Shown here one piece after another: positions 1 to 64,000 of a stretch of 64,000 nt of DNA. The notes below the pieces were generated by a model that saw nothing but the letters and a program-made list of their open reading frames with translations, did not search any database and was not told the DNA's origin. The position numbers and the translations under genes were made by a program. The DNA lies in the NCBI RefSeq assembly GCF_004010195.1, contig NC_057718.1:53429413-53493412 (forward strand), given 5' to 3'. Source of the stretch: Chiloscyllium plagiosum (Eukaryota). Position 1 is the stretch's first letter. Each line of letters starts with the position of its first letter.

Positions 1-482
1 TTCCATAGATGGGAGATGGGTCGAAGGCAGAGTTTCAATGTGAAATCAGGATATCCAGATATTTCTGTAGGCTGTTCTCTGTTAACTTCACTGTGTGATT
101 CCTTTATTTCTCTTTCACAGGTCTTCTGCTCACAACTCAGCCGTTTTGACCAATGATGAGGAGTGCCCCAGGGCAAACTGCAGCTTCAAATAGAGAGTCT
201 GGAGGTGCGACTCACAGTGTAGAGATAGCTGCAATTTCCAAATCTGGGTCAGTCGATCTTAACCACCAGCCAGCTCTGATTCGTTTCTCCAAGTGGGATA
301 TATTTCCAACTGCAGGGAAATTTCCAACTCCCGAGGTGTCCAATCTTTTGTCCTTTGGCAAAATTGGGGAAAGTGTTGTGGGGAACATTCAAGACAAATG
401 AAACTTGCAAAAATCAGTGGGATGTATCTCTGTTGCCTCAGCTGCCCACAGGTAGAACTGTAAAGGCTATTTTCTCTACATG

Positions 483-590
483 GCTCTTGGCATTCAGTGA
501 TACTGTCCCTACCTCGGGACCAGAGATCCAGGTTCAAGTTTCACCTGCTCCAGAGCTGTCATAACTAGATAGAACAAGTTGATTTTAAAG
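483..590 (+). mobile_element. Short tRNA-derived SINE-like fragment
   Basis: B-box-like GGTTCAAGT followed by CCTGCTCCAGAG. Related copies lie at ~11722-11811 (+), ~56917-57030 (-) and ~57160-57236 (-). Confidence 0.5.
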
Positions 591-789
591 TTTGAACTTT
601 TTTTCTTAACCTGTCCTCACTTCCCCCCACCCCCCTTCAGGGTTGAACCAGTCCCATTCCACAAAATCTGAACATCATACTTGACCCCATTTTGGGAGTT
701 AAACCTGGCTATCACAATGTAAAAATGCACAAGTTGATCACAGCTAAAACAATATTACAATCTAATTTCCTTTGATATGCCTTTCTTTA

Positions 790-1012
790 CCTTATCTTCA
801 AGAATGTTTATAATCACCAGAAACACAAGTTCTAGTTTCTTCCAGGAGAACATGAGTTGTTCTAGTTTTGTTCTTGATTTCTTTAAGTAATCTTCAAGCG
901 ATAACCTCTGCCTGCACTTGTGTGTCTATCTGTGTGAAGAAAATCACCATACAAATGCAGCAATTAAAGTGTGAAAACTGAAGAAAATTAGTATTAGAAA
1001 TGCAATCTCAAA
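790..1012. repeat. Copy 1 of a local ~220-bp direct duplication
   Basis: CCTTATCTTCAAGAA...GTTCTAGTTTCTT...CAAATGCAGCAATTAAA matches 3695-3881. The continuation GTGTGAAAACTGAAG...GAAATGCAATCTCAAAAA matches 5228-5273. Confidence 0.85.
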
Positions 1013-1242
1013 AATTTTAACACATAATCTAAGTCTTTACCTAGATGAAGAAAAAACCTGGACATTTCATTGAGCATCAGAAAGACATTTGAGATAAAGA
1101 TGTGGCAAATACACACAGGGTACTATCAAATTTGTTCTCAGAAATCTATACAATGAATGACAAAAATCCCTTTTCCAGAACTACAGATAGCAGTGAAACA
1201 TCTAAAGAATTGGCCTTTTTGAGCAAGTTAGTCATGATGTTA

Positions 1243-1392
1243 GGATAGCATCGTGATGCAGTGGTTAGTGTTGTGACTTCACAAGGCTGCGGACCTGGGT
1301 TTGATCCTAGCCTTGGGTGACTTTGTGTGTTTGCAAGTTCTTCCCATGTTTGCATGAGTTTTCTCTGGTTTCCTCCCACAGTCCAAAGATGT
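1243..1392 (+). mobile_element. HE1-type SINE, 5' part
   Basis: A-box GCAGTGGTTAG, B-box-like GGGTTTGATCC, then GGTTTCCTCCCACAGTCCAAAGATGT shared with the other copies. Confidence 0.75.
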
Positions 1393-2470
1393 TTGATTTT
1401 GATTCATTATTGTCGCTTGTACCTAATACAATGAAAAGTTTTGTTTTGTGGGCAGTACAGGCAGATCATAACATACAAGGACATCTCGATCTAGGGTGTT
1501 TAGGCAAAGTGAGGCATACAAGGTTACAGCTGCATGGGAGGTGCACAAAAGCAAGATCAACATTAGGTTTGAAATCAGAGAGTGCCATTCAGCAGTCTAA
1601 TAACGGAGGGAAGAAGCTGTACTTGAACTTGTTGGTACATGTGTTTATGCTTCTGTATCTTCTGCTTGATGGAAGGTGTTAGAAGAAAGTATTACCAGGA
1701 TGGAAGGTGTCCTGTTGGTAGCCTTTCTGTGGCAACAAGTGTAGATGGAGTCTATGGATGGGAGGTTGGCTTTCGTCATGGTCTGGGCTGTGCACACCAC
1801 ACTCTGCAGTTTCTTATGGTACTGCATAGGACAGTTGTTGTATCAATGGTGCATCTGTAAAAGTTGGTGAGGGTCCTTATGGACATGCCAAATTTCCTAA
1901 GCCTTTAAGAGTCATAGAATCATAGAGATGTACAGCATGGAAACAGACCCTTCGGTCCAACCCATCCATGCCAACCAGATATCCCAACCCAATCTAGTCC
2001 CACCTGCCAGCACCCAGTCCATATCCCTCCAAACCCTTCCTATTCATATACCCATCCAAATGCCTTTTAAATGTTGCAATTGTACCAGCCTCCACCACTT
2101 CCTCTGGCAGCTCATTCCATACACGTACTTGCCTTCTTGACCATTCATTTGTGTGGGACGATCCAAGGCAAAGCATTTCTAGAAATTTAACACTCTCCAC
2201 CTCAGCTCTGTTAATATAGATAGCGGCATATCCACCTCCTTTCTTCCTGAAGTCGATGATCAGTTATTTAGTTTTGCTGACTTTGAGAGAGAGAGAGGTT
2301 GGTATCATTGCACAACAACACCAAGCACTATATCTCTTTCTTGTATTCTGAATTATCATTATTTGATACTCGCCCTAGAATGCTGGTGTTGTCAGCAAAC
2401 TTGGAGATGGCATTTGTATGAAATTTGGCTACATAGGTGTGAGTGTACAGGGGGTACAGTAGGGGGCTGC
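1393..2470 (-). mobile_element. Rex1/Babar-clade LINE 3' fragment (degenerate RT and C-terminus)
   Basis: Minus-strand peptides SPLLYPLYTH...KFADNTSILG, LRKFGMSIRTLTNFYRCTID and KKLQSVVCTAQ...LPSIDSIYT are typical of Rex1. Tail ACAATAATGAATCAAAATCAA. Interrupted by a CR1 at 1908-2128. Confidence 0.8.
1908..2128 (-). mobile_element. CR1/HER1-like LINE 3' end nested in Rex1
   Basis: Peptide VRVWNELPEEVVEAGTIATFKRHLDGYMNRKG and a CTATGA-type tail repeat. Confidence 0.9.
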
Positions 2471-2878
2471 CATAATGATAATTATGAAGGGGAACAACTG
2501 TATTTTTAAGGGGCTAATATAGTAAAGCATAGATGGGAACTGAGTAATGCAGCAGTGGGATTAAAGGAACCACAATTATCATACTCACACCAAAACCGAG
2601 GGCAGAGTGTGTTAGTTGGCCAATGCAAGTTCATGTAGATGGGTTGGCAGGGATCACGGGCAGGTGCGAATCTTATGGGGTTTGCTAACAGGACTATCAG
2701 GAAAGGGTTCTGGAGTATTGACTCTCACTGACATATTGAACTGGAGGCCAGAAACCACTGTTACCCTCCATTCAGCTGGAAATCAATATGAGGCAAGTGG
2801 AAAGAAAATGGCTGTGAACAGACCTGGAGACAGCAAGGTATGTGTCTCAACCTGTGACAGAGGGGCTGATGTGAAACA

Positions 2879-3230
2879 GGGCAGCATGGTGGCTCAGTGG
2901 TTAGCACTGCTACCTCACAGCACCAGGGACTCAGGTTCAATTCCAGCCTCGGTGACGATCCGTGTGGAGTTTGCACCTTCTCCCCGTGTCTGCTTGGGGT
3001 TCCTCTGGGTTCTCCAGTTTTCTGCCACAATCCAAAGATGTGCAGGTTAGGTGAATTGACCATGCTAAATTGCCCATAGTGTTCAGGGATGTGTAGGTTA
3101 GGTGCATTAATCAGGGGTAAATGTAAAGTAATTGGGTAGGGGAGTGAGTCTGGGTGGGAAACTCTTTGGAGGGTCAATGTGGACTTGTTGGGCCAAATAG
3201 CCTGTTTCCACACTGTAGGGATTCTATGAT
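2879..3230 (+). mobile_element. HE1-type SINE, full length
   Basis: TGGCTCAGTGGTTAG A-box, GGTTCAATTCC B-box, conserved centre, and a CR1-like tail ending GGGATTCTATGA. Confidence 0.9.
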
Positions 3231-3881
3231 ATCTTTTGAAGATAAGATCATTAAACACAGAGTCATGTAGTGTACAGCACACAGATCTGCAGGATCCCTA
3301 GATCCTGGTCAACCTAATCAATTGGCTCACTGTGTGCTGTACAACTCCATGTCCCAAACACTGCTGATCACTTCATTCGATACTAAAAAAGAGGCCAGGG
3401 CAAAATTCAGATGTTTTCTGCGAGATGCAATGATGCCAGCAAAACCCATAGCACTATATGAACCTTCTTCTTGCTTCCTCATGGTGTTGCAGGCTCTCAA
3501 CACAGCCACTGATCCATGCCACATCCGATACAGATGTGAAGTTAGGCATCATGCTGGTAGAGTTCCATTCGGGGTTACATAAACACTTAAATGAGCAGAT
3601 GTATTACAAAAACATTAATGCTTACAGAAACGTGGAACAGTGCCTTACCATACACACCACTAATGTGTCCAGAAAAGAATTATTTTCTTTCCCTCCTTAT
3701 CTTCAAGAAAATATATAATCACCAGAACTTCTCAAACACGAGTTCTAGTTTCTTCTAGAAGAACATGAGTTGTTCTAGTTTTGATCTTGATTTCTTTGTG
3801 TAATCTTCAAGCCACAGCCTCTGCCTGAACTTTTGTGTTTGTCCATGAGAAGAAAATCACCACACAAATGCAGCAATTAAA

Positions 3882-5220
3882 ATAGTGATGGAAAAGGATA
3901 GACCAGATCTAAAATTTGAAGTTCTAAATTGGAGAAAGGCCAATTTTGACGGTATTAGGCAAGAACTTTCGAAAGTTGATTGGAGGCAGATGTTCGCAGG
4001 TAAAGGAACGGCTGAAAAATGGGAAGCCTCCAGAAATGAGATAACAAGAATCCAGAGAAAATATATTCCTGTCAGGGTGAAAGGGAAGGCTGGTAGGTAT
4101 AGGGAATGCTGGATGACTAAAGAAATTGAGGGGTTGGTTAAGAAAAAGAAGGAAGCATATGTCAGGTATAGACAGGATAGATCGAGTGAATCCTTAGAAG
4201 AGTATAAAGGAAGTAGGAGTATACTTAAGAGGGAAATCAGGAGGGNNNNNNNNNNNNNNNNNNNNNNNNNNNNNNNNNNNNNNNNNNNNNNNNNNNNNNN
4301 NNNNNNNNNNNNNNNNNNNNNNNNNNNNNNNNNNNNNNNNNNNNNNNNNNNNNNNNNNNNNNNNNNNNNNNNNNNNNNNNNNNNNNNNNNNNNNNNNNNN
4401 NNNNNNNNNNNNNNNNNNNNNNNNNNNNNNNNNNNNNNNNNNNNNNNNNNNNNNNNNNNNNNNNNNNNNNNNNNNNNNNNNNNNNNNNNNNNNNNNNNNN
4501 NNNNNNNNNNNNNNNNNNNNNNNNNNNNNNNNNNNNNNNNNNNNNNNNNNNNNNNNNNNNNNNNNNNNNNNNNNNNNNNNNNNNNNNNNNNNNNNNNNNN
4601 NNNNNNNNNNNNNNNNNNNNNNNNNNNNNNNNNNNNNNNNNNNNNNNNNNNNNNNNNNNNNNNNNNNNNNNNNNNNNNNNNNNNNNNNNNNNNNNNNNNN
4701 NNNNNNNNNNNNNNNNNNNNNNNNNNNNNNNNNNNNNNNNNNNNNNNNNNNNNNNNNNNNNNNNNNNNNNNNNNNNNNNNNNNNNNNNNNNNNNNNNNNN
4801 NNNNNNNNNNNNNNNNNNNNNNNNNNNNNNNNNNNNNNNNNNNNNNNNNNNNNGAGCATAAGAGGTACAGTTAGTAAGTTTGCAGATGACACCAAAATTG
4901 GAGGTGTAGTGGACAGTGAAGAAGGTTACCTCAGATTACAACAGGATCTGGACCAGGTGGGCCAATGGGCTGAGAAGTGGCAGATGGAGTTTAATTCTGA
5001 TAAATGCAAGGTGCTGCATTTTGGGAAAGCAAATCTTAACAGAACTTATACACTTAATGGTAAGGTCCTAGGGAGTGTATATGAATAGGAAGGGTTTGGA
5101 GGGATATGGGCCAGGTGCTGGCAGGTGGGACTATATTGGGTTGAGATATCTGGTCGGCATGAACGGGTTGGACCAAAGGGTCTGTTTCCATGCTGTACAT
5201 CTCTCTGACTCTATGACTCT
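3882..5220 (+). mobile_element. CR1/HER1-like LINE, 5'-truncated, internally deleted, spans assembly gap
   Basis: ORF2 linker LNWRKANFDGIRQEL before the gap. After it, RT motif SKFADDTKIGG...QWAEKWQMEFN, a jump at ~5078 to the 3' end, and tail CTCTATGACTCT. Confidence 0.9.
4246..4853. other. Assembly gap (608 N)
   Basis: Run of N. The ORFs spanning it are artefacts. Confidence 1.
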
Positions 5221-5525
5221 AAATAAAGTGTTAAAACTGAAGGACATTAATATTGGAAATGCAATCTCAAAAATACAGTATTTCAGTATTGTCTCAAGTT
5301 CCACAACTGGAGTAGAGGGGCCTGCTCATCTGTGATGTCCAGGGCATTCCTCCTCCAGCTCTCTCCTTGTAAGGATGGCGCACCTGGTTTGAGCATTAAG
5401 CTTCCCAACCCCCTATCCCAATGCTGAGATCCAGTGGTTGAGGCGACACAATGTAGGTCTGTGGACATCTTCATCAGATCTTGAGGATGCTGGATCTGGC
5501 TGTCCATGGCAGTTGCCAACCTATC

Positions 5526-6180
5526 AAGGTCAACTTGCAGAGGGTTGAGTCAGTAATTAGGAAAGCAAATGCAACAATGGCATTTATTTTGAAAGGACTT
5601 GAATATAAAAGCAGTGATGTACTTCTGAGGCTCTATAGTGCTCTGGTCAGACCACATTTGGAGTACTGTGTGCCATTTGGGCCCCATTTCTCAGGCAATA
5701 TATGCAGGCCCTGTAGTGGGTTCAGAAGAGGTTCACGAGATTGACCCAGGAATGAAAAACTCAACATATGAGGAATGTTTGAGGACTCTGGGTCCAGACT
5801 CAATGGGGTTTAGAAGGATGAGGGTGGGATTTAATTGAAACTTACAGTATACTGAATGGCCTGGATAGAGTGGACGTTGACAAGATGTTTCCATTGGTAG
5901 GAGAGACTTAGAGTAAAGGGAAGACCTTTTTAAATGGAGATAAGGAGGAACTTCTTCAGCCAGAGAGTGGTGAATCTATGGAATTTATTGCCACAGAAGG
6001 CCATGGAGGCCAGGTCATTGAGTATACTTAAGACAGAGATAGATAGGTTCTTGATTATCAAGGGTTATGGGAAGAAAGTGGGAGAATGGGTCTGAGACAC
6101 ATATCAGCCATGATTGAATGGCACAGCAGACTTGATGGGTTGAATGGCCTAATTTTTGCTCCTATGTCTTATGGTCTATG
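5526..6180 (+). mobile_element. CR1 LINE 3' fragment (second subfamily)
   Basis: Peptide KANATMAFILKGLEYKSSDVLLRLYSALVRPHLEYCV and tail CCTATGTCTTATGGTCTATG. Confidence 0.9.
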
Positions 6181-7269
6181 GGGCAGACAGGTGATAGCAT
6201 TTTTGAGGCAGTTTGGTCCCCATAACATAGCTGTACACCAGCAGCCTCCAGGCCATTGCCTCTCACATGCCTGTCTGCTGCTCCTGTTTCTCCTTGTGCG
6301 TGCTGATAAAGTCCCTGATTTCCGACATCACAGGGTCCTGTCCTGCCTGGGACTGCAAAGGCATCTGGTCTCTAGCAGACCTCTGAGTGCCAGCAATCTG
6401 TGTAATTTCTTACTCAGCTAGCTGTGGAGCTGTCACAGTGGGATGTTCACCAGATTGTGCTCCCAAACTTTCTAACCCTTACCCTTCCCACTGAGGTGTC
6501 AGTATCTGAGCTGGTGGCCTGTACATGAGGCAGGCCAGCCTTGCTGCTGTTTCCTCTGATGCCTCCTTCTGGCCAAGCGGCCCATTTCTGTTGAGGAACC
6601 ACGGCCATCCTGCTGCATCCTGCAAAACACAACAGGGAGAACACATCGTACTCAGGTTGGTGTGCAATGAGTAACACAGACAGCAGGGGTTACTGTGAGA
6701 GCTGTGGTAGAATGAAGCATGATATTTACTCAGTTGGCAGGACTTGCATTTCTCAACAAGCCTATAGGAGCAGTCTTGGCCTCCCTTTGCAAGGGACAGA
6801 ATCTTCGTGGATTAGGAGCCTGATGTTGTGCACCAGTCTTGGCTCTTTCCATTCTGTTGTGGCCTGTTTTGTACTGTAATTGGAGAAAGGGAGGAACTTA
6901 ATGAGATAAAAGTAGGTGGCACAGCTGTTACCACTAATGCAAGTGGGGAAAAGATGGTGATAGAGGGTGGTGCATATATGGAAGGAGCTGCCAGAAGAAG
7001 TGGAGGAAGTGGATACAATTACAACATTTAAAAGAGATTTGGATATTTCTGTGCTGTATGAATCTATGACTCTGTCGGTGCCCCAGATGATTGGGTAGTG
7101 AAGAGGACATGAAGAGTTAGTTGTGCAGAGGACTGGAGAGGGATGAGAGTGAGGGACAGTATTGTATGCAATAGTGAGAGTGGTAGAGTATGAGCTTTGA
7201 ATGCAGCTGGCTGCAGTTACAGAGCTAGAGTGAATATGAGGTAGCAGAGAGATGGGTGTGGGCACTTAT

Positions 7270-7485
7270 TCAGGTGGAGCAGCAAAGGTCATTGACCTTT
7301 TAACAGCAGTATAGGGACCGCAGTGATCCTGGTGACAACTTCAGACCACGTTGTTCGGGTCTGGTGGCATGGTCTCCCTATTGGTCTTCGAAGTAGCAGA
7401 CAGCTTTCCTCTGGACCACCCCATTCACCAGGAGCTCCAGGTCCCTGTTGAAGAATTGTGATGCTATTTTCCTCTTCTCAGACAT
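7270..7485 (-). pseudogene. Degenerate Myb/SANT-like DNA-binding ORF of a Harbinger transposon (remnant probably spans ~5296-7820)
   Basis: MSEKRKIASQFFNRDLELLVNGVVQRKAV...KVNDL resembles the Harbinger accessory-protein pattern. A downstream piece reads ATSSDTDTSVG. Contains stops and frameshifts. Confidence 0.65.
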
Positions 7486-8444
7486 ATTCAGAAAGGCTGC
7501 CCTTTGATGTGCATGGCAACTTTGCAATGCCAAAGCCTTTCCAGATGTGCAGCAGCTTTCTGAAGATGGTGTAAGCACAGAGACGCCGGTCTTCCGATGG
7601 ATACCCGGTGGATAGCCAATGAGTGGCAAGTTCTTCCGAGAATGGGAGATGACAGGACAAAGCTACAGTCAGGTAAATGTGGTGCCTTGGATTCTGGGTA
7701 GTCAGGTAAGTGAGGCGAGTTTGATAACATACAGCAAGATAACTCATTGGGCTTTACTGGGGGGGGGGGGGCGGAGGACAAAATTGGCACTTAGCCAAAA
7801 TAATGTAAACATTTAGCCCTCTGAATATGTACTCAGATTGTAAGTATATTATTTCATAAAATATTTGTAAATTCTGTTGAATTTTAGGTTGATTTGAATA
7901 TTTCACATTTGTTTCTGGGGAAGTTTAACTATCCTAGATGCCTTCTTCCAGCTATATTTGAAAGCTATACTATTACAGTAAAAAGTCTTACATTACATTT
8001 CTTTCTCAGCGTTTGGCAATAGTTTTCATTATCTATAAGTGGATTCATCACCACATCAGGTATCTTAAGACAAGTTGACTATTTGCATTATCCTTAATTA
8101 TATTAATATTGTAACCATTCCTATATTATGGCCCAGGAATGCTTCTTAAATTAAATTATCATTAGATAATCAGCACAAAGTTATAGACTCTCTTTTAATG
8201 CCTTGAAAACCTCATTCACAAAGCAATAAATAAAACCATTCCAGAATTAACAAGTTGGGTGAGCAGATTATAATTTACAGTGATGTTTTTTTCTTTCCTT
8301 TTCAGATTCATATCACCTAGTACAATTAGTCGTTGTCTAACATATCAGGTTTTGTTTCGAAGATACCGTGCTGTCCTGATCAAGAAAACTGCAGATTCAT
8401 TGAATTTCCAAAAATAATTGTTTTATTACACTCCCTGTCAGGTT

Positions 8445-8589
8445 TCATTTGTGCCTTTTCCATAGGTTTACCAACAATGTAGGTGTCTCAGGAGAGACTA
8501 TATCATTACTTATAAATTGGCTTACTCCATCTACTTTACAGGGAATTGCACCTCTCTTTAGAGACACTGATGAATTGTTATTTGCAAAC
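8445..8589 (-). CDS. Candidate terminal coding exon of an unidentified gene
   Basis: Acceptor ttgtttcag|G, then FANNNSSVSLKRGAIPCKVDGVSQFISNDIVSPETPTLLVNLWKRHK*. AATAAA lies at 8427-8422 on the minus strand. Confidence 0.3.
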
Positions 8590-8794
8590 CTGAAACAAGT
8601 AGCACTTTTAAACTCCTTAACTGTTCTTCCATCCTCACTATGTAGTGAATTATGATAACACTTTAAACAATTTATTTTACATTTTGTAAAGTTGGTCCAA
8701 TAAACAAGTCTGCACTGACACATGCATCATAACACAAAGAGTTTATACTGGTCGCAAGAATCTAAGTATTTAAGACGGTGATGGATGAGAGTTT

Positions 8795-9611
8795 CTGAGC
8801 CCAGGACTTGTCTGCTCCATCTGCTTTTCTTTTCATTTGTTTTTTCTCTCTATTTTCTCTTTTTTCTCTTTTTTCCCTGCTACTTGTTGAAGGGCTCGGT
8901 CATGGTGATGGCATCAGTGGTGGCAAGTGGGCCCAGCAACGTGCTCTCGAGTAGGCCAAGCAGGGCAGGCTCAAGTAGACCCAGGAGCGTGGGCTTGAGC
9001 AGTCTGAGCAGCACAGGTTTGAGTAGGCCCAGCAGCTTGGACACATGGCAGATGTGCCGGAATCGAGTTTGGGTTCCAAGCAGCTTCTGCATCTTGAAGT
9101 GGTCCTAACGCTGACTCATATCTGCTGCATCATAGGCCAGTTGGGGTTCCCAGCAGAGACTGCATCTGGCACAGATTCATGGAGGCAGCAGCAGAGGTGG
9201 GTTTGGGCACAGTACTAGACCTGATGGACATTAGCAGAGGCTTCATTAGTGACATTGGCCTGACATGGCAGCGACACAGTCAAGGTTGGGCCAGTACAGC
9301 ACCCAACGGCATCAATGGCATCTGCATTGGCAAAGTTCATCAATGGCTCAGAGTGGTGAGGCCAACAGTGGAGGCAAGATGGCACCAAAGAGTGGCAACT
9401 TTTCTTTCAGTGGTGCCACAGCCCAATGAAGGGCACTTGTGCTTGGCTATCAGGCCCATCACGGAGCTCTTACCAAAAAGAACTGTAAAGTTGACTACAT
9501 TTTCTGTAATTCTGGTTTATTTTTCTGTGTTTTAAGATGGCACCAGGAGTCACAACACTATATGACAACTTCACTGCATTTTGTAACAAAATACATATGA
9601 TAATAAATAAA
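8795..9611 (+). mobile_element. Non-coding GC-rich interspersed element with a Rex1-like 3' tail
   Basis: Degenerate ~24-bp internal repeats at ~8925-9035 and tail ACATATGATAATAAATAAA, which resumes after the PLE at 10330 (TAAATAAATCAAATCA). Confidence 0.45.
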
Positions 9612-10329
9612 ACAAAGTCAAAAAATGTGGTGCTGGCAAAAGCACAGCATGTCAGGCAGCATCCGAGGAGCAGAAGAGTGGACATTTTGGGCATAAGCCT
9701 TTCATCAGGAATGCGTCAAGGGAAGGGTGCTGAGAGATATATAGCGGGGTGGGGCTGGGGGGAGGGTAGCTTGGAAAGTGAAAGGTGGATGCAGTGGGGT
9801 TAATTGTGATAGTGAGTGGGAAGGATGAAGTGGATAGGTGGGAAGGAAGATGGACAGATCAAGAAGGATGTGCCAAGTTGGAGGGAAGAGGTGGGGGGTT
9901 TAGGATGATTTGGAAACTGGTGAAGCCAATGTTGATGCTGTTTGTTTGTAAGGTTCCTTGGCAGAAGATGAGATATTCTTCCTTCAGTTGGTGGGTGGCT
10001 TTGTTTTGGCAGTGGAAGAGGCACAGGATTTGCATGTCATTGGGGGAAGTGTGAGGGGAAGATGAAGTTGTTGGCCACAAGGCGATGGGTTTGTTTGGTG
10101 CGTGCGTCCCAGAGATTTCCCTGAAACACTCCATGGGTTGACGCTCAGTCTCCCAGATGTAGAGGAGACCATATCAAGAACAATGGATGCAGTAAATGAG
10201 GTGCGAGGATGTGCAGAAAAATCTCTGCTGGATTTGAAATGATCCTTTAGAGACTTGGATGGAGATGAGGGGGGGAGATGTGGGCACAGGTTTTGCAAAT
10301 CATGCAGCGGTAGGGTAAGGTGCCGGGTG
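9612..10329 (-). mobile_element. Penelope-like element 3' fragment: degenerate GIY-YIG endonuclease plus terminal repeat
   Basis: Minus-strand CKTCAH...FCTSSHLIYCIHCS*YGLLYIWETERQ and LKEEYLIFCQGTLQTNSINIGF. The terminus at 9612-9712 is homologous to the hairpin elements. TAAATAAA occurs on both flanks. Confidence 0.9.
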
Positions 10330-11256
10330 TAAATAAATCAAATCAGTTTTAAATCAAATTAAATAATTTCCTTTAGTTAATCTTTACCTTGAGTTTCTTT
10401 TGCAGAGTTGTTTCTGTTACATGTCATTTCAATGACCCTGCTTCTCTCTGATTTGGACAGTTCATTGAATAATGATATTTTGAGCTACACCTAATGCGCC
10501 TATTGACTGTTCCTGTCAATTCCTGATTGGATTCACCTATTATTGCTATTCTAATGCTGTCTTTTATTGCAATAGTAAAATCAGCTAACGGCATGCCCGA
10601 GGAGGAAATGCCAATAAACTTACAAATGACATATATTGCTCTCATGCGTTTTCTATACTTCTAAATGGTACTCCAATGCATCCATTTCCAAGTATTACTG
10701 ATTTTTTGCTTAAATTTCCATTACTTCCTCAACCAGCCTTTTTAACCTTGTCATTACACTGATACCTGTGTACAGTATCTGGACTGTTATGAAATCTGGA
10801 TATCATTGAGTCCTCTATTCATTGTTTAATCACAGAACATTCCTAAAGTTCCAGGAAGGTTGAAAGAATTCCTGTTTCACCATGAATTTATTCATGCCAT
10901 CAAAATGGTGATCAACAAGTTAACTACCTCCATGAGTCAAATAACCAGTGACTGTGAAGTAAAGGGTTAACTATACCCATCCCTAAAAAAATCTACTGAG
11001 ACTGTGTGTAAGGAGCTGGAGATGTCCTCTCTTAACATTCTACAGTTTTAGCTATGTTCAATAAATCCTGTTACTGTTCTCCCACCTGAATGTAGGCCTG
11101 ATCTTGTTATAGTTAGAATTAGCAATCTGCCCACATGAGGTGCCTTAGGAATTTAAATAGCAGCACTGATCCAGGGATCCCCAGCTTTAATTTTTTCAAT
11201 CTTATATACAATCTGTTAAAGCCACAGCATATTTCCTTTCATAAATTTCCTTTCAC

Positions 11257-11413
11257 CTACATCTGTCAAAATCCAACCATGTCTTATAGGCATTGAATAG
11301 GTCATCATATTTTTGAGAATTACATTTAGGAATTCTATTGAAGGTAGAAACATTGATCTCGATCCCGATGACAGATATCCTCTGGTAAGAAAGGACAGTG
11401 TCAAGGCTAAGAC
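11257..11413 (-). CDS. Candidate internal coding exon (157 bp, phase 1 to 2)
   Basis: aatag|GT LSLDTVLSYQRISVIGIEINVSTFNRIPKCNSQKYDDLFNAYKTWLDFDRC AG|gtgaaa. In phase with both neighbouring candidates, but the pyrimidine tract is weak. Confidence 0.27.
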
Positions 11414-12883
11414 CTATTGTTTTCTTTGGTGAGAATGTGACATATGTTCATAGATGTACTTTTTTTCCACTAGTCATATTGTTCATGGAAATTAATTGTT
11501 CAACTGGAAGTAAGTCGTACTTGGTACATTCAAATTCTGTCGTTTTTCATGGAAGTCTCTCAGACTCTGGCTTTTGGGCTGAGTTATCCTTGTTTAGTTT
11601 CAAACCTCATCTTAGGCAACAAGTTTTCGCTCCCATTTCTATTCAAGAAAACCTATTGTTTAAAGATCGATTTGAAGTCAATCCTTGAGCACTTTTATAC
11701 TTAATGACAAGTGTACTGGGGGCTCAGTGACCCAGGAGACCTGGGTTCAAGTCCATCTGCTCCAGAGGTGTTTAATAACATCTTCATAACAGATTGATTA
11801 GAAAATATCTACACTTCCAAACTGAGCAACCACACTTTTAATTTGTATTTAGTGGTTGGAAGCTCAAGTGAATGACCCAGCTAATGCATATCACCTGCAA
11901 TTGATTCATACACAATAAATGTACAAACATTACATTTAGGACTGGGCAGAAATAATAGAACTTTACAAGGAAATGGTTTGCTTTAATAAAGTCTACTCTG
12001 TTTCCTTTTGTGGGGATGAAATATTTTCTCTGAGGATTTACAGTCTGTAAAATTCCCTTTCACAGAAAGTAAAGGCATGTGAGTTATTGGATTTATTCAA
12101 TGCTGAGTTTAACAGAGATGTGTTCAAAAGTTATGGGGGTATGAGGGTGTGGGGGTGCAGACAAGAAAGTGGAATTGAGACTGTGAGTGTACTTGTCATT
12201 AACTTAATGAATAATAGACGGTGTTTGAAGAACTGAATGGTTACTGCTCCAGAGTGTATGTCCCTCTGTTGGCCTTACCCCTTTTACACACCCATCACAC
12301 TTTCCTTCCTCCAATCTCACCCCTCTGCCCATCCTAACAACTTGCCCATATACCTGCTTCACCCGTCCAGCCTCCCAGGAATATCCATCTGATCTCCTTA
12401 CCCACTCTGTTCTTCCACACACTCAAATCGCTTATCCATTTAATAATATTCAAATATTTTAAACTTATCACATAGCAGCTCATATTGTGAAAAGGAACCT
12501 GTGTTTTACACATTGATCCTCTTTACAAGTCACTGCATGGATTCCTGCTCTGAGCGACTTATCTAGGCACTGCATCAGAAGTCAGACCCTTTTAGATGTA
12601 ACCAGGTAATTGTGCAATTTTCAGACTAATTAAAATTAGTACCAGGTTCTGACACTGGTCGGAAGTTTCAGTCAATTTATACAGTTACCATGAGGAATAT
12701 TCATTCAGACTCTACTGGAAAACACTGCACAAAGTAACACACTATTATTTAAATTTTGTGGGAGTATCTGCAAACATATTGAGATTTTGCTGACTTGTCT
12801 GAACAAAATGATAATTATGGACTTTTACATCAATTAACTATGTTGTAACAGATTAATTGTAGCTCAAACCATTTCACTCATAC

Positions 12884-13039
12884 TGTATAACACAGCCGTT
12901 AATTTGACTTTATCTTGTAACATGTCATATCTGTAAATCGAAACCAATTGGAGAGTTTTGTACTTTGTTAATTGAGATGATGGAGTGGAGTCTTCTGAAA
13001 TACCGCAGGGCAAAAATTCCAGAGCATCCATTTGAAATT
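12884..13039 (-). CDS. Candidate internal coding exon (156 bp, phase 1 to 1)
   Basis: tcttatttcag|AA FQMDALEFLPCGISEDSTPSSQLTKYKTLQLVSIYRYDMLQDKVKLTAVLY A|gtatga. Only this frame is open across the interval. Confidence 0.27.
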
Positions 13040-14085
13040 CTGAAATAAGATTTGATATGTGCTTTATTTGCCAATTGTCTTGTGGGTGTATTTGACTGAC
13101 GTGAAAAGATTGAGAAATTAGGTATTACTGCATATGAATCCAGGGTTTTGTGAGCTAAGTTGTGTGTTTCAGTCTCATCCTGAAGTCTACCAAGCTGCCA
13201 AATAGGACTTGCAAATGTGTATGGCTCTTGCTTGAAATATGCAGTCGATATCTTGAAATGGGAATCATGGTGCTAACAGATATTGATTGGTATAAATCTA
13301 ATTATGTCTGGGTAGTGCATGGTTTAAAACAACAGTTCTGGCTAAACATGGTTGCAACAGACTGGAAGTGAAGTAGGTGAGTAAGGGTCGGTGCTTGGCT
13401 CACTCAACTGTGGGCTAATTTTAATAAATTATTTTTCAAATAATTTCTCAGAATGATTGCTGCAGGAGCAGCTGGCAGAGGCAGATAAACAAGGTGGCAG
13501 AGCATGGAGTAGTGGCATTAAAGAACATGGCACAATTTTGTATAATCTAACCAACAAGCAAGATGTTATGTCGGGATATCGATTACTGGTGTCTGTGGCA
13601 GAGAAATTGTCAGAAATTATATAAAAATTCAATAATTTTATTGCGACAGGAAGGATAACCCACTATTTTTTTTTCTTCCTGCCCACCAGCCCACTTTTAA
13701 ACTTTACAAATGCCACTTGTCATAGTTGGTCATAATGCACCCTGTTTAAATGACATGAATCTTATTCAGGGTCTTGTACTTTGCTACTGTCCCCAATGAT
13801 AATAATTACATAGATTTACACAGAAGTTTATGGTACAGGTAAATGACAGTGTTTGTGCTGCACATGAGCACCTTACCTCACTATACCGTATGAACATAAT
13901 TCATTCTTTTCTGCCTCATATGTTTCTCTAATTTCCTGCTAAAAACATCTACACTATTTGCCACAGACAACCTATGAGATAAAAAGTTCATCACTCTCTA
14001 AGGAAAATCATTTCTTATAAATTTCTTATTAGACTTATTTGTGTATATCATATACTAATAGGTGTTAATGTATGATCACACAAAA

Positions 14086-14431
14086 GTGGCATAGTGGCTC
14101 AAAGGTTACCAAACATTGTTCATAGCACCAGACACCTAAGTTCAATTCCACCCTTGTGCAACTCTCTTTGTGGAGTTTGGACATTCTCCCCATGTCTGCG
14201 TGGGCTTACCTAGGTGCTCCGGTTTCCTCTCACAGTCCAACTATGTGCAGGTTTGGTAGATTTGCGATGCTAAATTGCCCATTGTGCCCAGGGATAAGTA
14301 GGTTAAGTGAATTACCCACAGCTAGAAAGATTACAGAGATAGGGTAGTGGGGTGGATCTGGGTCGGATGCTCCTCAGAGGGATGTTGTGGACTCGATGGG
14401 CTGAATGTTTCCATACTGTCAGGATTCTATA
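14086..14431 (+). mobile_element. HE1-type SINE, diverged
   Basis: Same architecture as 2879-3230, ending GGATTCTAT. Confidence 0.8.
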
Positions 14432-14721
14432 AGTGGAAACATCTTCTCTACCTCTTCTCTTTTAAATCTTTTTTATAATTAGCTCAATTAGGTCACCTTT
14501 CAGACTTCTAGAGAATTGAATGTCATTGTGTTTAACTTTACTGACAATATCATTCGTATAAAAAATTTTTACATTTTATTATATATGCTTATTGAAACAA
14601 CTGTACAGAGGCCTGTATCCTGTCACCAAGTCACTCTTTATTTACTTGTGCACTGTACACTGGCTGTGACCAGCCAGCTCAGAGTCAGTCCTCTGAACTG
14701 AGGAGACTCTTTTTGTCTGTC

Positions 14722-15105
14722 TTTTTTACTTCATTTTCTTGAACTTTCTTACAAATCCCATACTACAGCCAAACAACAGTAGTGCTTATTTTCCCCAGCA
14801 CCCATGCCGCGTGTGTGCAGGTATTAGACACAGTGAAGAACAACAAACGCAGAAAACTTTATTCATAGTCTACCATCAGGAAGAAAGGAAACACCCGAGT
14901 GGCCAGTGACAAGCAATGCTCTTCTCAGCACAAGGAAATGCCGAAGTAATCAAAAAATAAAATGAGGGGGAGGGCAGAGATTAAATCAAAATAGAATTGG
15001 AGGGGGAAATAAAAACTCCATACCCCGTAGTTCCCACCTCTCCATGAAAATCTCAACGGGTGTTGGTAGGCACCGCATGTTCCTTCTCCAGGGACACCCG
15101 AGCCC
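14722..15105 (-). mobile_element. Tx1-clade LINE extreme 3' fragment
   Basis: ARVSLEKEHAVPTNT, then after a frameshift EIFMERWELRG, resembles a Tx1 ORF2 C-terminus. Followed by a 3' UTR containing AATAAA. Confidence 0.55.
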
Positions 15106-15140
15106 AAATATATCTCCTGATTATTTTTTTCAGGTAGAGA

Positions 15141-16425
15141 TGAGGCCCAGGCAGCAGCAGCGGAGGCAGACCCAGGCAGCAACAGCAACAATCCTGGGTG
15201 TCGGTGGGGTCCAGGCACCAGCAGTGGAGGGAGACCCAAGCATCAGCAGTGGGGGAAGGCCCAGGGGCAACAGCAGTGGGGGCAGGCCCAGGCATCAGCA
15301 GTGGAGGCAGGTCCAGGCACCAGCAGTGGAGGTAGGCTCAGGCACCAGCAGTGGGGGCACGCCCAGGGGCAACAGCAGTGGGGGGCACGCCCAGGGGCAA
15401 CGGGGGCACGCCCAGGGGCAACAGCAGTGGGGGGCACGCCCAGGGGCAACAGCAGTGGGGGCAGGTCCAGGCACCAGCAATGGAGGTAAGCCCAGGCACC
15501 AGCAGTGGGGGCAGGCCCAGGCACCAGCAGTGGGGGCAGGCCCAAACATCAGCAGTGGGGTCAGGTCCAGGCACCAGCAGTGGAATTGGCCCAAACATCA
15601 GCAGTGGGGGCAGGCCCAAGCACCAGTAGTGAAGGCACGTCCAGGCACCAGCTGTGGAGGCACGTCCAGGCACCAGCAGTGGGGGCAGGCCCAGGCACCA
15701 ACAGTGGGGGCAGGCCCAGGCACCAACAGTGGGGGCAGGCCCAGGCACCAACAGTGGGGGCAGGCCCAGGCACCAGCAGTGGAATTGGCCCAAACATCAG
15801 CAGTGGAATTGGCCCAAACATCAGCAGTGGAATTGGCCCAAACATCAGCAGTGGGGGCAGGCCCAGGCACCAGCAGTGAAGGCAGGTCCAGGCACCAGCT
15901 GTGGAGGCACGTCCAGGCACCAGCAGTGGGGGCAGGCCCAGGCACCAGCAGTGGGGGCAGGCCCAGGCATCAGCAGTGGGGCAGGTCCAGGCACCAGCTG
16001 TGGAGGCACGTCCAGGCACCAGCTGTGGAGGCACGTCCAGGCACCAGCAGTGGGGGCAGGCCCAGGCATCAGCAGTGGGGGCAGGTCCAAGCACCAGCAG
16101 TGGGGGCAGGCCCAAGCACCAACAGTGGGGGCAGGCCCAAGCACCAGCAGTTGGGGCAAGCCCAGGCACCAGCAGTGGAATTGGCCCAAACATCAGCAGT
16201 GGGGGCAGGCCCAGGCACCAGCAGTGAAGGCAGGTCCAGGCACCAGCTGTGGAGGCAGGTCCAGGCACCAGCAGTGGAGGCAGGTCCAGGCACCAGCAGT
16301 GGAGGCAGGTCCAGGCACCAACAGTGGAGGCAGGCCTAAGCACCAGCAGTGGGGGCAGGCCCAGGCATCAGCAGTGGGGCAGGCCCAGGCATCAGCAGTG
16401 GGGCAGGCCCAGGCATCAGCAGTGG
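15141..16425. repeat. GC-rich minisatellite, 25-bp unit GGGGGCAGGCCCAGGCACCAGCAGT, about 50 copies
   Basis: Directly visible tandem array with interspersed variants GGAGGCACGTCCAGGCACCAGCTGT and the 24-bp GGAATTGGCCCAAACATCAGCAGT. Confidence 0.95.
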
Positions 16426-17307
16426 AGTTTCCTGGAAACAGTATATGGTCAGCTCGGACTCCCTGATTGTCCCAGGTTAACAACCTCACCAAGGATCTCG
16501 TAGCCAATAAGATCTGCCTGGTTCTAATCAGTACATTTACTTAGATTATCCATGCTTTGATATCTTTTTTGTCATAAGGAAATCAGAATTATGCAGAGTA
16601 CTCCAAGTTTGGTCCACCAGGAATCTTTTGTTCATAGTAACTCCCTGACCAAGAAACCAAGAACCTAGCAGCTGACAGCATTGGCTTGGAAGTCATGTCC
16701 TTTTTTATAGCAGTCAGCATGCTGTGTTCTATCATTTAAAGAGGAAAAATTGGATGTCGGGATTGTTAGGTCTGCTAGTGGAGGAGTGTGAGGTAGCTGG
16801 TAGTGACATTGAGGTGGAAGGAAGAGGTGGCTTGTTGCTGTGAGTGGGTCTGAGAGTGAATTGTTGGATTCGGGAGATGAATGGTTGAAGAGGAATCAAG
16901 TCTGAAAGGTCAGGCCAGCGGTGGGGAGTGTGGGGGTTTAGTCCATGGGATGTCGGGTCCTAGGAAGACAGAAAAGGTGAAATTATTTTGAGTGGGTAGT
17001 TTGATTGAGAGGGGTAGTGGTCAGGGTCCAGGCAACGTATGGGATGAAGGATAGCCATGTCAGTGTAGCAGTGAGTAGTGAGCCTAGCCATAAAAGTTAT
17101 GCAGGATTTTGAATTTCCAACATTAATGGATTGTTTTGGACAGTTACGGGTGCAGGGGTATTGCCTATATGAATCTTCAATTTCCTGGGCAATTATACAC
17201 AGTCAGCTGCATCTAGTATTCTGCATGGTCCCAGTATGCACCTCCAGAAATAACTATGGCCATTGGAATATCTAGGCTGATGTGTTTTCTATTGCTGGAG
17301 AAGAATG

Positions 17308-17650
17308 TGCTGATTGGTTGTCAAGTGGATTCTGATCGGTAAAGGCATTGTCTAGGAGAATGCAGCAGTTAGATAATGACTGACAGTTAACCACCAAGCT
17401 TTGTTTAAGTTCAAACCAACCAAGTTCACTATAAACATATGTGAAGAATGTGTTTACTTCAAATGAGCAAAATCGTAGATACCCATTGTCTGGTTTATTC
17501 CTCTGGTCAATATCTTAAACAATTTAAGTTGGCCTATCTGGTTTAAATTTAAACTAAGATTGGCTGCTAACTATCAGTCATCATTTAATTTATGCATTCT
17601 CTAGGACAGCACCTTCACCAATCAGATTCCAACTTGCCAACTAGTCAGCA
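17308..17650. repeat. Degenerate inverted repeat (MITE-like), arms ~17308-17418 and ~17539-17650
   Basis: TGCTGATTGGTTGTCAAGTGGATTCTGAT...GACTGACAGTTA...AAACCA aligns to the reverse complement of TGGTTT...TAACTATCAGTC...ATCAGATTCCAACTTGCCAACTAGTCAGCA. Confidence 0.7.
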
Positions 17651-17764
17651 TGCTTTTCCTCATGAAAATGTTATTCCCTTTCATCCACATTAATTGCAAA
17701 TTGTTCCAATAAGCGCAAGATAAAACCACTTTACCAGAGTGTGAATTTTATGGCTTACTAATAA

Positions 17765-17990
17765 CAAAACCATCCATTGACCATTAACCTTTGCTTCCCA
17801 TCATAGATTCAATCTTGGATCAAACTTGTCACTGTCCCTTGGATTCCATAAGTTTTTAATCTTCTGACCAGTCTTCCTTGAGGACAATTTGTCAAAGACC
17901 TTGCTAAAATCATGAAGATTACGTTAAATGCATTATCTTCATAAATCTCTGTTATCTCATCCAAAATGTTGTTAGTCAGAAACAACCTCA
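17765..17990 (-). mobile_element. Old CR1 RT fragment
   Basis: LTNNILDEIT...NVIFMILARSLTNCPQGRLVRRLKTYGIQG corresponds to the CR1 DFxKAFDKVPHxRLxxKLxxxGI region. Confidence 0.65.
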
Positions 17991-20989
17991 AAAGGAGATC
18001 AGACCAAGTTAAAGAGATTGGTCAAAGCACAACAGTGACTAACCCTGTCAAGTTCTAGATTTTGGGAAAGCGGAATGGAATGTAAATCTGACAGGAACAA
18101 ACCTGGGGGGTTCTGAGTTGTATAGTAATAGATTTAACATCAGAGATATGCCTGATGGTTCTCTATGACTGATTTCAGATTTACTGAAAGAAGAAGAATG
18201 TATAACTTCATGTGAAGATATATTATATATGAAAAAAGATCAAGTGGTAAACAGGATTTTGTACATAAAAAGATCATGGCTCATACTTTGAGAGGCTAAG
18301 AAGTCCTAAACCAGATTGTTATTAAACAGAAGACTGCTCCCTGCATTCCGTCCCTTTTAAATGTGAGTTTTGCTGGAGCATATGAGGGCTTGCAGTGAGG
18401 TGCAAGGTCAGGAGGAAGAGGTCAGCCCCTCTAATCCAGCAGATGTGAATGCAAATGAATAAGTTAGAAGTAACAATAACCAAATTCGAGATGGTACATG
18501 ACATCTGAGAGGCATAAGACCTCTTAAGGCATCAAATCCAGCACCCTGACCTGTTTCTGCAGAGCATACCTCAGGGCAACATACCTTACATCTCCACTCA
18601 GGTGTCTCTCTCCCGATACCCCTCTGAACAGTAACAGTAACACTCACACTCCTTCTTTTGCCCAAGACTCAATGGAATCCTTCAAAAATGCTGTCATTCT
18701 CTCTTGGCCATACATAGGCTTCCCTGCATGCTTGTTTTAGTGAAGAAGCTATTGTGTATATGACTCTATGACCTTCGGGATTTTCTAACAGGTCAAATAT
18801 CAGGTTTCCTGATGGGGATATGAATATGTGAGGGTTTAAAAAACAATTCTTTATTGATTTTTAAATAAGGTCTCCACAGATTCTCCATAAGGGATTCTCC
18901 ATACACCTTTAATGTTGCCCTGAGAAAACCAGAGAAGAATGGACAGTGTCAAAGTGGGAATTTGTCTCTCCACCATCATTCAATAAGACCACCACTTGCC
19001 TGGAAAAACATCCTTCCTGGAAGTTAACAACCACAGACCCTCATTATAACATCTATTGATGACGATACATGGGATGCAGTGGCTGGAAAAGTCAAAATAA
19101 GGAAGGAATTTTCCTGGAGTATTCTTTTCACAGAAATGGCTGCTGTTTGATTTTTTCTTGCCAAAAAAAAAGAACTTGCCCTAATGATGCATCACAAATA
19201 TGTTGAAAACAATGAGACAATTCACCGCCCATCCTAAACATAGCAGCTAGTACAACACCACCCCCACAACTGCCCTTCAGGTATCTCCTGCCTAATAAAA
19301 GCACCGATGCACAATGAGAGCTCTTGTACTGTTTTGCATAATGTCTTATTTATTGCACCTCATTGGAACACTGGTGCTATATTTAGCTCAGCTGTACTGA
19401 ATCCAGCAGTTTAATATCAACACAATGTTTACGACAGCTGTTAGTTGTTTTTTTAAAATTAACGTAATGAGAATATAATGAGTGGTTTCTTACTAAGCTT
19501 TTTTTTCTGATTGCTAAATGTTTCTTGGTTGTAATAAATTGTTGCTGGATAGAATGCCTTTGTCATGACAAATCTGCAAGGGTATTTCCATTTTCATTTG
19601 ACTTCCCTTATGTTTGCCAACTGTGGCAATTCTTCACAGGATAGGAAGCAAAAGTATCAGGTACAAAAGGAAGAAAGATGTAATTGCTCATTCTTCTATG
19701 TAATGATATTTCAAGAATGTTACTGAAAATTGCTGACTGTATTAGTGTCGCATAGATTGGAAGCAAAGTCAGCAGCTGTTGCAGATGCTGATGGCGGCAA
19801 CAGCGCTATTTGTCAAAATGAGATTGTTTTTGCAATCTACCATTATGCGACAATGTATGAAATTTTCCCTGTGCAACAAATCTCAGTATGATTGTATGAA
19901 TAATTCAATTACATGTAGAGCAAAATAGCCACCATTCTTTGGATACCGTTAACTGTACAAGTATGATGCTGGTCATTGGCAGTAGCACTAAAATACCTTC
20001 AATAGAAAACTAAATTAGGCAACGTATAAATTGAGCAGGTGACACAGTTGTATTGTTGAAGATGAATTTCAAAACCCAGTATGTTTTTAATTTTAAAGAA
20101 AAAAATTCTGATCTGATTTCAATTGGTTGCCCAATCATGGAACGAAAAGGAAAGACCCATTCTAAGCTTCATGGTCAGACTGCCAGGCATTTCAATGTAG
20201 GTTATGCACACATTAGGCTATTTGAATTACCATGCCTGTGTGATGCTCAAAACCTTTCAAGGAATCTCGCACTTGAAAAGGAATATCAGGTGCAATGCAT
20301 TATGTGGCACGTTGCTATTCATTCTGCACTTTGCCTTTCAAGAGAGAATAAGCCAATGTATTCTGTAACTAGGAATTCTTCTCAAGGTATTGTTGTTATG
20401 GACAGCAGCTCCTCAGCCTCTCCGCTAATGTCCCCAGAAGCTCCATTACAGATCAGTGTCCTCAACTTGTATGGGATCTGCTCAGCATGCCAGGCTCTCT
20501 GGGTCTCAGACAGCTAGAGGACAGCTGCCAACATCATCCCAAGCAGAAGCTGCCTCCATTCCAACTGTCAATAGGAACCGATAGAAGCATTTAGGAATAC
20601 TTAAAAGAAATTACCTGATGCATTAACCATTCATTTATTAAGTTATCCTAGAGTGGTTCTAATACATCTGTTTCTTGTTACAAATGTAAAATATTTCTGG
20701 CGTTATTGCTGCTTTGTCAGATTCACTCACACCCTTGCTCCTTCTGTGGACTCACAGTGTTGGCATTGTCTGAGTTCAGTCATCTCCTCTGACATGTCAA
20801 TACACTCAGAGAAGCTGGATCCGAGATGATGGTATGCAGTCACTTTTTGTGGCTGATTTTGAAAGGGCAACATGGCTGCAGGAAACTAGCTTAAATGAGA
20901 TTCATACCCCCTTGACTCTGAGGCTCAGCAGCCTCCTCCACATCCTCATCAATGCATGAAGTATGCTAATCATTTATGTACTCTTTATA

Positions 20990-21250
20990 CTGTGTTCCGT
21001 CTCCCACCTCTGTTGTGTCAGGATAAGCATAGTGCAACAGTCCACAATACAACAAGCTATTGTTGAGGCACATAGAAAACATTGACCAAGTTGATGTGAG
21101 CATCTGAATCTTCTTACTATGGGGATGTCAAGGCCTTAGTCTCTTTTTTTGCCATGAACAGGTAGTGTACTTTGTTCAGATAAAATGCATGGGTTTCTCA
21201 CCAGCATTAACAGCTGTGTCTTCAGTGGGTAACCTTGTGACCACAAGGAT
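20990..21250 (-). pseudogene. Degenerate Harbinger (HARBI1-like) DDE transposase C-terminal fragment
   Basis: QGYPLKTQLLMLVRNP matches the GYPLxxWLMTPxRNP motif. It is followed by RRFRCS and IVDCC-like segments. Confidence 0.55.
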
Positions 21251-21784
21251 CTGTCTGTGAAAGTGTATAGATGTTTGGACCAGCTGTGGGACCTTAGATT
21301 ATTGAAGTATGTCGTAAATATTGTCACCAGCTATGGAATCAGAAATGTACTTGCAGAAATCTCTTTTGATGCTTACAGATCCGTTCAACATTGATGGAAT
21401 ACATTCCCTTCCTGTTTATGATGTCCGCTGACTACTCGTGTGGAACCACCTGATGACACACATGTCATGCCTTGAATCAGGGGAAGTCCTATGCCAAAAC
21501 TAATGGAGCGGTCTATCTATCGAGATTATTCTGGTAGTGCACAGTCGCTAGTCGTCCTAAACCAGAGATTGGTCACCTCTAAGAAATAACAATGAACTGT
21601 TGCCTGGGAGACCCCAGATATGTCTCTAATGGTTACCTGGAAAGAGCCAGATGTATGAAAATCCAATACAATGCTATCTTCAAGGCTACAGGCATTGGTG
21701 TTCACCTAGATCAATGGGTCACACTCAGCCTCCAGTATAGTGCACAAAGCATTCTTTGTTGATACTTTTGCTCTGCAGGTAATC

Positions 21785-22390
21785 TAGTTGAGAATGCTAC
21801 TCTCTTCATTGTGGTTTACCTTCTTGGAGTGGGGGATCTGTTGCCAGCTCTATACATCCTCCTGCCGTTTGTCTAGCCAGAGACTGGCCGTCTTGCTGCT
21901 CCTGCTCCTGCAGCAGTGCCTCTGGAGCCTGGTCCTCCCCCTCTCTGTTGCTCTCCTCTTCCACAAGTGGGTGTAGGAAGACTGGGCCTCATGGCCATTA
22001 CTCCTCTTGTGTGCTGCCTTTAGAGTGTACTTCTGCTGATATGGCCTTCTTATTACTCCTGTTGAACTAGTGGTATTGTTTCTCTGTGATCTTTGCCACC
22101 AATGATGCTCCACCTTTAAAAAGCCTACTTCAGAAGCTGAGCTCTGTTCCCCTTGTTTCCATTTTAGATCCACCGGGAATCAGGCAGCCACCTCATTATG
22201 GCTGTCTCTGTTCCTACAGCCTCACCTCAGTGATTACAATTTCAACTTAATTTCTTCATTTTTCTCCCTTAATATTCTACATTTTGGTTTAATTTTCTGT
22301 GTTTTCAGACAGAGAGAAGTAACACTGTACAACATTTTTCTTCGTAATAAGACATACATGACAATAAGTAAATCAAATAAATTAAATCCA
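21785..22390 (+). mobile_element. Non-coding interspersed element with a Rex1-like tail
   Basis: Ends ACACTGTACAAC...ACATGACAATAAGTAAATCAAAT, similar to the tails at ~9555-9611 and of the Rex1 copy at 1393. The 5' boundary is uncertain. Confidence 0.35.
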
Positions 22391-22445
22391 CTGGGTCAGG
22401 TATCTGAAGGGCCATGATCACCATGTGCTGATTCTGCATAAAATT

Positions 22446-22905
22446 GGAGTGGCACGGTGGCTCAGTGGTTAGTACTGCTGCCTCATAGCACCAGGGTCCC
22501 AGGTTCGATTCCAGCTTCGGGTAACTGCCTGTGTCTGCGTGGGTTTCCTCCGGGTGCTCCGGTTTCCTCCCACAGTGGAAAGTGAGGACTGAAGATCAGG
22601 GAGGAAGACAGCTTCTTCAAGGAAGGCATCCTTGCAATAGATTCCTGAAGAAGGGCTCATGCCCGAAACGTCAATTCTCCTGCTCCTTGGATGCTGCCTG
22701 ACCTGCTGCGCTTTTCCAGCAACACATTTTCAGCTCTTTCCTCCCACAGTCCAAAGATGTGCAGGTCAGGTGAATTGGCCATGCTAAATTGCCCATCATG
22801 TTAGGTGCATTAGTCAGAGGGAAATGGGTCGAGGTGGGTCATTCTTCAGAGGGTCAATGTAGACTGGTTGGGCTGAAGGGCCTGTTTCCATACTGTAGAG
22901 AATCT
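22446..22905 (+). mobile_element. HE1-type SINE split by a PLE-derived insert
   Basis: A-box TGGCTCAGTGGTTAG and B-box GGTTCGATTCC. The SINE sequence resumes at 22737. Confidence 0.9.
22577..22736 (+). mobile_element. PLE-terminus mini-insert with a hammerhead core and 14-bp TSD
   Basis: TSD TTTCCTCCCACAGT at 22563-22576 and 22737-22750. Core CTGAAGA-A-GGGC-TCAT-GCCC-GAAA-CGTC at 22645-22672. Confidence 0.85.
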
Positions 22906-24154
22906 TTAAAAAAATCCCAGTCTGTTATCTGCAAGTCCATGTAAAGTATATTTTTCAAAGTAACTGTTGCAGCCCAGCATCTCATCATATCAATGAAACT
23001 GGAAAGCCCCCACTAAGTGTAAAAGGGGGAACTGACAAGGCAATACTAGGCTTCTGGAGAAACCAAATTTCTTCTGGCTTTTCAGCTGCCCCTTAGTCTT
23101 CTATTCTGCTCTTGAAAGCCCACTGAAAGTTCAGCTCTGCGCTTGACCTTAATTTGGAACAATCACATTTCTAAGCCAACAGGTTAAACATTTCAGATAA
23201 ATCCAATTTATTGATATGTTTGTGAGGCAATTTTGTACATTATAAATGTAATTGGATGTATAAAATGCCAGTTAAGGCCAAGTGTAATGTGATAACCATC
23301 TCCACAAATCACCTATAAATGTAAGTTGCATTTTTAAATTAGAGAGATTATTATTGCAAAGTAACTAAGCAAATTTCTCAAGTAAGTTAACGAAGATGTA
23401 CGTCACTCCTTTACTAAACAAGGTTTAATTATCCAGCTGTAAAACCATTTAATTAGAATCAAAAAAACTATTGTGCCTTTGTCTGCTGGTTTAATTTTTA
23501 AAAACTACCTCATTTCTAATGTCTACAGTTAATAGTGGGAATGTTGAAGGATCAACTTTATCACTGGAAATACAATGTTAGCAAATCCAATTGGTCCTGA
23601 AACTTAAGGTGAACGCAACATCATGAAAGGTCTGAATGACTACATCTTCCAAGACTTGAAGAACATGTTGTTTTCAAATACAAATATCTCAAAAGTAAAT
23701 GAGGAGAAACTTGAACAGAGGTCAAATGGGAACAAACTAAGTAAATATATTGGGCTAAATGTTCTTGTACCAGACTGACAAGGGAGATCAAGGGGGAAAT
23801 TTGAGAGACATGTGAGAGTCATTAGGCATTGATAGTTATCAACATATTTGAAACAAGCTAATGAAATGCCAACATTCAAAAAGAATGACAAAGCAGGCAG
23901 GCAGCAAAACTATTATATTTACATTTCGTATATCATTTTGGCTAGACTTTTATTCTTGAATAACGCTCTGCCTATTAATATTCAATGTCACTAAGGAATA
24001 AATTGGACAGTGATGTCTGGGCTAAATATTCCTTCAATCTTCCCCATGCTGTTATATCCTGTTTATAGTATAGTGATCAGAACTGCACATAGAACTCCAA
24101 GCACGATCTAACCAAGGAGGAAGGCCCTTCAAAACTTGTCTACTTTCAGATCAA

Positions 24155-24378
24155 CTAGGAGAAAGTGAGGACTGCAGATGCTGGAGATCAGAGCTGAAGA
24201 ATGTGTTGCTGGAAAAGTGCAGCAGGTCAGGCAGCATCCAAGGAGCAGGAGAATCGACATTGCGGGCATAAGCCCTTCATCAGGAATCCTGAAGAAGGGT
24301 TTATGCCCGAAACATTGGTTCTCCTGCTCCTTGGATGCTGCCTGACCTGCTGCGCTTTTCCAGCAACACATTTTTCAG
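24155..24378. mobile_element. Fold-back PLE-terminus mini-element with 15-bp TSD
   Basis: Inverted arms around an apex at ~24286. TSD CTACTTTCAGATCAA at 24140-24154 and 24379-24393. Hammerhead cores are partly mutated. Confidence 0.85.
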
Positions 24379-26905
24379 CTACTTTCAGATCAAGGCTTCT
24401 AGAAACAAAGTCTAGAATATAGTTTGCATGGTTTATGGCATTGCTAACTTGTAGTGCAACTTTTACTGATTGACGTATTTGTTCACCCAAGATCCCTTTG
24501 TTCCTTGACCCCCACGCATCCACTAAGTCATGTGATATCATTCCAAAACATGGCCCCATATCACATTTTCATTTCCTAATTGCTATTCTATTCCCCAACA
24601 TCAGTAATATCCTTCTGACATATTCGGAGTCCACCTCAGTAGGAATGAAATTGTGAATGATACCAAATTGGTCAAAGTTAGAAATTATGGCTAGAAATGC
24701 ATGGAAGAATTGGCATGAAGCTGGAATGCTGAAAGGCTGGTAATATGGTCTGGAAAGGTGCGAGTGAGGTCGCTGATGCTTAGCAGTGGCACTGCTGGCA
24801 TATGGGAATGTGTTGGTGATGCTGGCTTCCTGGATCTCTGATTGGGCTGACAGCTACTAGGGATGGGTCACCATTCTTAGGAGGACAGTAGCACCAGCAA
24901 CAACCAATTAATTGACTGTCACCAGTAAAATGCAGCCTCCTCACATTGGCACCAGGGTTGGAATCCCTGCCACCTTAGTGAAAGTCTCTGCTGAGTTTTG
25001 ATTCAAAAGTGTAAATCATTAATGCATATTATGAATAGGTATGTGGTTCCAGCATTTATCCTTGAAGACTACTTCCCACCATTTGTCACTCCAAATAACT
25101 ACTCTTTAATCCGCCTCTCTACATTCTGTTTTTGAGCTGGCAAGCAATCCATGTTTCGACTTGTCCCTAGACTCTGCATCCTCTGTCCTCATTCATTAGT
25201 CTATTATGGAACATATAATTAAAGCCTTTGAAAATCCCATATGTTGCATTTGTTGCACTTCCATTGTCTGAAAATTCAATACTGTTGCCAAGTAAGGTTT
25301 TCTCTTTTGAAATCTAGGCTGGTTGTTCTTTCTTTTCCTTTTGTTTCTTCTCTGGATGTTCTTCTATTCAGTCCTTCAGTAGGGATTGAATTAATTTTCC
25401 TTCCACACTAGACTGGTCTATCATTCCTAGGCATGTTTTGTCTCCCTTCTTAAATGTAGGAATTTGTTAATTTTCTGCTTTGGATTCTGCAAGCCTTCTT
25501 AGTCTTCTTCAGTCTGATTGAACATTACTCTGTGGGGGTTGCCTTGTTGAAGTGCTTCTCTATAATTATGACATTCTATATGAAAGTCCACCAAAATTCC
25601 AAATGCAGTTATGAGGAAAATGATTGGCAAGTGCTCCATGTTTACTGTTAAATAGCCTGACTTTCGGAATTGAAAATTAGCCGTTAACTTGAAGATGATT
25701 CATATTTGGCAACAGCCTAGTTAACAGCAGTCAGCGTGGATTCACATTGGAAGGAACCTACATTTCACCAATTACCCTGAATGTTTTGCAAAGTGGTAAT
25801 CTTGGGCGACTCTGATAAGACCACAGACATGCAGAGCATGAACTTCAAAACAGCTTTAGATCAAGTTTGAAATTGAAAGCTAATAATAACCTAAAACTCC
25901 TGGCATTCAGGCAAACTCTTAGAATGGATGAGAAGCTGACAGAAGGATTGGAAACAATAAGTGCTTGTCAGTGGAGAAATGACATTGCAGTGTTGGTAAT
26001 GAAAGGGTATCGCAGGGCTCATTGTTCTTATGGAATGGTGTCGTGAAAATGACTGCTTGAATGAAGAACTGAGAAGATTACTGTGGATTTTTAGGTCCTA
26101 AGCATTAAAATTATTGCTTCTTCTTCCCTTGGGGATAGTTGATGTCACTAATTCTCTTGCAGCAAAAATATTGGCATTGATTGAGCTAATGGGTCAAATT
26201 TCTGTGGGGAGTTTTGTGATCTTCTGGCATAACTTCAGCAAGAAACCAGAAGGTACATGATAAAATAGTCAGTGTTTTTCATGCTTAGGACCTGAAAATA
26301 CACAGAAAGTTATTTCTTCACATTTTCCATGAGCCTGATCAGGAAACTTCTGCACTGCACATCTTAGTTGAAAACTATGGCATTAAGTAGAAATTACAAA
26401 AATGAACAGTTTCATATGAAATTGTGCAATGGGTCTTACTGCTTCATCAGCTGTATTTTTGAGAAAAGGATAAGTTGCACAAAATTACATTTTTGTAATG
26501 TTGCTTTAGCATCTTTTGAAGTGAAAATGAACTTCAAACACAGAATGTGTATTTCTAAGTGGTGTCTAGGGCATGTTGTCTGGAATTCTTTTTGATGTTG
26601 AACTAGGCTTTAGCATTGTGAAATATAAATCGACACCAACAATGTCAAAACAAATTGTTGATGTGGTTAAGCCTTTTTCTGGGCTTTGATTTTTCATGTA
26701 AATTTCTGATTTTCAGTTGTTGAAATTCACCCAATTGTGCAACTGTATAACATTTCGCTCATGTATAACTGTATCGCATTTCATCGATCCATGAATAAAG
26801 ATGTGGGATTCAAATTAACTAAACCAAGACATTCAACATAATCTGAAATGCCATGGTCGAGATAAAATTAAACATGTTGTGTGCTGTCAAGGGAAAATTA
26901 GACCA

Positions 26906-27651
26906 AATAAAGTTTATACTGGTGTCATTACATTATCTTGTTATTTGACCAAGTTGTGGAATCAAAACATCTGGAAAAGATGGTGCACTGTGTAATTAAT
27001 ATTTCACTGAGGCCAGAGAACTAAATTTAATATTCTTTTTGCCACAGTTTGCCTGGAAGAAAATGATAATTTATTTACATTAACAGTTGTGAAATGATTA
27101 AGGTGAACTAACCTGGAACACAGGAAGATTCTTTGCGTTGAATCTCACTTTACTTGGATACATTTCAGTTGCTTTGAGTTTTCTCGGGGTATTTCCACTA
27201 CAGGGCCCAATTAACTTTCTTATTGTACCTTATCAAACTCTCCGCATTATCTACTTTGCCTTTATGACATACCTTATATCTGATTTTAGCCTCATCTTCC
27301 TACATGCCATTGGTACCACAACAATTCACCACTTTGTGGGTGTCCTTTGAAAGACTGCTATCCTTAATGCCCATAACGTCTTTAAAAAGCCATTGTGCGC
27401 CCAAATAAAGTGAGATTCAACCTAAAGAATCTTCCTGTGTTCCAGGTGAGTTCATCTTAATCATTTCACAACTGCTAATGTAAATAATTATCATTTTGTT
27501 TCAGGTAAACTGTGGTAAAAAGAATATTAAATTTAGTTCTCCGGCCTCAGCGAACTATTAATTATATTGTGCAGCATCTTTTCCAGATGTTTTGATTCCA
27601 CAACTTGGTCAAATAACAAGATAACTTAATGACATCAGTATAAACATTATT
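26906..27651. repeat. Long inverted repeat: arms 26906-27157 and 27401-27651, 243-bp spacer
   Basis: Manual alignment gives about 22 differences in about 250 bp (~90% identity). Confidence 0.92.
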
Positions 27652-28229
27652 CAGTGGATAATGGGATTAGTGTTGGTAATCTGGTGTTGCCTCTCCCCAA
27701 TAGTGTAATGGCAGAGCAACCACAAAGCCACACTGTTCACAACAGAGAGCGAGTGTGACTGACACTGCCTCGCACATACAACCCCATTCTGTTACCCTCA
27801 TCACTGCTGAAACACCAGTGTACCTATCCTCCCGTCTGCATACAGTTTCCAAATTATTGCTACCCTGTCTCAAATGCCCACTGGACACCCATATCTTATC
27901 ATTGTCCAGTCAGGAAACATCACATACTGGCAAACAACTGGGCAATTCCAAACATGAACTTTCATTTACAGCCAGCAAAAACAAACCTAAACAAAAATGC
28001 AGGCTGTAGTTCATCCTCATAATGCAAACCAAAGGGAAGTGTAATGAGCAACAATTAGACTACATTCGATAATGGTCTGCTGCATGCGGCTCTCATCTAT
28101 TGGAAGTGGTGTCAGTCAGGTCCTGTCTGACTTGTAGCAGCCAATCCAGCACAAGGAGAACTCTCTCTTCCCCTGTGTTCCTGTTCTCCTCTTTGAAGAC
28201 TGCTCACATTCCCCAGCTCTTTACCAGCC

Positions 28230-28420
28230 AGTACATCGCCCTGTTGCCTGATCTAATAGCACACAGAATACCAGGATGATGCAGCATCTTCTGTCTAGAC
28301 TAAACTGGAGAGCACTCTTAGACTGGTCTGAGCAGTGGAGGCAGGCCTATCGTCTCCTCCTATACTGTCCCAGTCACAGCTTGTGCACCGACTTGCTGAA
28401 TGTGCAATAACAGCAGAGTG
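28230..28420 (-). pseudogene. Degenerate Harbinger transposase C-terminal fragment
   Basis: LHCSDQSKSALQFSLDRRCCIILVFCVL resembles FRCLDxSGGxLQYxPxxxxxIIxxCCxLHN. Confidence 0.5.
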
Positions 28421-28612
28421 AGCAACACATTGAAAAGGGAGGGAATGCTACACTCAATCACCTTCACATTCCAGACCTACATCGATCATTCAACTTTTCA
28501 TTCCATTCAGTGGAACCATTCATCATACTTCCATGACACATTATAAAGCAATTATCACCCCTCACATAGTACCCTTGAAAATTTCACAAGTGATGGGACA
28601 CTTTTCATAAAA

Positions 28613-28917
28613 TTGTAGAATCCCTACAGTGCAGAAGAGGCCATTTGGCCCATCAAGTCCACACTGATCCTCTGAAGACCACCCGACACACACCCATGCC
28701 CCTACCCTATCCCTGTAACGCTGCATTTCCCATGGCCAATCCACCCAACCTGCACATCCTTGGATTGTGGAGAAAAAAACTGGAGCATCAGGAGGAAACC
28801 CACGCAAACATAGGGACAATGTGTAAACTCCATTCAAACAATCACCTGAGGCTGGACTTGAACCCAGCACCCTGATGCTGGGAGGCAGCAGCACTAACCA
28901 TTGAGCCACCATGCCAT
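28613..28917 (-). mobile_element. HE1-type SINE
   Basis: Reverse complement begins TGGCATGGTGGCTCAATGGTTAG and ends GGGATTCTACAAT. Confidence 0.85.
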
Positions 28918-31689
28918 TCATTTCAGGTAGCATTCACCTCCTTTTTCCTCATTGCGATGGTAATGTCAGGTTTGCAAGCATCAATGGCATGAAGCAATCT
29001 ATCTTTTACGAATAATCAACATGTTCATTGTGCAGGCATTCCACGTGGGTAAAGAAATAATTGCAATCAGAGTGTAGCTGGAGTTTGCAAAACCATGTAT
29101 CATGTATTTGCCCTTCAATGTCCGAGCATTCAGCAGACATGGATTTTGTCCACCAGGCTAATATTGATTCTGCCCATCCTGGGTATTGTCACATCCATTT
29201 TCCAATTGCATTTTGGATATAGGCAACAGTAAGTGATGACAGAAGGATGCTGCTTGTGGTGGACACTGTCAGCAGTGGGATTCTGCTGGTTACCAGCTAC
29301 CCCAACTTTCTGACCCAGATAATCCTTGTCCCCTTGACCTCTCTTTACCCCAAGAACCCATTTTCAACCATTCCCACCATGTAGACTCCATTGCATTTCC
29401 TGTAACAGTCATCCCTGCCCTCTGAATGTCAACATTACATCTTAATGGTGCCCATCTGGTCCTGTATACTGCCCAGGGGAAGCTAAGGTGGTGCTCACTG
29501 GCAACAACCTTCCCTCTTGTAGCCAACCATGCTCTGTGCTGCTGTTCTACTGCCTTGCAGGCAACCTTCAGATACTGCCCCACTTCCCTCTCCCATCCCA
29601 CCCCACATCACTTTCCTTGTTTCAATCTATAAAATGCCTCTGCCTCCAGCCCCTTTTGGTAGCAATCCTCCCACTGTGCCAACAGGCCCCTATTGAACTC
29701 ACTTCAACAATCAACACAATTACTTCTGGACTTTATTTGCCCCAGCCCTCTGACCAGCTTTGACGAATACCTGTATGTACGATTGTTCAGACCCCTGAGC
29801 ACTGTGTTTGCAGCTCCCCAAATGATGATAGACATTTCCACTGACCTCTTGAGATGGCCTTACCAAACTGACTGTTCACACTATCTGAGCCAAAGCTAGA
29901 GTTATCCCCAGATCATTAGTAACCACAGAGGATGACTAACCCTATGGTCACTAAGCCCTTGGGCTGTGTACACACTGTACCCTGGACTGATGGTACTGGA
30001 AACCTACCACTGACTGTGGCCCCTTGACTAGACTGGAGACACACCCACACCCACTCTCCAACTTGATTGAATAAGCCTGCAGAGTGTTTGCCACCCGGGC
30101 AGCAGGAACATGGTATAGGTGTTAGATTGGAGTCTCGGTGCACTGTTCAACAAGCTTCCCCCACCCAAATCAGGCACCCAACTGACAAGCAGCACATTAA
30201 TACCACATTACAGATAGACTTGACTCTGACTGAGGTGCCAACTCGCAGGCAGGATAGTCTGTGAGCAGGCATGTAGGTGCTAAATGAGTGAGAAGAAATT
30301 AAGCAAGCAGTGCTGAGATGCAGCCGGTACAGTGAGTGTCTATTGGTGCATGCAGAGTGCACTCACAGGAAACCTTTCAATGATAGCTGCTGGTGCTCCT
30401 TGCCATACAGATCCAGGCTTCCTCAGCATTGTGCAAGTGGATTGGAGAGGTGCCATGAGGGTTGTTAGAGGCTGGCAAGTATCAGCAGCCAATGTCTGTG
30501 GAGGAAGGATGTGTGCAGCTGGTGTCTATGGAGTGTGTCCAGAGATTTGTTCCATCTTGAGCAACATTAGTGTGTTTGCGGCCAGCAGTGAGCTCAGGTC
30601 AGCAGCTAGCTGGTCTGGTTTGTGTATCCAGTTTATTGATGTCCAGCTTGTTGAGTGTATTTGGTATGATAGGAAGCTGAAAATCAGTGAGGCAGGTTGT
30701 GCCTTTAATAAGGCAGTTAACAGATAGAGCCCCCTTTAATTGACAACTCGCTGCTGCCTAGTGAAAAGCTGGCCTCACCACTTGGCAGATGTATAAAGGA
30801 GGCAGTGAGATGCTCTGGCATCAAATTGGACCATGCAGACATCTCGTGTGGTTCTGCTACAAATCTAAACACAGCACACATTAAGATTCTGCCCTATAAC
30901 TCAGTGTACTCCATGCTCCCTGCCAGTTCAAAGGAGCAATATTTAACAATGCAAACTGCAAGGAGAAATGACCAAATATAAATCACAAAGTCAAATCACA
31001 GTTTCAGGAATCTTACTGTTATCTTTTACTTTGACATTGATTAAAGTTCGGTCAGTGGTCCTGACAACAAAATAAGTCACCTTCAGCACACGGAATGAGC
31101 TAGCTTATGAAATAATGGGTATAGGCTAAAGGCTCGTGTGAAGGCACAAGTGTATCGGATGCAGGGTCTGTTTCTAATAGGGAGGTGCAAGGCTGAGGAC
31201 AAGCGTAACTGTAACTCATTCTATTCAGCCCATTGAGAGAATATACAGGAAAACTGCCGTCCCTTCACCCCGGAGAATCTGTGGGTCACAGTGTCAAATA
31301 ATGCTCTGTTGATCTCGTAGGCTCTGTCTTCATTATTTGAGACTTACAACTCATTTGGTGAGCATCATCCCTGATTAAATTGAGGCAGCAGGTTGATTTA
31401 TAACTTCTTGTAGTTGCACACAATAAAATTGCCTTCTGCTGACATACTGTAAAATTATCAGTCTCACTGCAAAGGCCAGAATTGCTATTTTCCTTGGCAA
31501 TTTGTACCCAGTCGCCAACTAGCAATTCACAAACCCACACAACAACAACACAAAATTATGGCAGCAGATGAGCTAACTCGTATGGAAACTGGCAACATTT
31601 TTTCTCTTCTGATCATGTTTAATATCGATAAACCTGCAGGTTATATGGCTCAATGCTATTTCAATTCTGCCAAGTTTGGCCAGGATATA

Positions 31690-32630
31690 AGAACATAAAA
31701 GCCAAAGAATTTGTCATTTATATAAATAATTTGGATGTGAATATAGGAGGAATGGTTAGTAACTTTGCAGATGACACCAAAATTGGTGGTGTAATGGATA
31801 GTGAAACAGTTTATCTCAGAGTAAAATGGAATCTTAATCAAATGGGCCGATGGGCCGAGAAGAGGCAGATGGAGTTTAATTTAAATAAATATGATGTGTT
31901 GTACTTTGTAAGGCAAATCAGGGCATGATTTATTAACTTTTAATGGTAGGGTCCTGGGGAGTGTTTCTAAACAAAAAGACCTTGAAGGTGGAGTCACAGA
32001 TAGACAGTGTAGTGAAGAAGGCATCTAGTACACTTGCCTTTATTGGTCAGCACATTGAGTATAGGAATTGGGATGTCATGTTGCTACTGTACAGGACATT
32101 GGTTAGGCCACTTTGGAATATTGTATTCATTTCTGGTTTCCCTGCTTTAGGAAAGGTATTGTTAAACTTCAAAGAATGCGGAAGAGATTTACAAGAATGT
32201 TGCCAGGGTTGAGTGGCTGTACAGGCTGGGGCTGTTTTCCCTGGAGCATCAGAGGCTGAGAGGTGACCTGATAGAGGTTTATAAAATCATGAAGGACAGA
32301 GATAGGGTGAGTAGCTAAGGGCTTTTTGTTTGGGTAGGGGAGTCAAAAACTGGAGGGTATGGGTTTAAGGTGAGAAGGAAAAGATATTAAAGGGACCTAA
32401 GGGGCAACTTTTTCAAGCAGATGGTGATGCGTATTTGGAACGAGCTGTGAGAGGAAGTGGTGGAGGCTGGTAAAATTTCAATATTTAAAAGGCATCTGGA
32501 TGGGTATGTGAATAGGAAGGTTTTAGACGGATATGGGCCAAATGCTGGCAAATGTGAATAGCTTAATTTAAGATATCTAGTAGGCACAGACCAAAGAGTC
32601 TGTTTTGGGCTGTACAACTCTACGACTCTA
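31690..32630 (+). mobile_element. CR1/HER1-like LINE 3' fragment
   Basis: FVIYINNLD...SNFADDTKIGG RT motif and LYRTLVRPL, running through the 3' tail. Confidence 0.9.
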
Positions 32631-33445
32631 AATAGGAGCAGAAGTAGTATATTCAGTCCCTCATGTTTACCCAATGATTCAATAAAAGTATGGATGAACT
32701 GTCCCAGGTTTGAAGTCCTTCTTACCAGCTCATCATAGCTCCCACTTCTACGATATTTCAAAAATCTATCTACCTCCTCTTTAACATGTCAGTGATTTAA
32801 CCTCCACAACTCTGTGGGGTAGTGAATTCCAGATATTCACTACTCTCTGGGAGAATAAATTTATGTCCCTTAGTTCAAGATTTCCCCTCAAGTAGAATCA
32901 TCTATCGAAGATCTACCCTGTCAGGGTTCCTCAGAATCTTGAGTGTGGTGTTGGAAAAGCACAGCAGGTCAGGCAACATGCGAGGAGCAGGAGAATCAAC
33001 ATTTCAGGCATAAGCCCTTCATCAGGAAATCTTTCTGAAATCTTTCCTGAAGAGGGACTTATGCCCAAAACATCGATTCTCCTGGTCCTCGGATGCTGCC
33101 TGACCTGCTGTGCTTTTCCAGCACCACTCTCTCAAATGATTTCCAGCACCTGCAGCCCTCACTTTCTCCTCAGAATCTATGTTTCAATAAGATTACTCAT
33201 CATTCTCTAAACTCTAATGAACAAAGGCCTAACTGGTTTAGCCATTTTTAATAAGCCAACTTCATTCATCCCAGGAATTAGCCTATGCATCTTACTTGGA
33301 CTGCCTCCAATGCCAATATTCTTTTCTTAAATGCAGGAACAAAACCTGTACCAGTACTTCAAATTCAGCCTTACCAAGACCCTGTATCATTTAAGAAGAC
33401 TTCCCTGTTTTTAAATTCCAATCCTTTAGCAATAAAGGCCAAATC
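32631..33445 (-). mobile_element. Older CR1 3' fragment carrying a PLE hairpin insert; likely continues at ~34020 and ~34250-34880
   Basis: Reverse-strand CR1 3' sequence. RKPVNLTSVIGKMLK at ~34800-34880 is the CR1 RT N-terminal motif. Confidence 0.65.
32940..33166. mobile_element. Fold-back PLE-terminus mini-element with 12-bp TSD
   Basis: TSD TCCTCAGAATCT at 32928-32939 and 33167-33178. The apex contains a duplicated GAAATCTTTC. Hammerhead cores are decayed. Confidence 0.8.
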
Positions 33446-33459
33446 TATGTCTTTTATCC

Positions 33460-34021
33460 AAGGTTAGGCCACTTTTGAATTATTGTGTGTAATTCTGGTC
33501 TTCTTCCTTTTGGAAGGATTTTGTGAAACTTGAAAGGGTTCAGAAAAGATTTGCAAGGAAGTTGTCAGGGTTGGAAGGTTTGAGCGATAGGGAGAGGCTA
33601 AACAGGCTGAGGCTGTTTACCCTGGAGCATCAGAGGCTGAGGGGTGACCTTATAGAGGTTTATAAAATCATGAGAGGCATGGATAGGCTAAATAGACAAG
33701 GTTTTTTTTCTCTTGGATGGGGTAGTCCAGAACTAGAAGGCATAGATTTAGGGTGAGGGGGGAAAGATTGAAAAACAGACCTGAGAGGCAACTTTTTCAT
33801 GCAGAGAGTAGTACGTGAATGGAATGAGCTGCCAGAAGAAGTGGTGGAGGCTGGTACACTTACAACATTTAAAAGGGACCTAGATGGGTATATGAATAGA
33901 AAGGGTTTAGAGGGATGTGGACCAAGGGTTGACATATGGTACGAGATTAATTCAGGATACCTGGTCAGCATGGATAAAAGGTCTGTTTATATGCTCTGTC
34001 TCTCTATGACTCTATGACTCT
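33460..34021 (+). mobile_element. CR1/HER1-like LINE 3' fragment
   Basis: KLERVQKRF...RLRGDLIEVYKIMRG, WNELPEEVVEAG, and tail CTCTATGACTCTATGACTC. Confidence 0.9.
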
Positions 34022-37000
34022 TCTTGATTACTTGCTGAACTTGTATGATAACCTTTTAAAAATATATTTATTTTGATTCATTCACGGATTGTGGGTGTAC
34101 TGACTAGGCCATCATTTTATTGTCCCCTCCCTTGTTGCCATTGAGAAGATGGTGCTGAGCTGCCCTTTTCAACATTGAAATTCATTTGGGAGTCGATTCT
34201 TCTCATGTTTCACATACAAGAACTTACTTCCAAATCGCTGTATGTGGCACTTTTCTTGGAGCCTCTCTCCTTTTAAATTAGAAGTTCCTACCAAAGTGCA
34301 TGATATCACACGTTCATACATTGAACGCTACCTGCCAGGTTTTTGTTCCCTTTCCCTGAACCTATCTGTATCTCGGTGCAGATTGTTGAAGTCTTCTCAA
34401 AACATGCTCTTCCACATGTCTTGTAACCCCAGCAAATTTGGATATGTTACATTCCATCCACTCCTCCAAATCATTACTTTAGGTAGTAAATAATTTAATC
34501 CGTAGAATTTGTGGCCACATCTTTCTGAACTGAAAAAAAATCATTAATTCCAACTCTCTGTTTTCCAAGTTTTAACTAATCCTCAATCTATGCTAATACA
34601 CACCCCAATTCCATAAACTCCTAATTTGTGCAATAATCTTTGAGATGGCACTTTCTTAAATGCCTTCCAGAAATGTAAATACACTACATTATTTCATTAT
34701 TTCTGCTTATTGTATTGTCAAAGAACTTTCGCAATTTTGTCCAACGTAATTTTCCTTTCACAAACTCATGTTGACTCTAAGTATGATTAACTTAAGGTTT
34801 TCCAAGTATCCTATTATTTCTTCCTTAAGCATGGGCTTTAGCATTTTCCCAATGACAGATGTCAAATTAACTGGCTTTCGTTGCCTGCTTTCTGTCCCAT
34901 TGAAGCAAACAGTGGACCACACTGGGGGTGAAATTGAAGTGGTGGTAACATTGGTCCACAATCGTGTTGAAAGTGAGGGGAAACATTGGCCCACACCAAG
35001 GGCTAACCACTTATGAAGAGTTGTTAATGGATATAACTATGGAAAGGCCTACTCTCCGTGTGTGGACAGTGACCATCCAAGCCACTCTACTTTCACATTA
35101 CCACCAATAAAAGCTCATTCTTAATCTGCACAAGCCTTTGTCCCTCTTACCAAGCTAGTTCCTTCTCCCCTGTTATGCAGACCACAAGTAGCACCAAGTT
35201 TCCCTCCATTAAGAAGAGACCAGTGCTTGATACCCTCAGCTTTCATTTCACTCAGAGAAGGAAGCCACATCTTCTGAGGAAGCACTGTGAAAGTTTGCAG
35301 CTACATGCTTGTCTATCCCTGCACGCAAGACATCCTGAGTTAAACATACATGTTCCAAGTGTCCCTAAGCTGCAAAGTGCAATGTTCAAAGGAGAAAGTG
35401 GCCTGTGAGGTGGCCTGAGATCACACATGATGTTGTTGTGAGGTTACTGGTTTGCTGATGCTGACTTGCATGGGCAAAAGATGGAGGATGACAATGGCCA
35501 TCGAGCGTGTGGAAACATTGCTGTGAAGAAACAATTGGATGATGGCTGTGGCAAGCATTTGATGAGTTGCAGCTAACAGATACTTATTCTGACTTCCATA
35601 TTGGGAATTTATGGTGTTGAAGAGGAAAAAATTGGATATGATCTGCAAAATAAGGGAAGTTGAGTTTATAATGAGATGGAAATGCATGGAAACCAAATAA
35701 TCACTACACAAAGGTAAGATTCTGAAGTCATTATTTAAGCTTGAGGAGAAAATCACAAAAGAAAATTCCCATTTCTGATTTTGTTATTCTCTCCGTATTT
35801 TCTCAACCTTTTCATCATTGTTGGCTCCACACTCAGGGGGAGAGAATTCCGTAAATTGATTCAAACCTTCGGGAAGTTTCTACCCCTTCCTGGATTGAAA
35901 TGTAGGGTTTCACATAATGAAAATATGATATATGAAATTCTGTGCTGGGAGTGCGGAGCATGAAATTTTACCATGTAGGAGAAAGGAATTGTTTCCTGGT
36001 GATTTTTATTTCATAAATCAAGTGAGATAAAACACAAAGCCCAATGACAGCAGCTCAAGTGTAGGAAATTAGAAACAGGAGAAAGTAAAGAATGAGAAAA
36101 ATCACCCCTGGTTACATAAAATAATTTTTATGTGGGCTATTTAATTTGTCTTTCCATCACTAATGGATGCTGCTCCACACATTCAATGCCCTGGGTTAGA
36201 TAACTGATAAAAAGAAAATGTTTAAGATAATGGCATGCAAAAACTTTCCTTGATGTTCAGCATATATCAATATTATATTTCTAGATGATCCTATTCCATT
36301 TTTGCAGCTGTTGCTGACCTGAACTATGTGTGTTCAGGTTTTATTGATATGTGTTTTGCACACACAGTCAGTACCTATGGGGCACCATACCATCATTAAT
36401 CCTTTCATTAATTTTAATGGACATAACAGCCTGTAGACAATGCCATGCACCAAATCCAAATTTCTGATGATTCATTCAAAATATACTCTTCTGCATTGCA
36501 AACATACATTGGCAATACGCACCCTACTGTTTGTAGTTTCAACCAACATCAGAATGCATCAATTTTTGAGTGATCTGTCACAGTACACTGAGGCAATACA
36601 CAATGCATGGTCATCATTGCCAACATTAAAGGTGGTACAGTGCCCAGCAAAGAAAATAAACCATGAAATAGCCTTGGAGGAAGAAATTGAGTTATCTTCT
36701 ATTGAAAAGGATCAGAGTTAGCCTCCAGAAATCAACTGCACAAAAGACTGAAATTCATTTAGCAATCATCGGCGTTGGAACTTCCTATTATAAAGTACTT
36801 AATATGCTTTGCTTTCTTATCCAAACACAAAGAGTTTTCTCTGAACAACTGGAAATCATTGATTATTTTAAAGCTTCAAAGACTGTGTAAAATGCCTTCA
36901 AATTGACTCGTCACGATTTCTGCAACGTACCAACAAACTGCAAGACTACAGTTCCTTACTACAGATGGTATTCTTTATTTCAGACAAAAATACAAAACTA

Positions 37001-40000
37001 TAAATATGTCAAGTACCATTGTGTAATCCCCAACTGTCAAATGCTTCTGATGCTTCATTAGCTGGAAATGCCAATTTGAACATTGTTGCTCCTTTGCACT
37101 CACAAGGTCATTCTTTTATGCATTCATGGTGTTTTGGAGTCTTTGGCAAGTCACTATACAACCCTGAAGGTCCTTGAGAATATGATAGTCAGCTGGTTGA
37201 ATACAAATGAGTGTCCGATTAAACTATTTCCGAGGACGGGTAAGAGTTAACTTCATTGGTGTTGGCCTTTACTAGATAAGGTCAAATTGGGTGAGGACAC
37301 CTTCCCTGAACTACTTTTGTGAATCAGATGGGATTTTTATGCAAATCATATAAATTCATAGTCAATATTACTAATATGCACATTTTATTCCAAATTTTTA
37401 TTTAATTAACTGAATTTGAATTTTGAACTTATGGCTCCACGTCACCAGTTCGGACCTTGGGTCATTAGTCCAGCAGCATGATGCCATAACCCTTATGTTT
37501 CCAACAATGTGGAGTAACCTTTAAAGTAAATGCACCATGAAGAATTAAATGGAGTACACAATCACATTGAAAATTGTCAGAGTTAGCATTAGAAGCAAAC
37601 AGTATAAAAGACTGATGTTAATCTGCTGAAGACTGTAAACAATTATTAGAGACTTCAATATGCTTGACATTCTGATACTAACATGGATGTCAAGTTTGGT
37701 AACTGTTGAACAGAGAAGAAAACAAACCTTGTTTCTCCAGCTATGACCTCTGCAGTATGATTTAAGTGACTATCCATGTTCCTATGTACCTAAGGAGGAG
37801 CTGTTAGCAAGGTTGTGTTTTTTATAATGGTCCTGTGGTGCCAGAAGATGATGCAGGAGTGCACCTCCCAGCTCCACAGCCCTCTTGATGACCATGGTGA
37901 GCCTGTATTCAGATCCTCTTACTCTCCAAAACCTTTCCAAGGATTCATCTTAAGGTTGCCAGTTATTAATTTGGCTTGAAATTGAAGGTCTAAAATGAGC
38001 AAGTTGCCTCTGGAAGCTAAGCACTGTCAACACCCATAACCTGCTTGAATGAGTCATGTGGAACAAATTATTGAGAGCCTTCAGTCTCTCATTTGGTTAA
38101 TACTGCACTGGTTATATGCTTGTAAATGGACTGCAGCCAGCTTCATTTGCACCATAAACTAATTTCACATCTTCACTGAACTATGTGATCTGTCTGTCTA
38201 TGCTTAACTTAACACCCTGCGAGAGAAATTTCACAGCAGACAGGTATTCATTAGTATAACAGCAACTCTTGATTGAGAATTACTAGCTTTCAAATTAATT
38301 ACATGAAGAAAATTATATGCTTTAGTTTAAAGTGGCATTACCAAGAATTCTCACCAGGAGTGGGAGCAAAAACTATGTAATGAGTCTAGCAGGCATTTCA
38401 GAAGGGAAAGAATTTCCACAAAAAACAATTAATTGTCAGCTGCTTTGATTCTGATTTTTATGCAGGAAAGACTTGATAAAGCTCAAAGATCTAAATTGCA
38501 AATATATACAATGTATAAAACATAAAGAGTTTTCAGGTAATGAATTTTTTTTTGTTAAAAGAGTTCAAAATTGTGTAAAGTAAGTGGTGAAAATAATGTT
38601 TTATTTGGTAGAAGTGATGAAGAATAGTGGACATAGATTTAAAGGTTATTAACAAACACCAGAAGTGACATAGGAAAGTTTTTTTTATGCAATGAGTTGT
38701 GATGCACTGGATTGCACTGACAAATGAATGGCAGAAACAGATTCTATTATGACACAGAAAAAGGCTTGAAAGGAAAAAAATAATGCAAAGTTCTGGAGAA
38801 AGTACAGGAGGAGGGATTCATTGTGAACCAAAAAGCTTACTTCTATGCCACATTTTTTGATTTTTTTTTTAAATGACTCTTTAACCTTTTCATATTCAAG
38901 CCTCTCTCCCCAGATCTAAACATAAACAATTTCTGCAACAGTTATCAATCTCCAAAATACTTAACCAAAATGCTTTCTCGGTACAGTTTATCAGGGGCCA
39001 GATGTTGGGGTGATTTGTTCACTATCAGGAGTATCTCCTTTCTCTTAATGATACAAACTTCGCCCTCAATGCACTTCTTTAGGAGTGCAGATTGAGAATG
39101 TCTATTCCCTCTCAAATGCTACTCAGAAAGTTACAGAAGTGCAATCTTCTCTTTCACAGCCTCCATTTGTTATTAGCTGAACATGAATATCTATTCTTCA
39201 GGCTCCCAGTTATATCACTGAGTTTAGTCTTTCCTTGCAGTCATGAGTAATCATTTCTCAGAAGACTTGAGACACTACTTGTATACCTTTATATTTCCTG
39301 AGTTTATTGATAGCTATTGAAAGAGTGCCATGTATTTAGATTGCATCTTCTGCAAATGTTTTTGCCCTATTCTAAAGCCTTCCTAACACTGTCCTTCATG
39401 CAGGCATTTTCTTTCTGATATTAAATTACTTGATACGAAGGTCCTTTTCAATACATGAGAGATCAGAACATGATTTAATCTTTGTGCTGTCTTGAATACT
39501 CATTTAATGACAGCAGAAAATTCTTACCCCTACCAAGGTTGCATTTAAACCTGTTTTAGATTTTCCCTCGGTAACTTGAACTAATGCCCAATTGATGGTG
39601 CAGCCATGCCTTTGACGGTCACTTGTGGTGTGAATGTCTAGATCAGCAGGATGAAGAAGCAACAACTAATGATTATTACAGATGTTAATCTGACTGGATC
39701 CAATTGCCTGGGTCTTTCCTTTCCCAAGCTGAAATCTTTCTATCTATCAATGTGCATCTTCCATCAGAATTAGCAAAACTGTACAGCCGTAACTGTTGAG
39801 GCTGCATTTATTGCTATGCAGGCATCGTTTCTTTGTGCTTCATATTTCTTGTGGAGTAGAGTAGTCACACATTCATCACAAAATAATTCAACACCTAAAA
39901 ACTCTTTATTTTTGTACGTAATGTATTTGCAAGTTACGTACTTGCAAAAGGATCCTAATACTTAGTACAAATGTCTGATGACATTATCTGCATTTTTGGC

Positions 40001-40007
40001 AGACCGT

Positions 40008-40595
40008 AAAGTCACAAGATCTTACAGCACGGAAACAGACCCTTCGGTCGAATCGGTCCATGTTGATCATGATCCCAAAGTAAAATAGTTCCAAATGCCC
40101 ATGCTTGACCCATATCCCTCTAACCATTTCTTGTTCATGTACTTATCCAAACGTCTTTCAAATGCTGTAACTGTACCCGCATCCACCACTTTTTCCTGGA
40201 AGTTCATTCTACACAGAAACTTCTCTCTTGTGTAAAAAACATTGCCCCTCATGTCTTTCTTAAATCTCTCTCCTCTCACCTTAAAAATATACCCCTAGTC
40301 TTGAAATCCCCAACATTAGGGAAAAGACACCTGCCATTCTCCTTATCTATACCTCTCGTGATATTGGTAAGCTCTATAAGATCACCCCTGAATCCCCTCC
40401 ACTCCAGTGAAAAAAGTCCCAGCCTATCCAGCCTCTCATTATAACCCAAACTCTCCATTCCTGGCAATGTCCCAGTAGATTTTTTCTGAATCCTCTCCAG
40501 CTTAATAATATCCTTCTTTTAATAGGGAAATGAGAACTGGACACAATACTCCAGAAGAGATCTCACCAATATCCCATACAACCTTAACATGATGA
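40008..40595 (-). mobile_element. CR1 LINE 3' fragment
   Basis: LRLYGILVRSLLEYCVQF, RLGLFSLEWRGFRGDLIE, FERRLDKYMN. Confidence 0.88.
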
Positions 40596-40810
40596 CCCAA
40601 CAAGACCAATTTGTGGAACAATCCATAAATAAGGTCAAAAGATTCTGGTTAATTGTCACTTTGATTCTCTGCACCATTTCCACTCCGACTTGTTTGTCAT
40701 CAAGCTCCTGCTCTATTTCAATGAAACTCAAAGCTAAAATTAAGAAGCAGCACCTGATCTTCTTAGAAAGAACATCACAGCCTTCGGGATCCCATATTGA
40801 GGCTCCTATT
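40596..40810 (+). mobile_element. Degenerate PLE endonuclease C-terminal fragment
   Basis: KIKKQHLIFLERTSQPSGSHIE parallels LKEEYLIFCQGTLQTNSINIG of the PLE at 9612-10329. Confidence 0.55.
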
Positions 40811-42157
40811 TTAATTTGTGGGCTAGGTACACTGAGGTGAGAGAATTCCTGGCTTTGCAAACTTGACTTCTGAAAATGGTCACCCTTTCTCCTGATCATT
40901 GGTCATGGGGGCAGATTTGATAGGAAACCAGGTCAGGCAGTCCAGGAATAGCTGAAGAGGTTGTCTGTTCCTGGAGCTGACTGGGTGGAAAGGATGTCTC
41001 TGAGTTCCATCATTGTGTACAAAAATTTAAATAAAATGCTACAATAGAAACTATTTCTGCTGCCCTCACCCCTCATACCAGCCTCACATCTCCTCATCCT
41101 CATGCACTCCCCATATCCCACCCATGCTAAGCCCCGTCTGTGTTATACTCTCTATTGATACCCCTGATCCATCTCCCTATCATCTAACCATGCACAAGGC
41201 CCCACATACATTGCTCTGACCCTCTACCTGTGTCCCATGATTCCTATGGCAATTTAGTGCTCACTTCCACAGAGTACCTTTTCCCCTTCACATAAAATGC
41301 CAACTTACCTCATACTTAAAACTACCACAGCACACAAGAGGAAATATAAAGTTCAATCATTTAAAGTTGCATATTCAGACTACATTGATTTGGGGAGAAA
41401 AACAACACAAATTCATAAAAACACAGTTTGATAAACCTTAATGACATTGACATTTCTTGATTAGTCTTGATAGGCTTGGCACTTCTTGGCAGATGTGGAA
41501 CCAAACAATTCTTGACAATTTTGACACTTGCTGACAAGTATTGAGAGGTCTTTTATGGGGTTTATAGTATCAACTTAACTGTAGAGAAAACTGTGTGTAG
41601 AAAGGTACATCTTTTATGCACAATCCCCTCCACAGTTAATAGTTCCACAGAGTTCCCGATTCTTCCTTCCCTAAAAATACGTATCACTTCACTAATCTGT
41701 TTCTGAACTCCCTCCAAAATATTTACAAAGTCATGTGCTTCTGAGAAATGTGCAATTGTGAGACTTGAGCGGAAGCCATCCCTCCCTCGCAGAAATGGGA
41801 AGGATCATGTTTAGTAGCAGGACTTGCGATTTTGTGCCACTTTCACCCAATTTGCCAGCTTGCAGAGGCTTTTCAATGTGGCAAAAATATCTGGATCTGA
41901 GTTCAATCAGCTCAGATCAGAATCTCTGTTTCTATTTTAGCAGTCAGTCACTAATGGTGATGATTCTGCTATTCCTATTTCCACCTGATCTCGACTCATC
42001 TAGACTTGTTTCTTTAGTTATCACATTATCATCTCCTTTTCCCTCGTACCATTATCCTAATTGTCATTTAACCTTTCCTGACAAATATCCCATCACATGT
42101 TTTCCTTTTTTGTGCTTTACCCTCTCCCCCTTTCACTGCTTCTGAACTTACTTAAAA

Positions 42158-42318
42158 TCTGTCACATCACTAACTTTTTCCCATTTTAGGTGTTGATTGA
42201 CCTCTGAGTATTTCCAACATTTTCTGCTTTTATTTCAGTCTGTCACATCACTAACTTTTTCCCATTTAGGTGTTGATTGACCTCTGAGTATTTCCAACAT
42301 TTTCTGTTTTTATTTCAG
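42158..42318. repeat. Tandem duplication of an ~80-bp unit
   Basis: TCTGTCACATCACTAAC...TTTTATTTCAG at 42158-42238 and 42239-42318, with two differences. Confidence 0.95.
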
Positions 42319-42520
42319 ATTTCCAATATCCATTTTGCTAATGTACCTTGTCAAATCTTGTGATTTTCTACAATACAATCCATAACAAGAGTATAAAAGA
42401 ATCATGGTTTGCTGTTTACTGTATAATCTTGAAGGAGAAAGTGAGGACTGCAGATGCTGGAGATCAGAGCCGAAAATGTGTGGCTGGAAAAGCGCAGCAG
42501 GTCAGGCAGCATCCAAGGAG

Positions 42521-42568
42521 CAGGAGAATCAACGTTTCGGGCATGAGCCCTTCTTCAGGAAGTTCCTG
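42521..42568 (-). ncRNA. Minimal type I hammerhead ribozyme motif (GUU triplet)
   Basis: Minus strand CTGAAGA-A-GGGC-TCAT-GCCC-GAAA-CG-TT-GATTCTCCTG. Confidence 0.6.
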
Positions 42569-42603
42569 AAGAAGGGCTCATGCCCGAAACGTCGATTCTC
42601 CTG
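42556..42603 (+). ncRNA. Minimal type I hammerhead ribozyme motif (GUC triplet)
   Basis: CUGAAGA at 42566-42572, helix II GGGC/GCCC, GAAA at 42586-42589, palindromic ACGU helix III, predicted cleavage after C42593. Helix I is CAGGAAGUUC/GAUUCUCCUG with an internal loop. Confidence 0.7.
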
Positions 42604-43002
42604 CTCCTTGGATGCTGCCTGACCTGCTGCGCTTTTCCAGCCACACATTTTCAGCACTGTATAATCTTGCCCTGGAATGGAGGCAAGAGTAAAGCACAGA
42701 TGGACAAGGATCCTTGCCTGTATGAGCAAGAAGACAAGTGGCAATGGAATGTAAGAGGTCTAACAGTTGCAGACAATTTCAATGTCTTTTTTTTAAATTC
42801 ACTCATGGATGTGGACATCACTGGCTGGGCCAGCATTTATTGTCCATCTCTAGTTGTCCTGGAGAAGGCGCTGGTGAACTGCCTCAGAAATGATCCTTTT
42901 TCCCCTGCACTAACACTCATATTGAGGCTTTAGTGCAGTCCTTCCATCCATCATAAGCTACATTTGCCCAATGACCAATATTAACATTCATGTCACCTTG
43001 GG

Positions 43003-43315
43003 GGATGGCACGGTGGCTCAGTGGTTAGCACTGCTGCCTCGCAGCGCCTGGGACCCACGTTCGATTCCAGCCTCGGGCAAACGTCTGTGTGGAGTTTGCA
43101 AATTCTCCCCGTGTCTGCGTGGGTTTCCTCCGGGTGCTCTGGTTTCCTCCCACAGTCCAAAGATGTGCAGGTTAGGTGAATTGGCTATGCTAAATTGCCC
43201 ATAGTGATAGGTGCATTAGTAGGGGAATGGGTTTGGGTAGGTAACTCTTCAGAGGGTCGGTGTGGACGTGTTGGGCCGAAGGGCCTGTTCCTGCATTGTA
43301 GGGAATCTAATCTAA
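43003..43315 (+). mobile_element. HE1-type SINE, young (CpGs retained)
   Basis: A-box, B-box GTTCGATTCC, and tail GGGAATCTAATCTAAA. Confidence 0.9.
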
Positions 43316-44043
43316 ATTGCAGGAACTCTCTGCATATGAAGATTGCAATTTTATGCCTTTATCTGTCACTGTTAATAAGCCCCTAGTGCCTGCCTTAAAT
43401 GTTTCTAACTCACTCCTGTGAAGTCATTGCCCAGTGACCACAGTCAGGAGGTAGTGAATGGCAAAAGGCTCTGGAGAGGTATAGACCATAGAAAGATAAT
43501 TCAACCCACTGAAACTATTCCCCTTCAAATGTTTGTTCTTATCATTGTTTTACCAATTTTCAAAATGTCAGCACCAGAAACATCAAGATTTGACTCTAAT
43601 GAAACAATTGTATCAGTTAATTGAATTGAAGAAATAAGTAATGGTGAATTGCTACAAATCTATAAAGATATGTGTTTTTATAGATTCACCTCATTAGGTT
43701 GGGAAAACAGTCAATAAAATTTAAAGAAAAATAACACCACATTTAGGAACATCTTCACAGTGTTACTACAAAATCATTCCAATCCTGCAGCCCTTCATTA
43801 ATTGTGTGTTTCTCGTAAGAATTAACGAAATTGATTGTTTTGTTTCATGCAGTGCAACCCATTTAATTTGAACTGGGCACATTTTGGCAACCATTGGATT
43901 TCTTTGAAACTTGGGAGTTTGGCTGACTTTGAATTGTTAATTAGATTTTTTGAATACTTAGTTTAAAAGACTACAGACATTGAAGGGACTGGAGACATCC
44001 CTATAGGGAGTGCTTGGGTGAAGACATTCCCAATTTCTCTTAA

Positions 44044-44230
44044 AACACACAAAAACTGAGATTTGCTGGTGAAATCCAGCAGGTCTGGCAGGGTCTGTTG
44101 AATTGGACCCAAAACGTTAATTCTGCTTTCTCTTCACAGATGCTGCCAGGTGTGTTGAGTTTCTCCAGCAATTTCTGTTTGTGTCTTTCGACACAAAACA
44201 TCTCCAACATCTGCAGTTCCTAGTTTTATT
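44044..44230. mobile_element. Older fold-back PLE-terminus element of a different subfamily
   Basis: TTGCTGGTGAAATCCAGCAGGTCTGGCAG is inverted against CTGCCAGG...TTTCTCCAGCAA, with extension CTCCAACATCTGCAG and similar flanks TTCTCTTAA. Related half-copies lie at ~45120-45225 and ~55605-55690. Confidence 0.55.
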
Positions 44231-44411
44231 CCAACTTCTCTTAATTGCTGTTAAAGGTAAGAAATGCTAAATTTTCAATTTTCTACAAAGTGACTGTCTT
44301 TAATCCAACTGATAAAATCTATTGACAGAAGATTGGACATGACAGAGAAGGACAATTTAGATTTGCCAGCCACCTGAGTTTTGTTTGAAAGATTTGTGAA
44401 TCATCTAGAAA

Positions 44412-44562
44412 AGATAGGTTCTTAATTACTAAGGGAATCAAGGGTTATGGGGAGAAGGCAGGAGAATGGGGTTGAGAAACATATCAGCCATGACTGAAAG
44501 GCAAAGCAGTCTCATTGGGTAAAATGGGTAATTCTGCTCCCATATCTTATGATCTCATGATC
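44412..44562 (+). mobile_element. CR1 3' tail fragment
   Basis: Homologous to 6040-6180. Confidence 0.75.
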
Positions 44563-46045
44563 TCATTCCAGTCATAATCCCCATTGATGCTGCACCTCTG
44601 GAGCAGATTTCAGGCATAGCTTTAAAGGCCAAGCAGTTCTTCTATATCAAATAGGATTTCAAACTAAAGTTACAATATTTGACCGGAACTGGGCCAAGTG
44701 GTTGTTGGACACAATTCACCCAATTCTCCAAGAAACTGAATGGTCTAACCAGAGTTCGATAAAGTGATTACCGGAAGTTGTTGAGAAAAAAAGCCCTCTC
44801 CATTTCTCTTGTGGGTTCACCAAAACGGACAGATAGACCACTGTTATTGATCATTTCAACATTATCCTGCAACCGCCTTGTCCCTTCAGGCCTGACATGT
44901 CACCCAACTGAGTGTGGGAGCTTACCAGTCTTGCAACTCCCCTTCATTGGAGAATTGTTACCACTGATCATGTTGATCTTAATATGAATGGATGGGTGCG
45001 GCAGGCTTGTTCCAGCAAAGTAATTGTGGACAATCCTCAAAAATCTCCCACTGGACCTCATGGATAGGATTTGAGAACTCTGACAATATGCATTACAGGG
45101 GGTGAACAGATAAAGCAATCGGAAACAAAAACATAAATTGTTGGCGAGTGTCAGCAGATCTGGCAGCACTTGTGCAGGGAAAGCAGAGTTTAACAGTCCA
45201 GGTCCAGTGAGTCTTCCTTAGAACTGGCAAGCTTTGTTTCACACGCAGCTAGCCACTTGCAAGTTATAAGATTTAATATTGCGTTGTGTTATGTGAGACA
45301 GTTTAATGGGTTCTTATCAAATTCCATATGCTACTTTATCAGAGGCAACAACCCATTTGATATTAACATGTTCATATTGAGATTAACTGAGTGAACACAG
45401 AAACTTGAACCAAACATTCTTCAGTAGCATAATCTTATCCTGTTCATACACATATTTTCTTTTAAAATTGTATATTTTTGACTTGCCATCCACCATTCTG
45501 CAGTACCATGCAGAACTCCTGCCAAAAAAGAAAAACCAGCAACCTGCTCCCAACCCTTTGCCAGTGCTGGCTTGAGCTAATCAGGAAGTGGTGTACAGGA
45601 GCATTGGAGCAGCTTGTTATTTATTTCTCTTTCCTGTTCTGAAGATGTGTTTCACATGGAATAGGCATCTTTCCCAGATTTCCCAGCTGAAACTGACTAC
45701 TACATGCATGACTAATGTTTCAGGCAAGTCCACTCAGTGAATTTAGTCAATTTTGCTTTATTAATGGGCAGTCTGTTCAAAATTGGGTTTTGACTGACTA
45801 GGGTCAATTGTCAAAATAAATGTGGCCAAATTTTGTGTTATTCAGATTCAAAATTCAGCATCAATGATTGACTTTGACACCAAACAATGGACGTGAGAAA
45901 TTTCACAAATATAAATATCATAAATGTATAACTAAAATGTTATATATTTTACAATAAAAGCTCATCTTATCTTTAAGCTGGGCATAAGCGGCTGGTATGT
46001 TATAGGGATCTGAGCAAGGTGGACTATGGTGAGATGTTTAGTAAC

Positions 46046-49000
46046 TTTTTTTATTTCAAAAATATACTTTATTCATAAAATATATTGATGAACTGTACAA
46101 TTGGTCATGCCATACATACGTAAGCATTCCATTTCTTTGCATTCAGAGATAGAGTAATAATTCGTATATACAAGTCTGTACATTGACTATCCAGCTATTC
46201 TGCTGAGGCGTCAGCGGAGCCCACTTGCTGCGTGGGCCCCCTGTTCTTTGGCAGACAGATGTTACATGGTGGTGTTTCCCCACCGCACCTTGGCGGCAGC
46301 TGCCCCGAGCTTCAGCACATCCCTCAACACGTAGTCCTGGACCTTGGAATGTGCCAGTCTGCAACAGTCAGTCGGGGTCAGCTCCTTCAGCTGGAAGATC
46401 ACCAGGTTTCGGACAGACCAAAGAGCGTCCTTCACCGAGTTGGTGATCCTCCAGGCACAGTCAATGATTGTCTCGGTGTGCGTCCCGGGGAACAGGCCGT
46501 AGAGCACGGAGTCCCGCGTCACAGAGCTGCACGGGACGAACCTCGACAAACACCACTCCATTCCTCTCCAGACTTCCTCTGCATAGACACATTCCAGAAG
46601 GAGGTGTGTGACAGTCTCATCCCACCACAGCCGCTTTGAGGGCAGAATGTGGTACGGCAGAGAGTCTGGGCCTGCATAAAGGATCTCACAGGCAGAGCCC
46701 TCCTCACCACCAGCCAAGCCATGTCGTGGTGCTTGTTGGAAAGTTCTGGCAATGAGGCATTCTGCCAAATGACTTTGACAGTCTTCTCAGGGAACCGCTC
46801 GATAGGATCCACCCTCTCCTTTTCCCGAAGGGTCTCAAGGACACTACGTGCTGACCACTTCCTGATGCACTGGTGGTCAAAAGGTGTTTTTCTTCATAAA
46901 TTTCTCCACGAAGGACAGATAATATGGAACGGTCCAACTACTTGAAGCGTTCCACGGCAGTGAGGCCAGGCCCATCCATCGCAACACCGGGGACAGGTAG
47001 AACCTTAGTACGTAGTGACACTTTGTGTTTGTGTACCGGGGATCCATGCACAGCTTGATGCAGCCACAAACAAAGGTGGCCATCAGGGTGAGGAAAGCAT
47101 TGGGTGTGTTTTTTCACCCATTGCCAGAGCTTTGTACAGCGAGTCCCTTCGGACCCGGTCCATCTTTGATCTCCACACAAAATGGAAGATGGCAAGGGTG
47201 ACTGCGATGGCACAGGTTCTGAGAATAGGCCTGACCTGTGCCACATATAAAAACACTGACAGTGCCTCACACCTGATGACCAGGTTTTTACCCGCGATGG
47301 AGAGCGACCGTAGCTTCCATCTGCCCAGTTTCTGCCTCACTTTCTTGATATGCTCCCCCCAAGACTTGGCACATGCCCCAGCCCCTCCAAATCAAATACC
47401 CAGCACCTTCAGGTGGTCAGTCCTGATGGTGAAGGGGATGAAGGATTAGTCGGCCCAGTTCCCGAAGAGCATGGCCTCGTTCTTGTCTCGGTTTACCTTG
47501 CCCCTGAGGTCCATTTGAACTGGTCACATATGCACAAGATTCTGTGCAAGGACAGTGGATCCAAACAGAAAACGGCGACATCAACCTGCAGGCCCCCGCT
47601 GCCAGGAATAGTCACCTCTCTCAGGCTCGCATCCTTCCTGATGGACTCAGCAAATGGCTCTATGCAGCACATAAACAAGGCAGGAGAGAGAGGGCAGCTC
47701 TGCCTGACTCCAAATCTGACTGGGAAGCTATCTGATTCCCACCCATTGATGGAGACTGCACTGACAATGTTGGTGTAGAGCTGTCTGATCCAATTGCAGA
47801 TTCCCTCCCCAAAGCCCATTTTGGAGAGAACATCTCTCATATACGTATGTGATATCCTCTCAAAGGCTTTCTCCTGGTCCAAGCTGGTGAGGCAGGTGTC
47901 CAAACCCCTGTCCTGCACGTAGGCCATCGTATCCCTGAGGAGTGCGAGACTCTCAGCGACCTTCCTGCTCAGTATAGCACAGGTTTGGTCGGGGTGAATC
48001 ACTGACCCCAGAGCAGACCTGACCCGGTTGACGATGACCTTTGCCAAGGTTTTGTAATCCGCATTTAATCGTGAGATTGGTCTCCAATTTCTGATTTCCT
48101 CCCTCTCCCCCTTCCGCTTGTAGATGAGGGTGATGATGCCTTTCCTCATGGATTCACTCATGGTACCTGCCCGAAGCATACTGACATACACCTCCAGCAG
48201 GTCCTGGCCAATCACGTCCCACAGAGCAGAATAGAGCTCGACCGGTAAGCCATCGCTTCTGGGAGTTTTATTCTTTCCGAAGGACCCGAGGGCCTTGGTC
48301 AGCTCGTCCAGAGATAGCGGCTGGTCCAGCCTCTCCCGTGTTCTGTCATCTAAGACCTCAATGATAGCGGACAGGAACAACTGGGAGGCTGCGCTGTCGG
48401 TCGGCTTTGAGTCAAACAGACTGACATAGAAGGATTTGCTGATCTTCATGACGTCAGCCTGAGTTGATGTTACTGAGCCATCTTCTTCCTTCAGGCTGCT
48501 GAGCACAGAGCTTTCTTTGTGCACCTTCTGGAAGAAGAAACATGAGCAAGTCTCGTCCTGCTCCACGGAGCGGACCCTGGACTGGAAGAATATCTTGGAG
48601 GCCTCCGAGGCAAAGAGCGAGGCTTGTTGGCCCTTCACCTCCTGGAGGTCCTCCGTGACATCGACCCCCAACGTCTGAAGCAGGAGCAGGTTCTGCATAC
48701 TTTCCTGGAGCTGGGACAGTTTTCCCTGCCTCTCTCTCACCTCTTGAACACCTTTGAAGATGAAGAACCTCTTGATGTTCCCTTTTACTGTTTCCCACCA
48801 GTCCGCTGGGGACTCAAAGAGGGGCTTCACGGTTCTCCAACCTGCGTAATCCCTCGAGCTCCTCAATGTTTCTCGGGGTCAACAGCTTTGTGTTCAGCTT
48901 CCACGTTCCTTTACCAGCCTGCTGCTCATCCTGTAGGTGACAGTCGGCCAGCAGGAGGCAGTGGTCAGAAAAGAACACTGGCTTGACGTCAGTGGATCTG

Positions 49001-49194
49001 ACCGAGAACGTTCGAGACACAAACAGATAATCTATCCTTGAGCGTATAGACCTGTCTGCCTGTGACCAGGTGTATCTACGCTGTGCTCCATCTGCAGGGG
49101 TGCTGGTGATGTCGTGTAGCTTGGCACCTTTGACCATTTCCATCAGGACTCCGGACGTGGTGTCCAGTTTACTGTCCCTCCCGCCAGCTCGACC
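46046..49194 (-). mobile_element. Tx1-clade LINE, 5'-truncated, disrupted ORF2 (APE endonuclease end, RT, CCHC), 20-bp TSD
   Basis: YTWS...SRIDYLFVS...SDH; NWRPISRLNADYK, LDQEKAFERISH, GVRQSCPLSPALF; CPQSGC/ETVTHLLLEC. 3' end AATAAAGTATATTTTGAAATAAAAAAA. TSD ATGGTGAGATGTTTAGTAAC at 46026-46045 and 49195-49214. Confidence 0.95.
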
Positions 49195-50351
49195 ATGGTG
49201 AGATGTTTAGTAACACTGGACAAGAAAACCACATCAACATCAAGTTCCATCTCATTTCATCTTTTATATTGTTCACAAGTGGCAATGGTGACATTACTGT
49301 TAGGTGGTGGTGAGGTGCAAATTGAGAGGGATTAATACTTGTTAAATGCCACAGCTTGCCTCATTAATATTTATTCTCTCATCTTACTGAACTCTCCAAA
49401 TAAGCTAGTTACTGGGAAAACCTGACAAGGAAACCAGACTGGGTACCAGGCCAATTCTACACAGTGTTTGCTCCAAACAAAATTTTCATTAGCCACAACC
49501 ATACTGCAGTCCAGGGCATAGCCAACGGGCACCAGGCACAAACTCACCACTTCCACGGGATATTGACATCTGAAACCAGCCAACCCACCAAACCATGCTG
49601 GCAGTTGTAGCATTCAATAGCACTGCAGGGCATGCCATCAACTAGCACTGAAAGCAGCAAGACGCTGCACAAAGGCTCAGGCACCCAGCTCACAGACAGA
49701 ACCAGGCTGCATTGAAGGGATACTTGATAGTTCTCGGAGTACTCGATCACCTAGTTCCAACCTGCACAGCCGCAGCATCCATACCATGCCATTCACTGCC
49801 AATTGGCACAAAAAAAGAAAGAGACAGTTTGCCTCACTGGTCAGCAGGTCTCAGACTAGAGAGGTGCAAATCTTGCAATATAATAGTGTGTTGCATCAGT
49901 CTCACATCTGAACAATGTGTCAGCAGCTTATATTACAGTCAATCTGTGTTCAGCAAGCAAAGTCTTAAAGTGTGGGAAGAGAATTCCTCACTGAAGTTTA
50001 TGGAAACACGTATCAATCAGGTGGTGTCACCATAGTATGTGAAGGGAATTGACCACATCCAGGCATCTGGTTGGGGTTTAAATCAAGCAAGGAGTCCATG
50101 CCTCTGCTGTTCAGGGAGTGGATCATGGTAAATCCATTGGCTCTGTAGCACAAAATCCAAGAGGTGTGCCTAATGTGGTCATGGCGATATATATATACAC
50201 CATTCAGATGTCTGGACATGTTTTGCCTCGAGCTGTGCAGTCATGTTGGCTGACAGGGTGAGCCACAGTCAGTCTGTTGGGTCTGTCAGCAGAACCTAAC
50301 AGGGAAGGTTGTACCATCTCAGCTGCGGCCATGGGACTAACTGTCTTGGAT

Positions 50352-50566
50352 AGAGACAAAAAAAACTGCAGATGCTGGAATCTACAGTAGACAGGCAGGA
50401 GGCTGGAAGAACACAGCAAGCCAGGCAGCGTCAGGAGTTGGAGAAGTTGATGTTTTGATGTAACCCTTCTTCAGGGCTAAAAAGGGGTAGACCCAAAACA
50501 TTTACATCTATACCTCCTGATGCTGCCTGGCTTGCTGTGTTCTTCCAGCTTCCCGCCTGTCTACAT
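50352..50566. mobile_element. Fold-back PLE-terminus element of a third subfamily, decayed
   Basis: GTAGACAGGC...GAAGAACACAGCAAGCCAGGCAGC is inverted against GCTGCCTGGCTTGCTGTGTTCTTC...GCCTGTCTAC. GGACTAACT occurs on both flanks, and there is a minus-strand CTGAAGAAGGG remnant. Confidence 0.7.
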
Positions 50567-51077
50567 TGGACTAACTCTCAACATGTTAGTCTTTGAGATA
50601 GGGGGCTGCAGGCTCTGGGCAGGGGTACAGTATAATTGTGAAGGGAAGGCAGGACCTGCAAGGGAGGGAGACATTTAAACACTGTGGGAAGGGGGTAATG
50701 CAGGAGGGGAGTTGTCAGCTGTCAGGAGCACCTTGGCTTCAAGGGGGAAGGAATGGACCACACAGGGTATGGACACCTCAAATGCCAGATGCTGAATGGG
50801 AAACATGGGTAGGCCTAGACTCTTATAGATTAGTTGGGTAGAGACTTGGGAAAGTGGAAACCTTGTAGGGTTGACAGGATAGGCTACTAGAAGAGAACTC
50901 AGATATCTGTGGGTTCACTGGTATATTCAGGCTGAGGCTGAAAGCCACTGACAGAGGAGTGCTCACTGTCATCATCTATGGCTGCATCTACAGTGAGTGG
51001 GTAAGTGACTCATGAGAGAATAGACTTCAGCACATGCTGACCATAGGATTTTTAAAGGATAAGAACATTGCTCACAG

Positions 51078-51354
51078 ACCCATGCAATGTGCAGCACACA
51101 GACACATGTGCTGCCTACTCCCGGAACATCAGACAGCATTGATCCTCTCTGTATGTGGCACCTCCCTGGCAGAGTGACTGAGGATACAGTTGTCATTATC
51201 GACCAATACTATGGGTACCCATGCAATGTGCAGCACACAGACACATGTGCTGCCTACTCCCGGAACATCAGACAGCATTGATCCTCTCTGTATGTGGCAC
51301 TCCCTGGCAGAGTGACTGAGGATACAGTTGTCATTATTGACCAATACTATGGGT
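51078..51354. repeat. Tandem duplication of a 139-bp unit
   Basis: Copies at 51078-51216 and 51217-51354 differ by one indel and one C/T. Confidence 0.97.
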
Positions 51355-53048
51355 ACACAATGTTCCCCTGCTTCCAGATGGTGCAATAAGCTCCCAGCTC
51401 AGACCTCCCTCCAATGAACATCATCTATGGCCATGAAGTGCTGCCCAGTTACTCCTAGGATTCATTTACGGTCTAAACAGAGATTCACAATCTCGTGACA
51501 ATTTTAACACCAGCAACATTTATGCAGAAACCAATAGTCAGGTACAAGTTTTTTCCAACAGTATCATCAAAATGGCTTCAATAGGTTTTCTTCTTTCTTT
51601 CCCTCCCACTATGTCTTCATGTACTCCCTGGTTCCACAGCTGAAGGGAACCGGCTCGGCAGAGGAGCTCATTGACCCTGCAGGTTTGTTGGGGAGAGCCC
51701 AGGAGTGTACGTATCTGGATGGGCTGAACATGTTGAGGATCTTCTGGCTAGAGGTAAATTGACCCTCTTCAAATTGAACAACTAAGGGTCAGAGGGGGTC
51801 AGGCAGGGTGGAGGTGGAGGACCTGACCACCTCTGCAGCATCCTGAGGGGAAAGTGTGGATGGCCCTGTGTGAGATTTCATGTCTGACTGGAGGCTCCTG
51901 GCACTGCCCTGTCTCCTTGGGAGGAGGGGTCAGCTGTACTGGTGTCAAGCTTTGTTCCCATCATGTATTTGGTCATGAGGACCAATGGAGAGGGTGACGG
52001 GGTACAGTATGTGTGCCCCTCTCCAGCAGCCCTGAGGGCACGGAGTCTGGCACTTCGTGGCAGCTGCCAACCTCTCTATGGTGTCTGCCAGGTATTTACA
52101 GGATTTGCTGTACTGCTGCAGCCTGTGACTAATGAGGACCATTGCCTCCCACATATAAGGTTGTTGTATCTGGGCTGCTGATCTGTACAGAAGGCAGCCT
52201 TGTCAATGCTTCCTCTGATGCCTCCAAACTGCCATACTCAGAGGTCCAGGTTGATGGTATTGGAGCGGGGTGCTCCTCAACAGCGTTCAAGGCCAGACTA
52301 GAAGTGTGACATAAACCCAAGGTCCCAGTTGATTTTTAAAGAAGCGTATGGCGTTTATCTTTTTTTAATCGAGGGATCAGGGATTATGCATGATGAGTAA
52401 AGAATCATAATTGTTTTACTGTACAGGTGGTGGCCATTGTGTCTGCACCAGCTACCCACTGAGCATTGTGACTTAGTGCCATTCTTCTGCCTTTTAGCTG
52501 TACTCTGGCGCATTGTTTCTATTCAACTACCCATCTAGTACCCTTCAACTCCTATAGACCCATACTCTCACGCAAACCCTCTCTTATAAGCTCACACATA
52601 CACTCCCATACTCCTACCCTCTCACAGACTTATACCCCTTTACACTCACACTTAATTCTTTTTTGCTCAAAAACTGCATGAATCCATGTAAGATTCTGTA
52701 AATCCATTTTTTAGATTAGAATCAGCCTGACCATTGTGGCACAAACAGTCTCACACACAGAACACCTCACATCTTCAATGCATTATCTGGGCCGACATGA
52801 CACCAATTCCTGTTCCTTATAATAATCTCTTGTCCTTCTTTCCCAATATTTTGTGCAATAAAGTTTAGGTATTTTGTTTTCTAATGATAGAATAGAGTTG
52901 AAGGCTCATGAATTATAAATTGGTCACAAAATATACTTGCTTAATATTTGTTAAGGCAATTGTGACAAAATATGTAGCTGCTGATTATTCAGGTTTATTG
53001 TAAGATTTAAATTGTTGTATGAGTTAAAAGGGAATGTACATCAATTGA

Positions 53049-53790
53049 AAGCAAATCTTAGCACGACTTATACACTTAATGGTAAGGTCCTTGGGAGTGT
53101 TGCTGAACAAAGAGACCTTGGATTGCATGTTCATAGCTCCTTGAAAGGAGAGTCGCAGGTAGATAGAATAGCAAAGAAGACATTTGGTATACTTTCCTTT
53201 ATTGAATATAGGAGTTGGGAGGTCATATTGTGGCCATACAGGACACAAGCCAATTTTGGAATATTGCGTGCAATTTGCCTCCTTCCTTTTGGAATGATGT
53301 TGTGAAACTTGAAAGTGTTCAGAAAAGATTTACAAGGATGTTGCTAGGGTTGGATGATTTGAGCTATAGGGAGAGGTTGAATAGGCTGGGGCTGTTTTTC
53401 CTGGAGTGTCGGAGGCTGAGAGATGACCTTACAGAGGTTTATAAAATCATGAGGGGCATGGATAGGATAAATAGACAAAGTCTTTTCTGTCTGGCAGGGA
53501 GTCCAGAACTAGAGGGCATAGGTTTAGGGTGAGAGGGGAAAGATATAAGAGGGACCTAAAGAGCAACTTTTTCATGCAGAGAGTGGTGTGTGTATGGACT
53601 GATCTGCCAGAGGAAGTGGTGGAGGCTGGAACAATTGCAGCATTTAAAAGACATTTGGATGGGTAAATGAATAGAAAAGGTTTAGAGGGATATGGACCAA
53701 GTGCTGGCAAATGGGACTAGATTAATTTAGGATATCTGGTCGGCATGGTTGAGTTGGACTGAAGGCTCTGTTTCCATACTGTACATCTCC
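53049..53790 (+). mobile_element. CR1/HER1-like LINE 3' fragment
   Basis: YTLNGKVLGSVAEQRDLG and KLESVQKRFTRML, ending ACGACTCTATAAAAA. Confidence 0.92.
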
Positions 53791-55093
53791 ACGACTCTAT
53801 AAAAACGCAAGTCCAAAGAGAGAAAGCATCACCGCCAATGGTTAGAAATGGTGTGCAATGATTGAGAGTGACAACACAGTTAATGATAGAATAAAGAATG
53901 GTCCTGTGGTGGGAATGAACTCAGGCTTCTCCTGAGGACCAGAATTCCTATCTTGTAGAGGTGAGTAGACAGATGTTGGGATCTCTTTCATCCATACGGA
54001 TTCTCTCTGCCCTGTTGTAGGCGGTGTTCTGCTATAATGAGCAAAAGATGGGGCTTGAGTGAGTTTACAGTGGGTGGCACAATTGTTAGTGCTAGCACAT
54101 GTTGGGGAAAGGTACTGAGATGCATTGAAAGACTGAGGAAGCTGCAGTGTTAATGACACACATTCAGTGGTGAGCATGGCAATGCATGAGCCTTGATGAG
54201 AGATGGATGCTGTAGCAGAGATGGTGTCCGCATGTAGTAGCACAGAGAAGAGTGTGGCTCTTATATCAACAGTGATTTCTTGACCTTCTTTCTGCATCGC
54301 TGGCCATTCCTCTGCATAGTATATCTTGGTGTACTCATTGTTCTGTACACAATTTCAATAACTTTGTAAACAAAGCAACTTAAGTAGAAGGGTCCAAAGA
54401 AAAATTTAATTAACCAAACATGCCGCATGATGCTAGAGGGAATTCAGTCCCATTGCGGTGATGAATTGTCATAATAGGAAAAGGTGACACATTTTAGAAT
54501 TGCAATTGTTTTTAATTGACCTCTTAGTCTTTCTGAAATTTTCAGTACATTTATTTTGGAATACAAGATACATTTAATAACTTGCATTTGAATCAGGAGT
54601 AGCACATGAATGAAGGTTGCCTGATAGTAGAAGCTGAATCTTACATATTTTTGGTTAAATTGAGTTACGTTGACTTTTGTTTTGGTGGGGGGGGGGGGGG
54701 GGGGAGTCCCATCATGAGGCCCAGAGAGATTATTCGTCACTAGTTACTAAATGTGTCTTATTAACTACCTACCATTTCCCTATGGTGTACTTTCTGTCCA
54801 CATTGATCTCCATTTTATAACATTTTAGACCAATGCCAGAGCTTCATGGTAGAATCAAAAGGAAAGTTTGTGGAAACATCAACATCAATGCTGGGTGCTT
54901 TCTCTCCATTTTGCATGTTTTTGCTGAGCATCATGGCCACACAGAGGCTAGTGACCAGTTAAGGGATGCTCTTGCTTGTTAAATGCCTTATTAATAACCC
55001 AGCTCACCTTAACATTTCAGCTTAATGTTAATATTCAGCTTCCTATCAGACCAAATGCAGCAAGTAAACCAGACATCAAGAATTCTCAATGTT

Positions 55094-55310
55094 CATAGAA
55101 CCATAGAATCCCTGCAGTGTGAAGCAGGCTATTCAGACCATCAAGTCCATACCGTCACTTCATAGAGCATCCCACCCAGTCCAACTCCCCTACCCTACCC
55201 TATCCCTGTAGCCATGCATTTTCCATGCTAATTCACCTAGACTTGGTCACTGTTGGCTACTTAACACAGCCAGTCGACATAACCTGCACAACTTTTGAGT
55301 GTCAGAGGAA
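55094..55310 (-). mobile_element. HE1-type SINE 3' half
   Basis: CATAGAATCCCTGCAGTGTG... matches the start of the minus-strand copy at 28613. Confidence 0.7.
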
Positions 55311-55920
55311 TTGTTACGATCCCAGCTGATGTTGTCACTGGACCAGTCAGATCCCCAAGCTGGAACCTGTTGGATCATTCTTTACATAGTTTGATTTTAA
55401 TGAAGTGGCCTCTGACTGAAATCTAGGTTGCAGGATAAGTTTTGGCCAAATGATCAAGGACAATGCTCCTATCACAACCGTGAATGCTCACTACTAGTAA
55501 TCCCTTTGTTTGCCTCCCCTTTTATTTTGTCTAACTATTCACTCATACCTTTCCCATAGCTCCCATCAGCAGTATAAAGGGCACCTGATATTTGCTGTTC
55601 CTTGTTCTGACGATCAAAGGACTTGAAATGTTTTCTCTCCACAGATGCTGTCAGACCTGCTGAGCCTCTTTAGCAATTTGTTTTTGATTAATTCAGTTCT
55701 CCAGTTCTGTTTAATTTTGTGTGTGGATAGCTTGGCTTGATTTATTTTATTTTTCCTTTTGTAACAAACTATTGTATTACTGTTAAAACCAGATCTATAG
55801 CCTGGCACGCTTGTGTTTCAGTGAAAGATCACCACATTAAATTAAAAATGAGCTATTTCTTCAGATTTCATTCTGGGATCTGACTTGCCTCATAGTAACA
55901 TCAGCTGGGGATCATCACAA
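55311..55920. mobile_element. Element with ~60-bp imperfect terminal inverted repeats (TTGT...ACAA)
   Basis: Left TTGTTACGATCCCAGCTGATGTT...AGTCAGATCCC versus right GGGATCTGACT...AACATCAGCTGGGGATCATCACAA. Flanks AGAGGAA / AGAGGAG. Confidence 0.65.
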
Positions 55921-56092
55921 AGAGGAGTTGTGCTCAATGTAGTATTCTTAAAGATCAAATACCACTGAAGGCGTGCACGTATTCTTCCAATTTCCTGCTG
56001 AAATTCCAGTAGAAGGTCATAAAGAAGCAACGGTATCAATGTTGAAACTTTATTGCTGGAACAGCACAGCAGGTCAGGCAGCATCCAGGGAA

Positions 56093-56140
56093 CAGGAGAT
56101 TCGACGTTTCGGGCACAGGCCCTTCTTCAGGGCTTTCCTG
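56093..56140 (-). ncRNA. Minimal type I hammerhead ribozyme motif
   Basis: Minus strand CTGAAGA-A-GGGC-CTGT-GCCC-GAAA-CG-TC-GAATCTCCTG. Proximal helix I is weak. Confidence 0.55.
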
Positions 56141-56175
56141 AAGAAGGGCCTGTGCCCGAAACGTCAAATCTCCTG
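56128..56175 (+). ncRNA. Minimal type I hammerhead ribozyme motif
   Basis: CUGAAGA at 56138-56144, GGGC/GCCC helix II, GAAA at 56158-56161, CGUC at 56162-56165. The first helix I pair is lost by a G to A change. Confidence 0.6.
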
Positions 56176-58604
56176 TTCCCTGGATGCTGCCTGACCTGCT
56201 GTGCTGTTCCAGCAATAAAGTTTCAACATTGATCTCCAGCATCTGCAGACCTCACTTTCTCCCCAACGGTATCAATGCACTGGTCTCAATCGTGACAAAT
56301 GTAAGGCCCAACAGCATCAAACATCCAGGGAGCCAATTCACAGTGGAACCCAGAATTGGAGGCCAAGTTGATGGTCCTGCTGTGACTTGCTAGCAGGTCC
56401 AATTGACCTAATGGCCCTGCACTCTACTTTCATTTTAATTCATGCATATTTGTTTAGGGCTGCTCCTGGCTGTGGCAAAGTCTGGTCCAGGAATGCAGTC
56501 CTTTAAATCAGTCTTGAATGTCAAAAACTCTTGCTTGCACATACCAGAGTGTGGTCAACTCCCCTCCACCATCTGGCTTCCACAGTACCATGCCCTCTAA
56601 TGCTCCCCCCACCACTACACCCTGAGCTCTGCTCACACTGCCCTGCTACTCATCCATTTCCACATCCCTCTCCACCACCAACACCCTTCCCCAACCCCGC
56701 TGTCCAGCTACTACGTCACTGCTCACTTGGCCTCCCCATGTTCCCAGGCTGAGGCTAGAAAATATTCTCCTTCCCTGCATCCTGAATCCTGAGTCTGGCC
56801 AATGTCAGAGAACAGCCTGGAGTGTGAGTTTGGCAAGGAGGATGGTGAATAACAATGAATGTTCAGCAGTGGGAGGTACAGAGCGGTGGTTAGAAAGGCA
56901 GCTTTGAGAGCACTTCAAGATATTTTTAATCAAACTGCTCAGACATATAACTCATTTCTGGAGCAGATGGGACTTGAACTCAGGTCTCCTCGCTCAGAGG
57001 TAAGGATATTGCCATGGCACCATAAAAGTCCTCACAAAGAAAGCACTGCAGTTTAGAAATATAGATTAATTAATAAAACTAATCAATCTGTTCACTCCCT
57101 CGCTGTCACACTCCCTCCGTCACACATTCCTCACTCACTGTTATGCCTGTTTTACTGCACACCTCTGGACCAGGTGAGACTTGAACCTAGACTTCTTAAT
57201 CAGAGGTAGGGATACTACCACTGCACCACAAAGTCCCAGAAAGCATTGCAAAGCTCTTAAGTGTTCACAAGTATTTGTAATCACTGTTAAGCTTTAAATA
57301 AAAACATCTGAGACCAATTGAAGCCATATTACAGCCAAGGAGAGAAGTTACAGTTCAAGAAACTCAAAGGATGAATGGATATTTATAACCATGGTTGCTT
57401 CCCCTTCTATTGTTGACAGGACGATCTGCATAATATTATGTTACAAATACGAGGATTACAAGATGGCTGTGCTTACAGTTTAAGACAAAAATTTTAAAGA
57501 TTATATGAGGCATTTATCTAACTAATGAAGTAGGTATTGTAACTGTTAAAAAGGTTAAAAGGAGGTAAGAATATATGTTGGAAAGACGATGTTGATTATT
57601 TACATTTACAGACAATGGCAGCCCTCATCTTGAAAGACAGTTTTAAGGTTAAAAGCAATAAGGGTGGAAATGCAAAACAATGGAAGTACTCTCTAAGGAG
57701 CTAAGAATCACTTTAAACTGGATACATGGAAAAGTTACAAACTAGTTAAAGGCCAGTATGAAGTATAACTGATAAATCCATTTCACAGATGAGTTAAAAA
57801 TAAAAGGAAAAGCTCAGTTCCGCAGTTTAAAATATAGGTTACCTACAACAAATTTGTTTTGTGAACAGTGCTTTTGACCCGTTTGTTACAGCAAGAGTCT
57901 TAAAACATGAATTGTTGTGTCATTCTCTCAGCAATCAACTGGAAGTTTCATTCTCTTCTCATTTATTTTGACAAAAGTTGTGGCAGGCGATTGTGGGAGA
58001 ACATCCTCAGCAGTCCGCGTAAGCGATTTTAAAAAATCTTCTGCTATGCAGAAGTGGAGGAGGAGGAACTAGAAAAAGAAAAAAGAAATGAAGTCTTATT
58101 CTATTTTAAACAAAGTTAATTGAGTTTTTGTCATGGCAATGTTGAGTGCAGAACTTGTTTCTGTGAGTCAGCCACATGGGCTTCTCCAACGAAAAAAAAT
58201 TATTTCAATGTTCTACTCTTTTCTTCTATTTTATTAGGCTTGGTTTGCAGCACCAATCTATTTGCACGACAACATATTTTAGCTTAAATGCCCCCCTCCA
58301 CTTGTCATTATGCATCTTAGTCACAATACACTGTGAAGGAAGAAGTACCGTTGAATTAACATCATGCTAAAGTAAGGCTACAGTCACTTATTTTAAACTA
58401 ACATGCTTGGTTTTATCTGCCAACTGTACAATGCTTCATTGTGCTATTGCCTGGCAATTGTTCTAAATTCAATTACAGAGAGCTCGGTATCTTAAAAAAG
58501 CCATAAGGGTTAATTTTATACTGTGGAGAGCATCAGGAAGCAATGGATAGAGTAATCACACCACCCACCAAATGACATTTGAGGCCGAAGGTGTATTCAT
58601 GCTA

Positions 58605-59236
58605 CGCTTAGCGCCACAAAGCTCTGACATGTCTTGCAGTGGTTGCCATGACAGGGTTGTACGGTGTTGTGGTCAATGTTGTCCTGAAGCCTGGACAGGT
58701 TGCTGCAAACAAATGATCCGTTTAAAGGCGAGAAGTGGAGGTGTAGGGAAAATCTTGGCGAGGAGCTCATCCTCGTCGACAATGTGTTGCAGGCTGTGGA
58801 GAACATGGCGTAGTTTCTCCACTCCCAGGAAGTACTGGAACAATGAAGGGTATCCTGTCGGTCGTATCCTGTTTCCGTCTCCTGAGGTGGTCATTACGGT
58901 TTCTCAGTGTGCCACATTGGAATGTGCGATTGATGAGTTGATTGATAACTGAAGAGAAGTTCTGGGATTTACAAATTAATGAACTGAAACCTGCAACCCA
59001 TTCTAAAAGATGAAAGACTTAACAACGATCTAGGTTTGTTTGTTCAATATATCAGTTCAGTTATATGACGCTGTAATCTTTTGCTATAAATTCTGTGTCT
59101 TATGATCCTGCTCCACAACTACCTGATGAAGGAGCAACACTCCAAAAGGTAGTACCTCTAAATAAACCTGTTGGACTATAACCTGGTGTTGCGAGATTTT
59201 TAACTTGTCTACCCTAGTCCAACACCTCCACATCAT
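58605..59236. mobile_element. Second-family Penelope-like element: minus-strand ORF fragment (~58605-58950) plus plus-strand terminal repeat (~58955-59236)
   Basis: QYFLGVEKLRHVLHSLQHIVDEDELLAKIFPTPPLLAFK and QPCHGNHCKTCQ resemble the PLE linker. Decayed hammerhead CTGATGA-A-GGAG-CAACA-CTCC-AAAA-GGTA starts at 59123. Confidence 0.75.
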
Positions 59237-59829
59237 AATTATTCACTTTATATAAAAAACTAACACATTTTAGTATTCGAGTGAAGTATGAATTCAATAG
59301 TATCTTAAAATTGTTGTAAAAATTGAAATTAGGACAGCAGTTCAGATTCAGGTTCCTTCTAAATGAGTTGAGGGTTCATGCCGCAACCTCCAATCTAGAC
59401 GGAGAATTCCAGCCACTCATCACCCTTGGAGTGAAAAGACTTTTCCTCATGACCCCTCCAATCCTTCTGGCAATCACCATTAGCCTGTACTCCCCAGTAG
59501 TTGACCTCTGTTGGGAAATCAAGCCTTATCCTTATTCCCAAGTAAGGCTCCATCATTCTTCTCAGTCCTGTTAGATTTGTTGATTTTCCAACAAGTTGAA
59601 GCTCTTTGCAGCCTGTATATGAATGAAAGCATCCATCTAGTTACAAATAATAGATATTTAGCCTTTAACTGGTCTGTTCACCATTTTTGAAATCCCTGGC
59701 CTTAACTATTTGAGCACGGTTAAATCCGGACATTCAGCCTCTCCCTAACACACCCTGGTTTTCATGTCTCAAGTTATGACCCTGTTCTATTACTTCATTG
59801 TTTCCCTGTGACTTATCACATCACCTCTT

Positions 59830-60800
59830 ATATGATCCCTTTGTTTCACACTATTTAATTTAAAGTCCTCTCTAATGACCTAGCTATAAGATTCACAGGA
59901 ATGCTGGTCCTAGCTAACATGCTTCAAATGAAGATCATCTCAACAGTACAGCTCCTACTTTCTCCAATGAACTGAAACTCATTTCTCACACTCCAGTCTC
60001 TGAGCCATGCATTCATGTCTCTAATTTTATGATATCAATTTGCTTATGATTTAGCTAATAATTCAGAGATTGTTACCTTTGAAGTTCAGAATTTTTAATC
60101 TAGCCCCGAGCAACTTACACTCCACATCAGAACCTCTTTGTTAGTCCAATCTTCTTCATTGGTACACACAAGGAACAAGAGAACTGGATTCTTCCCCCCC
60201 ACCTCCCCCTTCCCCTTTCCATTCGTTTTCCTTTCCAGCCTTGTGCAAATGACCTGACCCTGGAACTGGGAAGGAAACGTAGCTTTCTGGATGTATTCCC
60301 TCTTCAGAAAGCTGCGTCTAACCCCCTGACAATGCTATTTCCTACTGCCACTGCATTCATATTAATCTCTTTTCCTCATTTGAATGGCTTCCTGTACAGT
60401 AGTACTCTGGTCAGTTTGCTCATCCACCTTAGCTCCATGCTTTCATATATACACTGGTTGCAAGAAATGTGATCCTGTTCGAAAATTGCAAGTGCTCAGG
60501 CTCCTACACTTCTACTTTTGGCTGTCATTGCTTTCATAGCTAGCACACATGAGTTATAAGCTCTTGTCTATGATCATGGACAAAATTAGAAGAAGACTTT
60601 ATCTTAATAAATGACTGCTTCCTGGAGCTTAGTGTCTAGATAATGTCCTCCTCTCTAATGTGCTACAGCAACTGCAGCTCAGCCTCCAACTCAATAGCAA
60701 TGAGTTAAAGTTCCTCCGGTTACAAACACTTCCCGCAGATGTGTTTGTCTTTTGTTAAACCAATGTCCAGATGTTTCTACATTCTACTGTTGCAACACTA
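59830..60800 (-). mobile_element. Highly degenerate CR1 ORF1 (zinc finger, coiled coil, SGNH esterase)
   Basis: HICGKC and ELEAEL at ~60740-60670; TSKVTISELL and MNAWLRDW at ~60085-59990. Confidence 0.6.
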
Positions 60801-63608
60801 CAGCTGTGCTGCCTTCTCTATAGCATTTAATTAAATAATTACTAATAAATCATTTTACAGATCATATTTTCTCTAGTCACACCTGTGGTTATATTTTAAT
60901 ATTTAAATGTTCTACTCAACTAATTGAAATTCCTTGGTTAAGACATGGGAAAACTTGCCAGCCAATCTAATAGGTATTTACTACAACCACTACTTAGTCT
61001 TCGTCTGCTAAATGAATCCTTGCAATTGCAAATGTTGCAACAATTTTGAAACATAAAAAAATGAGAAAAATGCACACCTACCTAATAACTGGACTGAACT
61101 GATTACCTACGTCCCTTATGCATCAATGCAACCATCCATTCTGATTGTTTGAAGAGCTCAGTGATGGGCTGGTAATGTCATGGCTGAGTTACAGAGTCAA
61201 TGTTAAACCCACCCATTAGAAAATTGCATTGCCAACCTGAAAATGATTACTTTGTTCCGGCAGAAACTAAGTCCAGAAGATCCTCTGCCTAATTGTGCTA
61301 TCAACAGCATACATTCTAATTTGAAGAAAAGCAAAGGTTATTGACAGTGCCAAAGTAGCTTAACATGACAGTAGCTACAGTACAGATTGAGCATTTGTAT
61401 ACCTTACTTCCATGATTTTAAATTTGTGAATTTTTCATGCCCAAAGGTGTTAATTTACCCCGGATCTTCATTTTAAAGTGTTGCAACATATAGTGTTCAA
61501 ATTTAAAATGCAGGAGAATTCAATATTCTATCATTTGTACTGCAAAAAGATGGGGATTTACCTTATCTCATATGGAAGAATTGTTGGCTATTGTTCATAC
61601 ATACTATTACCCTCCATTGCTGAAGTATTCACAGCAATGTGACAGCATTCTTCTCTTTTTTCCCTCACTTATTCCCAGAAGCAATTATCTTTTCATCTCC
61701 CTTTCCATTTGCATTGGCACTGCTGTGCTGCTTATTTACACACTGGTATTCTTCAGCAGCGTACAATCCAAATTCATACTGGGCACTTGGATACATTGGC
61801 ACTTTCTCCCAAACACCTACCATTCCAGTTCAGGAAGGCATTAATCTTTGCAGAGACTCTCTTTGCCTATGTCTGATGTAAGTTTTGCAGTTGAAAGGTT
61901 ATAAGGAGTGAGCAGTACTCAGAGCAGAAGTCAAACCAGTTGTATCATTCATTCCCACCCAGTTTTATCCATCTTCATCAGTCTGTTAGTTGAGAGCTGC
62001 TCATGGGAATGAGTGTTTTTAAGCGATCCAGAGCAGGCATGGAGGTAGTGACAGTTGCCAATGGGAGATTGAAATGGAAATTGGTAGTAGGCATGTAGCA
62101 GTATGTTAGGGGGCATTTCAAAGGCAAAAAGTGAAAGGCAATTGTAGGCAGACAAGCCACCATGATCCATCAAGCCCCATTGCACTCAATTGCCTCTATG
62201 CTGCCAGTGCTGAGGACAGATGCTCCCACACTTGCAGAGAGCTAACTGCAATGTACATCCATCAGCACAGACAGAGAAATGTGTACCAATAGCCCCATTG
62301 TTTAATATTGAACCTCTGCGAACTCACATCCACGTTGTCAATTACTCAAGGTTCTCCTCTTAAGGAATGGTAAAAGGGAATATTCCCACCTGACAATGAA
62401 ATTCAGGATTCAGTTGGCGCAGTTGGTCTGCAGCCAAGGAGTAATGCATGGGGTCTGTCTGCAATGCAGAGAAAAGGTGAAGGACTACCTGCATTCTGCA
62501 AGGGAAGGTATGGCTCAAGGTGGGTGGTGTGATGACAGTTAAGCCACTATGTTATCACTTTTCTCTTCCCTACCACTTGCCCCTTCTAGTGATCACTGGT
62601 TCAACTTTTCAAGCATGCTCCTGTCCTGCTGCCCACTTTATGTCAGCTTTGCATGTTACACCAGCTACTCCCGCTCAGTCTGAAACATTGACGATCCACG
62701 CAATGAATGGATGATTTGTACAAACGCAATAATGGTTTTCTATATTCTTTCAGCTATGTTGCTAGAATTTTATTTGGCAGATTTTGTTTTGCTTAACATT
62801 CAAGCTCCCAACTCCATCTCCAGAATTTAATTGTCTCAGTTATCATTTTTAAAAATTTCAGAGATGACTGGTTTCCCTTCTTGAAAAAAAAACAAGTTCT
62901 CAATATCATTTACATTGATGGACTGTGTTGTAAGGATAGGCAAGTTATATTTGAACTACCACCAGTGTTACTTAACAGGGAAGAGATCATGCATTTAACA
63001 GCTACTCATTCAATGCATATTATATTACTTCTGACATTTAAGAGGATAGTTATAATCTCTGGTATAGATTGCAGGGATACCTGGTTCAATTCAGTGATTA
63101 GCCAGCTTAACTCAACTGAACATCACAACTGACCACTTGAATCACCTACTGTGTTAATGATCTAATCATCCATCTGTCCACTTGACCAATTCCATAACTA
63201 GTCAACTCCTCCCTGGCAACTCAATTTCTAACCCCAGTTTGTTACTGCTCATCTAATCTAATACCAACCTGCCAACAGCTTACTTTTTTACCCCTTGACA
63301 TACGACTACTGAACCACCAGATAACTCACCTAGAACCTCAGCTACTTCCCATTCATGAGTTTACCTAACCCAACGCTTACCCTAACCCAGCTACTCACAT
63401 CACCACCAATTACCCGAGCTCTGATCACCAATGCAACCACCCAACCAGTCACCAGACCTCCCCAGACAAGCCTACCACAAGACTACTTGGCCAAATACTC
63501 ATTATTATCCATCCAGTCACCCAAATACCCACACAAACTTCTGACTACTTACTGGACCATCTGACTACCCAGCCAACATCCAACTATTCAGCTGCTCCTC
63601 CACCTTCC

Positions 63609-63768
63609 ACAGTCCAAAGATGTGCAGGCCAGGTGAATTGGCCATGTTTAAAATTGCCCGTAGTGTTAGTTAAGGGGTAAATGTAGGGGTATGGGTGGGT
63701 TGCGCTTCGGCGGGGCGGTGTGGACTTGTTGGGCCGAAGGGCCTGTTTCCACACTAAGTAATCTAATC
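63609..63768 (+). mobile_element. HE1-type SINE 3' half
   Basis: CACAGTCCAAAGATGTGCAGG...GGGCCGAAGGGCCTGTTTCC...AATCTAATCT. Confidence 0.85.
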
Positions 63769-64000
63769 TGTACTTGGAAAGGCAATGCCCAATTCACTGA
63801 GGGTGTTCATTAAATTCATGCAAGTTATTGAAACTGAAATGCATTATGCAACATTCAAGTAAATGCCAAGAAACAAATGAGAAAACATTTTAGAAAAGTA
63901 TAGGACTTTTCGGGATATTGGAGGCATTACTGTTGGAAAATTGCTCAAGCATATATCCATATACAGACAGGGTAAGAGGAAATAGGAGTATTGTGGGTTT

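What the first reader, a model, noticed from the sequence alone, without database searches (positions are those of the whole stretch)
22577..56263. Family of tiny TSD-flanked PLE-terminus insertions with back-to-back hammerhead ribozyme cores
Seen: five short inserts (22577, 24155, 32940, 42432, 56042) with 12-15-bp TSDs and little or no coding sequence. Four are hairpins whose apex lies just 5' of a CUGANGA-A-helix II-GAAA-CGUH core on each strand, and one arm carries a ~30-nt extension (GATCTCCAGCATCTGCAG...CTCACTTTCTCC). Established: Penelope-like elements carry minimal type I hammerheads with a palindromic helix III in their terminal repeats, which can be inverted. Inference: these are either a stereotyped fold-back product of PLE insertion or a non-autonomous two-strand ribozyme hairpin family mobilised in trans. 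At about one per 10 kb here, a large genome-wide dsRNA/ribozyme reservoir is possible. I cannot tell whether this has already been described.
Basis: partly seen in the sequence, partly recalled or inferred. Interest (0 to 1): 0.7.

Follow-up and report, generated by a model that had tools for sequence, protein, structure and literature searches.

The report
Cap-terminated Penelope hairpin stubs in shark
These five short insertions are stubs of an abundant Penelope-like jumping gene rather than a self-spreading ribozyme family, and their ends pile up where the element's RNA likely starts, suggesting each hairpin was likely built on the spot from two short DNA copies of that RNA's first 95-130 bases.

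Summary
All five inserts and their 12-15-bp TSDs are real; four are ~95-bp-arm hairpins with a tail on one arm. They are the shortest forms of an abundant RT + GIY-YIG Penelope-like element (PLE) of a shark-type genome; longer copies run from the arm into the 3' UTR and ORF. About 110,000 short head-to-head pairs are extrapolated genome-wide. They are not copies of a master hairpin: apexes vary, and the one recurrent asymmetric apex I counted genome-wide carries its tail on either arm (649 vs 773) in several subfamilies, which also argues against simple fold-back copying. 5' ends pile up 3-5 nt before the hammerhead core at an initiator-like TCATTCC, with excess non-template G one base upstream (59% vs 15% at a control position): the likely mark of a copied mRNA cap. 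Likely mechanism: both nicked target strands prime at the two internal start sites, run off the capped end, and join by microhomology. In the hairpin each ribozyme is predicted to be locked by its antisense arm. The architecture is known; I did not find the cap-stop evidence in print. The scan noted such stubs before in this and other genomes.

The parts
22563..22750 (+). Insert A (22577-22736) with 14-bp TSD, sitting inside a tRNA-like SINE copy: antisense tail piece (22577-22597), antisense ORF-start piece (22598-22644), sense arm from GATTCC (22640) with hammerhead core at 22645. Not a two-ribozyme hairpin.
24140..24393 (.). Hairpin B (24155-24378), 15-bp TSD; tailed arm on the minus strand starts at G+ATTCC (-4 plus G), untailed arm on the plus strand; both hammerhead cores decayed
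32928..33178 (.). Hairpin C (32940-33166), 12-bp TSD, older copy; about 15 nt of filler at the apex; tail on the plus-strand arm
42418..42669 (.). Hairpin D (42432-42655), 14-bp TSD; both arms start at -3 with one extra base between; tail on the minus-strand arm; plus-strand core (42566) intact
56028..56277 (.). Hairpin E (56042-56263), 14-bp TSD, a distinct young subfamily; short filler at the apex; tail on the plus-strand arm
9612..10330 (-). Longer 5'-truncated copy of the same PLE family: end of the ORF (endonuclease region), 3' UTR and untailed arm
   Evidence: 70% identical over 737 columns to coding locus L130
50334..50579 (.). Older-subfamily head-to-head pair with tail (arms 50475-50365 and 50482-50568); candidate 12-bp TSD matching 11 of 12, read by eye
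44060..44217 (.). Very old, degenerate head-to-head pair of the same family
   Evidence: E 1e-3 and 8e-10
55623..55704 (+). Very old single-arm remnant
   Evidence: E 2e-6

Best explanation
The inserts are minimal insertions of an abundant endonuclease-positive Penelope-like retrotransposon, and each hairpin was likely assembled at the landing site from two short cDNAs of the element's predicted capped RNA leader. Shown: the arm is the terminal repeat (pLTR) of an RT + GIY-YIG element; copies end at two fixed 3' points (about +90 and +125, counting the C of CUGA as +1); 5' ends pile up at -5 to -3 with excess non-template G at -5; head-to-head pairs nearly always have one tail. Inferred steps: (1) transcription starts at the A of an initiator-like TCATTCC, which is also the first base of hammerhead helix I; (2) the element's protein nicks both target strands about 12-17 bp apart; (3) one 3' end primes at the arm end and the other at the tail end of the uncleaved RNA; (4) when this happens on the 5' pLTR copy, RT runs off the cap after about 95 or 130 nt and adds a C opposite the cap; (5) the cDNA ends anneal to each other by 1-5 nt of microhomology (hairpin) or to the other target end (single arm), sometimes after jumping to nearby ORF-start RNA (insert A). 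Priming on a downstream pLTR copy would give the longer copies. The stubs are likely dead ends, and the ribozyme in a hairpin is predicted to be masked.
For: Parent: arm preceded by 3' UTR and the ORF C-terminus and followed by tail and ORF start; RVT_1 hit; C-terminus aligns to residues 823-891 of a homolog, overlapping its GIY-YIG domain at 801-884. Random sample of 160 x 10 kb: 44 of 168 filtered arms start at -5..-3, 2 of 168 at the ribozyme cut (+29). Genome-wide exact-core counts fall 46,052 > 36,608 > 26,745 > 22,306 > 19,801 from -3 to -7. G is 5,850 of 9,863 non-template bases at -5 (59%), against 14, 23 and 15 of the first 100 listed at -4, -6 and -7. None of 30 G loci continues into the 3' UTR; in at least 6 neither target nor partner arm supplies the G (read by eye). 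After two pyrimidines, which removes the commonest partner-arm contexts, G is still 50 of 100. 43 of 48 short pairs have one tail (p 1e-8 against 0.5). Asymmetric apex: tail on the +3 arm 649, on the -3 arm 773. Arms agree at subfamily-diagnostic sites (+43: 1 of 46 discordant). PMC11167929 shows in vitro that a PLE protein nicks and extends both strands, starts at two internal sites bounding the tail, and needs no ribozyme cleavage. PMC9341517 links a 5' untemplated G plus initiator to cap copying for L1.
Against: No transcription start was measured: RNA reads from one poly(A) single-cell run covered the arm (2,644 reads) but showed no pile of molecule starts, and 94% ran on into unlike flanks; a second run laid 0 reads. 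The stop is a zone, not one base: loss is still 17% at -6 and 11% at -7, and 19,801 cores run through -7. Much of the G at hairpin apexes can equally come from the partner arm. In the unselected sample only 8 of 74 matches to the -4 motif had G (C 50, T 11, A 5). The G control rests on the first 100 listed rows of one contig. 3 of 48 pairs had two tails and 2 had none detected. The in vitro work is on a Poseidon-clade element, not this one. No intact full-length parent was recovered (assembly gaps).
Confidence: 0.72

Rival explanations
1. Same PLE by-product made of two cDNAs, but the stop at -4 is an RT pause or protein block at hammerhead helix I inside a longer RNA, and the G is a non-templated addition or microhomology artefact, not a cap.
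For: -4 is exactly the outer pair of helix I (AUUC with GAUU/GAAU); many copies read through it; no RNA start pile seen. PMC4209133 notes that an intron end maps to the 5' end of helix I in D. virilis Penelope, so this boundary can be marked in other ways.
Against: Helix I is only 3-4 bp; the G excess is specific to -5; the site matches the initiator pattern YYANWYY (recalled consensus); there is no AG splice acceptor at -4 and the bases before the G vary; jumps into ORF-start RNA right after -4/-5 (A, L023, L025, L230) place the template at a pLTR-ORF junction.
Confidence: 0.14
2. Single-cDNA fold-back: one cDNA self-primes and copies itself, and the endonuclease trims one arm to leave the tail (akin to the self-priming idea in PMC3846280 and the EN-resolution idea in PMC8557442).
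For: Arms agree at diagnostic sites; palindromic apexes occur; one-sided tail in 43 of 48 pairs.
Against: In 649 of 1,422 counted copies of the asymmetric apex, each arm holds sequence the other lacks (one has -3..+2, the other the tail), so neither can be a plain copy of the other. Insert A has antisense tail and ORF pieces with no matching sense copy.
Confidence: 0.08
3. A self-propagating non-autonomous hairpin with a ribozyme on each strand, mobilised in trans as a unit (retrozyme- or MITE-like).
For: Some apexes recur hundreds of times; each insert has its own TSD; PLE-derived non-autonomous retrozymes are described (10.64898/2026.07.22.740005); a few RNA reads cross fold-back joints (8 reads at one joint).
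Against: Four different apexes in the window and many among 48 pairs; both tail polarities and at least four helix-II-loop variants share one apex; the same stop zone appears in single-arm copies; ribozyme fold costs 27-63 kcal/mol in the hairpin; several cores are decayed.
Confidence: 0.05

Closest known systems
Complex insertions of endonuclease-positive PLEs: pLTR, adjacent inverted 5'-truncated copy, one-sided 30-40-bp tail, TSD (Pen2a_Av in PMC3846280; Fig. 2 legend of PMC8557442; passages read)
   Same: Head-to-head inverted terminal copies, tail on one end only, palindromes at the junction, TSD, hammerhead in the pLTR, initiator-like motif in the pLTR.
   Different: Here both halves are often cut down to about 95-130 nt with no ORF, at roughly 31 pairs per Mb; TSDs are longer (10-21, mostly 14-17 bp, vs 8-10); 5' ends cluster with an extra G. 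PMC3846280 proposed self-priming on an antisense template; the polarity data here fit two sense-templated cDNAs better.
Poseidon_Ac internal initiation in vitro (PMC11167929; abstract, main text and part of methods read)
   Same: Two RT start sites bounding the tail; both strands nicked and extended; uncleaved RNA is the template; no ends at the ribozyme cut.
   Different: That study did not address how the two cDNAs are joined or where they end in vivo. In PAc the ORF starts inside the hammerhead; here the likely ATG lies about 40 nt past the tail, and the RT-EN linker has an extra cysteine motif.
Minimal type I hammerheads of PLEs (PMC4209133, PMC6765202; passages read)
   Same: Short helix I, extra base between 9 and 10.1, palindromic 15.2-16.2 with no loop 3, thousands of dispersed copies.
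   Different: Helix II is 4 bp here; in the hairpins each motif is paired to its own antisense copy, not to a tandem partner.
LINE-1 twin priming and cap-derived untemplated 5' G (twin priming recalled; untemplated G from passages of PMC9341517)
   Same: Both target strands prime on one RNA, inversion joined by microhomology, extra G marks a copied cap.
   Different: L1 primes at the 3' poly(A) and the inverted part is a different, upstream segment; here both cDNAs cover the same leader, so the product is a palindrome.
Animal non-LTR retrozymes (10.64898/2026.07.22.740005; part 1 of 5 and passages read)
   Same: Non-coding, pLTR-derived, carry a type I hammerhead.
   Different: Retrozymes are defined as head-to-tail tandem arrays; these inserts are head-to-head or single and show no master lineage.

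Membership tests
EN+ Penelope-like elements | Single ORF with RT followed by a C-terminal GIY-YIG endonuclease | tested here: met
   RVT_1 at E 1.7e-6, just under the curated cut-off; C-terminus aligns to the GIY-YIG region of homolog P0025; seen across broken copies L140, L136, L130, L027; no intact copy and no direct GIY-YIG Pfam hit on L027
EN+ Penelope-like elements | pLTR from partial tandem: 3' UTR and terminal repeat followed by ORF start | tested here: met
   L129 runs ORF end, 3' UTR, arm, tail, ORF start
EN+ Penelope-like elements | Inverted 5'-truncated copy, 30-40-bp one-sided tail, TSD | tested here: met
   43 of 48 pairs one-tailed; TSD found in 32 of 48
EN+ Penelope-like elements | RT phylogeny placing it in a named PLE clade | not tested
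   No labelled clade references at hand; no tree built
Neptune clade | [quoted passage not shown] | tested here: inconclusive
   A CxxxxCxxC motif precedes the endonuclease in 5 of 10 loci scanned; Nematis shares this feature and no tree was made
Minimal type I hammerhead of PLEs | Conserved core, base between 9 and 10.1, G10.1-C11.1, palindromic 15.2-16.2 | tested here: met
   non-CpG variation falls mainly at N7, loop II and the mismatched helix I base; compensatory GAGC/GCTC in 5 of 156 arms; the GAAA columns were fixed by the search pattern
Minimal type I hammerhead of PLEs | Self-cleavage (as dimer or protein-assisted) | not testable with these tools
   Needs an in vitro assay
Non-LTR retrozymes | Head-to-tail tandem units each with a hammerhead | tested here: not met
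   Window inserts are head-to-head or single; short direct tandems exist elsewhere (L019/L020, L023)
Self-propagating non-autonomous hairpin / MITE-like family | Copies share one apex, one tail polarity and one sequence lineage | tested here: not met
   both polarities (649 vs 773), several subfamilies, many apexes; only one apex type was counted genome-wide

The most novel reading that the evidence does not exclude
PLEs make a 'strong-stop'-like cDNA from the capped leader on both nicked strands at once, and transcription starts on the first base of hammerhead helix I, so the genome holds a base-resolution fossil record (about 100,000 hairpins) of twin-primed PLE insertion. This would explain the inverted pLTR and one-sided tail of the whole class and overturn the antisense self-priming proposal.
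Probability: 0.55. Interest if true: 0.65.

Novelty: new variant of a known kind. Interest (0 to 1): 0.48.

Why it matters
How PLEs form their inverted ends and one-sided tail is an open question. These stubs give a simple readout: two fixed start sites, a stop at a likely capped 5' end, and junctions that one self-copying cDNA cannot make. That yields direct tests with 5'-end sequencing and the existing in vitro PLE assay. They also matter for annotation, since such palindromes can be mistaken for MITEs, microRNA precursors (weak Rfam miRNA matches) or a new ribozyme family, and they form a large stock of potential dsRNA in host transcripts.

Tried and rejected
Rfam: no hammerhead match; only sub-threshold miRNA, snoRNA and U6 matches. 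Long 'ORFs' at six loci were assembly gaps, so no intact parent was obtained. Ribozyme-cut templates: rejected as the main source, 2 of 168 arms start at +29 and 7 at +27..+31. Splice acceptor at -4: rejected, no AG there and the upstream bases vary. RNA search: no RNA holder listed on record. Laying three runs gave no start pile and no editing signal that can be told from copy variation; the library is not a 5'-end library and the reads come mostly from dispersed copies. TSD calling on single arms was unreliable (boundary error) and was not used. The total of 260 insertion groups over-counts long inverted pairs. The sequence look-up in earlier findings was empty. Literature searches found the inverted-pLTR/tail architecture but no paper on cap-ended PLE stubs or PLE twin priming; Dfam and Repbase were not available, subscription papers are missing, and I read no supplements, so a prior description there is possible.
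Full report
Numbering used below: +1 is the C of CUGA in the element's sense strand; there is no position 0.

Observation. All five inserts are at the stated places with exact TSDs of 14, 15, 12, 14 and 14 bp. Four are hairpins with 94-97-bp arms, each with the ~35-nt tail on one arm only and each with a different apex. Insert A has one sense arm, preceded by an antisense tail fragment and an antisense piece of the ORF start that overlaps the arm by GATTC. A profile of the arm found 15 matches in the window and none in 10 shuffles, adding three older relatives and a 720-bp coding copy at 9612-10330. The hammerhead core has the features listed for minimal PLE hammerheads in PMC4209133 (passages), but it is decayed in both arms of B and C and altered at the cleavage base in one arm of D.

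Parent element. The 30 loci fetched for the best genome matches to one arm include single arms, hairpins with varied junctions, and copies that continue upstream through a C-rich 3' UTR into coding sequence (one of the 30 was not oriented by the script). That coding end had 98,625 first-look candidates in the genome. L140 runs from the tail into an ORF with an RVT_1 match. The C-terminus aligns to the GIY-YIG region of an 893-aa homolog. L129 is a natural partial tandem: ORF end, 3' UTR, arm, tail, ORF start. The nearest named RT homologs are bamboo-shark proteins at 78% and 73% identity, so the host is shark-like. A cysteine motif in the RT-EN linker hints at Neptune (PMC8557442 passages), but no tree was built and no intact copy was found.

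Abundance. In 160 stretches of 10 kb taken at round coordinates of large contigs (1,544,242 non-N bases) there were 311 arm hits, 308 after merging, including 48 head-to-head pairs with 5' ends within 150 bp. That is about 31 pairs per Mb, or roughly 110,000 genome-wide by extrapolation. The window's four in 64 kb is about twice this mean. TSDs were found for 32 of 48 pairs, 10-21 bp, mostly 14-17.

Two fixed 3' ends. Young arms end at about +90 or at +125. 43 of 48 pairs have exactly one tail, 3 have two and 2 have none detected (p 1.4e-8 against 0.5). PMC11167929 (parts 1-2 of 4 read) shows that an anole PLE protein nicks and extends both target strands, starts at two internal RNA sites that bound the tail, and uses uncleaved RNA. 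The one-tail rule fits one start site per strand.

A 5' stop zone. Of 311 arm hits, 170 passed identity, length and gap filters, 168 after removing duplicate rows. Of these, 44 start at -5..-3, 100 at -7..+12, 26 upstream of -20, and 2 at the ribozyme cut (+29). Genome-wide exact matches to the core fall from 46,052 (reaching -3) to 36,608, 26,745, 22,306 and 19,801 (reaching -7), losses of 21, 27, 17 and 11% per base. Single-arm inserts stop there too, so this is not a hairpin property. Reads from a related organism's run also show loose ends at -4 (95 reads).

The extra G. Among cores reaching -4 without the template C at -5, G is 5,850 of 9,863 (59%). At -4, -6 and -7, G is 14, 23 and 15 of the first 100 rows listed (my counts; Fisher p 1e-19 for -5 vs -7). 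None of 30 G loci continues into the 3' UTR. Read by eye, the G is the last base of the TSD in about 8 (two of them one duplicated locus), is supplied by neither target nor partner arm in at least 6, and could come from the partner arm in most others. After two pyrimidines, G is 50, T 33 (21 of them the likely C-to-T mutant of the read-through sequence) and A 17 of 100. Against this, the unselected sample had G in only 8 of 74 matches, with C 50, T 11 (mostly a subfamily with T there) and A 5. The site reads TCATTCC, which fits the initiator pattern YYANWYY (recalled) with the start on the A at -4. An untemplated 5' G beside an initiator is taken as a possible mark of cap copying for L1 (PMC9341517 passages). 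PLE promoters and start sites lie in the pLTR (PMC2377424 and PMC3846280 passages). Position -4 is also the outer pair of hammerhead helix I. No start site was measured: one RNA run gave 2,644 reads on both strands with no start pile and another gave none.

Not a master hairpin, not simple fold-back. A recurrent asymmetric apex joins an arm reaching -3 to one starting at +3 through 3 nt of microhomology. Genome-wide the tail is on the +3 arm in 649 and on the -3 arm in 773 exact matches, and the listed rows include at least four helix-II-loop variants. A unit copied from a master would fix polarity and lineage. In the 649 class each arm has sequence the other lacks, so neither is a plain copy of the other; this argues against the self-priming reading offered in PMC3846280 (passages). 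Within 46 pairs drawn from all loci held, arms agree at diagnostic sites (+43: 1 of 46 discordant with heterozygosity 0.48; +69: 0 of 44; background 70 of 2,217), so both come from one RNA or one source. Only one apex type was counted genome-wide, so a small clonal subset elsewhere is not excluded.

Ribozyme. Across copies, non-CpG variation falls mainly at N7, loop II and the mismatched helix I base, with compensatory helix II changes in 5 of 156 arms, which suggests constraint in the parents. In a hairpin transcript the 5' arm is the antisense of the 3' arm. Forcing a hammerhead-compatible fold costs 27.5-63 kcal/mol in the 7 hairpin strands where a core was recognised, against 1.9 in A and 1 or less in single arms. 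PLE hammerheads cleave poorly even as dimers (PMC4209133, PMC6765202 passages). Cleavage was not tested.

Mechanism, marked. Shown: parentage, two 3' ends, one-tail rule, 5' stop zone, G excess, both polarities, arm concordance. Inferred: capped start at -4, priming on both nicked strands, run-off and cap copying, microhomology joining, template jumps into ORF-start RNA (A, L023, L025, L230), and dead-end status.

Novelty. The inverted-pLTR, tail and TSD architecture and the minimal hammerhead are described. Eight literature searches found no description of cap-ended stubs or PLE twin priming; Dfam, Repbase, subscription papers and all supplements were unseen. The retrozyme preprint (part 1 of 5 and passages) treats tandem arrays. 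After my analysis, the scan's notes showed 180 findings with the same key words in at least 21 genomes, several with a similar reading; these are not independent support. Verdict: real, a new variant of a known kind, interest 0.48.

Noticed in passing
window 26900-27655: About 750-bp element with ~250-bp inverted arms (I3 and I16, 91-93% complementary) around a ~240-bp spacer, unrelated to the PLE arm; MITE-like.
   Followed up: partly
window 15143-16400: Minisatellite with a 25-bp unit, over 40 copies.
   Followed up: no
window 1246, 2882, 14087, 22450, 43006 (+) and 28777 (-): Dispersed SINE-like repeat with A- and B-box-like head; insert A landed inside the 22450 copy. ARAGORN found no tRNA gene.
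   Followed up: partly
window 46187-49206 (-): Broken non-LTR retrotransposon ORF with RT-like and upstream endonuclease-like pieces (461-aa frame at 47493-48878), identified by eye.
   Followed up: no
window 3849-5200, 32200-34000, 53280-53800: Several LINE-like 3' fragments repeated in the window (families D4, D9, D12, D13); an assembly gap lies at 4246-4853.
   Followed up: no
window 33501-33558: Weak, sub-threshold match to the 5' half of U6 snRNA (E 0.29) at the start of a repeat copy.
   Followed up: no
L081, L179, L013: CATG recurs just before the -4 start in unrelated copies, including a perfect palindromic apex; its source is unexplained.
   Followed up: no
L023, L019/L020, L257: Short direct tandems of the leader (for example -4 to about +195 followed by -4 to +125), suggesting RT jumps after reaching the 5' end; possible raw material for retrozyme-type arrays.
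   Followed up: partly
PLE 3' UTR about 25 nt upstream of the core (L129 1915-1930): Pyrimidine tract ending in TTAG that resembles a splice acceptor; not tested.
   Followed up: no
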